IMG/VR virus record: IMGVR_UViG_3300033148_002931
Span: 6,738 to 70,737 of that record
Direction: 5' to 3' (one strand)
Origin: a virus
Length of the DNA stretch: 64,000 nt
In this document: positions 1 through 64,000 of the stretch, in pieces
How positions within the stretch are numbered: the stretch's first letter is position 1
Layout: the number at the start of each line of letters is the position of its first letter
Translations under genes and position numbers: made by a program
Notes under the pieces: model-generated
What the model was told of the DNA's origin: nothing
Databases searched by the model: none
The model's input: only the letters and a program-made list of their open reading frames with translations

Positions 1-159
1 TAGAAAGAAACCAGCATGGGAAAGATATTGGAATAGTTTATCATGGAAGTAAATGCAATACTTTTATTTCTAACTTTTTTAGTTTTCATTTTATATCTTT
101 TGATATTAGTTTTCTTTGGAAGCTACCTATTATGGATATTATTTATATAGAGGAGATAT

Positions 160-1047
160 ATGGCGAAATCTAAACGATGTATAGTTGTTGCAGAGAGTGA
201 CTCGCATGGGGGTAATAAGTTGGGGTTACTCAATCCTAATACTGTGCTTCCTAAGGAGGAAATACATGAAGATGGAGAAACAATTTCAGAATGGGTACAA
301 CCTACCCTTACAAAAACACAAGAACGATTATGGGAAATAAGACAAGATGGAATAAAGAAAGTAAGTGATTTAGCAAATAGAGACCCTATTCATGTGCTTG
401 AATTAGGTGATCTGACACAAGGAAATAAATATCCTAATGAGCTAGTTAGTTCCAGAGATGGAGATCAATCGCTAATAGCATATTATAATATGCTCCCTTG
501 GTATAAAGAGAAAAATGTAAAGTCAGTAACTTATAGTAAAGGTACTGGCGGTCATACATTTGGATTTGCTTCTTCTGAGATAAATGTATGTCATAGACTT
601 AAGAAAGAATATCCAAAGATACAATCAGAAATAGCGTATCATTGGTTGTTAGATATTGATGGTGTAATATTTGATACTGCTCATCATGGGCCGAGTGCCG
701 GTATTAGGCATTGGCTAAAAGGTAACACTGCTAGATATTATCTCAAAGACTTAATGTATACAGAGTTCTTTGCAGGACGCAGACCACCTGATATAGTATT
801 GAGGGCACATTATCATACTTATCTAAAAGAGTTAGTTACAATGACATTTCAAGATAAGGAATATGAAAGTTGGATATATGTATTGCCTCCTCTTTGTGTA
901 CCAGGAGATTTTGCAATACAAATAATTAGAAGTGTTTATTCAATTCAAGCTGGAATATTAGCATGGGAAATAGTGGATGGACAAATTCGTAAAGCGTATA
1001 AGTTTACACAGAGTTTTGATACAAGGATTAAAGCAAAATTATTATGA
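160..1047 (+). CDS. Calcineurin-like metallophosphoesterase
   Basis: Motifs SDSH, LGDLTQG, GTGGH, AHHG and RAHYH; RBS GAGGAG upstream. Confidence 0.75.
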   Translation: MAKSKRCIVVAESDSHGGNKLGLLNPNTVLPKEEIHEDGETISEWVQPTLTKTQERLWEIRQDGIKKVSDLANRDPIHVLELGDLTQGNKYPNELVSSRDGDQSLIAYYNMLPWYKEKNVKSVTYSKGTGGHTFGFASSEINVCHRLKKEYPKIQSEIAYHWLLDIDGVIFDTAHHGPSAGIRHWLKGNTARYYLKDLMYTEFFAGRRPPDIVLRAHYHTYLKELVTMTFQDKEYESWIYVLPPLCVPGDFAIQIIRSVYSIQAGILAWEIVDGQIRKAYKFTQSFDTRIKAKLL

Positions 1048-1259
1048 TAGAACAAAACAACGAAATATGGAACGAAATAATAGAAATAACAAAAGAAAGA
1101 TACCAGCCTCAGCAACCAAACGAATTAACAACGATACAGTTCAGCGAACAAAATAACATTCCTAAGCGAACTGCACATGATATACTCAAGAAATATGTCA
1201 AGGAAGGTAAATTGAAAGTAAGACGATACAAAAATCATAATCTCTATTCCCCCGTATAG
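1044..1259 (+). CDS. Small winged-helix DNA-binding protein
   Basis: LTTIQFSEQNNIPKRTAHDILKKYVKEGKL fits an HTH pattern; ATGA overlap with the upstream gene. Confidence 0.55.
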   Translation: MIEQNNEIWNEIIEITKERYQPQQPNELTTIQFSEQNNIPKRTAHDILKKYVKEGKLKVRRYKNHNLYSPV

Positions 1260-1282
1260 TATAATAGAGGTTGGAGGTAATT

Positions 1283-1588
1283 ATGCCTGGTGTAAAAGAA
1301 TTTTATTATAGTAACTTTATTTACAATGATATTGGACACGTTACTGGGTCTACTACATCTCATCAGTTTCCTGATGTGTATGGTGCGGCAGTAATGTTTA
1401 AGGCGCATTCAGATAATGTTGGCCCTTTCTTTATTGATGATGTATCTGGTACTACCGTAACTGGATGGGAAGTAGAAGCAGGTGGACAAACTGACATATT
1501 CCCTCTAGCAAATTACAATTTAGATAATTTATATTATACTGGGTGCAGTGGATCGACTGACCAATTAACTTATTGGGTATTCCGATAA
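1283..1588 (+). CDS. Hypothetical protein (beta-rich, possibly virion-associated)
   Basis: ORF with GGAGG RBS before ATG 1283. Confidence 0.5.
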   Translation: MPGVKEFYYSNFIYNDIGHVTGSTTSHQFPDVYGAAVMFKAHSDNVGPFFIDDVSGTTVTGWEVEAGGQTDIFPLANYNLDNLYYTGCSGSTDQLTYWVFR

Positions 1589-1589
1589 T

Positions 1590-1628
1590 TCAAAAATAAA
1601 ATAGCCCCAAAATTTGAATTGGGGCTGT
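1590..1628 (-). terminator. Intrinsic terminator between convergent genes
   Basis: AGCCCCAA(1603-1610)/TTGGGGCT(1619-1626) hairpin followed by a T-rich tract on the minus strand. Confidence 0.7.
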
Positions 1629-1654
1629 CACTTATTAAGTTATATTTTATCTTT

Positions 1655-2209
1655 TTAATAATAAATACATGATAATGCGGCAAGGGCATCATTAGGTAAT
1701 CCAGACCATACTTCTTGCGCTTTAATCTTTCCGTTACCAAAGACATTCTTTCTAATGCTATTAGGGGCTATTATTTGAACATCAAATCTATGATCTTTTC
1801 CCCATATAGCCATAGTAGCTCTAGCTTCTCCTAATTCTACTTGTCTAAATCTAGCCCCAAAAGCAGAACCTTCGATAATCATTTTTCTTGGTTCAATAAC
1901 ACGAGTAGGGAAGCCTATTCCTACATTAAGCAACAATGACATAATACCTCGGAAATTATCTATTCTTATTATGGGGTCTTTATCCCTTACCATCTTTACT
2001 TGATAAACAATAAGGTTATTAGCAAAATAATGCGCAAATCCTAGGTTGACCGTGCCAGGATCACAGCCGATAATCTGTCCATTATAATCAATCGGTTTCG
2101 GTGGAATTATCTTGTAAATTTGTGTCGTTACTGTTTTCAGTTTCTGTACTGATTGGTTCAATATTTTTATCTCTTTTTGTTCTACTTTCTTCTTGTCTTG
2201 CTTTCTCAT
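1655..2209 (-). CDS. ruvC: RuvC-like Holliday junction resolvase
   Basis: IGCDPGTVNLG, IIEG and C-terminal DALAA acidic motifs. Confidence 0.8.
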   Translation of the reverse strand: MRKQDKKKVEQKEIKILNQSVQKLKTVTTQIYKIIPPKPIDYNGQIIGCDPGTVNLGFAHYFANNLIVYQVKMVRDKDPIIRIDNFRGIMSLLLNVGIGFPTRVIEPRKMIIEGSAFGARFRQVELGEARATMAIWGKDHRFDVQIIAPNSIRKNVFGNGKIKAQEVWSGLPNDALAALSCIYY

Positions 2210-3125
2210 TTTCTATTTCCTCATAAAATGGTTGGAAGAACTCATCATTTCCTAATTGTGCTTGTTCTGTAATATCTTTCAGATAGCCAAAGCTTTTATC
2301 ACCTATTCTTATTGTTCTTTTTATATCAACTATACCCAAAATAATACAATCATATAGTGCAGTAAGTCCTCTATGTATTCCAGAACCACCTAATACAAAG
2401 AAGTAGAATTCACCATCTTTATATCCCCAGCGGTTCTTTTTTACTGTTCCTTTAATAACATAACTCCCATCAGGATAGGTTTCTTCTTTATTACTTCTGT
2501 ACAATCTTTTTAGTTGCACTCTAATAGATGATAAATATTTCTTACTCTCCCCACCAGGAGTATTCCAGCCTCTTGTTCCAATATTAGGATGCTGATGATT
2601 AACCAAGAAGAAACATTTAGATTTATCATTGAGTAATATATGGGATGCTTTTCTGGAGAATTGATTAATAAGTAAAGCACGTCTACCCATATTAGCATCT
2701 CCTAAATCGCCTTCTGATTCAGCAATAGGAGAAATAGCCCCAATGCTATCAAGTATACCAATCCGAAAGTCATTATCTTTATCTTTAACTTTATATAGCA
2801 AATTACTTAAGACTTCTTCATCTTTAGGGTCTTCAACAGAATATATTTCACCATCAAATTTTTGTGATGCAAATACACTCTCCAGAAATATAGGATCAAA
2901 GCCTTCAAAATCAGCTAATACTATATCACTGTTAGTCTTTGCCCCAATAAGACCAGAAAGAGACCACACAACAGTAGATTTCCCAGTATGATTAGCCCCA
3001 TAGAACTCAGCTATTGTGCCTAATGGATAACCTCGTGCTCCTTGTCTATTTCTAAATGCCTCATCAAAAGAATAGAATTGTGTCTCTATTCTAGGTATTT
3101 GTGGTGCATTACCAGTAATTTTCAT
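2088..3125 (-). CDS. recA: RecA/UvsX-like recombinase
   Basis: Walker A YGANHTGKST, ILDSIGA, GDANMGRRA, TPGGESKKY, KKNR. Confidence 0.92.
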   Translation of the reverse strand: MKITGNAPQIPRIETQFYSFDEAFRNRQGARGYPLGTIAEFYGANHTGKSTVVWSLSGLIGAKTNSDIVLADFEGFDPIFLESVFASQKFDGEIYSVEDPKDEEVLSNLLYKVKDKDNDFRIGILDSIGAISPIAESEGDLGDANMGRRALLINQFSRKASHILLNDKSKCFFLVNHQHPNIGTRGWNTPGGESKKYLSSIRVQLKRLYRSNKEETYPDGSYVIKGTVKKNRWGYKDGEFYFFVLGGSGIHRGLTALYDCIILGIVDIKRTIRIGDKSFGYLKDITEQAQLGNDEFFQPFYEEIENEKARQEESRTKRDKNIEPISTETENSNDTNLQDNSTETD

Positions 3126-3349
3126 TATACTAACTCCGTTTTTTCTTTATTCCATAAGTTTGCCATACAATTATAGGTAAAGGTTTTTATATGGTTAGAT
3201 AAATAAGAAGTGCGTATATGTCCTCCCGAATGGCCGCAATTTTTACATTTCAAATATGATACTTCGTAAAGAATATCTTCTATATATAATATGTTCACAC
3301 CCCCACATTTGGGGCAAGGATTTATATTTATTACTTCTGACGAGTTCAT
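3125..3349 (-). CDS. Small zinc-ribbon protein (Lar-like pattern)
   Basis: PCPKCGG...CKNCG...WN. Confidence 0.5.
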   Translation of the reverse strand: MNSSEVININPCPKCGGVNILYIEDILYEVSYLKCKNCGHSGGHIRTSYLSNHIKTFTYNCMANLWNKEKTELV

Positions 3350-4020
3350 TTTGCTAATACTCCTGTGTGTTTCCTAATTCTCTCAATAGCCTGTTGTACT
3401 ATTTCATTCTTCTCATCAATATCCAACCAACCTAAATAATATATACCCCCTCCTTTAGAACACTTTAATGTGCCGTCTCTTTCCATCCAGATACTAAGAG
3501 CTTGGGGTCTAGGTTCTTTACCTTTTAACTCCCTCAGCTTGGCGGAAACAGAATGAAAATCTGGTTCTCCAATTAACTCTTTCCAATCATCATCTTCTAT
3601 TTCATATCCCGCATCCAGGTGATTGGCAATAGGAATTTGAGACTGTATTCCTATTTGTTTGACATCTTCTTTATATTTGTCAGGAACATTTGACCCTTCT
3701 AGCATACGCCATATTTTCTCGTATCTGGAAATGGTGGACTTGTGTTTACCGAAATAAGCAAAGGCAACATCTTCAAATGGTTCATCCATCTCAAACACAT
3801 CCCAGCTTTGTTTTATCATGTAGATAGCCTTCGCTAATGCCAATCCACTAATCTTTTGTACCAAGATGATTTGTCTTGGTATGTTTAGGGCAGCCTCTAC
3901 ATCTTTATCTTTAATTGCTTGTTGCACTAATTGTTCTACTCGTTGCAGTATCTCATCTTCAGACCCATTTGTTTCTATGGATTGGTCTAGCGATGTGATT
4001 ATTTCTAATTCATTTACCAT
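3346..4020 (-). CDS. Hypothetical protein in the replication module
   Basis: 224-aa ORF with GGAG RBS, coupled to its neighbours. Confidence 0.6.
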   Translation of the reverse strand: MVNELEIITSLDQSIETNGSEDEILQRVEQLVQQAIKDKDVEAALNIPRQIILVQKISGLALAKAIYMIKQSWDVFEMDEPFEDVAFAYFGKHKSTISRYEKIWRMLEGSNVPDKYKEDVKQIGIQSQIPIANHLDAGYEIEDDDWKELIGEPDFHSVSAKLRELKGKEPRPQALSIWMERDGTLKCSKGGGIYYLGWLDIDEKNEIVQQAIERIRKHTGVLAK

Positions 4021-4029
4021 TATTTTCTC

Positions 4030-4563
4030 CTATAATAAATTCCTCACATTTACATATCTAGCAAACTTCTGTAATGCTAATCTCAATTCCCCTAATCCCT
4101 GATGGAATACTTGTGCAGGATTAACACTAGCAAATACTATTCCACTAAAATAATCTGATGGAACAACAAGACTGCTTACATTGCTCACTTTCTTTCCAGT
4201 AAAATATGTTACTGTATCACTTCCCAATAGAAGTATAACCTCTTTTCCTATACAGTTAGTAACAACTTGTTGTGCTCCATATTGTAAACATTCTTCATTT
4301 CCGTTCTTAGCATGATGCCAGAGATTACCTATTCTACATCGTTGTAAGTCTATTCCTAGTTTTCCCAATTCTTTAGATAATACTTCTCCCATTCTGCCTA
4401 CCATTGGTCTACCTTTGATTATTTCTTCTTTTCCAGGGAACTCTCCAATGATAGCGATAGGCGAATCAGGATTGTTAGCCATAGGAACACAACCTTTACT
4501 CTTGCATATTGGGCACTTAAATGGATTGCCAAGAACAATTTCTAATGCCTCTTTTTCATTCAT
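4030..4563 (-). CDS. Family-4 uracil-DNA glycosylase-like protein
   Basis: CxxC followed by IIGEFPGKEE...PMVG (GE[A/G]PG motif) and ILLLG; motif B reads NPA instead of HPA. Confidence 0.8.
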   Translation of the reverse strand: MNEKEALEIVLGNPFKCPICKSKGCVPMANNPDSPIAIIGEFPGKEEIIKGRPMVGRMGEVLSKELGKLGIDLQRCRIGNLWHHAKNGNEECLQYGAQQVVTNCIGKEVILLLGSDTVTYFTGKKVSNVSSLVVPSDYFSGIVFASVNPAQVFHQGLGELRLALQKFARYVNVRNLL

Positions 4564-4756
4564 TTTGCTTCTCTTGTAGTTTTTGTAGACGATCTACATA
4601 GCTTGCTATACACGCAGACGAGCAAAAGTCATAAGTGGGATATGTTAGAAAATCACCAGTTCGATTTCCATCAATATATATCTGGCAAAAACATAATTGT
4701 ATCTTATTGGTTTTTACTCCACAATAATCACATAATCTTGTTATTTTCTCACTCAT
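4556..4756 (-). CDS. Small TRASH-like zinc-binding protein
   Basis: CDYCG...FCSSAC. Confidence 0.5.
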   Translation of the reverse strand: MSEKITRLCDYCGVKTNKIQLCFCQIYIDGNRTGDFLTYPTYDFCSSACIASYVDRLQKLQEKQNE

Positions 4757-5142
4757 ATTATTCTCCTTTATAATTATTCATAATATACATCTGTAACCCA
4801 ATGACCATAAACATCTCTAATGTGAATCTTATCTTTGTAAATTTCATATACTAAATTACCATAACCATCTTTAGTTTCATAAATAGCATCAATATCATCA
4901 TTTTCAATTGTTATTGCTATTAGTGGTGGATATCTTTCTAATTTTATTATCATTATTTATTTCCTTGTTCCTCATCAGAAAATTTTCGGAGTGCAGCATA
5001 AATTGCTAAACACTCATCAGAGCAAAACCCACAGATAGGGAGGAACGATCCCGATAAACACAACCAAAGAGCTTTGTTGTCAAGCTCTTTTCCACAAATT
5101 TCACACTTATCTATTTTGTTCGTCATATTGTTCTCCTTTTCA

Positions 5143-6831
5143 TTATTTTATCGACCAATTGCTTCCTATTTTTGCCTCGGCAATGAATGGTACACCAGGG
5201 CATTGTTCTTCAGCCGCTTGTATCATTTCTTTTACTACAAAATCCTTTACTTTTTCTACTTTATCTTCAGGAACACTGAATACTAACTCATCATGCACAA
5301 ACATAATTAAACTAAACGGAAAATCAAATTGCTCATTCCATTTCTTATATATTCTACCAATGGCTACTTTTTGTTGATCTGCTGCTGTTCCTTGAATAGG
5401 ACTATTCTTAGCATTACGCTCTACTTGGTTAGAGTATTCATTCAAATACATTTTCCTACCCATTATAGTAGAAACAGACTGTTTCTTCAAGGATTGAATA
5501 TGTAAAAATGATGCTAAAGTAGGAAATACATTAAAGAAATCATTAAATGCTTTCTCTGCATCAGTAATAGTTCCACCATATCTATCAGTGAACCCTTCAG
5601 GAGACATTCCATAAGTTAATCCATACACAATATTCTTTATTTGCTTTCTCAATGGGTTACTTTTTGTTATTTTCACATTATATATTAATTTAGCCATTTC
5701 TATAAATATATCTTTATCTGTTTGAGTAAACAAATGTATTAGCTTTTTATCCTGTGAGAGATAAGCAGCTATTCTAGCTTCCTGTTGTCCCATATCTACT
5801 ATTAGCATCTTATGTCCAGGATGAGGAATAAAACATTCTCTATAAACAGGAGTAGCTCTACCAGGGATGTTCTGCATATTTGGTCTGGATGAGCTTGTCC
5901 TGCCAGTTTCTGCTCCAATTACTTTATAATCAGAATATATTTTGTCATCTTCTTCTACATAATTTTTTATCCAATTCTTTCCATAGGTACTAGATCGCTT
6001 TTGTATCTTGCGATATTGCAAGAGTTGTTTAGTTATCTTGCCTGCTTTGGTAGTAGCTTGTTTAGGATTAGTCAATCTAGCTAACAAGGTTTTTTCTTGT
6101 GTATTCCGCAATCTAGGAAATCCATTCTTAGAAAGATACTTTTTTGTTTGTATAGATGAACGAGGATTAAATTCAAATTGCTCTGCTAGTTCTTTTGTTG
6201 TCTTTTCATTTTTATTTGCTATACCAGTCCATTTATCTATATCAATCCTTACAGGCATCATATCAATAAATGCCCACATTGCATCTCTATCTACTTCCTT
6301 CCAAATTTTTATTGCATTACTCTTGGCTAATTTGTATTGTTTTTTGCATATCTTTCTAGTAATAAAAGGATCAATAGCCGAGTATTTGATTAGTTCTTTA
6401 TCTAATGTTGTTGCATTTTCAAATCGGCTTTTAATATCTTTATCTATTTCCATATCCAGATAACGTCTAGCAAGATCATTCAAGGCAAATAAATTATAAT
6501 ATCCGCCCCATAGAATACGATCTATCAATAAGGTATCCCATATTCTAGCTCTATAAGGAACATCAGCCCAACGTCTAAGATGAGTAATATCAAACTTAGC
6601 ATTATGAAATATCCAAACAGCCTGGTCTACTCTATCTAATGCTTCTTGAACTTGTGTCTTGTCTGTAATTATATAAACATCTTCTTCATTATAGCAGAAA
6701 GTTAGACAAGCAAATTTACCAGTAGTAGGTCTATGTAACTTGGATTTCTTTGCTTCAAATAATTCGAGATCAATAGCACACCAATCTTTCTTAGAAAGAA
6801 TAGGTGGAAGATCACGTATTATATTCATCAT
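5143..6831 (-). CDS. polA: Family A DNA polymerase with 3'-5' exonuclease
   Basis: ExoI DLE, ExoII HNAKFD, ExoIII YSAID; TGRTSS.RPNMQN; motif A DMGQQEAR; motif B RKQIKNIVYGLTYG; motif C VHDE. Confidence 0.95.
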   Translation of the reverse strand: MMNIIRDLPPILSKKDWCAIDLELFEAKKSKLHRPTTGKFACLTFCYNEEDVYIITDKTQVQEALDRVDQAVWIFHNAKFDITHLRRWADVPYRARIWDTLLIDRILWGGYYNLFALNDLARRYLDMEIDKDIKSRFENATTLDKELIKYSAIDPFITRKICKKQYKLAKSNAIKIWKEVDRDAMWAFIDMMPVRIDIDKWTGIANKNEKTTKELAEQFEFNPRSSIQTKKYLSKNGFPRLRNTQEKTLLARLTNPKQATTKAGKITKQLLQYRKIQKRSSTYGKNWIKNYVEEDDKIYSDYKVIGAETGRTSSSRPNMQNIPGRATPVYRECFIPHPGHKMLIVDMGQQEARIAAYLSQDKKLIHLFTQTDKDIFIEMAKLIYNVKITKSNPLRKQIKNIVYGLTYGMSPEGFTDRYGGTITDAEKAFNDFFNVFPTLASFLHIQSLKKQSVSTIMGRKMYLNEYSNQVERNAKNSPIQGTAADQQKVAIGRIYKKWNEQFDFPFSLIMFVHDELVFSVPEDKVEKVKDFVVKEMIQAAEEQCPGVPFIAEAKIGSNWSIK

Positions 6832-7605
6832 CCTCTCCTACCAGATCATCTAAATTAATCTTCTTTATATCACCAGTAAGAGAGCCACCAATAGACTGAA
6901 CAGAATTGACAAACTTATCCCATATCTCAGTGGATTGTTTTGCAGTTATATCGTAAATAATAAATTCCGCTTTGTAATAAATCTTTTTATCGTTCATTCT
7001 TTATTCTCCTTTTATTTATTCATTATCATTAGTATTTGTGATTTTATATGTTTTAGTCTCCAAACATTAAATTTGGAAACAGGATTACGGGAATATGATT
7101 TAGCTATTATACATTCAACATATTCATTTAATAAGTTTTCCGAGTTAAGATCTTTTATGTATTCAGAATATCTTTTTTGTTTTTCTTTTAATTCCATTCC
7201 ATTCTCCTTAATATGTTCCATAAATAACTAAAAACATTGCAATAAATATAAAGAAAGCTAAAAATACTAAGTAACCCCATTCAATTCCAAATCGTTCTGT
7301 TATAAATCCTGCTAATTTCCCCACAAAAATCAAAACAGTTAAAATACCTAAGACTGCTATTATTGCCCAAAATGTTGTATATATTATTGCTGCCATTTCA
7401 TTCTCCTTTATATATGTTTTGAGTAACAATGTAATGTTACATCATCAGCCTCAAATGTAATCTTAATCTGTCTATTAGATTTTCTTTCCACGGCTATTGA
7501 CATGCCCGATTTGCTATCTGGAACTAGAAAAATATCTTTGGCGTCATCAATATTAAATTCATGTATTTTTGTAATAGTAAGCTCATAATATTTCTTTGTT
7601 TTCAT
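6812..7605 (-). other. Four small hypothetical CDSs (6812-6997, 7012-7221, 7208-7429 membrane protein, 7408-7605)
   Basis: Tightly packed ORFs with AAGGAG RBSs. Confidence 0.55.
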
Positions 7606-7616
7606 TTTATTCTCCT

Positions 7617-8798
7617 TTATATATTCTTTAGACTAAACCATTTGCCATTAACGTAATGATCTTGCCACCAGCCCCAACCCTTTGTGCCATCAAACGGCAT
7701 TTGTATAGCGCCAGGACTTTCATCTCTGTGTTTCCTAAACCCTCCTCTCACTTTCCAAATTACCATATAACCAATACCATCCATTGTAGGTAATTTGTCT
7801 TGTTGTGAGTAATAATCCTTACTGGGCGAATATAACATAATTTGCATCCAGGCTAATATCTCAGCACTTTTAGACCACCTTATATCAGTAGGTTTGGGTA
7901 TCCCACCATGATATTTGTAACTAAATTGTGCAAGAGCAATAAGCGGTGCGCTTAGTTGTTTCGACCCAATAGCAAGAGTAAGATATGCAGTAGACATAGA
8001 CGACTCGCTTAGTTCTCCTCTCACTACAAAATCCATAAAATCTACTACTATAAGACCGAGATTAGTAATTGCAGAAGCATCAGCAATTATTTCGCTTGCA
8101 GATAATGGGTCACAATTAATTAATATTCTACCTTTTTCTTCTTTTGCTAGGTTAGTTATTTCATTGAACCTTAAAGCTATTTCTGGTAACATCATTTCAA
8201 GAGAATAAAATGCTACCTTTTTATCGGGATGTTTTTTGACAAACTCAGCAGTTACATTAATAGCCCAAGTAGTCTTACCAATACCAGGATTGCCCCCAAC
8301 TACTATCATCCCAACTGTAGGAATGCCGCCAAGATGACAATCTAATGGTTTATAGCCTGTCAATATAAAAGGTACTTCACTGGCATCTATTTGGTCTAAA
8401 CTAACCCTACCAGTTTTGCCTTGACCAAATTGATTGGCAACATGACGTATTTCTGCACCATCTATATATTCTCCTCGTTTTAGTTTTTTACTTATTCGTT
8501 CTAATCTATTTCCCATTTGGTATCTTTGTCTAGTTTCTTCTAAGATAGCCAACCAGTCTAATGTACCAGTACCATCGAGGTTTTGAATTGAGTTGACGCT
8601 AGATTGAAATATACCTATCCCTGCCTTCTGTATTAGCGTTTCTGGTTCAGTGTTTCCTTCTTGATAGAACCTAACTAATTCATTATATGGAGGGAACAAT
8701 GACTCAGAACTTGCAGAACTACTAGCAATCTTATTAGTAATGATTAATCCAGAAACTATCTCGCTTGCATCTTCCCATGTTGTACCAATTTGTGCCAT
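7617..8798 (-). CDS. dnaB: DnaB-like replicative helicase
   Basis: Walker A GNPGIGKTT, SLEM, IVVDF, LAQF, KVRGG. Confidence 0.88.
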   Translation of the reverse strand: MAQIGTTWEDASEIVSGLIITNKIASSSASSESLFPPYNELVRFYQEGNTEPETLIQKAGIGIFQSSVNSIQNLDGTGTLDWLAILEETRQRYQMGNRLERISKKLKRGEYIDGAEIRHVANQFGQGKTGRVSLDQIDASEVPFILTGYKPLDCHLGGIPTVGMIVVGGNPGIGKTTWAINVTAEFVKKHPDKKVAFYSLEMMLPEIALRFNEITNLAKEEKGRILINCDPLSASEIIADASAITNLGLIVVDFMDFVVRGELSESSMSTAYLTLAIGSKQLSAPLIALAQFSYKYHGGIPKPTDIRWSKSAEILAWMQIMLYSPSKDYYSQQDKLPTMDGIGYMVIWKVRGGFRKHRDESPGAIQMPFDGTKGWGWWQDHYVNGKWFSLKNI

Positions 8799-8801
8799 TT
8801 A

Positions 8802-9246
8802 TTACTGTCCTTTTAGTGTTCCATAAGCGGATATAAAAAGCAGGATACATAAGCAAGATATTAAGAATGTAAAAATCCATACTTTACAATCAAATCGCTT
8901 TATTAAGAATACACAAATACAACAACCAACAATTATACAAGCTAAAAGAGCGAAGCCATTTACTGTTGCTAAAAATATAGCATGTAGTATTACTGCAATT
9001 TCAGTTTCCATTTTCATTCTCCATTATTTGATATGCTAATAAGTGTAACTTTCCTTCTGTTTCTTCCGTACCATCATACATTACCATAATTGGGTTAATT
9101 AATTGTTGGATAGATACTTCTAGAAATTGTTCCCTGAGAACTTTCCAGAACGTTTTTGCTTTTTTGTCATCTGTAAAACAAAATATTATAGTAGGTAATT
9201 CGTTTCCACATTCATCAATTGAAACTAAACGACTTTTATATTTCAT
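8802..9246 (-). other. Two small CDSs (8802-9017 two-TM membrane protein; 9001-9246 hypothetical)
   Basis: Overlapping ORFs between the helicase and primase. Confidence 0.5.
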
Positions 9247-10094
9247 TAATTAACTCCTAATTCCATCTGTAATAATTCTTCTAAGTGAGGTCTATACCTT
9301 ATAAACAAATCGTTCACATCTTTCATACCATCAGCCCATTCTATCTTCATTACTTTACCCCTCCAGCCTAAGTTGGCAGACAACCAAACAGCTTCTACCA
9401 CCTCACCATCATCAGGAATAATAACTATTTTTTTTCTTATTCCAGAGAGAGCATCAGGGTTCAATCTCTTCCCAGTAGTAGTAGACATTGAAGCATACCC
9501 TAGTTGGTAAATTGATATAGCATCTATTATTCCGAAAGTAAGAAAAACAGTCTGTTTGTCTATTACTCTTTGCCATGATGGCACAAATAACATATCAGGG
9601 TCTTGCCCTTTGGGATTAATATACTTACTTTCAGTTACCTTATCTTTTCCTGCTCTTGCTGTACCACCAATGACATGATTATGCTGATCGAATATAGGAA
9701 ACACTATCCAATTATCTCTATAACCTAATCGCAAATCTTTTATTGTTTGTAAGTTTATACCTCTCTCTTTCATATAGATTGTCTTATTATTCTCTATACA
9801 TTGAAGATGAGCTTGTTCAGTAATACGAATTAGGCTATGACTTCTCATCCAAATAGTCCAGGGATTAGTAAAATAATATTTCTTGGTAGGAACTACATTG
9901 CCTGATATTAAACTTAATTTATCTAATAAATCAGAAGTTTTGCCTTTTGCGTCACAAGAAAAACATTTGTAGCTATCCTCATAAACAAAGAAGCTAGGTC
10001 TAGTATCATCATGGAAAGGACAGAGAGCACAAATATAGTGATCGTAGCGTGTTGCCTTCTCTAAATACTGAAAAATCTCATCTAAATTATTCAT
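9246..10094 (-). CDS. dnaG: DNA primase (CHC2 zinc finger + TOPRIM)
   Basis: CPFHDDTRPSF...CFSC, ERGI, KYIN, GIIDA, PDD, KDVND. Confidence 0.9.
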   Translation of the reverse strand: MNNLDEIFQYLEKATRYDHYICALCPFHDDTRPSFFVYEDSYKCFSCDAKGKTSDLLDKLSLISGNVVPTKKYYFTNPWTIWMRSHSLIRITEQAHLQCIENNKTIYMKERGINLQTIKDLRLGYRDNWIVFPIFDQHNHVIGGTARAGKDKVTESKYINPKGQDPDMLFVPSWQRVIDKQTVFLTFGIIDAISIYQLGYASMSTTTGKRLNPDALSGIRKKIVIIPDDGEVVEAVWLSANLGWRGKVMKIEWADGMKDVNDLFIRYRPHLEELLQMELGVN

Positions 10095-10116
10095 TATCTA
10101 AATCGCTCATTATTTA

Positions 10117-10446
10117 CTAGCCACCAGGGTAAGGGGTTGGAATATTAATATATTCGTTTTTAATGTCGATGGCTATTTTTTCAATCCATGTACTACCATC
10201 ATATTGAGCAGGGAAATAAATATATTTATTATCCTTAGCAATAAATCGCGGCATTTGTGGGCCGCCATAACCTGTCTGAAAGTTTTTGGTCAATATTGGG
10301 TGAGTATGCTTAATTTCAATTCCAGGAATTATCATACTATTCGGAGTCCATCCTGGCGAATAATCATCGGGAGTTTCCTGATAGATAATAATCCCGCTTT
10401 CCCAATCAAAATCTGATATAGTTAATTCTTCTTTTATTGTTGTCAT
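10117..10446 (-). CDS. Hypothetical protein, paralog of 39516-39857
   Basis: Shared blocks FDW..GIIIYQ, HPIL, PR.IAKD..YIYF...YDG.TW.EKIAI. Confidence 0.65.
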   Translation of the reverse strand: MTTIKEELTISDFDWESGIIIYQETPDDYSPGWTPNSMIIPGIEIKHTHPILTKNFQTGYGGPQMPRFIAKDNKYIYFPAQYDGSTWIEKIAIDIKNEYINIPTPYPGG

Positions 10447-10479
10447 ATTATATTCCTTTTATTCGCTATTTATTTTTTG

Positions 10480-10935
10480 TTAGTTTGCTGCCAATAACTC
10501 TGGTATTTGTTCCTGTTCCTGTCGTGCTGTGTTCCATGCTAAGCTAACATCTTTATTATCTATATCGGATTTATCATTTAGTATCTCTATCATTCTATCA
10601 AGGATCAAACCACCTTCTACTGCATATCTACACCACTTAATAATATTTGCTTTGGGATAATCTTCCCAAATTACAAGATAATCTTTATAAACTGTATATA
10701 TCCACTCAGCAAATTGTATTGCTTCATATATTTCCAGAAATCTGCTTTGAACAATAGGCTTACCAGATTTGGAATTATATATTCTATATCCTTTACCAAC
10801 CGCTATATAACCTTCAGTTCCTATCATTAGCCCTGTTAGTGTCATGGATTTATTTGTGAGCTTAGAATTGAATTTTACAATTTCATAAGCTTTTCCATTT
10901 ATGAATACAATATTATCTTCATTTATATTTTTCAT
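10480..10935 (-). CDS. Hypothetical protein
   Basis: 151-aa ORF. Confidence 0.55.
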   Translation of the reverse strand: MKNINEDNIVFINGKAYEIVKFNSKLTNKSMTLTGLMIGTEGYIAVGKGYRIYNSKSGKPIVQSRFLEIYEAIQFAEWIYTVYKDYLVIWEDYPKANIIKWCRYAVEGGLILDRMIEILNDKSDIDNKDVSLAWNTARQEQEQIPELLAAN

Positions 10936-10959
10936 AACTAATTACTTTTATCCCCTTCG

Positions 10960-10997
10960 GTGGGGCATACGCTGTATAATAAATTCGTATGCCCCAC
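10960..10997. other. Intergenic inverted repeat (stem-loop)
   Basis: GTGGGGCATACG...CGTATGCCCCAC. Confidence 0.6.
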
Positions 10998-11034
10998 ATC
11001 AAAGAAAGGAAGGAATAAGTAATTCAATTATACC

Positions 11035-11850
11035 TTATTCAAAATCTGCATCAGATTGAGGAGATTGAGTAAGAGTTTCATTATCATCTTCATCAAAATC
11101 AGGCATATCAGATTGAGTTTGTTCTGATGGGGCTTGTGTTTCAGTAGTAGTTTCTTCCCAAGGAACTTCCTCTTGATCAGGTTCATCATAGGACATAATA
11201 GAACCATTAACAATCCAGCCATCTTTCAATGTCACGGAGAATTGGTTAGCCGCGTGTAGAATACGTTTCTGTAATTCAGGAAGAATATTGTCTGAATATT
11301 CAATTGGGCCTAATTCCCATGCTTTAGTAGCATCCAGAAAGTCTTGTAAGTCGCTGGTGTATTTGGAAGTGGGTTTGGTATAGCCTACTAAATCCTTACC
11401 CTCAGCGCTTATTTCGCCAACCCCGAAATGATAACGCATCATGGCCGTAATTTCTAACCCTGCATATCGTTCAGGTTCTAGGATTTCCAGTAAGACCATA
11501 AAATATTCATAAGAATATTCATGTTTTTTGCCATCACGAACAAATGATACTTCTTTCAAGCGCGGTTCTGGAATACCACTATCACGAACAACAAACTCTT
11601 TTACTTTTACAGTGAATGTGCCTTTTTCGGGTTTGAAACTAAACATTATAGTCTCATCCTCAGATAACGATACAATCCACTTGCCTGCCTTGATATTATC
11701 AGGACAATCCTCAGCGAAGAGTATAATCGGATTTTGTGGATCATCTTTGAATAACACTTGCACCTTGCTTTTATCTTTGGAAATTGCTACCTTAGCCAAT
11801 CCCCATCTTGCACTTCCACCACTTGATATAGTTTTTGGTTTGTATGACAT
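11035..11850 (-). CDS. Probable single-stranded DNA-binding protein
   Basis: Lies in the replication module; strongly acidic C-terminal tail ending ...DADFE; AAGGAG RBS before ATG 11850. Confidence 0.5.
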   Translation of the reverse strand: MSYKPKTISSGGSARWGLAKVAISKDKSKVQVLFKDDPQNPIILFAEDCPDNIKAGKWIVSLSEDETIMFSFKPEKGTFTVKVKEFVVRDSGIPEPRLKEVSFVRDGKKHEYSYEYFMVLLEILEPERYAGLEITAMMRYHFGVGEISAEGKDLVGYTKPTSKYTSDLQDFLDATKAWELGPIEYSDNILPELQKRILHAANQFSVTLKDGWIVNGSIMSYDEPDQEEVPWEETTTETQAPSEQTQSDMPDFDEDDNETLTQSPQSDADFE

Positions 11851-11854
11851 AATA

Positions 11855-14496
11855 TTATTTTTCTCCTTTACTATAAAATTCTTTTGCACATTTTTCACAA
11901 CAAAATTCGGCATATGGAATCATTCCTAAAGAATAGTTAAGATTAAATTCATGTATTCCAAGTCCATAAAACTCTTTTTTGCAATTAGTACATATATGAG
12001 GGATCGCATCCTTTTGATACATATCTTGTAATTTTTTAATTTCTTTTTCATTCATTCTTATTTCTCCTTTTATTGTTTAATCTTCCCAAGTTAATTCGTC
12101 ATCAAAGTCATTCTTAGAGGTTGTACTTGGGTTATTATTCTCTACTTCATTTTCTTTTATACGACTACGGTCTAACAATTGTTGTTCACAATATCGTAAT
12201 CCTTCAACCGTCAGAATAGGAGGAGGAACTTCTTCTCCCACTAATTGCAATCGCAGAATTTCTGCTGCATTATCTATGTATTCGTGTTTGACAGGAACAT
12301 CTACTACTACCCATACTGTTATCTGCTCATCTATACGCCAAGATGGAATAAATGTTGGTTTACTTGGCTTATATCGCTCAATATCTATTTGCGCCTGAGA
12401 CCAAGCGAAATAAAGGGGGGAAGTTATTTCTTTAGTCATTGTTTATCCTCTATCATATCTATATACTTCTTCACGCGTTACTAAAAAGTTTTGTGTAGTA
12501 TCAATAAGTTTCCAACCATAAATTGGTTTATCAGTAACCCATTGATATAGTTCTATATCATCATCAAATACAAGACGAAAACGACTATCATTTATTTGCA
12601 TCCAGACATATGTTTGAAAGTTTTCATACCCATCTACGTCTAATTCAGCATAATCAATGTTATCAGTAGTAAATTCTTCTGTACCCATAACAATTTTATA
12701 TCTTCTACTCATTGTTTATTCTCCTTTCAATCCTTTGTTAGTTGTAAAACAATCAATATCGCTATCCACGCTAAAGTATTCCCCGCACAAATTCCCCACA
12801 ATAATTGTGTGATTAATAGATTAGATATAATTATATTAATACCAGCAATTATAAAAGATAGAATAATGAGCATTATGGCTATTCTTAAATAATATTCTCT
12901 AATATCGTCCATTATTTTTTATTCCTATTCTTATTGCTAATTTTTCTAACTTTCTTGTTTCCCATAATTTTTGTCTGTGATGAGTGTGATATTTATTCCA
13001 CACCGATGCTATAAAAGGCATATTACGCTTTTTGCATAAAACATTATAACCTTGCCGAACAGCCCGCTTGAAGGCATATTGTTCGCCAATAAGCGGATTA
13101 TTCTCATCATTAGGGTTCATTATTGCCACTCCACTATGCACAACTGGTATCCCAGAAAGTCGTAACAGACAAATAGTAATATTTTGTACCCTTTTATCTT
13201 TGCTGTCTATTGGGCAAATTACATGAATAAAAGTAACATCTACTGTTTGATCTTCTGTTGACTTATATTGATATTGGCTGATATTAAATATATCATGTTC
13301 ATCTTGCAGTTTGTATAATTCATCTTGCTGATCTAACATAATATCTAATCTGTGTTCCATGTTTATTCCTTCCTTTTTTTTATATATTATTTAGGCTAAT
13401 CCACCGTGTTTGTCAATAAGATCATTGATTACTTCAACGGGAGTGTAGGGATATACATCTTGTGTTAATTTAGTATCCCCTCCGTCTCCTTCAGCATACT
13501 TAGTAATAAGATCATCAGTAGCCGAAGGAAAACCAGCCTCCACATGAGTATAAAAATAGGCATCATCTATTCTAGGTTGACAATACATAGAACGACCAAC
13601 TTGCACACTGATATTGAAACCATCTTTACAGACAATCCGTGGAGCTAAATCGCGGAATGTCACTTTAGTCAGTTGTGTAATAGTCTTATGTTGTTCAAGA
13701 TACTTATTTATATCAAATTTCTTTATCATTATATTTCCTTTCTGATTATTTTTATCTATACTTATCATAACACAGAAACAGTCTGTTTTACATTAGAGAA
13801 TTATGAGAGTTTATAGCAAGATTGACATTTCTATTGGTTTATGTCTATAAGAATCATATTTTATATCATAACCCAAAGCTATATGTCCATACCATTCTTG
13901 AGTAAGGCTATTAGAGAATTGTTTTACATAAAATGTGAGATTATTGATTTTAGTATATCCAACTCTGTAATCTTGTTTCTCTGTTATATCATAAACAGTT
14001 CTGTATTTCTCAGCCCAAACAATATTATCTCCTGTGAGAATAACAACTTTTTGATTTTTCTCTTTCATCTTATTCTTTCTCCAGTGATTGTGGTTCAAAT
14101 TGATATATTTCTTTCATCACATAATTTAATAAGTAGGTGTGATAAATAAAAATATCGTATTCGGCATCATCTGTAAATTGAGTTCCTAATAAATCTATAT
14201 TGTTTTCAAGTCTCTCTTTAATTATTATCCATTCTGGTAACATCAACATTTATACCTCTCCTTTCATCTTATTTTCTCTCTATTGAGTTATAGTAACAAT
14301 CAAAAATAGCATTAGCCATTGTATCCCCATTCCCTTTGTAATATATTTCATTGTAGTCTATATCTACTATTATTACAACCCATCCAGACCCGCCCGACCA
14401 TTTATTATTCTGTGCCATTAGTTCTGCTCCATGTTTATTAGCTAAATATTCTAATTCTGTAAGAGCTTGTTCATAATTGATAATCATTGTAATCAC
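11855..14496 (-). other. Run of small hypothetical CDSs (11855-12055, 12077-12439, 12443-12712, 12727-12912, 12899-13360, 13391-13768, 13811-14098, 14269-14496)
   Basis: Co-oriented ORFs, most with AGGA-type RBSs; typical phage early/middle genes. Confidence 0.6.
13764..13810 (-). promoter_or_regulatory. Conserved early promoter with Pho-box-like repeat and palindromic operator
   Basis: Minus strand CTCTCATAATTCTCTAAT-GTAAAACAGACTGTTTCTGTGT-TATGAT; the same layout recurs at 16565, 18474, 20329 and 24347. Confidence 0.7.
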
Positions 14497-14827
14497 TCCT
14501 CATATATTGCATTGCAGTTTTTGGGTTGCACTTAGGGCAAAGTTTTTTACTATTCTTATATCGTTTCAGTTGTCTTTCCCATTGCATTGCAGTTTTTTGG
14601 TCAGAGCACAACCAGACACGTATTACATTATAATCTATTGCAGTCTTATTACAATATTGCAGTATTCTAGCTCCACGTCCTGACCGATGTCTTTGTAGCC
14701 TTCCAGGAACATTATTGGTACTGCCAATATAGTGTTGTGCGGAATGTTTAGCAGTACCAATAGTTTGTTGGAAATGGATCAGATAGACAAACCACTTATT
14801 AGACTTCAATCTGATCCCAGACATCAT
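14471..14827 (-). CDS. GIY-YIG nuclease
   Basis: VYLIHF...HYIGSTNNVPGRLQRH...ERQLK. Confidence 0.8.
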   Translation of the reverse strand: MMSGIRLKSNKWFVYLIHFQQTIGTAKHSAQHYIGSTNNVPGRLQRHRSGRGARILQYCNKTAIDYNVIRVWLCSDQKTAMQWERQLKRYKNSKKLCPKCNPKTAMQYMRSDYNDYQL

Positions 14828-15092
14828 TAATCATTCGTTCAAAGTGATTAATAATAATTCGTCTCTCATCTTTATCATATATCTCATCGTTGACAGATAT
14901 AAAGTCACGAACACAATCTGATACATAATCCTCTTTATTGCTATTATAATCCTTTGCATCATACTCAGTGTAGCCTAAACATTGTAAGTATTCATTTACT
15001 TGATTATGTAACTCATTCACTCTATCATTCCAGTTCTGATTTCTTTTCATTGTCTTGCTCCTCTCTTTTTTCAGGTTTCCAATGATCCCCAT
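14799..15092 (-). CDS. Hypothetical protein
   Basis: ORF overlapping both neighbours. Confidence 0.45.
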   Translation of the reverse strand: MGIIGNLKKERSKTMKRNQNWNDRVNELHNQVNEYLQCLGYTEYDAKDYNSNKEDYVSDCVRDFISVNDEIYDKDERRIIINHFERMINDVWDQIEV

Positions 15093-15552
15093 TATATTGA
15101 TCTAAGTTTGCTGGCATAATCATAGCATATTTTTCCTCACCACTGACTTCCATCGGGTGATTAGGGGAATAAAACGTCAATTTGACTGTTTCACCTTTGT
15201 CGAACCCTGACAAGGCATCAATTAAATATTGTGGATTGATACCAATCTCTAAGATTGGCTCTTTGTCCGGCACAATCTGACTTGTGTCAGGAAAAGTAAC
15301 TTTTTCAAGCGATTGCACAATCCAATTTCCAGTCTTACCGGTAACCGCGTCTATTCCATGCAATCCCTCAGGAAAGTTTTCAATTGCATTGGTTGCATGT
15401 AAACGGAAACCGTCAACCGCTTCCAGATGACCATTTTCATTGTTGACCGCTTGCAGTGCTAATCTTGCGGCGTCTTTTGAAACGGCTTTTTTCAGCCATT
15501 TCATGGTCTTATTGTCATCTCTATCTAATTCTAATTTGATTATTTCATTCAT
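15025..15552 (-). CDS. Truncated DNA polymerase III beta-clamp-like protein
   Basis: SKDAARLAL, AVDGFRL, FPD..IVP, INPQYLIDAL and YAMIMP match DnaN domain 2/3 motifs. Confidence 0.7.
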   Translation of the reverse strand: MNEIIKLELDRDDNKTMKWLKKAVSKDAARLALQAVNNENGHLEAVDGFRLHATNAIENFPEGLHGIDAVTGKTGNWIVQSLEKVTFPDTSQIVPDKEPILEIGINPQYLIDALSGFDKGETVKLTFYSPNHPMEVSGEEKYAMIMPANLDQYNGDHWKPEKREEQDNEKKSELE

Positions 15553-16208
15553 TGCATTTTCTCCTCTTTTTTGTGATAATCAATTATATCTTTAGCTTCC
15601 TCAATTATGTATTTCTCACTATCATATCCATAATATCCCCAACACGAATCAATTGATTCGCCATCTGGATCAATCACATTATATCCAAATACTGTACCAG
15701 TCAAATAATTATCATAAGTAGCAACCTCATTCCTAAGATACTCTTCAATTTTCTTTATTCGTTGCTTAGTAATGTAAGTCCATCCATATTCAGATTTTAG
15801 TTTCTCATATGAAACATATATCCAACCCACTTGACCACTATCCCAAGGGCAAGAGAAAGATGAAGTTTTCATAGTAATACCACTATGATTGTAGAGATAA
15901 AGTGGTAGAATTATATAATTCTTTTCAATGTATTTGTCTACTCTCTCTTGTTGTTCTTCACTAAATCCGTATAAAGAACAATCCATATATTCATCATCTG
16001 AAATAGTGACACTAAATTCAATCAAGTCTAATTGAAAATCTGATGGTCGTTCATAATCGTGTTTATCTCCTAATGTATAGCGATTATGCCAGCATATCAT
16101 TGTGCCCAAACTATCCCAACAATCTCGTGGTGACATAGGATAATTCTCATATTCAATTCTAATATTATAATCTTTATAACTTGTTTCGTTATATATTTCG
16201 TTATCCAT
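15549..16208 (-). CDS. Acidic hypothetical phage protein
   Basis: 219-aa ORF containing LPLYLYNHSGIT..CPWDSGQVGWIY. Confidence 0.6.
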   Translation of the reverse strand: MDNEIYNETSYKDYNIRIEYENYPMSPRDCWDSLGTMICWHNRYTLGDKHDYERPSDFQLDLIEFSVTISDDEYMDCSLYGFSEEQQERVDKYIEKNYIILPLYLYNHSGITMKTSSFSCPWDSGQVGWIYVSYEKLKSEYGWTYITKQRIKKIEEYLRNEVATYDNYLTGTVFGYNVIDPDGESIDSCWGYYGYDSEKYIIEEAKDIIDYHKKEEKMQ

Positions 16209-16564
16209 TGCAGTTTTTCCTTTCTAATATATTCTAGCAACTTCACTAGATTGATAAAACAATTAGTATAACCTATCCACTCAAGATAGGTTTTCCGATA
16301 TAATTTACCTTTTTTGTTCCCATTGCATTTTCTCCTTATATTACGCTTGCGGCAAGATATGTTTCCCTTGCTAGTTTCTCACCCATTTTATCAAAGTCCT
16401 CTGGATCAATTCCGTACTGATAATCTCTATCATAGGTGTCAACCAAATACCATTGTTTGGTACGCGTACCATAAACTAATTTCGCCCTCAGAGAACAACT
16501 ATTGATTATTATTTTTGTGTCCATTGCAGTTTTCCTCCGTTTCTAATTTTGATTATCTAATCTA

Positions 16565-16610
16565 ATCATACCATAAAACAGGCTGTTTTAGATTAGAGGA
16601 TTATGAGAGT
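16565..16610 (-). promoter_or_regulatory. Conserved early promoter copy
   Basis: CTCTCATAATCCTCTAAT-CTAAAACAGCCTGTTTTATGG-TATGAT. Confidence 0.7.
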
Positions 16611-18473
16611 GTAAAATGTATATCGTCATTAACTTACCCGAATTAACAGGGTTATACATTTTACATTATTGCAGTTTTTATACGCGTTCAGCCCAATAAA
16701 GCATTGCACAGAATACTATAATTATTATAACGCTGGCGGGGATTATTTCAAAGTTCATTTTCTATTTTCCTTGCTTGATCTAATGTATCAATAATATACG
16801 CAATATAATAAGCATAACTATAAAACAAACGTTCATTTTCAATGCTAGTAATATCATTGACACCATAAAAACTTTTACAGGCATTGGCAAGAATATATTT
16901 ATGTTTATCAATCAAGTAAAATTGTATATCATTTATATTAAGGTTCGTACGATAATCCCATTGTACTGGACGCAGATTGCAGTCTCTAATAATTTCTAGC
17001 AATAGTTTATCGTAATAATTATCATCTGATAATGTAACTAAATCACCATGAAAATAACTTTTTAGCGTAATAATATCTTTTTCATTTGCAGTATTGCTAA
17101 TTATTGGAGTCGTACGCGTGGTTGTTATTGCAGTTTTCATGTTATTTTATCCTTTCATTATTGAATAATAAATCAATTGGTAGAATATAGCAACCTCAAG
17201 GCTATATTCTACGGATTGATTAATTATGCAGTTTCTTGCAGTGAATTATTTCAGTGTTGTCACCATATTGTACCCCCCACCATTTATTATTATTGGCATC
17301 AGTAAACCAAGCATCCCGACGCGTTATGCCCCAATTATGCCCATTAGGTTTTATACTGACCGTCGCAGCCATTTGCAGTGAATTGGGCCAGTTTGTCACA
17401 ACCCATTTTTCATTGATTGTAGTGAGATATAAACAAATACGGTCATGTGTTGCCATATATTCAATGTCCTGTATTGCACAACACTGGTAACAGAATTTCT
17501 TACCATCTTTATTTATACCATACCCTACCCCTATCCCATCCCCACCATTTTTTACTAGAGTGTGTCCACAATCTAATTTTTCCATGATTTTATTCCTTTT
17601 CAATTGATTAACTATTGATTTTCCTTGTTACTTGTGGAAAATGAACGTTTGCATGATTATCATAATAATATAACATTTCCGCTTCATCTTGATAAACTCT
17701 TGAGTTTGCTTTATGACAACCGTGATCATGCACAATCATTGCGTAACTCTCAGAAAATGCAATCCCTACCTTAATTGTGTCACCAAAATAACCATCTTTT
17801 ACATAACATTCCCGCTTGACACTTTCTTTTACTTTATAATAGTTCACCATGATTTTATTTCCTTTCTGATTAGACTAAATTATAAAACCTCACCTATAAT
17901 CATTATCTCAAGGGAATAATGATTATAAGTCAAGTTTAATAAGCCGCTATTAGAATACCAGTTTCAAATTCAATAACAGACGTTCGATCATAAAAATAAT
18001 TTAATGCTTCTTGTTCTGAATAATCAGTATCAATACAATAATCTTGAAATGCTTCCTTTGTAGTGGGATATTCCATCCAATCACAACAAATCGCGATAAC
18101 GTCTAATTCAACGTTATTGTCTGCGTTATCATAATAATCAAATAATGCAGTCAATGCATTATATGAAAATTGATCACCACGCCCCATATTATGAAAAGCT
18201 TGTCTAAAATCATACTCATTAATATTTTTATACATTGTAATTATCCTTTCATTTCTACGTAATAGTAAGTTAAATTTGTTTGACGTGATTGTATATCTTT
18301 TATTTTTATTGCTAATTCACTAACTTTGTCCCAATTTTCTTTAGTGATAGTAGAATATATTTCACGTAATAACACATTTTCAATATTGCATAAATCATTC
18401 ATTGCAACTTTTATTTCTTGTTTATTCATGTTATTTTTCCTTTTCGTGATATAATTAAATTTATCTTATAACT

Positions 18474-18517
18474 ATTGTATCATAAAACAGACTGTTTTTA
18501 GATTAATGTTTGATTAA
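18474..18517 (-). promoter_or_regulatory. Conserved early promoter copy
   Basis: TTAAT repeats 11 bp apart, AAACAGTCTGTTT operator, -10 TACAAT. Confidence 0.6.
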
Positions 18518-18607
18518 AATATTTTCATATTGCAGTTTAAAATTATATTGCAGTTTATTTATATTGCACTATTGCAGTCTATCTTAATCCAACTGCCAAA
18601 GAATCCT

Positions 18608-18659
18608 TGAACGTTTGTGCTAGTTATCTGATTAATCGGATTAATAAAACGTTTGTTCT
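18608..18659. promoter_or_regulatory. Two near-consensus SOS (LexA) boxes
   Basis: TGAACGTTTGTGCT (18608) and AAAACGTTTGTTCT (18646). Confidence 0.5.
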
Positions 18660-18687
18660 AAAAATATCGCGGTCTCTGTAAATAATT

Positions 18688-18721
18688 ATGCCCCCCTGTT
18701 AGAATTCTAACAGGGGGGCAT
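18688..18721. repeat. Perfect 34-bp palindrome (terminator or cruciform)
   Basis: ATGCCCCCCTGTTAGAATTCTAACAGGGGGGCAT. Confidence 0.75.
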
Positions 18722-20328
18722 TGGTATGCTATGCTACTAATGTTACGTTGACTGGTAGTACAGTCCAGTCGTCTAAATCATCACTGTTGACACTTGAAAA
18801 TCCGTTATTAAGCCATGCCCCACCCGCGTATACTTCAGGATGATGTTTTTTATCAAATTCGATAAACAATTCAAACAATTGATTATTGGTATATTCATTA
18901 ATAGTAGGAAAGCCATTAACTGATTGAATATTATTCCATTCAGGATATACCATCTTATACAACCCTATAATAATGTTTGATTGATGATCACTTTCCTGAA
19001 ACAATAATTCTACTTTATTCTTATCTAATGCTACAGTTTTTAACATGATTTTACCTTTCTTTTCTTATGATTAATTTTACTCTTTTGAGTAAATTGAAAA
19101 ATCTAATTGAAGTAGCATATCTTATCAGGATATGCTACTTGGATTAGATTATTATCCCGATGATACTAAATCAGGATAATAGTTATCCAACAGTATAGCC
19201 AATAGAATCGAATCTTTTCGGTTGTGGACTTCCTGATCAATAAAATTAATCAAATAATCCATAGAATAAAACGTCATTTCTTGTACTTGCGATAATACTT
19301 TTTCTATCATACTATCATCGCCTTTAACTCTTTTTTAACTTCCCTTGCTACTTCACCACGCCAACCCCCCGCATTCGCTAAAAAGTATAATACAACTGAT
19401 TTGGCAGAATCAAACATATAATGGTCTGTAATATCATCCAATTCTACCATTGCGTCAAGGTAAGGCTGTGCAGCGTAGTTAACATTCTTCCAATTATCGC
19501 GAATTTCAATCGCGATTTCCCATAGTTTGCGGTTTTTCATGATTTTATCTTTCCTTTGTTGATATCCGATATGATTAATTTCCTTAACAGGGGGGATTGT
19601 ATTTTCTTAGCGCGTTCAAGAGCCGCTTCCCGCTTTATCCAAGCTTCCCATTTTTTACTTGTCGTTCGTTCCATAATTTACCATCCTTTATATTGATTAT
19701 TCTATCCCAGGTAGGATAGATTAATAAAAAAATTGGTATAATCCTATCCTGGTGTAGATAGGATTATATGGATTATTCTATTAATTCGTGTATTCCGACA
19801 ACCATCGAGCCGTTTCAGAATAAGTCAAAAATGGGCCGTCAATATATTCTATTGATGTGAATGGTTTATTTTCACCTTTACATTGGATAATTTGTGGGCC
19901 TAAAATTGAATTGCTATATTCAACTATGTAATATGCTTTGGTATTTTCTGGTATTTTCATATCATCCTTCCTTAAGTTAATTTTATACTTATAACAAAAG
20001 TGTAAATTTTATACCGATACAATCTTGCTATACTTGTACCGATACAAGTATACAGTTATCTTATCTTATACGTGTCCATACCTTCACGTGATATTCCAGT
20101 GTGCTTAATTAATCCGCGGTATTCGCAATAATCTAAAAAGCTAGAATACTCATGCCAGTTTTTGTTTATGCCTGATGCTTTTTGATGATCGGATTTTAAA
20201 GACATCCCATCATAAGTGTAACCTTCTGCTAGCATAAATATACAATCTAACTTTTCTTGAGCCGTTAACTTGCGTTCTGTAGTCATGTCAATTATCCTTT
20301 CAATACAATTTGGTTAACTTCTATATTT

Positions 20329-20385
20329 ATTATAGCAAATTTCAGAAGTGATTGTATTAATCTAGCATTAAAATCAGATGAGAGT
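20329..20385 (-). promoter_or_regulatory. Early promoter with three 11-bp-phased repeats
   Basis: CTCAT/TTAAT/TTAAT at an 11-bp period, 21 nt upstream of the TATAAT of an extended TGc-TATAAT. Confidence 0.65.
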
Positions 20386-20824
20386 ATTTTAATATAGCCT
20401 TACTTGTCAGACAACCTTTACATTTTATCGTTTCTTAGAGAGCGTGGTAACGCGCGTTACCTTTGATTTATCAATTATAGGTCATTTACTACCTATCCAC
20501 TATTCTAATAATCTTTTACCATTATAAGTGACACCATAGTGTAGGTTATACAATAAGGATACCAGTCCCTGATAATAAACAAATGTAATATAAACAACAA
20601 ATGTAGTATACATTATACATGGTATCATATGCTATTGGTTGTCACATATACTATGCATAATAACATAAGCAATAGGTTGTCACTTATAATACATTGTGTA
20701 TCATATCTATTATTGACAATCATTATCATTTAGCTATTGCGATTATATACTAGTACAATCACTTGCTACTACTACTATGTGCTATTGCGATTATATGCAA
20801 TAAGATTAGATCGCTGGTATTGTT

Positions 20825-21070
20825 AGTACATTTGTTCTAATTATAATTATTAGCACACTTGTTCTAGTTCCTGGAACTAGAACACCAGAACGTTTGTTCT
20901 AATTATCCTACTTGTCAGACAACTACCAATTATTAGAATACTTGTTCTAATGTTACATGGTATGTCAGAACATTTGTTCTAGACCAGCCGGTAGAACGTT
21001 TGTTCTAATCTTCCGGCTTCTAGTAGTAGAACGTTTGTTCTATTATCCCCATTGTTAGCACATATGTTCT
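20825..21070. repeat. Array of eight LexA/SOS-type boxes (AGAAC-N4-GTTCT)
   Basis: Boxes at 20825, 20852, 20887, 20935, 20967, 20993, 21028 and 21057; four perfect, four with one mismatch. Confidence 0.8.
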
Positions 21071-21092
21071 AGTATTCTACCTACCATACCAA

Positions 21093-21182
21093 CATTAACC
21101 CTACATTAATCTCACATTAGAATTAGATTAGAGCGCCCCCTACCACACTAGCATTAAAAGAACATTAATCTAAGATGAGAGT
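21093..21182. repeat. 11-bp-periodic CATTAA-type direct repeats
   Basis: CATTAA/CATTAA/CATTAG/GATTAG at 21093, 21104, 21115, 21126; CATTAA/CATTAA/GATGAG at 21152, 21163, 21174. Confidence 0.65.
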
Positions 21183-21597
21183 TTGGATAGAGTAACGCGG
21201 GAAGTGCGTGTATACTAACGCACCAGTATCCCTGAATTTTGTCTCGGAATTTTGATATTGCAGTTTTGGGATTATGTATATACAATCAATTTCTAAAATT
21301 TTGTTCCCATTTTTTCGTATTTATTTTATCTAAAACAGTATGTTTCTATTCTTACTTGCATTGCAGTATTGTTCATTTATATCACAACTAACAAGATTTC
21401 TTTATTGTTCAAATGGGAAATATGATGCAAATACATTTACATAACACAGAACCGCCATTATCCCTAACCCTATCTTTACAAATGGATTAGACACAATTTC
21501 TATAAGTGCAAAGGATATTAATGCAATACCCATTAACGTTATTCTTGATATTATTAGTGTTTTTCTTGTATTATTCATTTTTATTATTTCTCCTTTT

Positions 21598-23142
21598 CTA
21601 TATATTTAATCTTAGTTGTCGTTTGGCATATTCAATTCGTTTTCTAGCAAATTCCAAGTTTCTCTCATATTCCTCTCTATCATCATAAGCATTGTGTATC
21701 ACTATTGATACGCCATTCTCTACAATAATACGCGGGCCGCAGTGACATTCAGTTCCATCTTCATTGTGTTCAAACCAATCATTAAGTGGCACTACATGAA
21801 TTATTTTCATCCGGAACTTCTGGTGGTACTATCTCACACACAATAACACAATCTTTATCCCAATCTCTATTGCGAATAATTTCATCACTACCTATTACCA
21901 TCACGATATTGCCATCATCCCACATTTCACAACGCAAAACATTAAATCCTCCAAATTTTTTGCTATAAGTATAATATCAATAAAATTTCTCAATTTCTAA
22001 ATCATCAAACGCCATCATATTTTTATATTCCTTATATTTTAACTATTAAGTATTCTTTAACGGTTGATCTTCCAAATTATCTCTCATGCGAATTAATTTG
22101 TCTCTTAGTTGTTCAGTGGATACCAAGTAATTAGTTATTGTTTTACTCCACTTCAGCTAGTTACCCATATCAACTTCCTTTAATTCACTAATTACACTGT
22201 TCTGAGACCCGATAAGCATTAAATATTCTTTTTTAGTTAGTTGTTCCATTATTTATTTATTCTTCTGTTACCTCTAATCTTACTTGTTCAAGAAACGCTT
22301 GTATATCTTTTAGGTCTTGAAGATGATCCCATTCCCCTTTTGTATAACGACCTCCAAGATTATATTTTTGTACTTCTTTGTTTATATAATTAGCTATTAT
22401 AACTAATTGCTTATTAGTCAACTTTCTCATTTTGTTTTTTCTCCTTTTCTAGTTTTATTTCATTATAATCTATTGTTTTTATCTTGTCATAAATTAATAC
22501 TTCTTTATCCAAACAGTCTATCATCCATTTTAGAGATTGGCGCAATTCTTCTACACTTTCACATTGAATATTTCTAGGTTCTTCTGTATAAGACCAGATT
22601 AAGTCATCATCGTTATAATATACCTCATAGATACCATACAGAACTTTATCATGTGGGTAAATTCTCTTTATTACTCTATGATTCCAATATGACATCTTCA
22701 ACCTCTGATTTTAATTTGAAATATTCCTCACTTAATTTATCATATTTACCTAATATCTCTATTATCTTTAATCCTAATTCTTCTTCGATTGGACGTGTAT
22801 TATATGATTTAATCATATCTTTCCGCGCTGGTGCGGCTAAATAAAAATCTATAATCACTCCACAATGACTACATTCTATTGTTTTATAAAACATATCGTT
22901 TTCATTATGTTCAGCACCACAAAAAGGGCATTGTTTTAATTTATTCATTATCTATCCTTATCCATCCAATGATAGTCTGTATGGTTAGAATGCAATGAAG
23001 TTTTATACCAATCAGGACAACTTATTTTTACCCAAATAAGCTGGCTGTTAGAAATAGCAACCTCTTCTCGTATTAATTGTTTGCCGCATACCTCACAATA
23101 TTTTGGTTTATTATCTAATTTATATAACAACTTATCAAACAT
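21598..23142 (-). other. Small hypothetical CDSs (21598-21810, 22414-22701, 22676-22948 Lar-like zinc finger, 22948-23142)
   Basis: ORF track; CPFCG and CEVCG motifs. Confidence 0.5.
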
Positions 23143-23471
23143 GATTATCTACTTTCCCAATGTATATTAAACATTGTATACATTGCATATCCTAACACAC
23201 CCAGCACGGCTAATATCAGTATTATTATAATAAATATTATTATTCTACATATTTTCATTTATTTTCTCTAAAACAGACTGTTTCTGCATTATTCTGAGTT
23301 ATTATGTGTATATTGAATACGTTTTGTATCCATAATGCATTTATTTTCCTTATTTATTTTTGATTTTATTCTCTACCTTTGCGGTTAGAAATATACCCAT
23401 TATCCAGAGAGTTCCTATTATTATTCCAAATATTGCTAAGTCTTCCATTATTCATTCTCCTTTCGTTTCTG

Positions 23472-24104
23472 TCAACTATTCTTATCAAAAGCATCAAGCA
23501 ATTTGAATTCGTGTACCCAAACCCAGGGGTTATTAAACCAACTAAAACCGCGCTTTGCATAAATACCATCCCATAGACTGATGAACTTGTCTATCAATAA
23601 CCAATCATCTGTGTTAGCTGTTAGCGAATTGTGATTCTCTTGCTTTATTCCTTCTGCCACAATGTCAGCATAAGATATACTATGTAATGGCTCAAACCGT
23701 ACATTCGTTATTTCAATTCTAGTTCTAATCGCGTCTTTCGTCATGTAAATAGATGGTCGCCACTTTGGGGCGTCTGGGTTTCCTTTCGCATTTTCTTCTT
23801 CCCATTCTGCGGGATAAGGTGCTAGAGTATCAGCATAGTATTCAATATGATCTTCCCCTCCATATTGAGCATCCATTATATAAGCATGACGTTCTCGGAT
23901 GTTTTTTATAGCTCCAACCTCTCCGTATGGGGATTGTATTCCTCCTCGTCCAAGAGGATAGCCTCCATAAGTTTTTATCTGTTTTTCGGTATCCCATCGT
24001 ATATTACCTGTTTCTAATTGTGGGATCATTGGATGTCGAGTTTGTGTTTTACGTCCCGCACGCAATGCTATTATCATTTCGGTATTGAATAAAAATTCTT
24101 TCAT
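23472..24104 (-). CDS. ASCH/PUA-like phage protein
   Basis: EM..ALRAGRKTQTR, SPYG, WRPSIYM, AEG, NPWVWV. Confidence 0.7.
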   Translation of the reverse strand: MKEFLFNTEMIIALRAGRKTQTRHPMIPQLETGNIRWDTEKQIKTYGGYPLGRGGIQSPYGEVGAIKNIRERHAYIMDAQYGGEDHIEYYADTLAPYPAEWEEENAKGNPDAPKWRPSIYMTKDAIRTRIEITNVRFEPLHSISYADIVAEGIKQENHNSLTANTDDWLLIDKFISLWDGIYAKRGFSWFNNPWVWVHEFKLLDAFDKNS

Positions 24105-24107
24105 TAT

Positions 24108-25947
24108 TCATTCTCCTTTTTCATCATATATTACTTCTTCTACACAACCACTGTTTATTCTAGCTTTTATCTCTCCGGCAAAGATAACTGCAAACCATAA
24201 TACAGTCTTTTCATAATAAGGCACAATTTCATCAATTGTTGGATTTACTGTATTTACTATACCCCGCGTCAATATCAAACGATGTATTTTTCTATTATCT
24301 GCTATCATTGTTATTGTTGTTGTCATTGTTCATTCTCCTTTTCATTATCATATCATAGAATATGTTATTTTACATTAGAGAATTATGAGAATTTTATTTC
24401 CGTGGTAGTGATTGATACATTCTTAGCCAACCTTCATTTCCTCCTTTCCCATGATTATCAATTCTATTGATTAAATATGACGCATCACGCACTAACATTT
24501 TAGCGCACATGGCGATTGTTTGACGCTCTTCTTCAGTAAAATGTTTACATATTACTTTAGCGCCTAAAGAGTATATCATATTGCTCATATTCTCTGTATC
24601 TTCTATAAAGTAATCAATCCATATCTCCTCTTTACTTTTGTCAAAATCATTTCCATCATTTGCAAGCTCGAATTCATTTATATTCATTTTTTATTTCCTT
24701 TTCAATTAATACAATTGGTTATATAACCAATTTGGTTGGTTTCAACTATCTTGATTGAATATCACATTTTCAACCTATTTATTTGCTAATTCTTTCCATA
24801 TTTCTTTATATTCTTCTAAGATTTTTGTAGCCGATTTATTCCAAGCAGAACTACAAGCATAAGAAATATTACACCATCCCCAATTACAAATAGGGCAATG
24901 AACATTCTGACCATAATCATAAGAAATCATCTTTGTCTTTTTATGCGGAGGTAATCCGTCTATTCCACCATTACAATAGTATTTAATCATTAGGCCTTTT
25001 CCTGTAACATTCTTTAGAACATCTAGCATCACCAGGACGCACAACTACCATCTCGGCTCCACATTTGGGACAATATTTATCCCAATAATTGCCAAATCCA
25101 TCTGTAAGATATCCCATCGCTTCTAATTCATCATCAGTGGGGAAACCATATTGAGATTGCGATCCTCTTTTTTGATATTGGAGCATTTTTATAACATTCT
25201 TATCTATATTATTGCTTAGTTTAGCCGTTTCCATCGCGCTAAATAATGTGACAAAAAACAGAAACAGCCCAGCAAAAATGAATACACCAATAGTTATAAC
25301 TTGCGTCCAAGTCATAATTGTGTATCCTCTTAACATTATACATATTGGAAAATCAAATATAAGAGCGAAAAATATAGATTGTCTAATTATCATTATTTAT
25401 TTTCTTTACCACACAATATTATCTCTTTTTACTTTGTTATATTCAATGATTTCGTAAAGTATTTTGTCCATCAAGGCTCTATTTGATTCCCAACTGATCT
25501 CATCTGTGTGATCTAGGGCAATCTCGCACAGAACAAGAATTCTTTCCAGTTCTCTTTGTGTGAATTGCTTTGACCTTTCGTCTGCATTTTGTTGCAATAC
25601 GCGAACGACATCATATACAAGAGCATGTGACCCCTCTATAAACTTTCTTATTGCTTGTTCCCTTTTCATTTCTTTATCTCCTTTTGTCTTAATATTACTC
25701 CACTTACTCAAAACTGGTGTATAATATACTCAATCCATTAGTGGAGATGAATGCCCACTGGGTATCGAAAAGCCAGAGTCGCCACGCGTCGCTGGCTTTT
25801 TTATTACTCCTCCTGGCTCTGATTGTATTTTCTAATCCCATAGATACTACAATCAGAGCACTTCGAGGGGCAATATTTATTCTTGCCATACCTAGACTAC
25901 TGCTTAGTCTAATCTGCTTCCTAAGTTATTCTTTCATTATTAGTTAA
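24108..25947 (-). other. Small hypothetical CDSs (24108-24326, 24394-24687, 24775-25044, 24983-25393, 25406-25711, 25704-25889)
   Basis: Co-oriented ORFs; start sites uncertain. Confidence 0.45.
24347..24391 (-). promoter_or_regulatory. Conserved promoter copy
   Basis: TTCTCATAATTCTCTAAT, then 21 nt, then TATGAT. Confidence 0.65.
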
Positions 25948-26016
25948 TCTTATAAACGCAGTTTTTTTATAAGACTTACGGGCGCGGGGCATAAGCCTCT
26001 GCGCGGTCCCGTTTAT

Positions 26017-26092
26017 CAGAATAGCCAGGAATCGAACCTGGGACACCACCATAAAGGTTAAGTAGCTTTTACCAACTGAGCGTTACTATTCC
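26017..26092 (-). pseudogene. tRNA-like element with degenerate anticodon arm
   Basis: Acceptor GGAATAG/CTATTCT, D-loop GCTCAGTTGGTA, perfect T-arm CCAGG-TTCGATT-CCTGG; no canonical anticodon stem. Confidence 0.65.
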
Positions 26093-26094
26093 GA

Positions 26095-26215
26095 GATGGC
26101 CGGGTCAGATCGCCCTATTCAATACGCTATAAATTGCCTGGGTACCATCAGCAGCTTATAGATAACCCAAGACAGAACCTTGGGGAATAAACAGTACTCT
26201 GCTCGCGTCACCATC
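26095..26215 (-). ncRNA. Putative structured RNA
   Basis: Closing stem GATGGT/GCCATC with an internal CCCAAG/CTTGGG hairpin; non-coding and GC-rich. Confidence 0.35.
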
Positions 26216-26237
26216 ATATAAATTGTTAATGTACTAG

Positions 26238-26350
26238 AGCGAATGGTGTGATTCGAACACTTTTACTCCCGTGCTGAACGGTATCCTGGTCGGCGTGGGC
26301 AATTACGGGGGATCAATCCCAACCAACAGCATCATCCACGCCGCATTCGC
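26238..26350 (-). ncRNA. tRNA-Gly-like shell with a long structured insert
   Basis: Acceptor GCGAATG/CATTCGC plus U discriminator; T-loop TTCGAAT; internal CGGCGTGG/CCACGCCG stem. Confidence 0.5.
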
Positions 26351-26396
26351 GTATAAATTATAAACGTTTTTCTTCCAGTGTATCGAATTGCTCGTC

Positions 26397-27340
26397 CTAC
26401 TGCATATTGTTGCGCAGGGCGTCCTCAGTAGAGTCAATTTGTATCCAATCTTTTATGCTCCTGCTGTCAGTTTGGATATGTGGTAACCACTTATACAGTA
26501 TAGCGTCGTCATCGAGTTCTATATTAAAGAATGTATTATCAATGAGAATATTAACGGAGTATTCCTCATCTTCAGAAGCATCAATACCAGCTGCTTTAGC
26601 CTTGAAGTAAATATTTGTTCTTTCGTCTATGGTAAGTCTGTATTTATTCATGGATAATTCTTTCCAATAATTGATCATGACCATTGTCACAAACTGTATC
26701 ATCCGCTGGTACATGAGCACCACATAAATAGCACTTATAGCAAAGGGGCAGACCCATTCGCGCAAATTCAGAATCTCTACATATGTAACAATTTGGATTG
26801 TAAATTTCGGGATCGGGGATAGAGGCTACCCCATCCAATAATAATATACGAGCAGGATCGTTCGGTTTTAATTTCATTATTTATTTCTCCTGTTGATATG
26901 TTTCGTTCTTCCTCTTGCCTGGGCAGGCTCACCAACCCGCTAATATTTTATTCATCCAGGAAATCTATATCATCTAATCGTTCTTCTAGTTCGCGTATAA
27001 TTCTGCTTTGTTCCCATACTCCTATTTCACTTGTAGTCAAAGACATCATTTGATCTATTACTTCATCAAACAATTCGCGATTAGTCATAGTATATATCTT
27101 GTCTAAGTATTTCTCTTGTGATAGGGATAACTTCTTCATTTTTTATTTTTCCTTTTTTATAATTAATTGGTTTATTTTATCAAGCATTAATTGAAGCTCT
27201 TTTTCTTCTTGTTCTAATTCTTGTTTTTCATCTATTCCACGAGATAATACATCATATTTTTCAAATTTTAACCAAGTTACATAATCTTGTTGTTTTCTTG
27301 CTTTTTCTTGTAGTTCTTTAATTTTAACATCTATATCCAT
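26397..27340 (-). other. Small hypothetical CDSs (26397-26651, 26644-26877 Cys-rich, 26948-27139, 27143-27340)
   Basis: ORF track and RBSs. Confidence 0.5.
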
Positions 27341-27341
27341 T

Positions 27342-28088
27342 TTATTCTCCTCTCTTTACTACACCTCTATATTCATAATTATGAAAATTAATTGTTACAA
27401 CCATTGTCTTGGGAAATTCTTCTGGAGGAGGGGGAACAGGAGGAGGCTCAGTTGTTTTTAGTATTCTATTCATATCTATTCCCTGTGATCCAAAACCATA
27501 AAGATACCCTTTAGTCTTTAATACAGTATATTGCCATATATCCCAATTTATCCAATCTCTTGGTAGATATGGTTGATTAGCAGTAGTCCAATTTGCTACC
27601 CAAAGAGGTAATTGAGACCAATAACTAGAAGGTAATACATTATGATTCCACCAACCCTGTGAGGTATAAATACCAGGATATAAACCAGAAGTAATATGTT
27701 TTTTTACATATTCACAAGCGGTTCTCAATACACTGCTAATGTAATCTGGTTGCATTCCATCACTATGTTCACAATCTAGGAATACTACACCAGGAAGCGT
27801 TTTAATGTTAGGTGTAGGTTTATCTTCCATCTGTGCCTGAAACCATTCCATTTGTTCATTTATATCATGTCCAGGTTTAAAAAAGTGATAAGCAGAAATG
27901 CCATAGGGATAATTGGCTTCGCTGGCTCTCGTGTAGAAGTCATTAAATTTGCTATCATGGTTTTGATATTTTCCATAAGTAGCTCTCATAATCAGAAAAT
28001 CAATGTCAGCTTTCTTATTCTTTTCTGGATTATAAATTCTTTGATGATAACTAATATCATTTCCTAAAATATATATTTGGTTGTTCAT
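27342..28088 (-). CDS. GH25 muramidase (endolysin)
   Basis: GNDISYHQ, RATYG, AYHFF, LDCE, IYTS, LWVA, WQYT, IDMN; Pro-rich linker. Confidence 0.9.
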   Translation of the reverse strand: MNNQIYILGNDISYHQRIYNPEKNKKADIDFLIMRATYGKYQNHDSKFNDFYTRASEANYPYGISAYHFFKPGHDINEQMEWFQAQMEDKPTPNIKTLPGVVFLDCEHSDGMQPDYISSVLRTACEYVKKHITSGLYPGIYTSQGWWNHNVLPSSYWSQLPLWVANWTTANQPYLPRDWINWDIWQYTVLKTKGYLYGFGSQGIDMNRILKTTEPPPVPPPPEEFPKTMVVTINFHNYEYRGVVKRGE

Positions 28089-28276
28089 ATGATTAACTCA
28101 TCCGCAAAAATAAAGCATAAATAGATAATAGAGCTATAAGCACTAAAGATAAAGATTGAGATTTACTATATTTCTTATTTGATAATTCATTAATAAAAGC
28201 ATTTATAAACATTATTTCTGCAATAATTAAAAAAATTATAAGTATTAATTCTATATATGCCATTTTCATTCTCCTT

Positions 28277-28477
28277 TTAGCCTATAAAACTACAGTAATT
28301 CCATATAACTAACCATCCTCCGACAGTTACAAGTCCCAGCACAATTATTCCTAATATTATATCTATATTTGATTTATTGGGCATAAGAATTACAGTAAAT
28401 GATCCTGCCAAATAACCTACCATTGCTAAAATAAAAATCAGTAAAATTCTATCTGTTGCTCCTAGTATACACATCAT
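28277..28477 (-). CDS. Small two-TM membrane protein
   Basis: Two hydrophobic segments; AAAGGAG RBS. Confidence 0.5.
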   Translation of the reverse strand: MMCILGATDRILLIFILAMVGYLAGSFTVILMPNKSNIDIILGIIVLGLVTVGGWLVIWNYCSFIG

Positions 28478-28994
28478 GTTACTCCTTTCTAAGTTTGATG
28501 CTACCTTGTTCCTTATTCGAAAATTATCAAATGAACATCATTTTCTAGTTCTACATATAAGAAAACTTTATTTAGGTTAAGTTTACTAATTAACAGAACA
28601 AGGTAGCAATAAGTTAACAGATGATATGCTTTTAAGGATTTTGTATTTACCTATAACTCTTACGTTATTCCATATCATTAAATACAGTATATCACTATTT
28701 CCAAAAAAATCAATAGTAATTTGGTTTTATTAATCTAACTCTCATAATTCTCTAAAAACAGTATGTTTTACCCCATATTTCTTCATTTTTATTTTTCATT
28801 TTTTTTAATTCCAGAGAGACAATTTTACCTGTTTTCTGTAAAACAGTATGTTTTTACCTATTTTTCTCTGTTTTTAGCTTGTTTTTCTTCAAAAATATTG
28901 ATTTTCTGATAAAAAATTTGAAATTTCTGGCCATTAATTAATTAATAACTTTATTAATTTATAAATATACTTTCCTTCGGTTTAACGCCCTGAT

Positions 28995-29022
28995 ATTATA
29001 CCTAAGAATTTCGTTTTGTCAA
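28995..29022 (-). promoter_or_regulatory. Sigma70 promoter (leftward)
   Basis: TTGACA-16nt-TATAAT on the minus strand. Confidence 0.75.
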
Positions 29023-29054
29023 GGGGGAAAATAAAATTACTAGAAAACAAGTCA

Positions 29055-29082
29055 TTGACATATTTCCCGATGATGCTATAAT
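29055..29082 (+). promoter_or_regulatory. Sigma70 promoter (rightward, late operon)
   Basis: TTGACA-16nt-TATAAT with extended TG. Confidence 0.8.
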
Positions 29083-29119
29083 ATAGATGATATAATAATA
29101 TTAATAAAGGAGAAATAAA

Positions 29120-29518
29120 ATGATTAGAATAGGAGCACCTAGAATATTAGATGGAAAAGAGTGTTTTGATCTCTGGAATAAGTTAGGAAGCCTAAAGAAA
29201 GTAAGTCAGGAATTTGAACGTAGAGGAATGACTGGAAAGAATGGAAAAGGTCATCCCACTGGTACTACTGTTGCTAATTCTGCCTGGAGATATGTACTTA
29301 GTCATTTAGATGAAGCAAGATTAGAAATGGAAAAGTATGGGGTTTTCTTTGATACTGATACCGAGTGGAATGAAGTGGTTGTTACAAAAGCTACTTACAT
29401 TCTGGGTTCGTCTAGGAAAAGATTTTTTAGATGGATAGAGGAAAATGATTTTTGGGATTATGCCTATGTATTCGAAACAAGAATGGGAAAAGCTGATCGC
29501 AACGAAGTACAAAAATAG
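29120..29518 (+). CDS. Putative HTH DNA-binding protein
   Basis: LGSLKKVSQEFERRG...TTVANSAW; AAAGGAG RBS. Confidence 0.45.
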   Translation: MIRIGAPRILDGKECFDLWNKLGSLKKVSQEFERRGMTGKNGKGHPTGTTVANSAWRYVLSHLDEARLEMEKYGVFFDTDTEWNEVVVTKATYILGSSRKRFFRWIEENDFWDYAYVFETRMGKADRNEVQK

Positions 29519-29738
29519 ATGTATAATTTGTATGCAACCTTATGACACAATACACGAGATAATACCCAAGTCCCAAAGACCAAAAACCTGGCAAACTAAG
29601 GATAATTGTATTCCTGTGTGTAACAAATGTCATACAATGATACATGCTGCTGGGGCTAAAACATACGTTATGACACTTAGAGGATTACAAAAACAAAGGA
29701 TAAAAGACTTTGGCACACAAATATCTAAAAACAACTAA
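29445..29738 (+). CDS. HNH endonuclease
   Basis: CIIC...HEIIPKS...NCIPVCNKCHTMIH; next to the terminase genes. Confidence 0.85.
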   Translation: MIFGIMPMYSKQEWEKLIATKYKNRCIICMQPYDTIHEIIPKSQRPKTWQTKDNCIPVCNKCHTMIHAAGAKTYVMTLRGLQKQRIKDFGTQISKNN

Positions 29739-30267
29739 ACCTAAAAACTTTACTGCTGACTATAAAGAAGATTGTTTTTACCAATGGTATAGCTTAGGTA
29801 AACCTAGTATGCAAGTATTCTCCGCAAAGGCTAATCCTGATATTGATGGGTTTGTACCCAGCAAAGCATCATTCGATAGTTGGTCTAAAGAATGGAGAGA
29901 AAGAGCGCGGATTCTGGATGAACAAGTAATGAGAGAACTTGAAACCAGAATGGTTGCTGAAAAAGTAGAAATGCTCAGACGGCACGCTGATGTGGGGAAA
30001 GATATGCAGGATATTGCAATAGAATATTTAGATAAAGAAGAAAACATAAAGAAAGTTACACCTTCTGTTGCTCTAAGATTACTGGTAGAAGGAATAAAGA
30101 TAGAAAGAGCATCTAGGGGAATGCCTGATGTTCTGGAAGAAGCAATAAATAAGTCTGACGAGGAATTGATGGATGATATAGCAGGATTATTCGAAAAGAC
30201 AAATATGGAGATAACAGAAGATGAAGGAGAACCCCCAAACCACTTCCTGCCCGATTTGCAAGGGTAA
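29710..30267 (+). CDS. terS: Probable terminase small subunit
   Basis: Helical W..EWRERA..LD pattern; lies upstream of TerL. Confidence 0.6.
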   Translation: MAHKYLKTTKPKNFTADYKEDCFYQWYSLGKPSMQVFSAKANPDIDGFVPSKASFDSWSKEWRERARILDEQVMRELETRMVAEKVEMLRRHADVGKDMQDIAIEYLDKEENIKKVTPSVALRLLVEGIKIERASRGMPDVLEEAINKSDEELMDDIAGLFEKTNMEITEDEGEPPNHFLPDLQG

Positions 30268-30452
30268 TTACCTAGATATATGGGACTCTGAGGAAGTATG
30301 TGAGGAACATAGTGATTGGGTAGTAACTTTTTGCCTATATTGTAAAAACCATTGTTTTAGTTTGATACCAGGGATGTGTTTGGGATGCTTTCAGAATTTT
30401 TTATTAGATGAAAGAATACAACAAAACATAGATTTAAGTTTAATAATAGATA

Positions 30453-31964
30453 ATGCCAATACTTCATAAACAGACTGTTTTATCTAAAAAAGAAAAACAA
30501 CAATTAAAAGCGTATTTGGCAGAAATGAGGTCTAGGGGGTTAGAAATACCTGAAGAAATAAAACAAAAGATAAGAAAAACAGAAGTCGCTTGGCCCGTTT
30601 CCAAAGAAGGTTATCTTATAAAAAATACTGGGTTATTGTATAATGCCTCAGAAGCACAAGCAAGTTTTATTGCAAATAAATCGCGGTTCTCATTATTTGT
30701 GGGCGGCAGGGGAAGTGGAAAATCGGCAGCGGGAGCACAAAAAGCACTCCATAAAATAATGGAAGGTCAGTCTGGGGCTATTTATAATCCAGATTTTGAA
30801 AATTTCAAGGTGTCTACATGGCCTGAGTTTAAGGATTGGATACCTTGGCAACACATAGTACCTGCTCATCAATATAGAGCAAAGGAAGAATATGACCCAT
30901 CACGCCCATTTTCTCTTGTATTTAATAATGGTGCAAGAGTATATTGCAAAGGATTAAAAGACCCTGGAAGCGCTCGTGGCCCTAATATCAATTGGCTTTG
31001 GTATGATGAGGCCGGTAGAGACCATGATGGAATGTCTTGGAAAGTGGCTATTGCTTCTGTTCGTATTGGTACAAATCCCCAAGCATGGTGCACTGCTACT
31101 GGACGTGGTAAGTCTCACTGGATGTATGAGTTCTTTGTAGAACAAAACTTTCCTCCTGATATACAAGGAGTAATTGATGATTTGCTAAAAGATTACCCTG
31201 ATGATATAAATTTAATTGATTGGTTTAAAGGTTCAATTGAAGATAATAAAGATAACCTTGATCCATTCTTTTATGCATCCATGTTAGCCAGTTATCCAGC
31301 AGGATACCTGCGAGAACAGGAATTATACGGTGAGTTTGCAGATGAGGGGGGTGCATTAGGAGATGCTTCTTGGTTCAATGGCAAGATAGTTCCTGCCCCT
31401 CCTAAAACAGTAAAATCAAGAGTAAGATATTGGGATTTGGCAGCTTCTGAAGTAAAAATAGTAAGAGGAAAGAAAAGAACTGATCCTGATGAGACTGTTG
31501 GAACATTGTTATCTCATGTTCCAACTGAGGATATACAAGATGATTTTTATATTGAACATCAAAGATCAGGGCAATGGGAATGGGATGATATAATAAAAAA
31601 TATAGTAGAAGTAGCGGAGATGGATGGTGCATTTGTACCTATTTACATAGAACAAGAACCGGCGGCAGGCGGTAAGAACCAAGTAGCTGCAATAAAAAAA
31701 GAAGTAAATGCTGTATTGCCTGCTTGGACAGTACATGGACATAGACCAGAAGGTGATAAGGTTATTAGAGCTAATATATGGTTCGGTGAAGCCGCTAATG
31801 GTCACTTCCGAATGGTGCAGGGTAATTGGAATGATGGTTTTCTTAAGCAACTATCTTCATTCCCACATGGTAGACATGATGATAAAATAGATAGTGTTAG
31901 CGGAGCAAGAATTTGTTGCGCACCATTACGAAAATGGAAACATATAGACTTCTTGTCACTTTAA
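30453..31964 (+). CDS. terL: Terminase large subunit
   Basis: Walker A GGRGSGKS, Walker B WYDEAG, nuclease motifs YWDLA and HDDKIDS. Confidence 0.95.
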   Translation: MPILHKQTVLSKKEKQQLKAYLAEMRSRGLEIPEEIKQKIRKTEVAWPVSKEGYLIKNTGLLYNASEAQASFIANKSRFSLFVGGRGSGKSAAGAQKALHKIMEGQSGAIYNPDFENFKVSTWPEFKDWIPWQHIVPAHQYRAKEEYDPSRPFSLVFNNGARVYCKGLKDPGSARGPNINWLWYDEAGRDHDGMSWKVAIASVRIGTNPQAWCTATGRGKSHWMYEFFVEQNFPPDIQGVIDDLLKDYPDDINLIDWFKGSIEDNKDNLDPFFYASMLASYPAGYLREQELYGEFADEGGALGDASWFNGKIVPAPPKTVKSRVRYWDLAASEVKIVRGKKRTDPDETVGTLLSHVPTEDIQDDFYIEHQRSGQWEWDDIIKNIVEVAEMDGAFVPIYIEQEPAAGGKNQVAAIKKEVNAVLPAWTVHGHRPEGDKVIRANIWFGEAANGHFRMVQGNWNDGFLKQLSSFPHGRHDDKIDSVSGARICCAPLRKWKHIDFLSL

Positions 31965-32000
31965 TTAGTGTTATAATATATTCGCGCGTATTGGTGAAAT

Positions 32001-33698
32001 ATGCCTAGAACAAAAAGAACAGCACCACGACCAACCAGAGATAAAGGTCAAAGAAGCCTTGATCTTCCTGAGAATGGTTATCTTTATCGTATTATTCCAG
32101 CATTATTGCAGCCCAATTGGTTTCAAGCTAAACGCTGGAGAAGTTTTGTATTAAATCAATCCATAGCAATAGTATGTAGAGAAACTCTAATTGCTCAAAT
32201 TTCTAGTATGGACTGGAAAGTAGATGCAGTTGATCCACAAATGCGGGATGAGTATAAAACAGATATTGATTATTATACAAAGTTTTTTAATAATAATCAA
32301 GATTATGATTTTATCGAGATGATTGAATGGATTGCTAAGGATTATTTAGACTTGCCTTTTGGCGGCGCTGCTGAGATTGGTAGAGAGGGGGATCGCCCAG
32401 ACGGCAAAGTATTATGGTTAGAATTACTAGACGGTGGAACATTATTCCCTAGTTATAGTAGAGAATGGCCTGTCGGGCAACGAGTTGAGAGTAATCCACT
32501 TGATACAGTTTGGTTTCCAAAACATGCAATAAATCGCATTTATATGTCACCTCGCACAGAGATAGATCGCAAAGGTTGGGGTATGGCCCCACCCGAAAAG
32601 ATATATCTTTCAATAGAATTACTCAATCGTGGTGATATATATTATGCAAATTTATTATTAGACACTCCTGAAGCCGGTATTCTTGATCTTGCTGATATGG
32701 ATAAGACATCAGCAGAAGAATGGGTAAAAGCATTTAGAAGTATGTTAGGCGGAATAGACCCATTAAAAGTTCCTATTTTATATGAACATGATAGTCCTGC
32801 TAAATGGATACCATTTGGTAGACCACCTACAGAGATGATGTTTGATAGAATAACAACAAAATATGCTTCTATTGTCGCTGGTGGTTATGGAATGTCCTTG
32901 TCAGATATTGGTATTCAGGCAGTAACAAGTGGTGGAGAAACATTAGCTGGTTCTATAAGACAAGAGCGTAGGTTAAAGAGAACTGGATTTAGTAGGCTGA
33001 AGAAGAAATTATCTTATTTTTTCAATAGATTATTGCCAGAACATTTGGTATTCAATTGGATTGATCTGGATGATGAGCTTGGAGTTTCTATTGGTAGAGC
33101 AAGATTAGCCACGTCTCAGGCTGGCAAGGAGCTTATTACACTTGGAGTATTTACTGCAAACGAGTGGCGGCAGCAAATGGTTGCGGATGGAATAATAACT
33201 ATACCCGTTCCTGACGAGATAGATCAATCCGAGGTATATAAGTTATCTTCTCCTGGATCAAATGGCAAAAGCCCAGATTTGCTTGGTAATCCTGTTGCCC
33301 CTAGTGCAGGTGGGCATGGTGAAATTAAGACTAAATTTGAAATGGCAGTCAATCAAAGTCTAGCTAATCTGGCTGATGCAATAGAAAGTGGAGAACCAGA
33401 TTTATTTGAATTTGATATTAATTTTGATGAATTAGCTGAGGAATGGAATTATTTAGTTGCTGAAGAATATAGAGAAGAATTTAGAAGAAGAATAAAAGAG
33501 GAGTTTGATACAATATGGCCCAATAAGTTTCTGTCTAGTGCAAAAGATTTGAATAAATACATAAGTTTAGGCAGAGTAGGATATGGATATGTAGCAGATG
33601 AACTAAAAAATGTAGGTTATAATATAGTAGAAGATTTTAGTTATAATATATCAAATATTGTAAAGGAGATTAAGAATGGCAATGACAGGAAAAACTAA
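32001..33698 (+). CDS. Portal protein
   Basis: Follows TerL; 565 aa; GWGMAPPE, P.GIL, TANEWR. Confidence 0.85.
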   Translation: MPRTKRTAPRPTRDKGQRSLDLPENGYLYRIIPALLQPNWFQAKRWRSFVLNQSIAIVCRETLIAQISSMDWKVDAVDPQMRDEYKTDIDYYTKFFNNNQDYDFIEMIEWIAKDYLDLPFGGAAEIGREGDRPDGKVLWLELLDGGTLFPSYSREWPVGQRVESNPLDTVWFPKHAINRIYMSPRTEIDRKGWGMAPPEKIYLSIELLNRGDIYYANLLLDTPEAGILDLADMDKTSAEEWVKAFRSMLGGIDPLKVPILYEHDSPAKWIPFGRPPTEMMFDRITTKYASIVAGGYGMSLSDIGIQAVTSGGETLAGSIRQERRLKRTGFSRLKKKLSYFFNRLLPEHLVFNWIDLDDELGVSIGRARLATSQAGKELITLGVFTANEWRQQMVADGIITIPVPDEIDQSEVYKLSSPGSNGKSPDLLGNPVAPSAGGHGEIKTKFEMAVNQSLANLADAIESGEPDLFEFDINFDELAEEWNYLVAEEYREEFRRRIKEEFDTIWPNKFLSSAKDLNKYISLGRVGYGYVADELKNVGYNIVEDFSYNISNIVKEIKNGNDRKN

Positions 33699-34285
33699 AA
33701 CAAAAATAACTGATGATAATGGAAAAGAACCAATGGAAGAAAGCACTGATGTGTTAGATGAATTAAGTGCTAGTCAGCCAGTAATATTAGCGAAGCAGTT
33801 TGTTCGCGGAATATCTAAGCAGAACATTACAAATCCGGATATGAATATTTGGCGCGTAGAAGAAGTGGATGCATATATTAATCATTGGATGGAATTAGGA
33901 TATAGGTTAGTAGGCCCTCCCTCATTTATGGGAGAGATACCTGATGGTGCTTATATGATGTTCTATACAATGGTTAAAGATGTATGAATTAATAGTTTAT
34001 GTACTTATTGGTAGATTATTGGTATACCTTGCTCAGAGTTTCCCGTTCCAAGATGTATATTTTATTGGTGAATGGTTTGAGGAAGGGAGGTTCTTGGGCA
34101 AGTTGGTTACGTGTGACTTATGTATAGGTGTATGGATATACTTTTTTCTAGCAATAAGTTGTAGATACAGTATATTTGGAAATAATATATTAGGACAATT
34201 TCTTACTGGAGCAAGTGCCTCATTTATAATGCACATTTTTGCAATTGGATGGCAAATCAAGTTTGGAATAGTAGAGATAAAATAA
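33676..34285 (+). other. Two CDSs: 33676-33987 hypothetical; 33980-34285 membrane protein with a CxxC.G.W motif (DUF1360-like)
   Basis: ORF track; LVTCDLCIGVW. Confidence 0.5.
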
Positions 34286-34286
34286 C

Positions 34287-35798
34287 ATGCCTTATAAAGA
34301 TAATAGTGGATTACCTAAAAACGTAAAGAGCTTGCCACAAGAAGCACAAACAATGTGGCGGAAAATATTCAATTCCGCTTATGCAGGTACATGTAAGGGT
34401 AGGGATGATAAAGATGCTTGTGCCGCGAAGATAGCCTGGAGTCAAGTTAGTAAGAAGTACAAGAAAGAGAAAAGTAATCTTACTGAGTTTTCTCTTTTAA
34501 TTAATGCTGCTACTCACAATAAAAAAGCAGATACATTACGTTGGAAAGCTAGCGCTTCTGATGTTCAAGATGACTTGTATGAAGATAATATGACTGCCGA
34601 GTTATTTAGCGACTTTATAAATAGAATTGATAAAAATGAGGCCGTGCCAGAATTTTATCAAAGCGATTACTGGAAAGGCGGTATGCCTTATCTATCTGTA
34701 TCACATTATTTAGATCAAGGCGGTAAGGCTGTACCAGGGCCAATAGACAAAGTTTATGTTGATGGTAATTATCTAAAAGCTACTGGGGAGTTTGATAAGA
34801 CACCATTAGGTTTGGCTTGTTATCATGCAATATGTGAAGATTTATATGCGGAAAAAGTAGAAAATAAGAATCCAATTCGGATTAGTATAGGATTTCTGGA
34901 TTGGAAACATAGACATAAAGATGATGGAACAGTTTTTGATAGAGAAAATTCTGATGATTATTGTCCTAAATGCTTTTTAGAGGAAATGACTGGTAAACAT
35001 TCTAGCAAAGAATACTTGCGTGGTCAACTTGTTCACTTAGCTCTAACAAGAGTACCAGTTAATGAAAGAACGAAAATGGAGGTAAAAAGGTCTATGACTA
35101 CAAGAAAAGAAGATGCCGCTTCCATCATTGGTGAAGAATTGACTGATGAGTTGGAGCAAGAAAATTTAGGAGAACCGGTGGCTGACAAGCAAAAGGCGTT
35201 AGTTGAAATGTCTGATACAAAAGATAAGGAGAAAGAAAAAGTTGTTGAAGATGTTGAAATTAAATCTGATGTTGCTGAAGTAGAACCAGATAAAATTGAC
35301 GTTTTATCTACTAAATTTGATAAGTTTGTAGAGAGTTTCTCTAATACAGATGCAATACATCCTTTAGACGAGGTATTAGATGAGTTCAAATCAAACTATG
35401 ATAAAATAGTAAAGGCGGATTTGACTGCCGAGGAAAAGTTACAAAGTTTGCAACCTTCGTTAGATAGTATTGCAAATATAACTGTAAAGAACATTCAAGA
35501 TGAATTGGTTGATCCAGAAGTGAAAGAATCTGTTGTGCAAGCTGATATAATTACTAAGGCTTTGGTTGAAGTTATGAGACCATTAATGAGCAAATTAGAT
35601 TTGGTTTTGGATCAAACTACACAGAAAGCCAACACGGAAGTGCCTGTTCGTAGGTCTATTCAAGCTATAGATGAGCTTCGCGGAGTAATACCTACAGAGC
35701 GGGTGAGCGCGGAATCAAAAGTTACACAGTCTAATACACCCAAGTTGCGAGCAATGATTGAACAATCAGTTGGCATACAGCCTGGACGTATTGGATAA
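34287..35798 (+). CDS. ChaB domain + prohead protease/scaffold
   Basis: N-terminal MPY...LP..VK.LP..AQ.MWRKIFN..AW..V (ChaB); ISIGF, HLALTRVPVN; coiled-coil C-terminus; precedes the capsid gene. Confidence 0.75.
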   Translation: MPYKDNSGLPKNVKSLPQEAQTMWRKIFNSAYAGTCKGRDDKDACAAKIAWSQVSKKYKKEKSNLTEFSLLINAATHNKKADTLRWKASASDVQDDLYEDNMTAELFSDFINRIDKNEAVPEFYQSDYWKGGMPYLSVSHYLDQGGKAVPGPIDKVYVDGNYLKATGEFDKTPLGLACYHAICEDLYAEKVENKNPIRISIGFLDWKHRHKDDGTVFDRENSDDYCPKCFLEEMTGKHSSKEYLRGQLVHLALTRVPVNERTKMEVKRSMTTRKEDAASIIGEELTDELEQENLGEPVADKQKALVEMSDTKDKEKEKVVEDVEIKSDVAEVEPDKIDVLSTKFDKFVESFSNTDAIHPLDEVLDEFKSNYDKIVKADLTAEEKLQSLQPSLDSIANITVKNIQDELVDPEVKESVVQADIITKALVEVMRPLMSKLDLVLDQTTQKANTEVPVRRSIQAIDELRGVIPTERVSAESKVTQSNTPKLRAMIEQSVGIQPGRIG

Positions 35799-35871
35799 AG
35801 AAAACAGCAACTCCGGTTAAACCATTATAGGTGTCGGATATAACAATTATTGGTAAATATTGGAGGTAATT

Positions 35872-37074
35872 ATGTCCGATTTATCGGGTGAAAAAGTATT
35901 AAATCTTGGTGCAGACGCGCAAAAAGAGAAATCTTTTATTGCATCTACTGAGGCGGGAGTTGTAACACGCGCGACTGATCCAGTTATTAGTCCAACTTAC
36001 AGCACTCCAGGTGACTTTGCCGCTCAATATCCTCAACCATTAGACCCAACTGAAATTTTGGCGATGTGTGATGAGATTACTCTTTATCGACACATTCCAG
36101 AATTACGAACTGGTTTGAAACAGGATATGTGGCGTGAAATGGATGAGCTAGACTTTACTTCTGGCTCTACTTATATTGCTTTTGCGGATGGTTATTGCCC
36201 AGAAGAATATGAGCACGATGGTGACAATATTACTATTACATTAAAGAATCTTGGTACTAAGAAATCTTTAGGCATTTCTGATCTAATGCACTCATCTTCT
36301 GTGGCAATGGGTTATGGTGATGCTATCAACGCTCTCAATCCTGGTTTTCCTTCTAGTGAGGGATTACCTGGTGGGCTAGATATGGCGGCTTTCCAACGTC
36401 AAACAATAGCAGACTTGAAAGAGAAAGAAGTAACCCTCGGAATGGCATTGACGCTGAACGGTTTAGATGATATGTTAATCAATGGTGATACCAATACTAA
36501 CTCTTTGGAGTTTGATGGTATAGAATATTGGGCAGCCAATCAATCTTGTACCATGCACACTAATAGTAATACCGCATCTGGTACTTTCTCTGCAAGCAGT
36601 TTCGATCGTTTCTTAGCAGAAAGTTGTGCTAAGGCACAGGAAGTTTGGGGACATCCTCAGGCTATTCAGGAAATGATGGCGGGCTATTTCCAGCTTGGTT
36701 ATGCCGGTAGCCAGATAGTTAATCATGCGAGTGGTAATCGTCTTACTCCAGGGTTCAACTTTGGCGGAGAGGTCAATACTGGAGTTGGTGCTCTCAAGGT
36801 GGTTGCAGATAACAACTTTGCAAGAGTAGATATTGGAGGTGGGGGCTTCCAGGCATCTCTGTGGACATTGAGAACTACACATAATGGGCAGCCATTAGTA
36901 TATCGTAGAACACAGATACCACTGAGTATGAAAGACCTTGTTCCTGGTTGTACTGCAATTAGTTTTGAGATTTGGACTAAGACAGCCCTTATTATCAAGG
37001 CTTGTTGTGCACAAGGACAATATACTTCTCAGTTTACTGGAAGGATAGTCTCGACCTGCGCTACAATTGGGTAA
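35872..37074 (+). CDS. Major capsid protein
   Basis: Position; GGAGG RBS; LINGD...EFDG motif. Confidence 0.8.
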   Translation: MSDLSGEKVLNLGADAQKEKSFIASTEAGVVTRATDPVISPTYSTPGDFAAQYPQPLDPTEILAMCDEITLYRHIPELRTGLKQDMWREMDELDFTSGSTYIAFADGYCPEEYEHDGDNITITLKNLGTKKSLGISDLMHSSSVAMGYGDAINALNPGFPSSEGLPGGLDMAAFQRQTIADLKEKEVTLGMALTLNGLDDMLINGDTNTNSLEFDGIEYWAANQSCTMHTNSNTASGTFSASSFDRFLAESCAKAQEVWGHPQAIQEMMAGYFQLGYAGSQIVNHASGNRLTPGFNFGGEVNTGVGALKVVADNNFARVDIGGGGFQASLWTLRTTHNGQPLVYRRTQIPLSMKDLVPGCTAISFEIWTKTALIIKACCAQGQYTSQFTGRIVSTCATIG

Positions 37075-37082
37075 ATAAATAA

Positions 37083-37114
37083 TGTAGCTGGCATTTGATT
37101 AAATGCCAGCTACA
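37083..37114 (+). terminator. Hairpin after the capsid gene
   Basis: TGTAGCTGGCATTT-GATT-AAATGCCAGCTACA; no clear U-tract. Confidence 0.55.
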
Positions 37115-37129
37115 AATAAGAGGTAACAA

Positions 37130-37777
37130 ATGACAATAAGAGAACAGTATTCTGAAACTGAAAGTCTTAACCGTTTATTAAAAACCCTAAAAGGCAGTGC
37201 ACCAACAGAGGACGCACCCGGCACTTTGACTGGCGAAATTCTGGCTTCAAATATAGTTTGGTCAGATATAGCAGAAATATTTGCAGGATCATTACCTGGT
37301 GAACAGCTTTATTTCCCTGACTATATGCGTATGAGATATGGTCAAATATATATGTCTACTGCTACTGGTACTTCTCAGGCGTTTGCTTCGGGCACATGGG
37401 AAGCTGTTGAGGGTTTTCAAGCGGCAGTTGGTAGTTGTTCTTATATAACCGGTGATTATGCTAATAACAGGTTATTTGTAACAAAATCTGGTACTTACCT
37501 GGCTAATTTTGGTGTTACTTATGATGCTGTTACTGGTACTGCCAATGTTATAGAATGGCAACTAACGGTTGAAGGAACACAGCAAGCAAATATGGCAACT
37601 AGAAATACATTGCTTTATACTACTGATTGTATTCTATATGCTGGTGCAGAAGGATTTGTAACGATTGATGCTGGAACAACTGGCGTATCTGTTGAAGTGG
37701 ATGCCCGTTTATTGACAGAAGATAGAACATTACATACTTACGAGGCACAACTTAATCTAGTAAAAATTAGCAATTAG
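37130..37777 (+). CDS. Head decoration/fibre-like protein (BclA/C1q-like beta C-terminus)
   Basis: VTKSGTYLANF jelly-roll pattern; follows the capsid gene. Confidence 0.5.
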   Translation: MTIREQYSETESLNRLLKTLKGSAPTEDAPGTLTGEILASNIVWSDIAEIFAGSLPGEQLYFPDYMRMRYGQIYMSTATGTSQAFASGTWEAVEGFQAAVGSCSYITGDYANNRLFVTKSGTYLANFGVTYDAVTGTANVIEWQLTVEGTQQANMATRNTLLYTTDCILYAGAEGFVTIDAGTTGVSVEVDARLLTEDRTLHTYEAQLNLVKISN

Positions 37778-37780
37778 TCC

Positions 37781-37808
37781 TTGACAAATAAGTAATAATG
37801 ATTATAAT
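37781..37808 (+). promoter_or_regulatory. Sigma70 promoter
   Basis: TTGACA-16nt-TATAAT. Confidence 0.75.
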
Positions 37809-37902
37809 ATAGGTAGGGTATTTCATGTTTCCCTCCTTTCTTGGCGAAGCCCTATCTTATTGTCTGCCCTGACTTTGAGATAGGGCTGAAATTTAATAAA
37901 TA

Positions 37903-38190
37903 ATGGAGAAAATAATGATAGAAACAACGGATATGTACCTTGCGGCTGCTCTTTTGGCTTATGGCGGGAACTATCAAGGTACTGACAAGAGTGATATAAA
38001 AAGACAAAAGTTCTTATTTGATGATGATATAGGGGTAGAGAAAGTATTTATAATGCTTGATAATCAAGTAGCCGCGCAATATGACCCTACTTTTGAAGAA
38101 ATAGAAAATCTCTCTGATTCATTTAAGTTAGTGTATCCACCCAATTATCCACAAGCATTAAAGAGAATAAAAACAATAATTCATAAATGA
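37903..38190 (+). CDS. DUF5659-like protein
   Basis: ETTDMYLAAALLAYG...KFLF. Confidence 0.55.
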   Translation: MEKIMIETTDMYLAAALLAYGGNYQGTDKSDIKRQKFLFDDDIGVEKVFIMLDNQVAAQYDPTFEEIENLSDSFKLVYPPNYPQALKRIKTIIHK

Positions 38191-38432
38191 TAAGTGTTAA
38201 TAATAAGACAGCAATAAAATATTTCCAAACTATTCCACATACAGTTAAGATGGGCAATAATCATTATACTTTTGTAGTGCAGGCGAATATTTGTCTTTGC
38301 TGGGTAGACAATTGGAATGTAGAAAGAATATTGAGTAAAACAAAATCTTGTTGTGGTGGTAATAAGAATAGAGTATATCGTCTAGCAAATGAATCAGATG
38401 TTAGACGTTGGACTAATAAAGGTGGTAGATAA
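38187..38432 (+). CDS. Small protein with SCCGG motif
   Basis: Resembles 57353-57622. Confidence 0.55.
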   Translation: MISVNNKTAIKYFQTIPHTVKMGNNHYTFVVQANICLCWVDNWNVERILSKTKSCCGGNKNRVYRLANESDVRRWTNKGGR

Positions 38433-38497
38433 TGAATATTAAAAATATGGTAAAATAAATTATTGGTTAATCAATTTGAAAATAAGGAGAAAAAGAG

Positions 38498-38797
38498 ATG
38501 ACTGTTGAAATTTTGACTGGATATGCCGCAGCTACACTATCACTATTGGTTGCGTATGTCCCTGGACTGAATACTTGGTTTGAGGGATTAAGCGGAATAT
38601 ACAAACGTCTTGTTATGCTGGTCTTGTTATTTATAGTGTCATTGGGAGCACTAGGAATTGCTTGCACTGGAAATGCAGATGTGTTTGGACTTACGACTAT
38701 ATGTGATTATAATGGTATGGTTGCGCTAGCGCGAGTATTCGCGACTGCTGTAATTGCTAATCAGGCAACATTCTTGATAACACCCAAGAAACATTAA
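38498..38797 (+). CDS. Probable holin
   Basis: Three hydrophobic segments, basic C-terminus, ANQAT motif. Confidence 0.6.
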   Translation: MTVEILTGYAAATLSLLVAYVPGLNTWFEGLSGIYKRLVMLVLLFIVSLGALGIACTGNADVFGLTTICDYNGMVALARVFATAVIANQATFLITPKKH

Positions 38798-39017
38798 TCT
38801 AACGTTAATGTTAGAGAGCAAAATTTAGGATATAATTAGTCTAGGTATAACTATGTACCTAGACTAATTAGTTTATAAAGGAGAATGAAAATGAATGATT
38901 GGATTACTACTGTTATAATAGCACTTTTTATAGCGGCGATAGGCGCGGCCGGAATCGCAATGGTAATTTTGTTGGTTGGTTCTTGTATGATAAAGTTTTT
39001 GGGCTAATTATTTATAG

Positions 39018-40084
39018 GTGAGAATGAAAATGAATAATGAGGTTGATGATGAGACTGAACGATTTCAAAGTGCCTTAGAGCAATTTGTTGACGATATTTA
39101 TAATCTAATGCAGAGGCATGAAACTATTTTATTGAAGTCGGAGCGGAAATTTATTGATAGTCCACTCAAAATTGATGATAAATATTTCAGGGAATTATTT
39201 GACGTTTGGAGTGAGTGGTATGCTACGAGATGTAAATATACCGCGAGAAAACTTTGCGCAAAGGAGAATGAAGATGAAAAATGATTTTGTTGATTTGGCT
39301 ATGATTGTATTTATGGTGGTTTTAATTATAGTGGCAATTTTAATGATTGTTTCCTGTATAATAAATGCAAATATTTCTTCGGCAGATTATAGTTTTTGTG
39401 TAGAACAAGGATATACTGGAATTATGGAAGTAGATAGAACTACATATTGCTATCGAAGTGATGGTGTTGAATTAATAAATATAGAAGAATTGAGAAAGAA
39501 ATAATTGGATAAAATATGAAAACGGTTAGAGAAGAATTAACTAGATTAGGATTTGATTGGAATAAAGGAATAATTATTTATCAAAAAGTTATTAATGATA
39601 ATAATAAATTCCGCCGATATATAAAGTCTGCTAAAGGTAAAGTAATTAGTTCTTTTCATCCAATATTAGATACAAAATATGATTCGAGTCTTAGTGGGTA
39701 TGATGCTCCTCGAATAATTGCAAAAGATAAGCATTATATTTATTTTTTGTGTATATATGATGGAGCAACCTGGTTTGAAAAGATTGCCATTAATATTGAA
39801 AAAGAATATATTAATAATCTAATGCCATGTGCAGGATTGAGAGTAGATAAAATATGAAAATGAGCAACAGTGAATTTATTGAGCGGGTACTTATAGTGCT
39901 TTTAATATTAGGCTTAATTATTAGAATGAGTTCTTGTATGGTAAATGTAGTTAATTCAAAAATAAATTATAATTTTTGTGTAGAGCAAGGATATACTGGA
40001 AGTGTAGAAATAAATAAGATTGTCTATTGTTATCAAAACAATAATATGAAAATAATAAATATTGAGGAATTGAGAAAGAAATAA
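39018..40084 (+). other. Small CDSs: 39018-39284; 39268-39504 and 39854-40084 (paralogous membrane-anchored proteins); 39516-39857 (paralog of 10117)
   Basis: FCVEQGYTG...INIEELRKK shared; 36-bp identical repeat at 39487 and 40067. Confidence 0.6.
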
Positions 40085-40095
40085 TTGGATAAAAT

Positions 40096-40950
40096 ATGAA
40101 AATTGCAGTTACAGGTTGGAAGGGAAGATTGGGAAGTCAATTAGTAGACAATGATTGTTATATTCTTGATGTAGATATAACTGATAAAGCAGATGTTTAT
40201 TCTAAAATAAAGTTATTAGCGCCAGATGTTGTAATCAATTGTGCCGCTATTACTGATGTAGATGGTTGCGAAAGTGAAGATGGTTATACAAAAGCATTAG
40301 ACGTAAATTATTTAGCAGTAGAGAATGTGCGTTGCGCTTGTAAGGAATACGATAGCAATTTAATTCAAATAAGTACAGATTATATATTTGGTAGTAATAA
40401 TGGCGCATATTCCGAGAAGAACAGACCATTAGCACAAAGTAATGGTGAACCAGTAAATAATTATGGATGGAGCAAATTGGGTGGTGAGGATGTATTATTA
40501 ACTACAAATATTTATAATAATTTGATAGTACGTACTACTGGTTTATATGGCAATCCGGATAAACATGATTTTCTTCAATTAATACAAGAAACTGTGGGGG
40601 AAGGGAAAGAACTCAAAGTAACAAAAGAATTAATTGGAAATCAAACATATATTCCTCATTTAGCAAAGGCATTAATTTATGTTACTAACAATATTGAAAT
40701 TATACGCAATAATAAAGTTTTGAATATTGCATCCGAAGATATAATTAGTAGATATGAATTTGCTCTTGCTATTGCCGATATATTTGGATATAATAAAGAA
40801 TTGATTATTCCGTGTCTCAATAGTGAAATAGTAGAATGGAAAGCTAAGAGACCAAAAAAAGCAGGGCTAAAGACTTCTCTAGCAAAGAAATTAGGTGTGC
40901 CAATTTATACTATTGCAGAAGGGCTAAAAGAGTGTCGGAAAATAATATAG
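40096..40950 (+). CDS. rmlD: RmlD-like NDP-4-keto-sugar reductase (SDR)
   Basis: VTGWKGRLG, NCAAITDVDGCE, ISTDYIF, YGWSK. Confidence 0.85.
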   Translation: MKIAVTGWKGRLGSQLVDNDCYILDVDITDKADVYSKIKLLAPDVVINCAAITDVDGCESEDGYTKALDVNYLAVENVRCACKEYDSNLIQISTDYIFGSNNGAYSEKNRPLAQSNGEPVNNYGWSKLGGEDVLLTTNIYNNLIVRTTGLYGNPDKHDFLQLIQETVGEGKELKVTKELIGNQTYIPHLAKALIYVTNNIEIIRNNKVLNIASEDIISRYEFALAIADIFGYNKELIIPCLNSEIVEWKAKRPKKAGLKTSLAKKLGVPIYTIAEGLKECRKII

Positions 40951-41171
40951 AAACTTATATACAAGTGAGCGCTTGGGCGATGGATTTTTGGTATGCTTTT
41001 TTGGATCGTCCAAAATTTCTTAGGTGGATTGCTAAAATAGCTATGGGTAAATATGCTTATAGAGAATTATATGAGATAAAAGTTTGTTTTGAAAATGTTG
41101 ATCTTTTGCCTAATATTGGGTATTCTCTTAAACATATGGATTACCACAAAGATAAGGTGGATTTAGGATGA
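40932..41171 (+). CDS. Hypothetical protein
   Basis: ORF coupled to its neighbours. Confidence 0.45.
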   Translation: MSENNIETYIQVSAWAMDFWYAFLDRPKFLRWIAKIAMGKYAYRELYEIKVCFENVDLLPNIGYSLKHMDYHKDKVDLG

Positions 41172-41881
41172 AAGTTAGTATCATAATACCGTTTTATAAC
41201 TTATGGAATATGACTCATCAGAGATTGATGGAATTATTCAAATATGTTCCTGAACCATTAGAAATTGTATTAGTAGACGATTGCTCTACTGATTTGGATT
41301 GCAAGTCCGGCATGGCTTGGTGGCAAAAATCTCCTATTCAGCATGATGTAAAGTATGTATGGAACAAAGAGAACATTGGATTTGGTGGTTCTAATAATAG
41401 AGGGGCAAAGGCGGCTACTGGTGATATATTGATATTCCTCTCAAATGATGTTGTTATCAGTGGAGACTTTGTTCCTCGGATTGTGCAAATACTTCAAGAA
41501 AACAAAGATGTTATAATAGGAGGGCGAATAATTTATTGGGATAGTGGTTGGAACACTTTAGATATATACGGAAACAAAACCATTATCATGTATCCTGAAG
41601 GATGGTTAATTGCTTGTACTAAAGAAATGTGGAATAGAATTGGTGGTTTCGACAGGATATATGGCAAATTTGATGCAGAGGATATAGATATTGGCGCTTG
41701 GGCTGTTTATAATGATATTCCATTAATTGATTTAGAATCTCCATATTTGAATCATATATCTGGGCAAACTATTTATAAGATTTATCCTGATAGAATGGAT
41801 TATACTAAACGAAACATTATAGCCTTGAAGCAAAAGTGGACATCATTGTTAGAGGAGAAATTTGTCGATGACACTAAATGA
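41168..41881 (+). CDS. GT2 glycosyltransferase
   Basis: SIIIPFYN, VDDCSTD, NIGFGGSNNRG, FLSND, EDID. Confidence 0.9.
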   Translation: MKVSIIIPFYNLWNMTHQRLMELFKYVPEPLEIVLVDDCSTDLDCKSGMAWWQKSPIQHDVKYVWNKENIGFGGSNNRGAKAATGDILIFLSNDVVISGDFVPRIVQILQENKDVIIGGRIIYWDSGWNTLDIYGNKTIIMYPEGWLIACTKEMWNRIGGFDRIYGKFDAEDIDIGAWAVYNDIPLIDLESPYLNHISGQTIYKIYPDRMDYTKRNIIALKQKWTSLLEEKFVDDTK

Positions 41882-42212
41882 GGAAACTAAATTTGCAAAA
41901 GAAATAGGGGCAATGCAATCAACTCTTACTATACAAACTAAAGCGATTAATCAATTATCACTAGATTTGAAAGAATATATTAAAAATCAATCTGAATTTG
42001 CTCAGGAATGTGCTAGAGCACATTATAGAATTAGTACCCATGATAAACAATTAGATACCCTTACTATATGGGCTAGGGGTATAGATAAAATAATACCTTC
42101 GTTAGTATCTACTAATAAGATATTGATATTTATTGGTAGTGGATTAGGGCTTTCTATCATAGGATTGATTTGGGCATTAATTACTGGACAAATAACATTA
42201 GTATTTTCTTAG
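41862..42212 (+). CDS. Coiled-coil protein with C-terminal TM helix (XhlA/holin-like)
   Basis: Heptad N-terminal region and hydrophobic C-terminus. Confidence 0.45.
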   Translation: MSMTLNEETKFAKEIGAMQSTLTIQTKAINQLSLDLKEYIKNQSEFAQECARAHYRISTHDKQLDTLTIWARGIDKIIPSLVSTNKILIFIGSGLGLSIIGLIWALITGQITLVFS

Positions 42213-42219
42213 GAAAATA

Positions 42220-43503
42220 ATGAATAAAAAAGATGAAATATTAGAATTAGTAAATAAATATTGGTTGCCAAAGCAAGATAAATTATTTATACCAGGTGTA
42301 TCTCCAATACCAGCCTCTTTCCCTACAATAAATAGTGAAGATATTGCATCTGTAATAGATATTACACTTGATGGTTGGTTTACTGAATTCAAAGCATGTG
42401 CCCAATTTGGCAAGGCATTAGAAAAATACACGGGCAAGAAACATGCTGTTTTAGTCAATTCTGGTAGTTCTGCTAGTCTGGTAGCAATGTCTACGATGTT
42501 AGAGGGTAGGAGAGAGAAGTTTGTACTAACAACTGCGTTAGCATTTCCAACAACAGTAGCACCCATTTATCAAAATAACAAAATTCCTATCTATATTGAT
42601 GTGGATATAGAAACTCTTTCTCCTAATTGGGAACAGGCTAGAGATATGCTAGACGAACATGGAGATGATATAGCTGGATCAATCTTTACTCATACACTTG
42701 GATTTCCTTATGATGAGCAGAGGTTTAGTGTTGCATTAAAAGAGAAAGATAAATTTTTAATAAGCGATTCGTGTGACTCTCTTGGGGCTAAGGTGGGAAT
42801 AAATGGAGAGCATGCTGGAAGTTTTAGTGATGCAATGACATTATCATTCTTCCCCGCCCATCAGGTGACTTGTGGTGAGGGTGGCGCTATTTTATTTGAT
42901 GATGATGAGTTATATAAGAAGGCAAGAAGTTATGTTAATTGGGGACGCTCATGTTATTGCTTACCCGGACAAAGTAATGCTTGCGGAAAGAGATTTACAT
43001 GGGAAAACAGAGGAACATTACCTGAGGGCTATGACCATAAATATATCTTTGATAGACTTGGGTATAATCTGAAAATGACAGAATGGCAAGCTGCATTAGG
43101 TTTATCTCAGATAAATAAAATAGATGAATTTGTAGACATAAGACAATCAAATTATATTGATTTGAAGTTTAGAATTTGGCAACATATTTTTTTGCCCTCA
43201 ATTAAATTATCTCATACATCCCCATTTGGTGTACCAATTATGGTACACAAAGATGCCCCATTTTCCGCTAACGAAATGATAAAGTTCTTAGAGTCAAAGA
43301 AAATCTATACAAGAAGGTTCTTTGCTGGTAATATTACAAGACAACCCGGATATATGAACTTGCCTTATATTTATAAAGATTTAACCAATACAGATTATAT
43401 AATGAATAGTGGGTTCTGGATAGGTTGTCATCCAGGAATAACAAGACAGATGCTGGATTATATGATAGAGATGATAAATGAATTTGTTGAAAAGTATGAA
43501 TAA
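42220..43503 (+). CDS. rfbH: RfbH/DdhC-type NDP-4-keto-6-deoxyhexose 3-dehydrase
   Basis: VNSGSSA, DSCDSLG, SFFPAHQVTCGEGG (His in place of the aminotransferase Lys), WGRSCYC...CG, GYDHKY, GYNLK. Confidence 0.9.
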   Translation: MNKKDEILELVNKYWLPKQDKLFIPGVSPIPASFPTINSEDIASVIDITLDGWFTEFKACAQFGKALEKYTGKKHAVLVNSGSSASLVAMSTMLEGRREKFVLTTALAFPTTVAPIYQNNKIPIYIDVDIETLSPNWEQARDMLDEHGDDIAGSIFTHTLGFPYDEQRFSVALKEKDKFLISDSCDSLGAKVGINGEHAGSFSDAMTLSFFPAHQVTCGEGGAILFDDDELYKKARSYVNWGRSCYCLPGQSNACGKRFTWENRGTLPEGYDHKYIFDRLGYNLKMTEWQAALGLSQINKIDEFVDIRQSNYIDLKFRIWQHIFLPSIKLSHTSPFGVPIMVHKDAPFSANEMIKFLESKKIYTRRFFAGNITRQPGYMNLPYIYKDLTNTDYIMNSGFWIGCHPGITRQMLDYMIEMINEFVEKYE

Positions 43504-43627
43504 TGTATTCAGTAATTGATACCATAATGTTTGTGATTATTCCTTATATGATTTTTATAGCAATACTAATTCTTCCTCTAGCAATGATTTGGAAGATTAT
43601 AAATATGATTTTTAGAAAGGAGAAAAT

Positions 43628-44551
43628 GTGAGAGTAGTTCTTAGCGGAATATTTTATCCATTTGCAATGCTTTCCTTTTTCTGGAGAGCATTAGAACGCA
43701 GAGAAGATGTAGAATTATGTACTGTGGGGCCATTCACAGGAACGTGGATACCTTGGAATCATTCTATGGATTTATCTCCAAAATATGTTAGAACACCAAC
43801 AGTACCATTACCAAAAGAGGCAATACAACAACAGTTACCAGCAAAGTTTGTAGAAAACTTATTGCCAGGGAAATTCAAGAGCCCTGACTTATGGCTTCAG
43901 GTAGATGCCGGATGGCATGTAACTACTAAACCAGAAGCAACAGTAGTAGCATTAGTCAAAACCGATCCGCATGCTATTCCGAAGAAATATTATGATATTC
44001 CCGCAAGCTATTCTGATAGAGTATTTACAATGCAGACGCCATATCTCATTCCTGGCGAATTCTACTTGCCTTATGCTTATGATCCAGAGATACATTATCC
44101 AATGAAAGAAGTAAAAAAGAAATATGATGTTTGCATGGTTGGATTATTATATCCAGAAAGAAAAAGAATACTAGATATGGCAAAGGCAAGAGGATTAAGT
44201 ACATATTACAGCATAGGTGAAGTTTATGATGAGTATAGACTTCGCTATAATGAAAGCAGATGTGCAATAAATTGGTCTAGTGCTAAGGACTTGCCTACAC
44301 GAGTGTTTGAATATGCAGCAATGGGTATTCCTATGGTAACAAATAGAGTACCCGACCTTAATACATTCTTTGTAGAAAAAGATCACTTCCTCGGTGCAGA
44401 TACAATAGAAGAGGCGATGGAACAAATAATGTTTATTATAGAGAACCCTGAAGAAGCTAATAAGATGGCTTATGCTGCACAAAGAAAAGTAAAAGCTCAT
44501 ACTTGGAAACATAGAATAAATCAAGTATTAGAAATATGTAAGTTAGTATAA
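43628..44551 (+). CDS. CgeB-like GT-B glycosyltransferase
   Basis: YLPYAYDPEIH, YDVCMVG, RVFEYAAMG, HTWKHR. Confidence 0.85.
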   Translation: MRVVLSGIFYPFAMLSFFWRALERREDVELCTVGPFTGTWIPWNHSMDLSPKYVRTPTVPLPKEAIQQQLPAKFVENLLPGKFKSPDLWLQVDAGWHVTTKPEATVVALVKTDPHAIPKKYYDIPASYSDRVFTMQTPYLIPGEFYLPYAYDPEIHYPMKEVKKKYDVCMVGLLYPERKRILDMAKARGLSTYYSIGEVYDEYRLRYNESRCAINWSSAKDLPTRVFEYAAMGIPMVTNRVPDLNTFFVEKDHFLGADTIEEAMEQIMFIIENPEEANKMAYAAQRKVKAHTWKHRINQVLEICKLV

Positions 44552-44562
44552 GGAGAAAGAAT

Positions 44563-45465
44563 ATGAAAGATGTTAAAGATAAGATAAAGACATTGAAAGT
44601 AATTAAACATGCTGGAATACCAACAGAAACAACTACATTAGATGGGAAGAAAGTGTATAGACAAGAAAAGATATATTTGCCTAGTTATGGTAGATATGTA
44701 ATGTGTGCTCCTTATGATAACCATTTTATATACTTGACAGATACAAAAGGTTGGGCAATTATGTGCACGTGTGGAAGTGCAGGAGTAATTTCAGGCTATA
44801 ATGCTTATAAAAATGATGCTTCCCCTACAAGTGGAGAAGGAATAGTGCCAGGGGAGTTGCTTGTTTGTTATACTCATGCAAATACTGGGAGGCACGCTGA
44901 TGGCACAAGTTAAAGTAACAGTAAACATTGAATATTTCAAACTAAAAATGAGAGACAAGAAATGGCATATCTTTAGACGAATAGTAATTCCTAAACCATA
45001 TCGTACACAGGAAGATATGGGATGGATATTTGAGGATGAGAAAGAAGTAGATATGCTAGTTAGTTTCTTGAATGAAGCATGAAAATATTTGCGAATTTTG
45101 ATTTCCAGTTAAATGGTTTAGGATATTCAATTGAGCACTCTAGTGTTACAATAAATAATGAGTATATTAAAGACGTGGTACGTTATCATATTCATTATAA
45201 CGAAATTGAGTTTTTCGAATTAATTGGTAAGGGATATATAAATCCTAAATTTAGGTTGGATTGCGTGGACATTCCAGGGGAACGTGGTGTTACACATTAT
45301 TCTATGTATGCAGATCAAACATACGACTTTTCTTATATAGATATTCCTGAGAGTAAATTTCTTGAAGTTACTAAAAGCTTAGCAGAAATTGCATGTTGTG
45401 GTATTTATTATCGAAGCCATAGAGATTATCCAGAGGGTTATTGGGTATTATCTACTGAGGAATAA
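44563..45465 (+). other. Three hypothetical CDSs (44563-44913, 44861-45082, 45079-45465)
   Basis: ORF track. Confidence 0.5.
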
Positions 45466-45467
45466 TA

Positions 45468-46124
45468 ATGAAAATATATTTGATGGCGCAGGGTAAAGGT
45501 AGTAGATGGGAATGGAATAAGGGAAGAAAGTCTGCTAAGTATAAACAATTAGTCAAAGTTGGTGATGAACCATTGATTGTTAGAACTCTAAGACAATTAC
45601 AAGATAGAGGAGAGACTAATACTTTAGTTATTGCTGATGGAGATTTCTTTCCAAAAGTAAAAGAATATGCTATGCTCCAAACTAATCCTGAGCCAGTAGG
45701 TACAATCAATGAAGGAATATTGTCTTTGTATCGAGGTTGGACGGAGGAGAAACAGTCTGTTTTTTTATTGGGTGATGTGGTATTTAGCAACCAAGCATTA
45801 GATACTATATTGCAAAGTAATCGTAGCTTTGCAATATTTGGTAGGAAAGGAAGAAATAAATATACAAGTAAAGTAGCCAGTGAAATATTTGCAGTTTCTG
45901 TTAGAGGTTCTAAAGTAAAGTGGCTTAAAGAATTATTAATGATACTCAAACGAAAGGAAGCACCTAAGTTATGGGATATGTATGATGTAGTTAAATATCA
46001 ACAGCCAAACCCAATGATAAAAATTGATGATTATACAGATGATGTAGACAGTCCAGGAGAATACCAGGAGTGGTTCAAAACATTAGAAAAATTAGCCCTA
46101 GAGGATGATGCAAATTGGCAGTAA
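45468..46124 (+). CDS. Nucleotidyltransferase (NTP_transferase/LicC/MobA-like)
   Basis: LMAQGKGSRW...KQLVKVGDEPLI, LLGDV, DVDSP. Confidence 0.8.
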   Translation: MKIYLMAQGKGSRWEWNKGRKSAKYKQLVKVGDEPLIVRTLRQLQDRGETNTLVIADGDFFPKVKEYAMLQTNPEPVGTINEGILSLYRGWTEEKQSVFLLGDVVFSNQALDTILQSNRSFAIFGRKGRNKYTSKVASEIFAVSVRGSKVKWLKELLMILKRKEAPKLWDMYDVVKYQQPNPMIKIDDYTDDVDSPGEYQEWFKTLEKLALEDDANWQ

Positions 46125-46957
46125 TAGATTGTTTTAGTTTTTTCAATGAACTTGAATTATTGAGAATACGTTTACATGAGTTATCTGATGTAGTAGATAA
46201 ATTTGTATTAGTAGAGGCTACCAAGACACATTCGGGGTTAGATAAAGTATTACATTACGAAATACATAAAGAGGAATTTGTAGAATTTCAAGATAAGATT
46301 GTTCATGTTATTGTAGAAGATATGCCAATGACTAAAAAAGAGATAGAAAACGCTATTACACCACAGGATAGACATTGGCTAGATACTGGTTATCAGCTAG
46401 GTGATAATTGGGTAAGAGAGCGATTTCAAAGAAACGCAATAATGAGGGCATTACAAGATACTAATCCTAGAGATATTATTATTATCGAGGATGCGGATGA
46501 GATGGTTAGACCAGAGATAATATCTAATCTTGATGCTACAATGGTGGCTGGTTCTAATGCAGTGGGACAGACACTGCACTCTTATTATCTCAATTGGGAA
46601 TGTGTAAATATGCCTTGGTGGGGAAGTAAAATATTGCATAGGGAATTTGTAACTAATCCTAGTGAGCATAGATTTCATACAGTTGCCTCTCAGTATATTC
46701 ATAATGGTGGTTGGCATCTCAGCTATCTGGGTGGCATAAGTGCTATTCAAGATAAGATAAAAGCTTTTGCGCATCAAGAGTTCAATATTCCTGAAGTGTT
46801 CGATGTGATGGAACAAAAGCTTGCACAACAGAAGGATGGGATTGGTAGATTGTATGAATATGAGGTAGTGCCAATAGATGATAGTTACCCAAAGTATATA
46901 CAAAATAACTTAAGAGAGTTTGAACATTGGATGTATAATGAACACTACAAGATTTAA
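46115..46957 (+). CDS. GT17 family N-acetylglucosaminyltransferase-like protein
   Basis: DCFSFFNELELLRIRLHEL..VVDKFVLVEA..THSG, RERFQR, DADE, GWHLSY. Confidence 0.88.
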   Translation: MAVIDCFSFFNELELLRIRLHELSDVVDKFVLVEATKTHSGLDKVLHYEIHKEEFVEFQDKIVHVIVEDMPMTKKEIENAITPQDRHWLDTGYQLGDNWVRERFQRNAIMRALQDTNPRDIIIIEDADEMVRPEIISNLDATMVAGSNAVGQTLHSYYLNWECVNMPWWGSKILHREFVTNPSEHRFHTVASQYIHNGGWHLSYLGGISAIQDKIKAFAHQEFNIPEVFDVMEQKLAQQKDGIGRLYEYEVVPIDDSYPKYIQNNLREFEHWMYNEHYKI

Positions 46958-47639
46958 TCCTACCCCGAATGGTGCATTACACTTAGGGCATGTTTATAAT
47001 ATACTTTTCAATGAACAATTTGCTCATAATAACGGCGGAAAATTTTATGTGCGGTTTGAGGACACTTGTCAAGCTCTTATTACAGAGAATATACCTCCAG
47101 AACATATAAAACCAATTATGCAATTACAAAGAAATGATATAGAATGGTTGGGAATAGATGTTGATGTTTGGGATACTCAAGCTATCTGGAAGGATGAGGC
47201 AGATAAAAAGATAAGCCAATATATAAAACTTGATAAGTTACGTATACCTTATCCTCACAATATGCCGGTATCTATTGGGACAGTAGATGAATTTTATCCA
47301 TATACACCTTACCATACTGCGTTTCGAGTGGTTCTGGATAATATGATTGGTATCACTCATGTTATTCGTGGTAATGAGTTTTTGACTGAGTATTCTTTAT
47401 ATTACTTTTTCTGCGATTTATTTGGTTATGATGTACCACATTTTCTTTATATACCGCGGTTAGTTAGTAGTTCTGGTGATATTTCTAAGTCTCATGGTGG
47501 TTACTCTATTGCAGAATTACGCGCTTCGGGGTATAATCCAAAAGAAATAAGGAAACTACTAAGAGAATCTTGTTTGAAGTGGCCCAATAATGGTTGGACA
47601 TTCCAAAATCTTAAGGTAAACCCACGGGTTAATTTATGA
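46938..47639 (+). CDS. Minimal glutamyl-tRNA synthetase-like catalytic domain
   Basis: TRFNPTPNGALHLGH (HIGH), VRFEDT, ITHVIRGNE, ISKS (KMSKS), LRASGY.P. Confidence 0.88.
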   Translation: MNTTRFNPTPNGALHLGHVYNILFNEQFAHNNGGKFYVRFEDTCQALITENIPPEHIKPIMQLQRNDIEWLGIDVDVWDTQAIWKDEADKKISQYIKLDKLRIPYPHNMPVSIGTVDEFYPYTPYHTAFRVVLDNMIGITHVIRGNEFLTEYSLYYFFCDLFGYDVPHFLYIPRLVSSSGDISKSHGGYSIAELRASGYNPKEIRKLLRESCLKWPNNGWTFQNLKVNPRVNL

Positions 47640-48550
47640 GACGAGTATTAGGATTAATAATTATAAACATAATTTTTATTGTAATTCTTAGTATTGCTAC
47701 ACCTCATTTCTTTAGTAAAAGTAACCTGATAGTATTAGTAGACAACATGGCATTAGAGGCTATTGTTTTGTCTGGATATACATTATTATTAGTAGGTGGA
47801 AACTTCGATCTTTCTGTTGATGGTATTGTGGCATTAAGTGGAGTTTCTGCTGGGCTTATGATGAACTCTGGTATACATTGGATAATCGCTGTTATAGCTT
47901 CTTTATTGCTGGCAGGGATAATTGGGGCAATCAATGGAGTAATAGTAACTAAGATTGGTATTAATGGATTAATTGCTACATTAACAACATGGTGGATATG
48001 TCTTGGGATTACATTTGGAATGACTAAAGCACTTGCACCTTATGGTTTTCCTGAAGTATTTCAGTGGTTCGGACAGGTGAGAGTTCTTGGTTTCCGCTCT
48101 ATTATTTTTTATGCTATCGTGATTACTATAATTTTATCTATTGTCTTACATTTCACAAAGCTAGGATCACATCTTTATCTTAGTGGTGATAATAAGCAAG
48201 CATCAGAAATGATGGGAATAGATACTGCGAGATTAGGAATAATGACATATGTATTAGTAGGTCTATTGGCGGGATTTGTTGGAATTATGCTAACATCTAA
48301 ACTAAATGCTGCTAGTCCTATGGCAGTAGATGGAATGGCATTGCGAGTTATCGCGGCGTCTGTGTTAGGAGGTGCAAATTTAAGTGGTGGTAAAGGTTCG
48401 ATTGTAAGTGGATTATTAGGTTTATGTTTGATGGGCATTCTTAGTAATGCCATTATTCAATTAGGTATATCCCCCTATTTTCAAAAAGCTATATTGGGTG
48501 GGGTATTATTAGTAGCAGTTTTAACAGAAAAAATAAGGAGAACAGAATGA
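47636..48550 (+). CDS. Sugar ABC transporter permease (RbsC/BPD_transp_2 family)
   Basis: GGNFDLSV, GAING, IATL, IAASVLGGANLSGGKGSI. Confidence 0.93.
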   Translation: MRRVLGLIIINIIFIVILSIATPHFFSKSNLIVLVDNMALEAIVLSGYTLLLVGGNFDLSVDGIVALSGVSAGLMMNSGIHWIIAVIASLLLAGIIGAINGVIVTKIGINGLIATLTTWWICLGITFGMTKALAPYGFPEVFQWFGQVRVLGFRSIIFYAIVITIILSIVLHFTKLGSHLYLSGDNKQASEMMGIDTARLGIMTYVLVGLLAGFVGIMLTSKLNAASPMAVDGMALRVIAASVLGGANLSGGKGSIVSGLLGLCLMGILSNAIIQLGISPYFQKAILGGVLLVAVLTEKIRRTE

Positions 48551-49494
48551 AATTACGATTATTAGTTTATATTTTGTTAGTTGTTTTATTAGCGGGATGT
48601 GTTGGAGCTAATCAGCCAGAAGTAGTAGGTGTAGAAGAAAGTAGAACTGGAACTTATTACTTTCTAGCAGCGAATAATGCTGATCCATTCTATATTCCTG
48701 GCGTAGCCGGATTTACTGATGCAGCCGATGCGGTCGGAATGAAGTCGGAATTTGTTGGGCCAATGGAAGCAAGCACCAGTGAACAGATGAAAACATTTGA
48801 AGAGTTATTGGCTAATCCGAAAACGAAAGGTATTTTCTGGTATCCAATGGATACTAATGTTGGCGAGCCTTTAGTAAAAGAGGCAATTGCCAAAAATATA
48901 CCATTTGTAATTGGTGCTGCCGACAGTGCGTTTAAGACTCGTAATGCTTTTATTGGTTATGATAATACAGTTTTGGGAAACCAGGCTGCCGAGTGGGCAG
49001 CTAAGTTAATTGATTGCAAAGGTTCTGTTGGTACAATTGCTACCATTGGTGATAGTTTGACTGAACGTACAGAAGCATTTAATGCGCATATTGCAGAACT
49101 TTGCCCTGATGTAGAAGTACGTGAACGAGCATCGCATGATGGTAGTGCGGTTACAGCTAGTGCAACGATTGATGCTTATGTTGTTGCATATCCAGACTTG
49201 ACGTTACTATGGTTTGCTGATGGAACATCAAGTCAAATGGTGCAGAACTGGAAAGATAAACAGGCACAAGGTATCAAGACACTATTCTTAGCAATGGATA
49301 TGCCTCCTTCTACACTGGAAGCAGTAAGGGATGGTGTGTATGTCGGAAGCGTGGGGCAGGATACTTATACAGAAGCCTTCTGGGGTGTAATGTTACTTGA
49401 CGCGTTGAGTAAAGGTCAACGTGTTCCTGATACATTGTATTTATCGGTTATTATGGTTGATAAAAATAATGTAGATCAGTATATTGAGAAATGA
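48547..49494 (+). CDS. Sugar ABC transporter substrate-binding lipoprotein (RbsB-like)
   Basis: Lipobox LLAGC, DPFY, FIGYDN, ERTEAF, GQD. Confidence 0.9.
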   Translation: MKLRLLVYILLVVLLAGCVGANQPEVVGVEESRTGTYYFLAANNADPFYIPGVAGFTDAADAVGMKSEFVGPMEASTSEQMKTFEELLANPKTKGIFWYPMDTNVGEPLVKEAIAKNIPFVIGAADSAFKTRNAFIGYDNTVLGNQAAEWAAKLIDCKGSVGTIATIGDSLTERTEAFNAHIAELCPDVEVRERASHDGSAVTASATIDAYVVAYPDLTLLWFADGTSSQMVQNWKDKQAQGIKTLFLAMDMPPSTLEAVRDGVYVGSVGQDTYTEAFWGVMLLDALSKGQRVPDTLYLSVIMVDKNNVDQYIEK

Positions 49495-50237
49495 CCCTTC
49501 TTGAAATGAGGAATATCTCCAAGTCTTTTGGGGATATTCATTCTCTTATTGATATAAACCTTGCTATACATCCAGGAGAAGTAGTCGGCTTACTTGGAGA
49601 TAATGGTGCTGGCAAGTCTACTCTTATAAAGATAATGACAGGTTATTATCAACCTAATAATGGTGGTGAGATATACTGGAAGGGTGAGAAAGTAAAACTG
49701 ACTGTTTCTAAAGGTAGAGATTTGGGAATAGAAACAGTTTATCAGGAACGCGCGTTGGCGGAGCAACAAGCTATTTGGCGTAATATTTTCATGGGGAGAG
49801 AGATAACTAGAAATGGGTTTATGAAAATAAAGGAAATGCAAGAAAAAGCTAATGACTTGATGGATAGTATGGGATATAGTGGTTCTTCTATTACATCAAC
49901 AAAGTTAGTAAACACTATGTCTGGAGGAGAAAGGCAAGGTATAGCTATTACTAGGGCATTATACTTTCAGGCGGAACTGATAATCCTGGATGAACCAACC
50001 ATGGGATTATCTATTGCGGAGACACGAAAAGTCTTGGAGTTTGTGAAGAATATAAAAGATGCAGGAAAATCTTGTGTATTCATTGACCACAACATTTTCC
50101 ATGTTTATCCAGTTGCTGATAGAATAGTTGTATTAGATCGTGGGGTGGTAGCGGGTGAATATTATAAGGATGATTTGACGTTAGATGAACTAACGGATAA
50201 ATTGTATCATGTAGCACGTACAGGAACAATGTTATGA
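49491..50237 (+). CDS. Sugar ABC transporter ATP-binding protein (single NBD)
   Basis: GDNGAGKST, MSGGERQ, LIILDEPT, DHN. Confidence 0.95.
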   Translation: MTLLEMRNISKSFGDIHSLIDINLAIHPGEVVGLLGDNGAGKSTLIKIMTGYYQPNNGGEIYWKGEKVKLTVSKGRDLGIETVYQERALAEQQAIWRNIFMGREITRNGFMKIKEMQEKANDLMDSMGYSGSSITSTKLVNTMSGGERQGIAITRALYFQAELIILDEPTMGLSIAETRKVLEFVKNIKDAGKSCVFIDHNIFHVYPVADRIVVLDRGVVAGEYYKDDLTLDELTDKLYHVARTGTML

Positions 50238-51268
50238 ATTTTATGGTAGATGATGAATTTTTATTATTAATGAGCATTAATCCTGATTTAGATGTTCCTG
50301 GATATAATACCCAAATTCTTACTATAGACGAACGCAAAAAATTGCGGGATGTGGGGATACAAACAGTATTAGAATATCTAAATTGGGAACAGATAAACCC
50401 CTCATTAAATCAATATAATTTTGAAGAGATTAGTAATATATTATATAGAAATCGAGAAGCTAACATGAAAATTATTTGTCCAATAACGAATTGGAATTTT
50501 CCTGCCTGGATGCCAGACGAATGGTTTGCCAAACACCAAAGTGGAGAAATTGATCGCAGTGTACTTTCTATATGGCATGAAGATGCACAAAGTGTTGCTG
50601 ATGAATATTATCAGAACTTAATAAATTATTTTGGGGCTAATGATGTATTATTTATTTGGGGCGATTGGCAAGGCGGAGAGGGAATTTATCCCGCCGGGTC
50701 TTGTTTTTATGATGACGCCGCGTTAAATGATTATAAACAAGTTTATGGCACTTCTGCTTATCCTGATATTAATACCCAAGAAACATTAGATTGGTATGGC
50801 AAGAAAATTATAGAGCATTCTCTTAAAAAACAACAAATATTTTACCCTCAATGTAATGAGATTTGGAATATGCAACAATTTTTGATGGACACTTGGACAA
50901 AGGGATTTGGAAACTTTGTTATACCAGAAACATTCCAGGCATTTCGTAATAAATATCCTGATGATTCAATAGTATTCTTGCAATATACTTATTTTGATGA
51001 TGCACATTATAAGATACCTAATGAGGAGTTTGTAGATAATATCAAAAATACATATAATAGTGAAGTAATTGTAGAAGCACATTTTGCCCAAGGATTAAGA
51101 GAAACAACACCAAAAGCTATTGCCAAAGGATTTCGTGGGCAAATTTGTAGTTTATTACATGCACAAGCAGGCTATTTTGCGTTTGAAGATTGGATGTTGG
51201 AAGAAGTAAAAAAATCTAATGACTTGTGGAGAGAGGCAAGAATAAATGAAAATAATAACAATAGCTAG
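50234..51268 (+). CDS. TIM-barrel glycoside hydrolase-like protein (GH42/GH14-like N-terminus)
   Basis: LRDVGIQTV..LNWEQINP..NQYNF, FPAWM. Confidence 0.55.
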   Translation: MNFMVDDEFLLLMSINPDLDVPGYNTQILTIDERKKLRDVGIQTVLEYLNWEQINPSLNQYNFEEISNILYRNREANMKIICPITNWNFPAWMPDEWFAKHQSGEIDRSVLSIWHEDAQSVADEYYQNLINYFGANDVLFIWGDWQGGEGIYPAGSCFYDDAALNDYKQVYGTSAYPDINTQETLDWYGKKIIEHSLKKQQIFYPQCNEIWNMQQFLMDTWTKGFGNFVIPETFQAFRNKYPDDSIVFLQYTYFDDAHYKIPNEEFVDNIKNTYNSEVIVEAHFAQGLRETTPKAIAKGFRGQICSLLHAQAGYFAFEDWMLEEVKKSNDLWREARINENNNNS

Positions 51269-51989
51269 AACACTCAATGAGGAGCGGAATATAGAGAGGT
51301 TTTGTAATTCATATCAAAATATTTCTGACATGATTTTGGTGGCTGATGGTGGTAGTACCGATAACACGATAGAGATTGCAAAATCTTTTCCAAACGTACA
51401 GGTAAGAGAATATACAGAGAAAATAGAATTAGAGAATGGGTTATGGCGTAATCCTGATTGGAAACACATAAACTTTCTAATTGAATGGGCAGAAAATGAA
51501 GGCGCGGATTGGATAATGTTAGATGATTGTGACACTACTCCTAATTATTTACTTCAACAAGATGGTAGAAATGCGTTACTAGAAACTGACCTATCATTTG
51601 TAATGACTGTAAGTCTTTTCTTATGGGGTGAAGATATGCACTTCCCAAGGTTATCTCGTGCAGGTATACATGCTGTTGGGCATATGGATTGGTATGCGGG
51701 GATATGGGCGTGGAGAACTAATCAAGAAATACGAGTGTATGGTGACCCACCACACTTTATGTTTGAGCGTAAGAGTAAACCTGGAATAATGGTAAATTTT
51801 GATACTGAAGATGGGTTGAAATTAATGCCTCCATATTGCAGATTACATAGAAATAGTCCTACGCCTGAAATAGCACAGGAGCGTCAGGATTATTACAAAC
51901 AAAGTGGATTGATACCTGAGATGCTACACCCAATGGCTATTGGTGGAGCATTGGAGAAATTACCAGAGTGGGCGAGGGATAATGAATAG
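51246..51989 (+). CDS. GT2 glycosyltransferase
   Basis: TLNEERNI, DGGSTDNT, DDCD. Confidence 0.85.
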   Translation: MKIITIARTLNEERNIERFCNSYQNISDMILVADGGSTDNTIEIAKSFPNVQVREYTEKIELENGLWRNPDWKHINFLIEWAENEGADWIMLDDCDTTPNYLLQQDGRNALLETDLSFVMTVSLFLWGEDMHFPRLSRAGIHAVGHMDWYAGIWAWRTNQEIRVYGDPPHFMFERKSKPGIMVNFDTEDGLKLMPPYCRLHRNSPTPEIAQERQDYYKQSGLIPEMLHPMAIGGALEKLPEWARDNE

Positions 51990-52183
51990 AAATGCTTGTA
52001 TTTATAGATTAGATCATAACAATAATATGCGATTTGTTTGTAGTGGTAAGACAATAGAAAAGGCGGAAGAATTTCTAATGGCAAATTACAATCCTTCAGG
52101 TAAATCAGTAAATATAAATTGGACTGAAATACAGAGTACAGACTGGCGTGGTGGTGCAGGTATGTGGCATGGAGTAATAAAAA

Positions 52184-53209
52184 ATGAAAATTGAAATTCT
52201 TTGCAGCGATGGAAGCCCATTAGGTGTAACGAGTAAAACAATTTGGGGTGATAGTTTTCGTGTTGGGGTTGGTGGTGCTGAATATGCCTTACTGACTATG
52301 TGTGAGACATGGACTGAGGCAGGGCATGAAGTAATTCTTTATAATAATCCACATGAGCAGAATGCTTCATCTTTCGAGCAACGTGCAATTTCTACATTTG
52401 ATCCTAAAGCAAATAGAGATGTATTGATAGTATTTCGTTCGCCTAACCCTGCTGTACTTACCGCAAAGGGGTTGAAGGTATGGTGGAGTTGTGATCAAAG
52501 TAGTAGGGGTAATTTCAAAGAGTTTAGACCAATGGTAGATAAGGTGGTTTGTATCTCTGAATTTCATAAGAATTATTTCAAAACTACTTATAATATAAAA
52601 GATAGTATTGTAATAGATTTACCTGTTAGAGTGAATGATTATTTACAGCATGAAAGTTGGGGCATGGAGAAAACGCCTAATTCATTTTTATTTTCTTCTG
52701 TTCCAGCGCGCGGATTGAAAGAATTATTGGATATTTGGGGCAGAATAAAGAAATATAATCCTGATGCAATACTTACTATTACAAGTGATTATCGCTTATG
52801 GGGTGCATTACCATCAAACGATCACTTTAGAACTATGGTATTAGGTAAAAAAGACATACAATTTTTAGGAGCAGTTCCTAGAAATGAATTAATAGAAATA
52901 GAATTAAAATCAGAATGGTATGTATATCCATGCACTTATGATGAACTATTTTGTATAAGTTGTTCTGAGGCACAGCTTGCCGGAATCTATCCTATAACAA
53001 GTAATTTTGGAGCTTTACCAACAACCAATATGGGTACTGTTCTTGTTCATGATCCTGCTTCTATTGAATTTGGGGTAGGAACTGTAGAAGAATTAGAAAG
53101 GCTGGAAGGTAATAAAATGAACCAGCAACTTTCAATAAGAACATTAGCATTAAATCGTTTCCATCCTAACGATATAATGGAACAATGGGAGAATAAAGTA
53201 TTCAAATGA
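52184..53209 (+). CDS. GT4 glycosyltransferase
   Basis: GVGGAE, SSVPARGL, ELFCISCSEAQLAG. Confidence 0.88.
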   Translation: MKIEILCSDGSPLGVTSKTIWGDSFRVGVGGAEYALLTMCETWTEAGHEVILYNNPHEQNASSFEQRAISTFDPKANRDVLIVFRSPNPAVLTAKGLKVWWSCDQSSRGNFKEFRPMVDKVVCISEFHKNYFKTTYNIKDSIVIDLPVRVNDYLQHESWGMEKTPNSFLFSSVPARGLKELLDIWGRIKKYNPDAILTITSDYRLWGALPSNDHFRTMVLGKKDIQFLGAVPRNELIEIELKSEWYVYPCTYDELFCISCSEAQLAGIYPITSNFGALPTTNMGTVLVHDPASIEFGVGTVEELERLEGNKMNQQLSIRTLALNRFHPNDIMEQWENKVFK

Positions 53210-54333
53210 AGATATTATGGTTAAGCGATTTTGACTTTAGAGGTAGTGGTTATTACAATATAAGCATTTCTCTTTGTAATGGATTAGCACAAAGAGGACA
53301 CGATGTAAAAGCATTAGGAATGCACTATAAAGGACAGGAACATAATCACAATTTTTCTATTCTTCCTGTTTCTAATGCACAAGAAATATATGCAATGACA
53401 AAGAATTTAGAACAATTATGGAATTTTGATGTATTTGTATGTGCATTAGATATACCTCACCATGAAGGCTTTCTACATCAAGAGATTTTTGCCACTAGAA
53501 GTTTCCCTTATATAGGAATAACCCCAATTGAAGCAGACCCATTGGTTATAGATTGGGCAATGGTGCTTATGCAATTCAATAAGTGTTTTATTATCTCGGA
53601 GTTTGGTACAAAAGAGGCGCAAAGGTTCAATATACCTGCCGAACACCTACAAATAGGTATAGATACAGAAACTTGGCGACTGGCTAGTGATAAAGAGCGT
53701 GTATCGGGGCGCGGTGCATTAGGTATAAAAGAAGATGAATATGCGGTGCTTACAGTTGCAGATAATCAGGAGCGCAAGAACCTGCATGCTGGTATGGAAA
53801 TATTTGCAGAATTTGCTAAGGATAAGGAAGCTAAATATATCTTGGTTACAAGAGAATTCAATAGAGTAGGTGGGAAGTTACGTGCTTACGCTATGGAATT
53901 GGGAATTGCAGATAAGTTTATTATATTAGAGCGTGGAATGAGTTTTGCACAACTGTGGTCAGTTTATGTGGCATGTGATGTATTTTTATTAACCGCGAAG
54001 GCGGAGGGGCTTGGGATGATACTATTAGAAGCAATGGCAACAGGATTACCGTGTATTGCCACAAATTGTACCGGAATATCTGAGTTACTAGCCGATAATC
54101 GTGGTGTATTGGTGGATTATGAGTATACACATAGAGACTCGTTTGGTAATGGTCGCAGATACTGGATAAATAAACAGAAGGCAGTAACATCTTTAGAAAA
54201 TGTATATCATAATGGATTTGATACATCACTTGGTAGGCAATATGCAATAGATAGAAACTGGAATGTGGCTATTGACCAAGTAGATAAAGCTATAAGGGAA
54301 CTGGAGAAAAACAAGAATGTCAAAAAAATATAG
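53206..54333 (+). CDS. GT4 glycosyltransferase
   Basis: NQERKN, EGLGMILLEAMATGLP. Confidence 0.92.
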   Translation: MKILWLSDFDFRGSGYYNISISLCNGLAQRGHDVKALGMHYKGQEHNHNFSILPVSNAQEIYAMTKNLEQLWNFDVFVCALDIPHHEGFLHQEIFATRSFPYIGITPIEADPLVIDWAMVLMQFNKCFIISEFGTKEAQRFNIPAEHLQIGIDTETWRLASDKERVSGRGALGIKEDEYAVLTVADNQERKNLHAGMEIFAEFAKDKEAKYILVTREFNRVGGKLRAYAMELGIADKFIILERGMSFAQLWSVYVACDVFLLTAKAEGLGMILLEAMATGLPCIATNCTGISELLADNRGVLVDYEYTHRDSFGNGRRYWINKQKAVTSLENVYHNGFDTSLGRQYAIDRNWNVAIDQVDKAIRELEKNKNVKKI

Positions 54334-55171
54334 AAAACGTGTTAAGAAATCGCATGTAGCTACAATACCACATTCACGCACGTTACTAGATATAATAATT
54401 CCTGTTTATAATAGATTTGATTTATTGAAGAAATGCCTGGAGGCTATTCCCAAAGCATTAGGAGAATTAACATACCAAATAATAATTGTAGATAATGGAA
54501 GCGATAGAGAAATAGCAGATAAATTTTACAGTAACTACCCATTTGTAAAAATAATACGAAACAAGGAAAATCTTGGTTTCCCCAAGGCATGTAATAAGGG
54601 ATTTAATAGAGGGGTTTCTCCTTTAGTATTCTTTTTAAATGATGATGTAATGTTAGAACCAAGTAGTATAGTGCAATTAGTAAAGAATATGGATGATCCC
54701 AAGGTGGGGGTAGTGGGGATGAAATTAATATTTCCAGAGAATACTGATTTGCCAAGTGATGAGGTAAATAGACCAAAGGGAACAGTGCAGCATGTAGGTC
54801 TTACCACTAACATTAGAGGAGATTTTCCGCACATTTTGTTAGGATGGAATCCAAATAATCCTAGAGTAAATGCAATTAGAGAAATTACTGCCGTGACTGG
54901 GGCTGCCCTTTTGACAAGAAGGAACTTATTCTTGCGCGTCGGTAGGTTTTTTGAAGGTTATGGAATGGGCACATGGGAAGATATTGACCTTTGCTTTGCA
55001 ATAAGGGATATGGGATATAGTATAATAGTAGATGTAAATGCAGTAGGTTATCATTATACTGGTGCTACTGCCGTAACATACAAGGTGCAATATCCGATAA
55101 TACCCAACAAAATGCTATTTTTGCAACGTTGGGGTCGTAAACTAACATGGGATGAATGGAAGGTATGGTAA
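54317..55171 (+). CDS. GT2 glycosyltransferase
   Basis: IIIPVYN, VDNGS, NLGFPKACNKG, FLNDD, VTGAAL, EDIDLC. Confidence 0.92.
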   Translation: MSKKYRKRVKKSHVATIPHSRTLLDIIIPVYNRFDLLKKCLEAIPKALGELTYQIIIVDNGSDREIADKFYSNYPFVKIIRNKENLGFPKACNKGFNRGVSPLVFFLNDDVMLEPSSIVQLVKNMDDPKVGVVGMKLIFPENTDLPSDEVNRPKGTVQHVGLTTNIRGDFPHILLGWNPNNPRVNAIREITAVTGAALLTRRNLFLRVGRFFEGYGMGTWEDIDLCFAIRDMGYSIIVDVNAVGYHYTGATAVTYKVQYPIIPNKMLFLQRWGRKLTWDEWKVW

Positions 55172-55415
55172 TATGACAGAAATAAATGAAAAAGATAGCT
55201 ATATATTTCTTAGATTTCAATCTCCTGGCTCAGCACAATTTGGTATAAAGATGAGTTCAGATATTACTCCTACCCAATTATTTGCTGTTGCTGGATTTCT
55301 TCAGAAACACGCGGAGGTTGGATTAGTAGAACAAATGGCACAAGTCATGCAAGAAAAACAGAGAAATCAGATTATCAAGCCCGGCGGTGATACACCAAAA
55401 GGTATAATAAGGTAG
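55152..55415 (+). CDS. Hypothetical protein
   Basis: ORF track. Confidence 0.45.
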   Translation: MNGRYGNMTEINEKDSYIFLRFQSPGSAQFGIKMSSDITPTQLFAVAGFLQKHAEVGLVEQMAQVMQEKQRNQIIKPGGDTPKGIIR

Positions 55416-55418
55416 ATA

Positions 55419-56099
55419 ATGAATGCTTATTATCCATTTACAACTCCATTAATCCTTACAGATGATATATTTATTAATTATGGGGGTGGAACAGGTACTA
55501 CAACTACAGCACAAAGACAGGCTGTTTATGCAATAGCAGAAGAATTTGTAGTCAGAGACATAAATACTTTCTTATTGCCATATATAGTAACAGGAACTTA
55601 TCCTCTTACTTATGATCTATTACCTATTATTCTTGATTATGGATATGTCAATAGTATAGAAGTTGTTAGGTTTATTGATACTGAAGAAGATATTTATTAC
55701 ACAATTAGTGGAACAGCCAATATTAAAGCAAGTCTACGTGATCCTGCAAGAGGAATACTGGATATACATTGGCTAATGGGTAACTATGCTGGTTGTGGTG
55801 CAACTTATCGAATGCCATATCAAGTACAAGTAGTATATAATGCTGGATTAGCTACGGGAACAGCTAATTCCCCTATATTTGAGCTTGCACTTACAACAAT
55901 TGCAGACGAGTTCTTGAATGAAATAGAAGGATATGGTAATGAAGCACCCGGTGGCGTTGGAGTACAACGGTATTTTAATCAACAATATAATGAAACAAGA
56001 GTAAAACTTCTCAGAACTACTTATGGTACATCTGCTAAGATGAACTTTGTGCATAAGTTATTAAGTAATTGGCGTAAGCCTAGATATATACGATTATGA
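55419..56099 (+). CDS. Head-tail adaptor
   Basis: VVYNAG motif; ends with LL..WR; position. Confidence 0.65.
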   Translation: MNAYYPFTTPLILTDDIFINYGGGTGTTTTAQRQAVYAIAEEFVVRDINTFLLPYIVTGTYPLTYDLLPIILDYGYVNSIEVVRFIDTEEDIYYTISGTANIKASLRDPARGILDIHWLMGNYAGCGATYRMPYQVQVVYNAGLATGTANSPIFELALTTIADEFLNEIEGYGNEAPGGVGVQRYFNQQYNETRVKLLRTTYGTSAKMNFVHKLLSNWRKPRYIRL

Positions 56100-56473
56100 T
56101 AGCTGGATTAAATTTATTTTGTGATATTTGGCGCATGAATTATGCTGATGATGATACTGTTGGTGGTGCGGTTATTACTGGTACAGTAGTATATCAAAAT
56201 ATTGGGCTAAATATGCAAGAGTTACCGGTGGAACAATTATTGTTACAGCAAGGATTAGAGACACAAAAGAGTTTCCGAGGTACTATTGCACCTGGTAACT
56301 TAGATGTTAGAGAAAGAGATGAAATAGAAATAACCTCACCATATAATCACCCATACTTTGAGGAGAGATTTCGTATTGTTAATGCTCGTCATTCCTCGTT
56401 TGTTCCTGATGATCCAAGGTCATATATAATGTTAACAATGGTAAGAAGTGTAAGAGCACACAGTCAACAATGA
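56096..56473 (+). CDS. Head closure/stopper protein
   Basis: DDTVGG, DVRERD.I, FRIV; position. Confidence 0.6.
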   Translation: MIAGLNLFCDIWRMNYADDDTVGGAVITGTVVYQNIGLNMQELPVEQLLLQQGLETQKSFRGTIAPGNLDVRERDEIEITSPYNHPYFEERFRIVNARHSSFVPDDPRSYIMLTMVRSVRAHSQQ

Positions 56474-56994
56474 GTTTAGTAGCTGTTGGTGGATTAAGTG
56501 ATTTTGATGCTAGAGTATTGGCATTAATGGTTTGGATTGGTGACAAAGTTTATCGTTCCGCTGATGCTAAAGCTAAGACACAGAGAATACGCTCTGCTAT
56601 GAGTTTGGGGAATGCTTACAAATCAGGTGGTATTTATGGTATTGATATAACAGTAGATACAGTAAAAGCACCTGAGTTTATGGCTTATGAGTTTGGTTCT
56701 GGTTTACATCGAACTAAAGGTACACCAGGTACTTACCGAATCCCAGACAAGGAAAGTAAAAGTATTTTAGCTTTTCATTGGGATAGTCATACTCCAGACT
56801 ACCCAACAGGGAAAAAATATCTTGGTGAGGGTCGAGGTGGAAAGTTGTTGTTTGCTTATGTAGACCATCCTGGCGTGAAGGCAGAGCCGATATTTGAACC
56901 AGCTTTCAATGAGGTAAAAGCAGTTGTTGGTGAAACAATAAGAGAAAGAATTGGTTTAGCTCTTGTATCTAGTTTCCGCGTAGAGATGTCATAA
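56470..56994 (+). CDS. Neck/tail-completion protein (HK97 gp10-like)
   Basis: YEFGSG, HPGVKAEPIFEPA. Confidence 0.65.
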   Translation: MSLVAVGGLSDFDARVLALMVWIGDKVYRSADAKAKTQRIRSAMSLGNAYKSGGIYGIDITVDTVKAPEFMAYEFGSGLHRTKGTPGTYRIPDKESKSILAFHWDSHTPDYPTGKKYLGEGRGGKLLFAYVDHPGVKAEPIFEPAFNEVKAVVGETIRERIGLALVSSFRVEMS

Positions 56995-57392
56995 TGTTAA
57001 CTAATGAAGACATAAAAACTGGTTTAATAGCATATACAAAGAGTAGAACTGTTATTACTGATACTCTGACCGATACTGATGAGATAAGAGAGTTCCAATG
57101 GCAAGGTACAAAATTTTCATATCCTTGCATAAGGTTGCGTATTATTGAAAATAGTCCATTCAATGATTGTGCATATAATAATATAACTTTTAGTTTCTTA
57201 GTGTTTAGCGAAGATGCCTCTAGTAAAGAGGCAGATGAAATTGCTGGTATAATTGCTAATGAGCTACACGAGAGATCGTTTAGCTCAATAGGAGTAAAAT
57301 ACAATTTATGGGTAACGAATTTGATTCCAGCAATAAAGATGGACGAAAGAACGTGGCGAAGCGAAGCAATGTTCCGAGCAAGCGTAGCATAA
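56994..57392 (+). CDS. Tail terminator
   Basis: YPCI, A..IA..I...L; precedes the tail tube gene. Confidence 0.6.
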   Translation: MLTNEDIKTGLIAYTKSRTVITDTLTDTDEIREFQWQGTKFSYPCIRLRIIENSPFNDCAYNNITFSFLVFSEDASSKEADEIAGIIANELHERSFSSIGVKYNLWVTNLIPAIKMDERTWRSEAMFRASVA

Positions 57393-57622
57393 TAAGTCAG
57401 GTAAAGCCTCCTACTGGTGTCTGGCTACAATCTAACTACCCTGGCACACTCAAAGTTATTGGCAAAATTACTCAAAAACAGTATGTTTTTCCTGCTAATG
57501 GGAATGTAGTCGAAGTTGATAGAGCAGATGTGCAGGGTTTAATGGTAAAAGTTTTTAATGGTAATTCTTGTTGTGGTGGAAGTGTAAAGCCTCTGCCATA
57601 TTTCAAGATAGTAAACAAATAG
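57353..57622 (+). CDS. Small protein with SCCGG motif
   Basis: Probable GTG start at 57353; resembles 38187-38432. Confidence 0.5.
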   Translation: MAKRSNVPSKRSIISQVKPPTGVWLQSNYPGTLKVIGKITQKQYVFPANGNVVEVDRADVQGLMVKVFNGNSCCGGSVKPLPYFKIVNK

Positions 57623-57632
57623 GAGGCTAAAA

Positions 57633-58256
57633 ATGAGTTTAATTACTGGTACACCTGATGGTGTAACTACCCAAGAGGATTTATACTTAGAGGGTGCACC
57701 CACCCTTTATATTCAAGATAATACTGCTGATCCACTAAATAATCCTGATGCAAATGATTTCTATTGGGGATTATCTGGTACTTCAACTTATCCGGTGTAT
57801 GAGATAGGTTGTATAACAGATGTTTCCCTTACAGAAAATCTAACTATGAGTGATGTGTTGTGTGATAACATTGGTGTAAAAGATACAGTGCAACAGAGAA
57901 ATTACCTTGAATTTGTGTTTACAATTCAAAGTTTCTTCCCATTTACTGTATTGAGACATCTAATCAAAGGTAGTGCAGTAACAGAATCTTCACCAACCGA
58001 AACATTCGGTCTCGGTAAGATAAATAACAACCTGCGATACATGGCTTATGCACCAAAGGTATATGATGAAGATGTTGGTGATTACGTAATGATACATCTT
58101 CATAAATGCAAGTTTGTAGATGCGTGGACTATCAATATGCCTTTTGGTAATCCTTGGACATTGACTGGATTAAAGTTAAGAGCATTTGCTGATACAACTA
58201 AATCTACTACACAACAGTTTGGTGTAATGTTGCGTTCTGATGCAAGTGTCATCTAG
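57633..58256 (+). CDS. Major tail (tube) protein
   Basis: AGGAGG RBS; size and position; EIGCITDVSLT; AFADT. Confidence 0.7.
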   Translation: MSLITGTPDGVTTQEDLYLEGAPTLYIQDNTADPLNNPDANDFYWGLSGTSTYPVYEIGCITDVSLTENLTMSDVLCDNIGVKDTVQQRNYLEFVFTIQSFFPFTVLRHLIKGSAVTESSPTETFGLGKINNNLRYMAYAPKVYDEDVGDYVMIHLHKCKFVDAWTINMPFGNPWTLTGLKLRAFADTTKSTTQQFGVMLRSDASVI

Positions 58257-58890
58257 CATTAATATTAAATTAGGGAAACAAGATTATACATTTGTTAGAC
58301 CTAAGCTAAAGAAATGGTTAGAATTAGAAGATGCTAAAGGGGATATAACTGAGGCAATAGCACATTGGGATAGTCAGAAAATAGCTGATGCTATCTTCAC
58401 CTATATTGCTATTGCCTATTGCATTAAAGATAAGAAAGTGTTAGAATCTATAGCATGGACTGAAATAGTCCATGCTATGTTGCATACCGAGCAGGTTTGC
58501 AAGTTAGAAATAGACTTCCCAATCTTGCTTGCTGAAGTAAGCAGTAAGAAAGAATCATGGGATTATGATGGTAGAACATGGTATGTTTGGTTGCACATGC
58601 TTGCCAAGGAATATGGGTGGAGTGAGGAACATATATCAGAATTAGAAATAGAAACAGCATTTGGTCTTATGCAAGAAATTGCAATAGGAGAACAACTAAA
58701 GAGAGAATTTATATGGATGACATCTGAAGTTCCATATCAAACAAAAGATGGTAGATTTGTTCCACTAGACCGCCCAAGTTGGATGCAATATGCGTATAAA
58801 GATATGAGAGAAGTAAAGATAAAAATAAAGAAAGAATTTATGCCTGTTGGAAATATATTTAGTTATGAAACCAAAGACGATAAATCTTAG
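58240..58890 (+). CDS. Tail assembly chaperone-like protein
   Basis: LAKEYGWSEEHISEL pattern; lies between the tail tube and tape measure genes. Confidence 0.55.
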   Translation: MQVSSSINIKLGKQDYTFVRPKLKKWLELEDAKGDITEAIAHWDSQKIADAIFTYIAIAYCIKDKKVLESIAWTEIVHAMLHTEQVCKLEIDFPILLAEVSSKKESWDYDGRTWYVWLHMLAKEYGWSEEHISELEIETAFGLMQEIAIGEQLKREFIWMTSEVPYQTKDGRFVPLDRPSWMQYAYKDMREVKIKIKKEFMPVGNIFSYETKDDKS

Positions 58891-59158
58891 AGAAGCTCTC
58901 TTATTATACGAAATACTAGAACCATATCTTTTGAATGAGATACCCAAGGATATGACAGTGATTGAATTTGTAGGTAACTTGATACTTCAATCTACTGAAG
59001 ATGGTAAAGGTGCTTATGCTAGAGCACTAACGTTGATGACGGGGCATAGTTTGGAGGAACTTGCCGAGTTTTCACCCAAATACAATATGGATATGTTTAC
59101 CAAAAGCTTTATGACAAATGAATTGTTTGTATTGAAAGAAGTATTTGAGAGAATCTAA
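58865..59158 (+). CDS. Second chaperone-like protein
   Basis: Position immediately before the tape measure gene. Confidence 0.4.
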   Translation: MKPKTINLREALLLYEILEPYLLNEIPKDMTVIEFVGNLILQSTEDGKGAYARALTLMTGHSLEELAEFSPKYNMDMFTKSFMTNELFVLKEVFERI

Positions 59159-62154
59159 TGTCTGATTATATAGACAAGTTTATATTTAGAATACAGTTTG
59201 AGGGTGCTGAAGATGTAAAGAAGACTATTAAAGAAATTGGTGAAAAAATAGGGCTTCTTGGTAAAGAAATCTCAGAGCAAACTAAACTTCTGGGTACTTT
59301 TGATTCTCAATTGAAGAAATTGAATAGCACAATGTCCAAAGGTGCTTCATTAAATGAAGAAGAAAAATCTCAAAGAGATGCTCAAACCAGTTCAATCTTA
59401 AAGCAAAAGAAAGCAACAGAAGAACATATAAAAACTCTTGAAAAAGAATCAGAAAGCTTAAAGAAACTCATTGCTACTTCACAGAAAAAACCTAGCGTTG
59501 CAGCACCGGTGGGAGCTGCTGGAATTGCCGCAACACTTGATACGGTTAGTGCCGAATCTACAATTAATATAATAAAAAGAATGGCTACAGAAACACGAAA
59601 GCTGAAGACCGAAATTATTGCTTTTGCACAAAAATCTAATGAGTCGTATAAACGTGCAGCTGAGGGAATGATACAAGCTTATGCTGCACAAAAGCGGGCT
59701 TCGAAAGAATATATGATTGATCGTAAAGGAGTAGAGGCACAAATTAGATCATACACCACCAAGACTCGTGCCGCAGCTAGAGAATTAGCACAAGAAACAA
59801 GGCAGTTTACAAGTTCGGAAATACGACAAGCTAAATTACGCGCTCAAGCGGAGAAAAAAGCGGCAAGAGAAATAGAGGCGGCAGAAAAAAAGGTTGCAAA
59901 AGAGCTATTAAAAACGAAAAAGGCCGCGGAGGCAACTACTAGCGGTTTTGGTAAATTGGGTAGTGTGGGTAAATTAGTTTTTGGTAGCGTATTAGGGATT
60001 ACTGCAATTGGTGTATTGCGGAATGTAATTCGTTGGTTTGGGAATACTGTAAGAGCAGGCAAAGAATTTGCTCAAAGTATGTTTAGCTTGTCAGTTGCAG
60101 TACGGGCAGTACAAAGATTGGGGATGGATATAACAATAAAAGAAATATATGAAAATATAGATAAATTAAGAGAAAAATTTGGAGTATTTACACACAAAGA
60201 GATAATAGAGGGTACGGCTCAGTTAATAAATTTAACTCGTTCCTTCAAATTTACATCAGATCAAATTTATGAATTGCAAGAAGCGGCATTTACATTAGCT
60301 ATTGTGAACAGACGTTCGGTAGAAGATGTCCAAAGAGTTATAGCTCTAGCTCTATCTTCTGGTTATACTGAGGGTTTGCAACGTCTTGGTATTAGTATTA
60401 ATAAAGTAACTATTGCACAAAAAGCGGCTACCTTGGGATGGGAAAAAGGTTATAATGCACTTCTTGAATGGCAAAGGGCTGAGGCAACAAGAGTACTAGT
60501 TGAGGAAAGAACTGCTGCTTATGCTGAGGATGTAGCTGAATATCAAAAGACTGCTGCTGGTCGGATAGATATGACTACGACTGCGTGGAATGATTTTGCC
60601 AATGATTTAGGGAGAAGTGCAATACCAATATTAGGCATACTTGCTGAAAGATTGTTGTATTTAAAGGGGGTTATTGAATTCATGGTAGATGGACTAAAAT
60701 TTAATCTTGCCTTGATGATTTCATTTACAGATGCATTTACCACTATTATAGGCGGAATAATAGATGGTAGTATACGGAATTGGGATCAATATTTAGAAAA
60801 AGCATCTACATTTAAGGATAAGATGGATGAAATTTTAGAATTGTTAATGGTTGGTGATTATGGAGAAGATTATGTGGGCCCTCCATTACCTACTAGTGAT
60901 TTTGATAAAAAAGCCGCTGAAATGGAAACGTCTGTGGAACAGTTAGGTGTAGACATTTTAAGAATAAAACAAAAATATCAAGATGATATGATAAAAACGG
61001 AAAATGAATTTGCTGATGATATGAAAGAAATTGATGATAAATGCACTGAAAAATTAAAAGAAATATGGGAAGATTATTATGAAGAAATAGATAAGATTAA
61101 TATTAAAGCAAAAGAAGCAACTCTAAAAGCGAATGAAGAATTAGCAAAAAGTATTGCTGATCTGAATAAAGACTTTAATGATAAGCTCAAAGAAGAAAAT
61201 GAAAAATATAGAGAAAATGAAATAAAAGCCCAAAAAGATTATCAAGAACAATTAAGAAGATTACGAGAAGAATTCTTGTTTGATCTTGAAGATGCTTTGC
61301 GTAAGCGGGACGCTTCTCAGGTAATGAGACTTATCAGACGCTACAATCTTGATAAGACACAAATGGATAGGGAAAGAGATCAGGATAGAGAGGATAGACA
61401 AAGGGAACATCAGCAGGAAATGGCTGATATAAATAAGTGGCGTAAAGAGAAGTTAGCGAAATTGCGTGCTGAACATGCAGAACAGATAAAAGAAATAAAG
61501 GCGCAGGCTGAAAAGGAGCGAATCGAAGCGGAAAAAGCAAGAAAGAAAGAAGAAGAAGAAACTAAAATTGCCAAGGAAAAAGAAAAGAAAGAAAGAGAGA
61601 AAGAATATGATGAAGAAATACAAGCTCTAAAAGATCATCGTGATGATCTTCTTAGAGAATTAGGTGCAACTTATGGTGAACTACACGATCTTAGTAAAGA
61701 GAAATTAGGATTAATTGGGGATTTATTTATAGCTATATTTGGCAAGGGTGGCGAGGTCGAGCGTTCTATAGATAATACAATAGATGATATATGGAAAATG
61801 ATAAGGGAAGTTGATGCCGCCAAAGATGCGGCACTAGATATTCTAGAAGACTTGGAAAAAGTTGTTCCGCCCCCGCCAACCAATTTATATCCATCTTATT
61901 CGTCCGATTCTTCAAGTTTGAAGAAAATTCCTGAAAAAGCATCCGGTGGCACAATAATAGCCACTAGACCTACATTAGCAATGTTTGGTGAAGTACCAGA
62001 AAGAGTAGATTTTACTCCATTAGCACAAGCAAATAGTTATGGCGGTAGTGGTAAGGCTAGAATTAGAATAGACCTTGCCCCCGATTTGGTTGGAAGGATT
62101 GTAGATAATACAATGGGCGAGATAGGAGAGATACAACTAGAGGTACAAAGATGA
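59158..62154 (+). CDS. Tape measure protein
   Basis: 998 aa, coiled-coil and Ala/Lys/Glu-rich; C-terminal ASGG..ATRPTLAMFGEVPE. Confidence 0.88.
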   Translation: MSDYIDKFIFRIQFEGAEDVKKTIKEIGEKIGLLGKEISEQTKLLGTFDSQLKKLNSTMSKGASLNEEEKSQRDAQTSSILKQKKATEEHIKTLEKESESLKKLIATSQKKPSVAAPVGAAGIAATLDTVSAESTINIIKRMATETRKLKTEIIAFAQKSNESYKRAAEGMIQAYAAQKRASKEYMIDRKGVEAQIRSYTTKTRAAARELAQETRQFTSSEIRQAKLRAQAEKKAAREIEAAEKKVAKELLKTKKAAEATTSGFGKLGSVGKLVFGSVLGITAIGVLRNVIRWFGNTVRAGKEFAQSMFSLSVAVRAVQRLGMDITIKEIYENIDKLREKFGVFTHKEIIEGTAQLINLTRSFKFTSDQIYELQEAAFTLAIVNRRSVEDVQRVIALALSSGYTEGLQRLGISINKVTIAQKAATLGWEKGYNALLEWQRAEATRVLVEERTAAYAEDVAEYQKTAAGRIDMTTTAWNDFANDLGRSAIPILGILAERLLYLKGVIEFMVDGLKFNLALMISFTDAFTTIIGGIIDGSIRNWDQYLEKASTFKDKMDEILELLMVGDYGEDYVGPPLPTSDFDKKAAEMETSVEQLGVDILRIKQKYQDDMIKTENEFADDMKEIDDKCTEKLKEIWEDYYEEIDKINIKAKEATLKANEELAKSIADLNKDFNDKLKEENEKYRENEIKAQKDYQEQLRRLREEFLFDLEDALRKRDASQVMRLIRRYNLDKTQMDRERDQDREDRQREHQQEMADINKWRKEKLAKLRAEHAEQIKEIKAQAEKERIEAEKARKKEEEETKIAKEKEKKEREKEYDEEIQALKDHRDDLLRELGATYGELHDLSKEKLGLIGDLFIAIFGKGGEVERSIDNTIDDIWKMIREVDAAKDAALDILEDLEKVVPPPPTNLYPSYSSDSSSLKKIPEKASGGTIIATRPTLAMFGEVPERVDFTPLAQANSYGGSGKARIRIDLAPDLVGRIVDNTMGEIGEIQLEVQR

Positions 62155-62501
62155 GTTACAAGGTTAATGGGATAGAATTTCTGTTAGAGCCTACATCCGG
62201 CGGATGGGTAGGTAGACATGCTATTGGTCGAGATGGGGTAGGACATAGCGTTTATCCTGGAGTAAGAGAATATGAAATGTCTTGGCAACTATCTTTTCCT
62301 AGTGGAACTTGGCAATTACAAGATTTCTTTGAGCAAGTTTATGTAACAGGGACTGCTGTTGTAGACCTTCCTAGATATAATTATCCAACATATGAATTCT
62401 TTTCTTATTCTGGTTGTGTAATAAATGAACCAGAGTTTAGAACATTCTTCGCTGAAAATCAAACAAATGTAACATTAGTGATTAGCAACATAAGAACATG
62501 A
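62151..62501 (+). CDS. Distal tail-like protein
   Basis: Small beta-rich ORF after the tape measure gene; ATGA overlap. Confidence 0.5.
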   Translation: MSYKVNGIEFLLEPTSGGWVGRHAIGRDGVGHSVYPGVREYEMSWQLSFPSGTWQLQDFFEQVYVTGTAVVDLPRYNYPTYEFFSYSGCVINEPEFRTFFAENQTNVTLVISNIRT

Positions 62502-64000
62502 CAACATTAACCGCTGCACAAAAAGCATTAGTTAATACCAAATCACATAGTAGTGATTTATATTTATCTATTTATCAACCTCAAACTGCACTAGCTTGTC
62601 AAGTAAATGATGCAAGCATAGTTAAAGGTGAGAGAGAGATAACGTATGATGGCGTTACAGATGGGAATTACAATCTGGTAGAAGAACACTTTATAATGTT
62701 AGTGGGCACTTCTGTTGGTAAGAGTGACAAAGGTAGAGTAAGAGTAAAAAGCGCTACATCAAGTGTACTAACAGTACAAGCTAACTCTCATATAAACTGG
62801 AAAGATAAAGATTATCTTACAGTATTACGTTACATTGAGATAGTTCCCGTGTACCAGAGAATTATACAAGACCCTGCAAAACCAATGAAAACTCTTTGGT
62901 ATAAAGATTATGATGTCGCGTATACAGATCAGAATAGTGTGTTAGGTTCATTTGTTTGCATGGGCTGTCATTATGCGGGATTTGTTGGAGATGATGTATA
63001 TTACACCGCAGATGGAACACACAATCTGAAAGGAGATGCTTTAACTTATGAATGGACAATGGGTGGTGCAACTGTTACTGGCTCTAGTGATTGTACTCCT
63101 GGTTATAGGAGTTACAATGATTGTGGGCATTATGTAACTACTCTAGCTGTAAGTAATGCTAGTGGTGGAACTGATACTTCTTATCGTTTTGTTTCTCTTT
63201 ATGATAGACCAGGAGAAGGAGATAACGTTCCAATATTACAGTGGGAAATGGAAACATTAAAGGGTTCTAGACAAGCGGGTGGATACAGAACTAGAATAAG
63301 AATATTCGAAGATATAGATGAAGATACTGTAAGAGATAATGCCTTAGTTATATTATTTGGGGAAGATTGGTGGGAAAGTACGCGTAATACATTTGGTGGT
63401 AATGCTACTAATCGTTCTGGTGTATTCTTTGTAGGATATATACGAGAAGGAACAATAGATTGGGATTATAGACAGGGTACTGTCGAATTTGAAGTAGTCT
63501 CTCCTGCTGATATTATGAAAGAGATGGAAGCATTTTCCATTGATGTAACTAGTTCTACTGATCCTGCCGGTCAAGCCGCCTCTGACAAAAATTTTCCTTC
63601 TGGTTGGACTCTGTTACTAGAAGCGGATTTGGAAAGAGTAATCTATCATTATTTGCGATGGCATAGCACTGTATTACAAGTAATGGATGTAGAAACTGAT
63701 GGTAGAGTAGAATTCAATTTTCCACTAGATTCTTTCTCGTCTGATAGAACAAGTATATATGATGGTATATACACAGAAACGAGTGCCGCTATTGTTGGTA
63801 ATGTGGTATCGGACAGACAAGGTAAATTATGGTTAGAAGTTGAATCGGCAGCAGTAGGTAATTCCAGCGGCACATTCCCTATGGCAATGTCAATGGAAGA
63901 TCACTTTTGGATGAGCGAACCATCATTAGAAAGAAGAGAAGTTGATGCTCTTTCTTACTTAGAAATGGGCGGAATAGCTTATTATGGCCCTGTTTCAGAT
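62498..64000 (+). CDS. Large tail/baseplate protein with PKD-like segment (runs off the window; absent from the ORF track)
   Basis: ATG 62498 overlaps the upstream stop; reads MTTLTAAQKAL...TYEWTMGG...GHYVTTLAVSNASG; open where read. Confidence 0.65.
   Translation, partial: MTTLTAAQKALVNTKSHSSDLYLSIYQPQTALACQVNDASIVKGEREITYDGVTDGNYNLVEEHFIMLVGTSVGKSDKGRVRVKSATSSVLTVQANSHINWKDKDYLTVLRYIEIVPVYQRIIQDPAKPMKTLWYKDYDVAYTDQNSVLGSFVCMGCHYAGFVGDDVYYTADGTHNLKGDALTYEWTMGGATVTGSSDCTPGYRSYNDCGHYVTTLAVSNASGGTDTSYRFVSLYDRPGEGDNVPILQWEMETLKGSRQAGGYRTRIRIFEDIDEDTVRDNALVILFGEDWWESTRNTFGGNATNRSGVFFVGYIREGTIDWDYRQGTVEFEVVSPADIMKEMEAFSIDVTSSTDPAGQAASDKNFPSGWTLLLEADLERVIYHYLRWHSTVLQVMDVETDGRVEFNFPLDSFSSDRTSIYDGIYTETSAAIVGNVVSDRQGKLWLEVESAAVGNSSGTFPMAMSMEDHFWMSEPSLERREVDALSYLEMGGIAYYGPVSD

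What the first reader, a model, noticed from the sequence alone, without database searches (positions are those of the whole stretch)
20825..21070. Eight SOS boxes in 246 bp: candidate LexA decoy array
Seen: AGTACATTTGTTCT, AGCACACTTGTTCT, AGAACGTTTGTTCT (three times), AGAATACTTGTTCT, AGAACATTTGTTCT and AGCACATATGTTCT, with starts 26-48 bp apart. They lie in non-coding DNA more than 500 bp from the nearest downstream gene start, with a 25-bp palindrome at 20860-20884; two more boxes occur at 18608 and 18646. Established: GAAC-N4-GTTC is the LexA site of Firmicutes, Actinobacteria and Chloroflexota (AGAAC-N4-GTTCT in Dehalococcoides), and SOS promoters usually carry 1-3 boxes. Inference: replicating phage DNA could titrate host LexA and derepress SOS genes without DNA damage. 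Alternatively, LexA may hold the early region silent until the host is stressed. The phage also encodes its own RecA.
Basis: partly seen in the sequence, partly recalled or inferred. Interest (0 to 1): 0.85.

Follow-up and report, generated by a model that had tools for sequence, protein, structure and literature searches.

The report
Cluster of SOS-repressor-type sites in phage
A 70-kb phage carries eight closely spaced copies of the DNA palindrome that the bacterial DNA-damage repressor LexA recognises in Gram-positive-type bacteria, and similar clusters turn up in many unrelated phages, which suggests that phages commonly plug into the host damage alarm, although who binds these sites has not been shown.

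Summary
Eight same-orientation 16-mers, consensus TAGAAC-N4-GTTCTA, lie at 20824-21071 in a 1.1-kb non-coding gap. Two weaker copies lie at 18607 and 18645. The genome is a 70.7-kb, 34% GC phage with no lysogeny genes detected.

A LexA matrix built only from lexA promoters of 30 Clostridia-phylum genomes ranks all eight boxes in the top 14 sites of the genome.

The array is not unique:
- Twin perfect TAGAAC boxes occur in 13 viral contigs (9 lineages, 37-62% GC).
- Twin TCGAAC-N4-GTTCGA boxes occur in 52 contigs (26 lineages).
- Two composition-matched control palindromes gave 1 contig each.
- Box counts reach 7-12, always clustered at one locus per genome.
- The lineages share no protein, and neither Pfam nor my LexA profile found a LexA gene in them.
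- Cultured Gordonia phage Marietta has three TCGAAC boxes in a divergent promoter region.
- In Chloroflexota MAGs, twin TAGAAC boxes sit directly upstream of lexA.

Best reading (0.38): host LexA binds here and gates the early/replication genes. The decoy idea is possible (0.12) but untested. A phage-encoded binder remains a strong rival (0.33), because the host is unknown and TetR-type regulators use similar palindromes.

The parts
20824..20839 (+). box 1, TAGTACATTTGTTCTA (one core mismatch)
   Evidence: A + strand promoter-like TTGTTA-16-TATAAT (20820-20847) spans it.
20851..20866 (+). box 2, TAGCACACTTGTTCTA (one core mismatch)
   Evidence: PWM score 13.3 bits.
20860..20884 (.). 25-bp perfect palindrome. 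It reuses the right half of box 2 and adds one inverted TAGAACA half-site.
   Evidence: (I14)
20886..20901 (+). box 3, CAGAACGTTTGTTCTA (perfect core)
   Evidence: Top PWM hit in the genome, 19.6 bits. A minus-strand promoter-like TTGGTA-16-GATAAT (20929-20902) ends right at it.
20934..20949 (+). box 4, TAGAATACTTGTTCTA (one core mismatch)
   Evidence: PWM score 10.3 bits.
20966..20981 (+). box 5, CAGAACATTTGTTCTA (perfect core)
   Evidence: PWM score 17.5 bits.
20992..21007 (+). box 6, TAGAACGTTTGTTCTA (perfect 16-mer)
   Evidence: PWM score 13.3 bits.
21027..21042 (+). box 7, TAGAACGTTTGTTCTA (perfect 16-mer)
   Evidence: PWM score 15.5 bits.
21056..21071 (+). box 8, TAGCACATATGTTCTA (one core mismatch)
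   Evidence: PWM score 11.4 bits.
18607..18622 (+). weaker outlying box, TTGAACGTTTGTGCTA
   Evidence: PWM score 10.6 bits. It lies between a terminator and the next minus-strand gene start.
18645..18660 (+). weaker outlying box, TAAAACGTTTGTTCTA
   Evidence: PWM score 7.8 bits.
18688..18721 (-). intrinsic-terminator-like hairpin (15 pairs, 9 G-C) ending the transcription unit just upstream of the two outlying boxes
20287..21401 (.). 1.1-kb non-coding gap that holds the array and at least four other repeat families
20056..20286 (-). first gene downstream of the gap in the direction of transcription. It is a 76-aa ORFan and a possible small DNA-binding protein.
   Evidence: No Pfam or PHROG hit. 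No homologue besides itself. AF2 model pLDDT 59.8, helix-helix-beta hairpin.
2088..16208 (-). replication and recombination block further downstream on the same strand: clamp-like protein, primase, DnaB-like helicase, family-A DNA polymerase, RecA/UvsX-like recombinase

Best explanation
The array is a cluster of operator sites of the Gram-positive (Cheo-box) LexA type, core GAAC-N4-GTTC, here extended to TAGAAC-N4-GTTCTA. Dimers of the host SOS repressor LexA would bind them.

The cluster sits at the head of the minus-strand block that runs from small early genes into the phage's replication and recombination genes. Two weaker boxes stand at the start of the next transcription unit.

Proposed mechanism (inferred, not shown): in an undamaged host, LexA occupies the cluster and damps or blocks transcription through or out of this control region. 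When RecA filaments trigger LexA self-cleavage, the block is lifted, so early and replication gene expression is tied to the host's SOS state. This is the logic phage GIL01 uses with host LexA. Soaking up LexA on replicating phage DNA would be a side effect of the same binding.

Shown: the sites exist, they are far beyond chance, they match an independent LexA matrix, and like clusters recur in many unrelated phages. Inferred: that LexA is the binder, and what binding does.

I put about 0.5 on 'host LexA binds here' and 0.38 on binding plus gating as the main role.
For: 1. Independent matrix. A PWM was built from 23 perfect-core boxes found within about 450 bp either side of the LexA-domain start in 30 Clostridia-phylum loci. 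It ranks array boxes 1st to 5th in the 70.7-kb genome, and all 8 fall in the top 14. Thirteen sites score 10 bits or more, against a mean of 2.6 (maximum 5) in 50 shuffles.

2. The exact 16-mer is used at lexA. A genome-contig scan for twin perfect boxes gave 41 loci. In 7 of them the adjacent ORF is LexA (PF01726 + PF00717 or phmmer): 5 Chloroflexota, 1 Peregrinibacteria, 1 MAG labelled Proteobacteria. One low-GC Clostridia-phylum genome has tcTAGAACgttcGTTCTAat upstream of lexA (L219).

3. Recurrence without shared proteins. Twin TAGAAC boxes occur in 13 viral contigs, which form 9 DNA clusters at 37-62% GC. Five of the 9 clusters carry 5-12 boxes. In each record searched whole, the boxes sit in one cluster of 0.2-2.2 kb, apart from one outlying 1-mismatch site in G408. 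G001 (71.5 kb, 60% GC, 10 boxes) shares no protein with this phage by tblastn at E<0.01. Across flanks, blastp found only one cross-lineage pair.

4. Controls. Two composition-matched palindromes gave 1 contig each. The TCGAAC-N4-GTTCGA form gave 52 contigs, or 26 clusters, with up to 10 boxes.

5. A case with a known host. Gordonia phage Marietta has 3 perfect TCGAAC boxes, the only ones in its genome, in the 657-bp divergent region between gp77 and gp78. From my recall, TCGAAC-N4-GTTCGA is the LexA box of Mycobacterium-type actinobacteria.

6. Related phages keep the core. L012 and L260 (78% aa identity in two large proteins, one terminase-like) carry boxes at the same place, with TAGAAC flanks in one and TCGAAC flanks in the other. 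The core GAACA-NN-TGTTC is kept.

7. No phage LexA. PF01726 is not found in G000. It is below cut-off in 5 other array-bearing records. A LexA HMM that recovers 7 of 7 positive controls hits 1 of 4,023 ORFs from the viral and metagenome loci plus G000.

8. No repressor, ParB, TetR or integrase domain was found in 73 + 35 ORFs of G000.

9. The variation is not compensatory. All 4 core mismatches are one-sided. This argues for a protein-binding site rather than a selected hairpin.

10. Context elsewhere is regulatory. In other phages the clusters lie upstream of DnaB-like or other helicase genes (L274, L255), next to a ribonucleotide reductase gene (L017), or in a divergent promoter region (Marietta).
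Against: - The host is unknown, so it is not shown that its LexA reads GAAC-N4-GTTC. Hints are weak and mixed: Bacillota for the ABC substrate-binding protein; Patescibacteria, Bacillota, viruses and Bacteroidota for RmlD.
- If the host were a typical Patescibacterium or a Bacteroidota member, the reading fails. 0 of 29 Patescibacteria lexA loci hold a perfect GAAC-N4-GTTC. Bacteroidetes SOS repressors use GGA-N5-TCC or CTAA-N5-TTAG (PMC8565304, passages read).
- The palindrome is not exclusive to LexA. In the same genome scan, 7 Ignavibacteria/Kapaibacterium loci have the twin boxes beside an NmrA/epimerase gene, and 4 flanking ORFs carry TetR_N; I infer these are the 4-member cluster from three Bacteroidota and one gammaproteobacterial MAG. 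C. glutamicum RolR binds TGAAC-N4-GTTCA (PMC9210681, passage read).
- Eight boxes are far more than a promoter needs. Most lie 370-800 bp upstream of the promoter-like sites nearest gene 20056-20286.
- All 8 boxes, plus the 2 outliers, share one orientation. The spacer ends in TT on the + strand in 9 of 10. LexA does not require this; iterons typically show it.
- The outer T and A flanks are conserved in 14 of 16 half-sites here, more than in the Clostridia-phylum lexA boxes.
- Some metagenome contigs carry 21 boxes in 6.2 kb. That looks more like an element-specific dispersed operator.
- The twin-box searches fixed the flanks, so flank conservation across lineages is partly imposed by the search.
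Confidence: 0.38

Rival explanations
1. A phage-encoded DNA-binding protein, not LexA, binds the boxes. The array would then be a set of operators or 'stoperator'-like sites, iterons of a replication origin, or a centromere- or packaging-type platform. Its likeness to the LexA box would be convergence on a common palindrome class.
For: - All boxes share one orientation, with a directional spacer and extended unit similarity beyond the box (families D1, D3, D4). This is typical of iterons.
- The gap holds several other repeat families, as origins and control hubs do.
- It precedes the replication gene block.
- The first gene downstream is a 76-aa ORFan whose low-confidence model is helix-helix-beta hairpin.
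- L017 and L018 share an unannotated gene embedded within their arrays.
- L285 and L295 have 21 and 14 boxes spread over whole contigs.
- TetR-type proteins bind such palindromes (PMC9210681).
- L012 and L260 change the flank while staying related, as co-evolving protein-site pairs do.
Against: - No HTH, repressor, Rep, ParA/ParB or TetR domain was found in 108 ORFs scanned by Pfam.
- No protein is shared between array-bearing lineages beyond one pair. Yet the same 12-16 specified bases recur in at least 35 DNA clusters with GC from 32 to 69%. Independent phage proteins would not be expected to converge like this.
- The two controls gave 1 contig each.
- DnaA boxes are not enriched (22 against 25.7 expected).
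- The boxes match a matrix derived only from bacterial lexA promoters.
Confidence: 0.33
2. The array's main job is to soak up LexA. As phage DNA multiplies, 8-10 sites per copy titrate the repressor and switch on host SOS genes without DNA damage.
For: - The box number (8 here, 7-12 in other phages) exceeds what repression of a promoter needs.
- Most boxes are not at the proximal promoter of the downstream gene.
- Everything that supports LexA binding also applies here.
- I found nothing in print against it, or on it at all.
Against: - There is no test of SOS induction.
- Many phage clusters have only 2-3 boxes in promoter-like positions. That is the ordinary regulatory pattern and points to a regulatory origin.
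- The two outlying boxes sit right after a terminator and before the next unit, again a regulatory position.
- Titration needs high-affinity sites, yet half the boxes carry a core mismatch.
Confidence: 0.12
3. Another host factor, for example a TetR-family regulator with TAGAAC-N4-GTTCTA specificity as seen beside NmrA/epimerase genes in Ignavibacteria, Kapaibacterium and some Bacteroidota MAGs, binds the array.
For: - Seven loci have twin boxes next to NmrA/epimerase genes, and four flanking ORFs carry TetR_N.
- The outer T/A flanks are as strictly kept there as in the phage.
- The phage's 34% GC and GH25 lysin do not exclude such hosts.
Against: - A narrow, low-copy pathway regulator is an unlikely target for dozens of unrelated phages.
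- The TCGAAC form in an actinobacterial phage fits LexA better.
- No such regulator is known to me to control phage genes.
Confidence: 0.07
4. The array is a relic of local tandem duplication of one operator-containing unit, with no function for the array as such.
For: - The boxes share one orientation, and flanks are similar between some units (D3, D4).
- Spacing is irregular, 26-48 bp.
Against: - The inter-box sequence has diverged while the right half-site is invariant in 8 of 8 boxes. This indicates selection on the boxes.
- Independent arrays exist in many lineages.
Confidence: 0.05

Closest known systems
Host-LexA control of Bacillus thuringiensis phage GIL01 (SOS boxes in promoter P1, helped by phage gp7)
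   Same: A phage without a classical repressor of its own uses host LexA bound to a set of GAAC-type SOS boxes to hold early and replication gene transcription until the SOS response. I saw only the abstracts of PMC4551915 and PMC6182141 in the search listings.
   Different: GIL01 is a small temperate tectivirus with a few boxes at defined promoters and known co-factors (gp7, and the LexA-like gp6). Here there is a 70-kb tailed phage, 8+2 boxes spread over 246 bp well upstream of the nearest gene, no gp7- or LexA-like gene detected, and no evidence of lysogeny.
Bacterial SOS operators of the Cheo-box type (CGAAC-N4-GTTCG in B. subtilis and S. aureus; C. difficile boxes such as GAGAACAAATGTTTGT and TAGAACATAAGTTTTT)
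   Same: Same core, same 4-bp spacer, purine at spacer position 1 and pyrimidine at position 4. Motifs are from Table 1 of PMC9578287 and Table 2 of PMC4234289 (passages read). Twin boxes occur upstream of lexA in MAGs.
   Different: Chromosomal promoters carry 1-3 boxes that overlap the promoter. Here there are 8 in a row, one orientation, strict outer T/A flanks, and no clear overlap with the promoter of the next gene.
Host global-regulator sites in virulent phages: CtrA boxes in Alphaproteobacteria phages ('lytic deferment')
   Same: The concept is the same: lytic phages carry binding sites for a host master regulator to time their gene expression. I saw only the title and abstract of PMC9437464, in the listing.
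   Different: A different regulator and a different motif. That work does not, as far as I saw, describe arrays of 8-12 sites.
Iteron origins and centromere arrays (plasmid/phage ori iterons; F sopC-type palindrome arrays) - recalled, not looked up
   Same: Multiple same-orientation repeats with a palindromic core in a non-coding region near replication genes.
   Different: No Rep, ParA or ParB gene was found. DnaA boxes are not enriched. Spacing is irregular rather than fixed. The same core recurs in phages that share no proteins.
TetR-family operators such as RolR TGAAC-N4-GTTCA (C. glutamicum)
   Same: A near-identical palindrome geometry (PMC9210681, passage read). Twin TAGAAC boxes lie beside TetR and NmrA genes in MAGs.
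   Different: Those are single operators at one operon. No TetR gene was detected in the phage.

Membership tests
LexA (SOS) operator, Gram-positive/Cheo-box type | Palindromic core GAAC-N4-GTTC | tested here: met
   4 of 8 boxes are perfect and 4 of 8 have one mismatch. There are 5 perfect cores in the window against 0.45 expected.
LexA (SOS) operator, Gram-positive/Cheo-box type | Scores as a site with a matrix built from bona fide lexA-promoter boxes | tested here: met
   All 8 boxes are in the top 14 genome-wide. 13 sites score 10 bits or more, against 2.6 in shuffles. The matrix sites are themselves inferred from position upstream of lexA, not from binding assays.
LexA (SOS) operator, Gram-positive/Cheo-box type | The host encodes a LexA that recognises this motif | not testable with these tools
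   The host is unknown. No close cultured relative was found. Atlas taxa hints are mixed.
LexA (SOS) operator, Gram-positive/Cheo-box type | The site overlaps or adjoins the promoter of the regulated gene | tested here: inconclusive
   Promoter-like matches touch box 1 (+ strand) and boxes 3 and 4 (minus strand). The scan found 31 matches against 20.8 +/- 4.8 expected in this AT-rich stretch. The proximal promoter-like sites of gene 20056-20286 are more than 370 bp away.
LexA (SOS) operator, Gram-positive/Cheo-box type | LexA binds in vitro or in vivo and is released on DNA damage | not testable with these tools
   This needs EMSA, ChIP or reporter assays.
Iteron-type replication origin | Same-orientation repeats next to or inside an initiator (Rep) gene, with an AT-rich unwinding element and often DnaA boxes | tested here: inconclusive
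   Same orientation: met. No initiator domain was found in 108 ORFs. DnaA boxes are not enriched: 22 against 25.7 expected, with 1 near-match in the gap.
Partition centromere (parS/sopC-like) | Array of palindromes adjacent to parA/parB-type genes | tested here: not met
   No ParA, ParB or other partition family was among the Pfam hits for the 73 + 35 ORFs.
Phage repressor/Cro operator set | Operators flank a repressor or cro gene with a recognisable DNA-binding domain | tested here: not met
   No HTH or S24 family was found. The only candidate is a 76-aa ORFan with a low-confidence model (pLDDT 59.8).
CRISPR array | Regular repeat-spacer periodicity with identical repeats of 25-40 nt | tested here: not met
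   16-nt boxes, irregular 26-48 bp spacing, variable left halves.
Structured RNA / hairpin array | Compensatory changes keep the stem | tested here: not met
   All 4 half-site changes are one-sided and break or weaken pairing. There is no Rfam hit in the gap.

The most novel reading that the evidence does not exclude
Clusters of host-type LexA boxes are a widespread, so far undescribed module of tailed-phage genomes. I found at least 35 DNA-level lineages in IMG/VR with two flank flavours, including cultured Gordonia phages. The large arrays (7-21 boxes), such as this one, would act as LexA sponges: they would switch on the host SOS response from replicating phage DNA, or lock the phage genome into a LexA-held dormant episome without any phage repressor.
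Probability: 0.15. Interest if true: 0.85.

Novelty: new variant of a known kind. Interest (0 to 1): 0.62.

Why it matters
Several phages are already known to use LexA (GIL01, CTX, 186), but as single cases with one to three boxes. If the arrays found here bind LexA, then reading, or manipulating, the host damage alarm would be a common and convergently evolved feature of apparently virulent phages across Bacillota-, Actinomycetota- and Chloroflexota-type hosts.

That would have three consequences:
- It bears on how antibiotics that induce SOS change phage infection outcomes.
- It gives a sequence-only clue to the host, because the flank flavour would track the host's LexA.
- It makes the 'LexA sponge' idea directly testable in a culturable system, Gordonia phage Marietta and its relatives on Gordonia terrae.

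If a phage protein binds instead, the result is still a recurrent non-coding genome landmark of unknown function.

Tried and rejected
- **Relatives of this phage.** None were found. blastn of the gap against cultured phages gave no match. Protein-seeded scans of viral contigs with the 210-aa neighbour and with the DNA polymerase found nothing. The metagenome-contig scan found nothing. So conservation of the array among kin could not be examined.
Only 1 of the 120 loci held a real box cluster. I dropped it as unspecific.
- **Host prediction.** tblastn of polymerase and terminase gave at most 33% identity to cultured phages of scattered hosts. The ABC substrate-binding protein gave only 27-29% identity hits in 3 of 401 Bacillota_A-phylum genomes. 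RmlD searches in three phyla (301 genomes each) used too strict a cut-off (1e-40) and returned nothing, so they say nothing.
- **Sequencing runs:** none was listed.
- **Cultured relatives of other array-bearing contigs.** L274 and L223 had no match. Only L225 was identified, as Gordonia phage Marietta.
- **The 76-aa neighbour.** Folding gave a low-confidence model and there is no homologue for an alignment, so I ran no fold search.
- **Rejected readings:** CRISPR array, RNA hairpin array, DnaA-box origin, and parS with ParAB (see the membership tests).
- **Literature.** Searches for LexA-box arrays, titration or decoys in phages found no description of such arrays. These searches cover only the held open-access library. 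The Patescibacteria LexA paper (Sanchez-Osuna 2017) and the Dehalococcoides LexA paper are not in it and were not read.
Full report
**What is there**

The window is part of a 70,737-bp record with a 114-bp end overlap, so it is a circularly assembled, complete phage genome. GC content is about 34%.

Genes run on the minus strand from about 28.5 kb down to 2 kb:
- a GH25 endolysin and many small ORFs, then
- a clamp-like protein, primase, DnaB-like helicase, family-A DNA polymerase and a RecA/UvsX-like recombinase.

From 28.7 kb onward genes run on the plus strand: terminase, portal, a tape-measure protein and a large sugar/transport gene block.

No integrase, repressor, ParA/ParB, TetR or LexA domain appeared in the 73 + 35 ORFs scanned with Pfam, or in a six-frame PF01726 search. 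The phage therefore looks virulent, although absence of hits does not prove it. It has no close cultured relative.

**The observation**

Between gene 21402-21578 and gene 20056-20286 (both minus strand) lies a 1.1-kb gap without a credible ORF. Eight 16-mers sit at 20824-21071, spaced 26-48 bp start to start. All are written the same way round: t-TAG(A/T/C)A(C/T)-(A/G)(T/C)(T/A)T-GTTCTA.

- The right half GTTCTA is invariant in 8 of 8.
- The left half is perfect in 4 and carries one mismatch in 4.
- GAAC-N4-GTTC occurs 5 times in the window against 0.45 expected, and 4 of these are in the array.
- The 16-mer with up to 2 mismatches occurs 11 times against 3.68 expected. Ten of the 11 are the eight boxes plus two weaker ones at 18607 and 18645.
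- Those two weaker boxes lie just after a strong terminator-like hairpin (18688-18721, minus strand) and before the next minus-strand gene.
- The 25-bp palindrome at 20860-20884 is real and adds one inverted half-site.

The one-sided, uncompensated changes argue against a selected hairpin and for a dimeric protein site.

**Is it a LexA-type site?**

I built a matrix from sequences that owe nothing to the phage. It uses 23 perfect-core boxes lying within about 450 bp either side of the LexA-domain start in 30 loci of Clostridia-phylum genomes.

- Scanned over the whole phage genome, it ranks array boxes 1st to 5th, and all eight fall within the top 14.
- 13 sites score 10 bits or more, against a mean of 2.6 and a maximum of 5 in 50 shuffles.

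The exact extended 16-mer is also used at lexA. A scan of one genome per species for two perfect 16-mers 10-40 bp apart gave 41 loci. In 7 of them the neighbouring ORF is LexA: five Chloroflexota MAGs, one Peregrinibacteria, and one labelled Proteobacteria.

The scan also gave results against an exclusive LexA assignment:
- Seven Ignavibacteria/Kapaibacterium loci have the twin boxes beside NmrA/epimerase genes.
- Four flanking ORFs carry TetR_N; I infer these are a 4-member cluster from three Bacteroidota and one gammaproteobacterial MAG.
- A published TetR regulator binds TGAAC-N4-GTTCA (PMC9210681, passage read).

So the palindrome is a LexA operator in some phyla but is not exclusive to LexA.

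**The array is not a one-off**

| Pattern scanned in IMG/VR (two perfect 16-mers, 10-40 bp apart) | Contigs | DNA clusters |
|---|---|---|
| TAGAAC-N4-GTTCTA | 13 | 9 (37-62% GC) |
| TCGAAC-N4-GTTCGA | 52 | 26 |
| Control TACAAG-N4-CTTGTA | 1 | - |
| Control ATCTTG-N4-CAAGAT | 1 | - |

- Five of the nine TAGAAC clusters hold 5-12 boxes. TCGAAC clusters hold up to 10.
- In the records I searched whole, nearly every box lies in one cluster of 0.2-2.2 kb, and the reversed control pattern is almost absent. The one exception was a 1-mismatch site in G408, about 4.5 kb from that record's cluster.
- G001 is a 71.5-kb, 60% GC phage with ten boxes in about 780 bp. It shares no protein with this phage by tblastn at E<0.01.
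- Across all array flanks, blastp found only three cross-locus relations: L017-L018 (one unannotated gene), L241-L245, and L012-L260.
- L012-L260 is instructive. These two related phages (78% identity in two large proteins, one terminase-like) carry boxes at the same place. One has TAGAAC flanks and the other TCGAAC flanks, while GAACA-NN-TGTTC is kept.
- A metagenome scan added 20 more loci (15 clusters). Some have 14-21 boxes on 3.5-6.2-kb contigs.
- A LexA profile that recovers 7 of 7 positive controls hits 1 of 4,023 ORFs in all these loci plus G000. PF01726 is not found above cut-off in six array-bearing records. The phages therefore do not appear to bring their own LexA.

**A case with a known host**

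Locus L225 is Gordonia phage Marietta. It is 100% identical to MH669007, and close relatives include WhoseManz, BiPauneto, Yndexa, Sukkupi, NadineRae and IDyn.

Its only three perfect TCGAAC-N4-GTTCGA boxes lie within 61 bp, in the 657-bp region between the divergent genes 77 and 78. The leftward genes include a WhiB-like factor and a DNA helicase.

From recall, not from a call, TCGAAC-N4-GTTCGA is the LexA box of Mycobacterium-type actinobacteria. If that holds for Gordonia, this is a phage carrying a cluster of its host's own SOS boxes in its main control region.

Elsewhere, clusters lie upstream of a DnaB-like helicase (L274) and another helicase (L255), beside a ribonucleotide reductase (L017), or upstream of terminase (L013, L012/L260).

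**What speaks against LexA here**

- The host is unknown. Language-model neighbours point to Bacillota for the phage's ABC substrate-binding protein, and to a mix of Patescibacteria, viruses, Bacillota and Bacteroidota for its RmlD.
- Typical Patescibacteria do not use this box: 0 of 29 lexA loci have a perfect core.
- Bacteroidetes use other motifs (PMC8565304, passages read).
- Eight boxes in one orientation, with a directional spacer and strictly kept outer flanks, resemble iterons or element-specific operators.
- The promoter-like matches that touch boxes 1, 3 and 4 are weak evidence in AT-rich DNA. The scan found 31 matches against 20.8 +/- 4.8 expected. The proximal promoter-like sites of the downstream gene are more than 370 bp away.
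- The first downstream gene is a 76-aa ORFan that could be a small DNA-binding protein. Its model is poor (pLDDT 59.8) and it has no homologue.

**Verdict**

The most economical explanation for the same core recurring in dozens of unrelated phages, against two near-empty controls, is a shared and conserved host binder. LexA is the only known candidate with that phyletic breadth.

| Reading | Probability |
|---|---|
| Host LexA binds the array (overall) | about 0.5 |
| - mainly SOS-gated control of the early/replication block | 0.38 |
| - primarily a decoy | 0.12 |
| A phage-encoded binder | 0.33 |
| Another host factor | 0.07 |
| A relic of duplication with no function | 0.05 |

The decoy idea is neither supported nor excluded. 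My literature searches found no description of such arrays. The closest known system is host-LexA control of phage GIL01, for which I saw only abstracts in the listings. Supplementary files were not consulted.

Noticed in passing
window 40096-55171 (+): A large sugar/transport gene block lies inside the late-strand region. It holds RmlD, DegT aminotransferase, at least six glycosyltransferases (including a GT17-like one), a short Glu/Gln-tRNA-synthetase-like ORF, and a complete ABC importer: permease 47636-48550, binding protein 48547-49494, ATPase 49491-50237.
   Followed up: partly
window 14511-21367, minus strand: The 8-mer ACTGCAAT occurs 18 times in the window against 3.0 expected. Fourteen copies are on the minus strand within the early region. 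Three stand in a row at 18529-18578, just downstream of the two outlying boxes, and two lie at 21257 and 21360, upstream of the array. Some copies overlap ribosome-binding site plus ATG. It may be a phage promoter or leader motif.
   Followed up: partly
window 20356-20384 and 21094-21192; 20733-20796; 20401-20415 and 20909-20923; 20608-20683: Four further repeat families lie in the same gap: ATTAATCT..AGATGAGAG (5 copies on both edges of the gap), GCTATTGCGATTATAT (2 copies), TACTTGTCAGACAAC (2 copies), and a 38-nt tandem pair. None is explained.
   Followed up: no
window 26017-26092 (-): Rfam reports a tRNA at 29.4 bits (threshold 29). ARAGORN calls no tRNA in the window.
   Followed up: no
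L285 (6,255 bp), L295 (3,540 bp), L296 (1,423 bp), metagenome contigs: Box density is extreme: 21, 14 and 8 boxes with up to 1 mismatch. Many are embedded in a 32-bp palindrome, TTTCACAA-TAGAAC-N4-GTTCTA-TTGTGAAA. The contigs have few long ORFs under code 11. The nature of the element is unknown.
   Followed up: partly
L078 (part of a 190-kb viral contig): A different, asymmetric motif, CTATTGTTCTA, recurs about every 0.5 kb in both orientations. It looks like a phage-specific promoter or intergenic element and shows that TTGTTCTA alone is not diagnostic.
   Followed up: no
L024, L029, L039, L042, L043, L052, L062 (NmrA/epimerase side); L036, L044, L046, L056 (inferred TetR side): In Ignavibacteria/Kapaibacterium MAGs, twin perfect TAGAAC-N4-GTTCTA boxes lie beside NmrA/epimerase-like genes. 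In three Bacteroidota MAGs and one gammaproteobacterial MAG they lie beside a clustered ORF family that I infer to be the four TetR_N hits. This looks like a TetR-type regulon that uses the same palindrome.
   Followed up: partly
L297-L326 (Patescibacteria lexA loci; L304 left out as unpublished): None of the 29 loci has a perfect GAAC-N4-GTTC within 1.5 kb of lexA. GTATA/TATAC-type palindromes recur instead. The one Peregrinibacteria locus with TAGAAC twin boxes (L028) is therefore atypical.
   Followed up: partly
L012:5232-5281 and L260:6897-7036: Two related phages share a conserved TATA-rich stretch upstream of a terminase-like gene. Further on, one carries two TAGAAC-flanked boxes and the other three TCGAAC-flanked boxes.
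   Followed up: partly
L017:6294-6779 and L018:574-1572: This is the only protein shared between two otherwise unrelated array-bearing contigs (34% identity over 162 aa). It lies inside the arrays and has no Pfam or PHROG hit. It is a candidate array-associated protein.
   Followed up: partly

Follow-up and report, generated by a model that had tools for sequence, protein, structure and literature searches.

Virion glycosylation has been described in actinobacteriophages (Freeman et al. 2023, via excerpts of PMC12619734, PMC13313380 and PMC11256854), and the C-termini of mycobacteriophage capsid and tail-tube proteins bear glycans (Freeman 2023, as cited in the excerpt of PMC12619734). As far as these excerpts go, the glycosyltransferase (GT) genes lie among siphovirus structural genes, one to a few per phage (two in Maravista, PMC11256854), with a presumed cytoplasmic phage-protein acceptor and no export machinery. 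In the spore crust of Bacillus subtilis (cgeAB, cgeCDE, sps), CgeB glycosylates Thr112 of CgeA, a small crust protein whose gene adjoins that of CgeB; the protein shell that is modified lies within the mother cell (excerpt of PMC13577073).

The locus analysed here, in a window of 64,000 nucleotides of phage DNA, resembles both systems and differs from each. As in the actinobacteriophages, GT genes lie among structural genes with no export machinery. However, there are seven of them, accompanied by dideoxy-sugar enzymes, an ABC importer, an aaRS-like ligase and a GH-like barrel; host type and capsid family also differ, and the capsid C-terminus is conserved, with no obvious glycan-bearing tail. 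As in the crust locus, a CgeB-family GT (PF13524) is encoded beside a small protein (p116), in the company of soluble GT2, GT4, DegT-like and RmlD-like enzymes of the kind that decorate the crust. The sps genes of B. subtilis likewise combine sugar enzymes with GTs. Since a protein shell of this type is assembled inside the cytoplasm, no flippase is needed in either case. In contrast to the crust, the shell here would be a capsid, and p116 is an all-beta protein with a Cys/His site; as it matches no solved chain, it is compared with CgeA by gene position, not by homology.

Setting of the island in the phage genome

The record is that of a complete phage of 70.7 kb with terminal repeats at its ends, probably a lytic, uncultivated, siphovirus-like virus of a monoderm low-GC bacterium. 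No integrase was found in the phage (a Resolvase match reaches only 12.7 bits), so lysogenic serotype conversion is unlikely. The limits of the island are exact, 40096 being the first position of the RmlD-like ORF and 55171 the stop of the last GT2 (Table 1). The initial annotation had listed three GT2, two GT4, one CgeB-like and one GT17 enzyme together with sugar enzymes, an importer, a GluRS-like gene and a hydrolase-like protein, all co-oriented and mostly coupled. The Pfam scan bears out this list, including the GluRS-like gene (PF00749, 9e-28). The sugar enzymes include a 3-dehydrase of the E1 type and a reductase resembling RmlD, and the importer is a three-part CUT2 system; the hydrolase-like protein has a weak GH42 match and a GH-like barrel by AF2 and Foldseek. 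All ORFs are on the plus strand and overlap at 17 of the 21 junctions, by 4 nt at seven of these, with gaps of 2-124 nt at the other four. Of the 21 plus-strand ORFs with 60 aa or more, the scan covered 20 (all but the 84-aa ORF 51940-52194); 15 matched a family, and those starting at 40932, 41862, 44563, 44861 and 45079 matched none. By hydropathy all seven GTs are free of membrane or hydrophobic segments, and neither Pfam nor hydropathy revealed a flippase, polymerase, priming transferase or exporter among the island genes.

Table 1. Features of the island and its flanks in the window.
Feature	Coordinates	Strand	Basis
Major capsid protein candidate, 404 aa	35860..37074	+	Atlas score 0.98 to clusters carrying SU10_MCP
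Promoter-like site, perfect sigma-70 consensus	37781..37808	+	upstream of small-ORF block and island
p81, Cys-rich, 81 aa	38187..38432	+	clade-conserved between capsid gene and island
RmlD-like NDP-4-keto-sugar reductase	40096..40950	+	PF04321 1.6e-49
GT2a, core	41168..41881	+	PF00535 6e-22; homologue in 23/28 relatives
116-aa protein	41862..42212	+	one C-terminal hydrophobic segment, residues 85-109; no Pfam match
E1/RfbH-type PMP-dependent NDP-4-keto-6-deoxyhexose 3-dehydrase (predicted)	42220..43503	+	DegT 2.6e-62
CgeB-like GT, core	43628..44551	+	PF13524 4.9e-23; homologue in 23/28 relatives
p116, small all-beta protein	44563..44913	+	invariant C68, C70, C102, H111
Possible sugar-1-phosphate nucleotidyltransferase	45468..46124	+	NTP_transf_3 PF12804 3.3e-5, 24.6 bits, cut-off 27
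GT17-family GT	46115..46957	+	PF04724 4.1e-22; window-specific within clade
Mini-GluRS	46920..47639	+	tRNA-synt_1c PF00749 9e-28; class I Glu/Gln-tRNA-synthetase catalytic core
CUT2-type ABC permease	47636..48550	+	BPD_transp_2 PF02653 1.2e-34; at least 6 hydrophobic segments
Lipoprotein sugar-binding protein of importer	48547..49494	+	Peripla_BP_4 PF13407 4e-33; lipobox LLAGC
Single-domain ABC ATPase	49491..50237	+	ABC_tran PF00005 1.1e-29
GH-like (beta/alpha)8 barrel	50234..51268	+	weak GH42 N-terminus, 21.5 bits, cut-off 21
GT2 (Glyco_tranf_2_4; GT2_4), core	51246..51989	+	PF13704 1.7e-6, 28.8 bits vs cut-off 27.5
GT4a, core	52184..53209	+	PF00534 1.8e-8; homologue in 11/28 relatives
GT4b, core	53206..54333	+	PF00534 4.2e-19; homologue in 7/28 relatives
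GT2b, core, last island gene	54317..55171	+	PF00535 5.4e-24; homologue in 10/28 relatives
226-aa protein, first conserved gene after island	55419..56099	+	head-tail connector by position only
Tail terminator candidate	56994-57392	+	phrog_176, E 0.0014
Tail-tube-like protein, 207 aa	57633-58256	+	42-44% identical in G001, G002, G003

Upstream of the island, a clear TerL (phrog_979, 1.4e-39), a portal, a ChaB-domain protein and the capsid candidate follow one another; the portal, the tail terminator and the tape measure are weak PHROG matches. The capsid candidate matches no Pfam or PHROG family and none of 50,697 GenBank phage records. Its C-terminus is conserved and poor in Ser/Thr, whereas the glycosylated capsid C-terminus of mycobacteriophages is Ser/Thr-rich, a difference that speaks against a virion acceptor. 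p81, which matches no family, has homologues in most relatives by tblastn, always upstream of the RmlD-like and GT2 genes. Exact TTGACA-N16-18-TATAAT sites number three in the window against 0.19 expected, a count reached in 0 of 100 shuffles. The site at 37781 could mean early rather than late expression, and a membrane importer would be more useful early; both points sit uneasily with decoration of virions. Downstream, the 226-aa protein matches no PHROG or Pfam family, and its homologues in two relatives, G001 and G002, likewise lie after the island and before p125, tail terminator and tail-tube-like genes. The last two genes anchor the island downstream (56994..58256, plus strand). The proposal that the island lies inside a string of morphogenesis genes thus holds for its head-to-tail setting in a complete phage, while 'holin' and 'head-tail adaptor' are candidate labels drawn from position and hydropathy only.

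Core genes and their conservation

The clade considered here comprises 42 IMG/VR loci whose capsid proteins are 49-66% identical to that of the window, with GC contents of 36-65%. Its core island, in the order RmlD-like, GT2, CgeB-like, 116-aa Cys/His protein, GT2_4, GT4, GT4 and GT2, is a clade trait: among the 28 relatives with at least 6 kb of sequence downstream of the capsid gene, homologues of GT2a and of the CgeB-like GT follow that gene in 23. Independent support is smaller than 23/28 because the 42 loci include near-duplicates (L112-114, L125-128, L130/131, L135/145, L132/147 and L136/137), and the counts for GT4a, GT4b and GT2b are limited to the DNA covered in each relative. G001 and G002 preserve the full order of capsid, island, connector and tail, with GT2b directly upstream of the connector genes. 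Such post-capsid conservation is easier to reconcile with a role tied to the virion than with an extra gene picked up recently. A divergent member, G003, has a CUT1 binding protein and two permeases within the island, between a GT2 with a cytidylyltransferase and the GT2b/GT4b homologues; as the window has a CUT2 system, sugar import has been coupled to the island twice.

The CgeB-like GT has no match in GenBank phages. Its gene is followed by that of p116 across the clade, with p116 homologues in 22/28 relatives. The invariant residues of p116 derive from an alignment of 20 sequences (A4), in five of which the Ser-bearing loop is missing, an absence that counts against the virion-glycosylation reading. 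The AF2 model of p116 (pLDDT 76) has no fold match (Foldseek best E 1, VIA best Z 2.3). GT2_4 has homologues in 14/28 relatives, and a 42% identical copy adjoins the cassette described below in another locus (L026). The GT17 gene occurs in none of the 42 clade loci and has 26-31% identical matches in nine GenBank phage records, mostly of cyanophages.

Assignment of the 3-dehydrase (42220..43503) to the E1/RfbH type is strongly indicated: its closest solved relative is 3bcx (E 2.6e-92), the residue at the E1 His220 position is His where aminotransferases have Lys, as in RfbH, the C-x-C-x7-C motif is kept, and the RfbH model NF011936 gives 413.5 bits (cut-off 423). The RmlD-like reductase, with homologues in 20/28 relatives, scores 162 bits against TIGR01214, below its cut-off of 224. 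This pairing of a dehydrase with a 4-keto-reductase-like SDR recalls the CDP-3,6-dideoxyhexose pathway of O-antigen clusters (RfbF, RfbG, RfbH, RfbI, RfbJ/S). In contrast to those clusters, the island lacks Wzx, Wzy and WbaP, and its candidate nucleotidyltransferase is a sub-threshold match (NF041173, 6.8e-6 over the N-terminal 130 residues) with homologues in 2/28 relatives. Neither a 4,6-dehydratase nor an E3 reductase nor a sugar kinase came to light, and to call the pathway 'self-sufficient' goes too far.

A mobile cassette with a truncated synthetase

The mini-GluRS is 233-239 aa long; its likely start is ATG 46938, giving 233 aa. Its HLGH and ISKS motifs align to residues 3-49 and 184-271 of the Thermus thermophilus GluRS. 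The anticodon-binding domain is absent and the acceptor-binding insertion is shortened by about 60 residues (mini-GluRS 55-128 versus GluRS 49-184). Across the family of about 95 clusters, with its HLGH and ISK(S/T) motifs, R5, H15, G17, H18, S183 and K184 are invariant and no Cys is; counterparts of T. thermophilus GluRS R5, E41, Y187 and R205, which we take to bind glutamate, are kept. With its class I Rossmann core, HIGH and KMSKS-like motifs and missing anticodon-binding domain, the protein resembles GluQRS (YadB) and MshC. GluQRS, which has a zinc site, esterifies glutamate onto cyclopentenediol; MshC joins cysteine to an amino sugar that a GT4 has produced. Unlike GluQRS, the mini-GluRS is about 60 aa shorter and falls far under the cut-offs of all GluQRS/GluRS models of NCBIfam (best GluQRS NF004315, 7e-26, 91 bits against 250), and unlike both it is always paired with the GH-like barrel.

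The barrel model (AF2 pLDDT 87.7) matches beta-amylase 3voc in Foldseek (E 3e-13, TMq 0.67), followed by GH35/GH42 enzymes and a GH35-like beta-1,2-glucosyltransferase. In this family of 104 proteins, a 'GE' after strand 4 is found in 17/17 and a strand-7 Glu in 13/17. The importer has the BPD_transp_2, Peripla_BP_4 and ABC ATPase components of CUT2 systems (RbsABC, AraFGH, XylFGH; CbpA of C. thermocellum), but is phage-encoded within a structural gene string. Its permease is AraH-/RbsC-like in NCBIfam, below cut-offs, and its binding protein is closest, among solved structures, to CbpA (7x0g, 9.5e-25), then to arabinose- and ribose-binding proteins, with mostly Bacillota CUT2 binding proteins as Atlas neighbours. 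The ATPase, in contrast to RbsA, AraG and XylG, has a single domain of 248 aa against models of 500-513 positions, covering only the first half of XylG (4-236 of 513), and likewise of RbsA and AraG.

Importer, GluRS-like gene and 'hydrolase' belong together rather than being separate additions: this window-only insert is a mobile cassette of mini-GluRS and TIM barrel, usually with an ABC importer and a GT2. The pair occurs in 16/16 informative viral loci, which span at least three other phage lineages and mostly adjoin head genes, and in three Planctomycetota genomes (3/3 cellular loci). In 12 of 20 viral loci the mini-GluRS gene has a GT2 gene directly beside it, and GT4 genes are common. The cassette lies among head genes in lineages B and C. 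L020 reads minor head, scaffold, major head, GT4-methyltransferase, GT2, mini-GluRS, permease, binding protein, TIM, adaptor, Neck1, terminator and tail, and L023 reads portal, two ORFs, mini-GluRS, TIM and a Phage_capsid protein. In L026 it comes after genes for DNA polymerase and a UvsX-like recombinase, where the replication arm ends, away from head genes, and a further copy lies on a 340-kb record with no head genes nearby. No ABC ATPase gene was detected by tblastn in the lineage-B loci L014-L020 or in L026. The Planctomycetota pairs have methyltransferases and an SDR as neighbours, and no phage genes were seen nearby; these pairs and L026 are at odds with a virion function. In the window, two core island genes enclose the cassette, stops overlapping starts at the junctions, and its codon usage equals that of its neighbours (r 0.90-0.96).

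Proposed function and competing explanations

We infer modification of virion proteins from gene content, GT solubility, motif retention, synteny and recurrence, and give cytoplasmic glycosylation of such proteins, with imported sugar and amino-acyl modification, a probability of about one half. The main rival is remodelling of a host wall glycopolymer, in which phage GTs and sugar enzymes, fed by the importer, would alter lipid-carried wall teichoic acid, capsule or S-layer glycan in the cytoplasm for export by the host, so that superinfection is blocked or progeny are kept from sticking to debris. In Staphylococcus, the cytoplasmic GTs TarM, TarS and the prophage-encoded TarP add sugars to teichoic acid on its lipid carrier, and export by the host follows. 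Given a carrier and an exporter from the host, GT2 and GT4 enzymes that are soluble are thus able to act on host polymers; the earlier observation that flippase and polymerase are absent stands, but it favours a cytoplasmic acceptor less than was stated. The 3,6-dideoxyhexoses, to which the E1/RfbH assignment points, are classic surface-antigen sugars, a strong sigma-70-type promoter precedes the block, and the idea has been put forward for 'Gratiaviridae', where GTs are encoded between portal and capsid (excerpt of PMC8008677). We nevertheless regard it as unlikely. Six to seven GTs beside the capsid gene across a clade of such varied GC fit host-specific polymers poorly, a late-operon position leaves little time for surface change, the missing integrase removes lysogenic conversion, and a priming transferase is lacking along with the export functions. 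It is improbable that the cassette serves to produce or recover a soluble small molecule that has nothing to do with the virion, such as an amino-acyl glycoside as in mycothiol (GT4 with the CysRS-like MshC) or the product of a nutrient-scavenging module, hitch-hiking in permissive genome spots. The Planctomycetota pairs, the 340-kb record, L026 and the non-universal strand-7 Glu would suit this, but the frequent GT2 and GT4 neighbours, the overlaps with core island genes, the shared codon usage and the head-gene settings in lineages B and C argue against it.

That the mini-GluRS is a GluQRS-like tRNA modifier, or a tRNA charger reprogramming host translation with an incidental link to sugar genes, appears very improbable: GluQRS is its top model and also lacks the anticodon-binding domain, but the score, the shortened insertion, the lack of an invariant Cys, the constant barrel partner and a phage without tRNA genes or TGT all speak against it. 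Phage GTs that hypermodify DNA are known (excerpts of bioRxiv 10.1101/2023.12.21.572611 and PMC12619734). The suggestion of a DNA acceptor is weakened to a slender chance, as genes for TGT/DpdA, a thymidylate-synthase-type hydroxymethylase and a C5-methyltransferase are all absent from the complete genome (a Tet_JBP search ran without a working control) and the island lies in the structural arm, apart from PolA, DnaB and DnaG on the opposite strand. An ABC importer and an E1 dehydrase are typical cellular genes, as expected had bacterial glycan genes been mis-joined into a phage contig, but such a chimera is almost certainly not the explanation: the core island has the same place in the 23 relatives from other assemblies, clade-core genes with overlapping ORFs lie on both sides of the cassette, the genes of head, island, cassette and tail agree in GC3 (0.23-0.26) and codon usage, strand skew is uniform, and 16 other viral loci have the cassette too.

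Decoration of the virion, as first suggested, is retained for placement, GT solubility and the 23/28 conservation, though not in its 'self-sufficient' scope; acceptor, sugars, amino acid and each reaction are put forward as predictions. During infection, the core GTs (GT2, CgeB-like, GT2_4, two GT4 and GT2) would act in the cytoplasm, building up an oligosaccharide on a phage protein, which may be the capsid protein, another surface protein or p116, the constant companion of the CgeB-like enzyme. The 3-dehydrase and the RmlD-like reductase would turn an NDP-4-keto-6-deoxyhexose made by the host into a donor of the 3,6-dideoxyhexose type. Through the captured cassette, the importer would take up a monosaccharide-like substrate that the TIM barrel may process or transfer, and the mini-GluRS with ATP would activate an acidic amino acid, probably glutamate, without tRNA, and attach it through an ester or amide bond to a sugar, either of the glycan or of a precursor.

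Gene content of the island and its setting in the phage genome

The capsid gene lies ahead of the glycan island and the connector and tail genes lie behind it, and the limits given to it in the initial annotation match exact ORF boundaries. The interval has 21 plus-strand ORFs of 60 aa or more; a Pfam scan of 20 of them assigned families to 15, all co-oriented, and upholds the glycan-building content read earlier from the sequence: three GT2, two GT4, one CgeB-like (PF13524) and one GT17 glycosyltransferase (GT), an RmlD-like reductase, a DegT-family enzyme, a truncated tRNA-synt_1c protein, a permease, a binding protein, an ABC ATPase, a weak GH42-like match and a sub-threshold NTP-transferase-like protein. 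Translational coupling had been proposed for most of the genes, and 17 of the 21 junctions do overlap, seven of these by 4 nt. The location amid structural genes holds for the seven GTs, which are found between capsid and connector/tail genes, whereas the labels 'holin' and 'head-tail adaptor' given to the neighbours are positional only. As had been noted for flippases and polymerases, the scan of the 20 ORFs recovered no Pfam family for a flippase or exporter, a polymerase or a priming polyprenyl-phosphate transferase. Hydropathy predicts hydrophobic segments in none of the seven GTs, and the import permease is the only polytopic protein.

The full record (70,737 bp, 114-bp direct terminal repeats, rated 100% complete) is that of a bacteriophage with two divergent arms. 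A RecA-like protein, a family-A DNA polymerase, a DnaB-like helicase, a DnaG-like primase and a GH25 muramidase are encoded on the minus-strand arm, while the plus-strand arm runs in the order TerL, portal, a 503-aa ChaB-domain protein, a 404-aa capsid candidate, island, tail terminator and tape measure. The large terminase belongs to phrog_979 (1.4e-39); the PHROG matches of the portal, tail terminator and tape measure are weak, and 10 flank ORFs are without any PHROG match, among them the capsid candidate and the 226-aa protein that follows the island. The capsid candidate scores 0.98 against Atlas clusters carrying SU10_MCP, and has no match in Pfam or among 50,697 GenBank phage records. 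Every match of TerL in GenBank phages is below 60% identity, and none of 391 records reaches 80% query coverage. Its best partial matches there are Methanoculleus viruses (32.6% over half of the protein); the archaeal host that these might imply was rejected in view of DnaB, DnaG and PolA of bacterial type, the GH25 muramidase and the perfect sigma-70 promoters. A monoderm low-GC bacterium is the probable host, judging from lipoprotein anchoring, a GC content of 34-36%, the GH25 lysin and the sigma-70 promoters. The record contains no tRNA genes. It also contains no tyrosine integrase, and its sole Resolvase signal (12.7 bits) has an internal stop, so the phage looks lytic; lysogenic conversion, tested through the integrase search, is unlikely.

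Perfect TTGACA-N16-18-TATAAT sites occur exactly three times in the 64 kb, against 0.19 expected. A hairpin with a 14-bp stem is present 10 nt past the capsid stop codon, and because its T-run is on the minus strand only, it may be an RNA-stabilising or attenuating element. Several small or unusual proteins accompany the structural genes. Two small paralogues ahead of the island each have an N-terminal membrane segment and have a common C-terminal block (...CVEQGYTG...NIEELRKK). An 'SCCGG' motif is seen in two small ORFs, one of which, p81, is a conserved gene of the capsid clade, placed directly ahead of the island. The ChaB-domain protein (N-terminal PF06150, 2.7e-9) is also kept in the clade and occupies the position expected for a scaffold or protease. 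Outside the window, record bases 1-6789 encode two large tail-fibre-like proteins (688 and 1087 aa). A third protein there, 306 aa long, carries the NEP and ETS motifs that characterise clan GH-A glycosidases and may be a depolymerase.

Features of the window and of related IMG/VR loci, with occurrence of island genes in the capsid clade
Feature	Position	Strand	Remark
Perfect sigma-70-type site	28995-29022	-	Arm junction, divergent from the 29055 site
Perfect sigma-70-type site	29055-29082	+	Arm junction (replication and structural arms)
TerL	30453-31964		
ChaB-domain protein	34287-35798		Portal-capsid interval
Hairpin	37084-37114		
Perfect sigma-70-type site	37781-37808	+	After the 215-aa post-capsid gene, ahead of small-ORF block and island
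p81	38187-38432		'SCCGG' motif
Small paralogues	39154-39504; 39854-40084		
Island	40096-55171	+	
p116	44563-44913	+	116 aa
Insert	44861-51268	+	Between p116 and GT2_4
Mini-GluRS	46920-47639	+	
Importer operon	47636-50237	+	
TIM barrel	50234-51268	+	
Small ORF	57308-57622		'SCCGG' motif
GT2a	Downstream of capsid gene		23/28 loci
CgeB-like	Downstream of capsid gene		23/28 loci
p116	Downstream of capsid gene		22/28 loci
RmlD-like	Downstream of capsid gene		20/28 loci
GT2_4	Downstream of capsid gene		14/28 loci
E1	Downstream of capsid gene		12/28 loci
GT4a	Downstream of capsid gene		11/28 loci
GT2b	Downstream of capsid gene		10/28 loci
GT4b	Downstream of capsid gene		7/28 loci
L020, homing endonuclease	6413-7372		GIY-YIG/NUMOD3
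L142, capsid-gene copies	8603-9772; 11228-12424		60% and 58% identical to the window's
L147, second terminase set	14241-18356		
L150 (G003:C1:57400-74352)	6095-10281		Cytidylyltransferase, CUT1 binding protein, two MalF/G-like permeases, capsid-proximal

The core island in the capsid clade

Searching IMG/VR with an alignment of three capsid proteins (A3) yielded 42 loci, whose capsid genes are 49-66% identical and whose GC content ranges from 36 to 65%. Synteny in relatives had been suggested as a check on the island, and the core island is indeed present behind the capsid gene in other assemblies. The table counts homologues with E <=1e-6 over at least half of the query in those 28 loci whose DNA extends 6 kb or more past the capsid gene. 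As coverage stops 10 kb beyond that gene, the counts for the later island genes are too low; several loci are near-duplicates, so fewer than 23 of 28 are independent cases. Two relatives, G001 (83.5 kb, with terminal repeats) and G002, have the complete order of capsid, island, 226-aa protein, p125, terminator and tail-tube-like protein. Judged from gene content and order, the core island is a trait of the capsid clade.

Five loci (L130, L131, L134, L144 and L147) are exceptions. In L130 and L131 an insert of 8-9 kb comes first, followed by p81 and the RmlD-like gene, and in L134 p81 is located at 19.6 kb. L147 carries a second terminase, an SPP1-type portal and a MuF set 3 kb downstream of a clade-type capsid gene, preceded by a Glyco_hydro_cc protein; a chimera, a tandem element and a satellite are possible explanations of this second set. 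Another locus, L142, has two copies of the capsid gene 1.5 kb apart on one contig. L144 belongs to G003, a divergent member of the clade with an island of its own. A GT2, a cytidylyltransferase, a binding protein of CUT1 type and two MalF/G-like permeases are encoded in this island; homologues of GT2b and GT4b close it, and connector and tail genes come next. No ATPase was recognised in this CUT1 stretch (locus L150), where a 356-aa ORF has no PDB match. Since G003 has CUT1 parts and the window a CUT2 system, importers of two unrelated ABC classes are built into the clade island and sugar importers, as far as their sequence classes tell, were recruited into it twice, independently.

The CgeB-like GT, which has no match in GenBank phage records, occurs in 23 relatives, and in 22 of them p116 follows. 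The spore-crust enzyme CgeB glycosylates a neighbouring small protein, CgeA, at Thr112 (PMC13577073). A PF13524 GT adjacent to a small protein is found here too, with the difference that p116 has no detectable likeness to solved chains (Foldseek best E 1.0; VIA-wide best Z 2.3). Residues C68, C70, C102 and H111 of p116 are invariant, and a flexible loop bears Ser in most homologues. By analogy, p116 may be the acceptor of the CgeB-like GT or a zinc-binding helper; the idea is only a lead because the Ser-bearing loop is missing in 5 of 20 homologues.

The closest solved relative of the DegT-family protein is the E1 dehydrase 3bcx (E 2.6e-92, residues 5-422). At the PLP-Lys site its motif is 'FFPAHQVT', compared with 'FYPAHHIT' in wild-type 3bcx, so that a His occupies the position of E1 His220, where the engineered variant 3bb8 has a Lys. 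The segment 'CYCLPGQSNAC' retains C-x-C-x7-C, the motif that ligates the [2Fe-2S] cluster of E1, and the curated NCBIfam model for RfbH gives 413.5 bits against a cut-off of 423. The His at the Lys site, the relationship to 3bcx and the C-x-C-x7-C speak against an aminotransferase. Occurring together, the E1-type dehydrase and the RmlD-like reductase point to a probable 3,6-dideoxyhexose-type donor. Neither a 4,6-dehydratase nor an E3 reductase is seen in the island, and the pathway would therefore lean on the host.

A cassette of a mini-GluRS, a TIM barrel and an importer

The mini-GluRS, the three ABC parts, the TIM barrel and the GT17 have no homologue in any of the 42 clade loci, and a direct search for the mini-GluRS in G001 and G002 was empty; the stretch carrying these genes is therefore read as an insert between the core genes p116 and GT2_4.

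The mini-GluRS consists of a catalytic core of 233-239 aa, compared with 468 aa or more for canonical GluRS and GlnRS. HLGH and ISKS motifs are present, and only residues 9-55 and 128-215 align, to residues 3-49 and 184-271 of the T. thermophilus GluRS, with the C-terminal end near GluRS residue 271-295; about 60 residues of the acceptor-binding insertion and the entire anticodon-binding part are missing. GluQRS likewise has a class I core that carries HIGH and KMSKS motifs and lacks the anticodon-binding domain, but the best NCBIfam model, NF004315, reaches 91.3 bits against a cut-off of 250 and TIGR03838 55 against 276.7, and the gltX models give 75 bits against 290. By these profile scores the protein fails membership of both GluQRS and GluRS. 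Its family numbers about 95 clusters, nearly all metagenomic, with lengths of roughly 230-250 aa and identities of 32-56%; several members are located on contigs of 48-75 kb. R5, H15, G17, H18, S183 and K184 are invariant in the family (alignment A1). Counterparts of GluRS R5, E41, Y187 and R205, which serve in glutamate binding, are retained and those of N191 and W209 are altered. The 50,697 GenBank phage records contain no member of the family, only partial matches to full GluRS or GlnRS genes, and the phage literature yielded nothing relevant on a truncated glutamyl-tRNA synthetase or GluQRS.

The barrel protein has a confident predicted (beta/alpha)8 fold (pLDDT 87.7), closest to beta-amylases, GH35/GH42 enzymes and a GH35-like beta-1,2-glucosyltransferase, with the Pfam GH42 match confined to residues 35-97. 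'GE' follows strand 4 in all 17 sequences compared, and strand 7 carries Glu in 13 of these, Gln in 3 and Gly in 1; by position only, these two Glu are candidates for the acid/base and the nucleophile, respectively. The TIM family comprises 104 proteins, many with precomputed PF02449 matches, and the barrel has no match in GenBank phage records. Fourteen TIM-family proteins equal mini-GluRS family members in the size of their longest contig, which suggests contigs in common.

Permease, binding protein and ABC ATPase form one operon with 4-nt overlaps (BPD_transp_2, Peripla_BP_4) of CUT2-like type, the permease being AraH- and RbsC-like. The fused double ATPase of about 500 aa known from CUT2 importers is absent; the ATPase is a single 248-aa domain corresponding to the first half of XylG/RbsA (XylG positions 4-236 of 513). 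The binding protein has a lipobox, LLAGC; among solved proteins it comes nearest to CbpA 7x0g (9.5e-25), with arabinose- and ribose-binding proteins next in line, and its Atlas neighbours are mainly Bacillota CUT2 proteins. Permease matches in GenBank 'phage' records look like carried host DNA (ribose permease, Salmonella/E. coli) and were not counted as precedents.

A single mini-GluRS sequence found nothing in viral contigs, while an alignment-based scan gave 20 loci. A TIM-barrel homologue is present in 16 of these, and in the other four the contig ends at most 1.4 kb from the mini-GluRS gene. A permease occurs in 12, a binding protein in 10, an ATPase in 3 and an abutting GT2 in 12; seven of nine binding proteins have a lipobox, and GT4 genes are frequent, one being fused to an FkbM methyltransferase. 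In L020, from another phage lineage (B), PHROGs identify minor head, scaffold and major head genes ahead of the cassette and head-tail adaptor, Neck1, tail terminator and major tail genes behind it. A homing endonuclease is present there between the GT4-methyltransferase fusion and the GT2 of the cassette. L023 has the mini-GluRS/TIM pair between Phage_portal and Phage_capsid proteins. As a counter-example, the cassette of L026 (GT2_4 homologue 42%, TIM homologue 47%) is located outside the head module, behind a DNA polymerase and a UvsX-like recombinase. One 340-kb record (L011 and L021) contains two mini-GluRS copies about 100 kb apart, with TIM homologues at each; it may be cellular rather than viral, because these TIM proteins carry the NCBI name 'MAG: beta-galactosidase [Proteobacteria bacterium]'. 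In a scan of one genome each of 185,579 prokaryote species, 80 loci were taken from 153 tblastn positives, and three of the 80 hold full-length family members, all in Planctomycetota. A TIM homologue directly follows the mini-GluRS in all three and an SDR precedes the pair in two; the other loci look like ordinary archaeal gltX genes. Judging from this distribution, the insert of the window is a mobile cassette. It is also new in itself, pairing mini-GluRS and GH-like barrel families of about 100 clusters each that invariably accompany one another, and, by their titles and abstract openings, none of the papers listed on AMGs and ABC transporters reports anything of this kind.

Proposed function and alternatives

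Gene content, motifs, GTs free of membrane segments, kept position and recurrence are directly established, and with these in hand we propose that a phage protein, while still in the cytoplasm, receives an oligosaccharide assembled by the core GTs. By analogy with CgeB, which glycosylates CgeA, the CgeB-like enzyme may begin the chain on the protein, and the E1/reductase pair would provide a dideoxy sugar. The cassette would bring in a monosaccharide-like compound, which the barrel would hydrolyse or transfer. GluQRS passes its amino acid to a diol and MshC to an amino sugar; in a similar manner, the mini-GluRS may adenylate an acidic amino acid and hand it to a sugar hydroxyl or amine. It could then be a tRNA-independent amino-acid:carbohydrate ligase, a new aaRS-derived class, that together with barrel and importer installs an amino-acyl (glutamyl) sugar on the virion glycan, a reading to which we give a probability of roughly 0.2. 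If it is such a ligase, the barrel could be a transglycosylase using the imported sugar directly, by a route that needs no nucleotide sugar, and the cassette would be a portable kit to import, transfer and aminoacylate, plugged repeatedly into capsid-proximal glycosylation islands.

Instead of decorating the virion, the phage GTs might remodel a host polymer. Lipid-linked polymers exported by the host can serve as substrates of soluble GTs, and a strong promoter lies ahead of the small-ORF block and the island; we consider this alternative doubtful, yet the most credible of those weighed here. Glycosylation of phage DNA is very improbable, for the families of enzymes that would create a modifiable base, thymidylate-synthase-type hydroxymethylase (PF00303), C5-methyltransferase (PF00145) and TGT/DpdA (PF01702), are absent from the complete genome in searches whose controls worked; in the search for Tet_JBP (PF12851) the control gave no signal. 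That the island is an artefact of chimeric assembly is hardly credible at all, given that GC3 (0.23-0.26) and codon usage (r 0.90-0.96) are alike in head, core island, cassette and tail genes, strand skew is uniform and the synteny recurs in other assemblies.

Among phages, virion glycosylation has been described for a few actinobacteriophages, which have one or few transferases. GT genes among virion structural genes are the feature that the window has in common with these, and the working would be similar to theirs and to that of spore-crust glycosylation, but the island is far larger and has another enzyme set. New here is an uncultivated phage clade (42 loci, GC 36-65%) in which the capsid gene is followed by a glycan island of six to seven enzymes. 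If decoration of the virion is the true reading, elaborate glycan coats on phage particles would be widespread and old, with a bearing on phage stability, adsorption, immune recognition and therapy. The cassette, which may be a new enzyme system, is a directly testable candidate for a new aaRS-derived ligase and, in its proposed role, would make this phage one of the rare ones that import the building blocks of their own particle.
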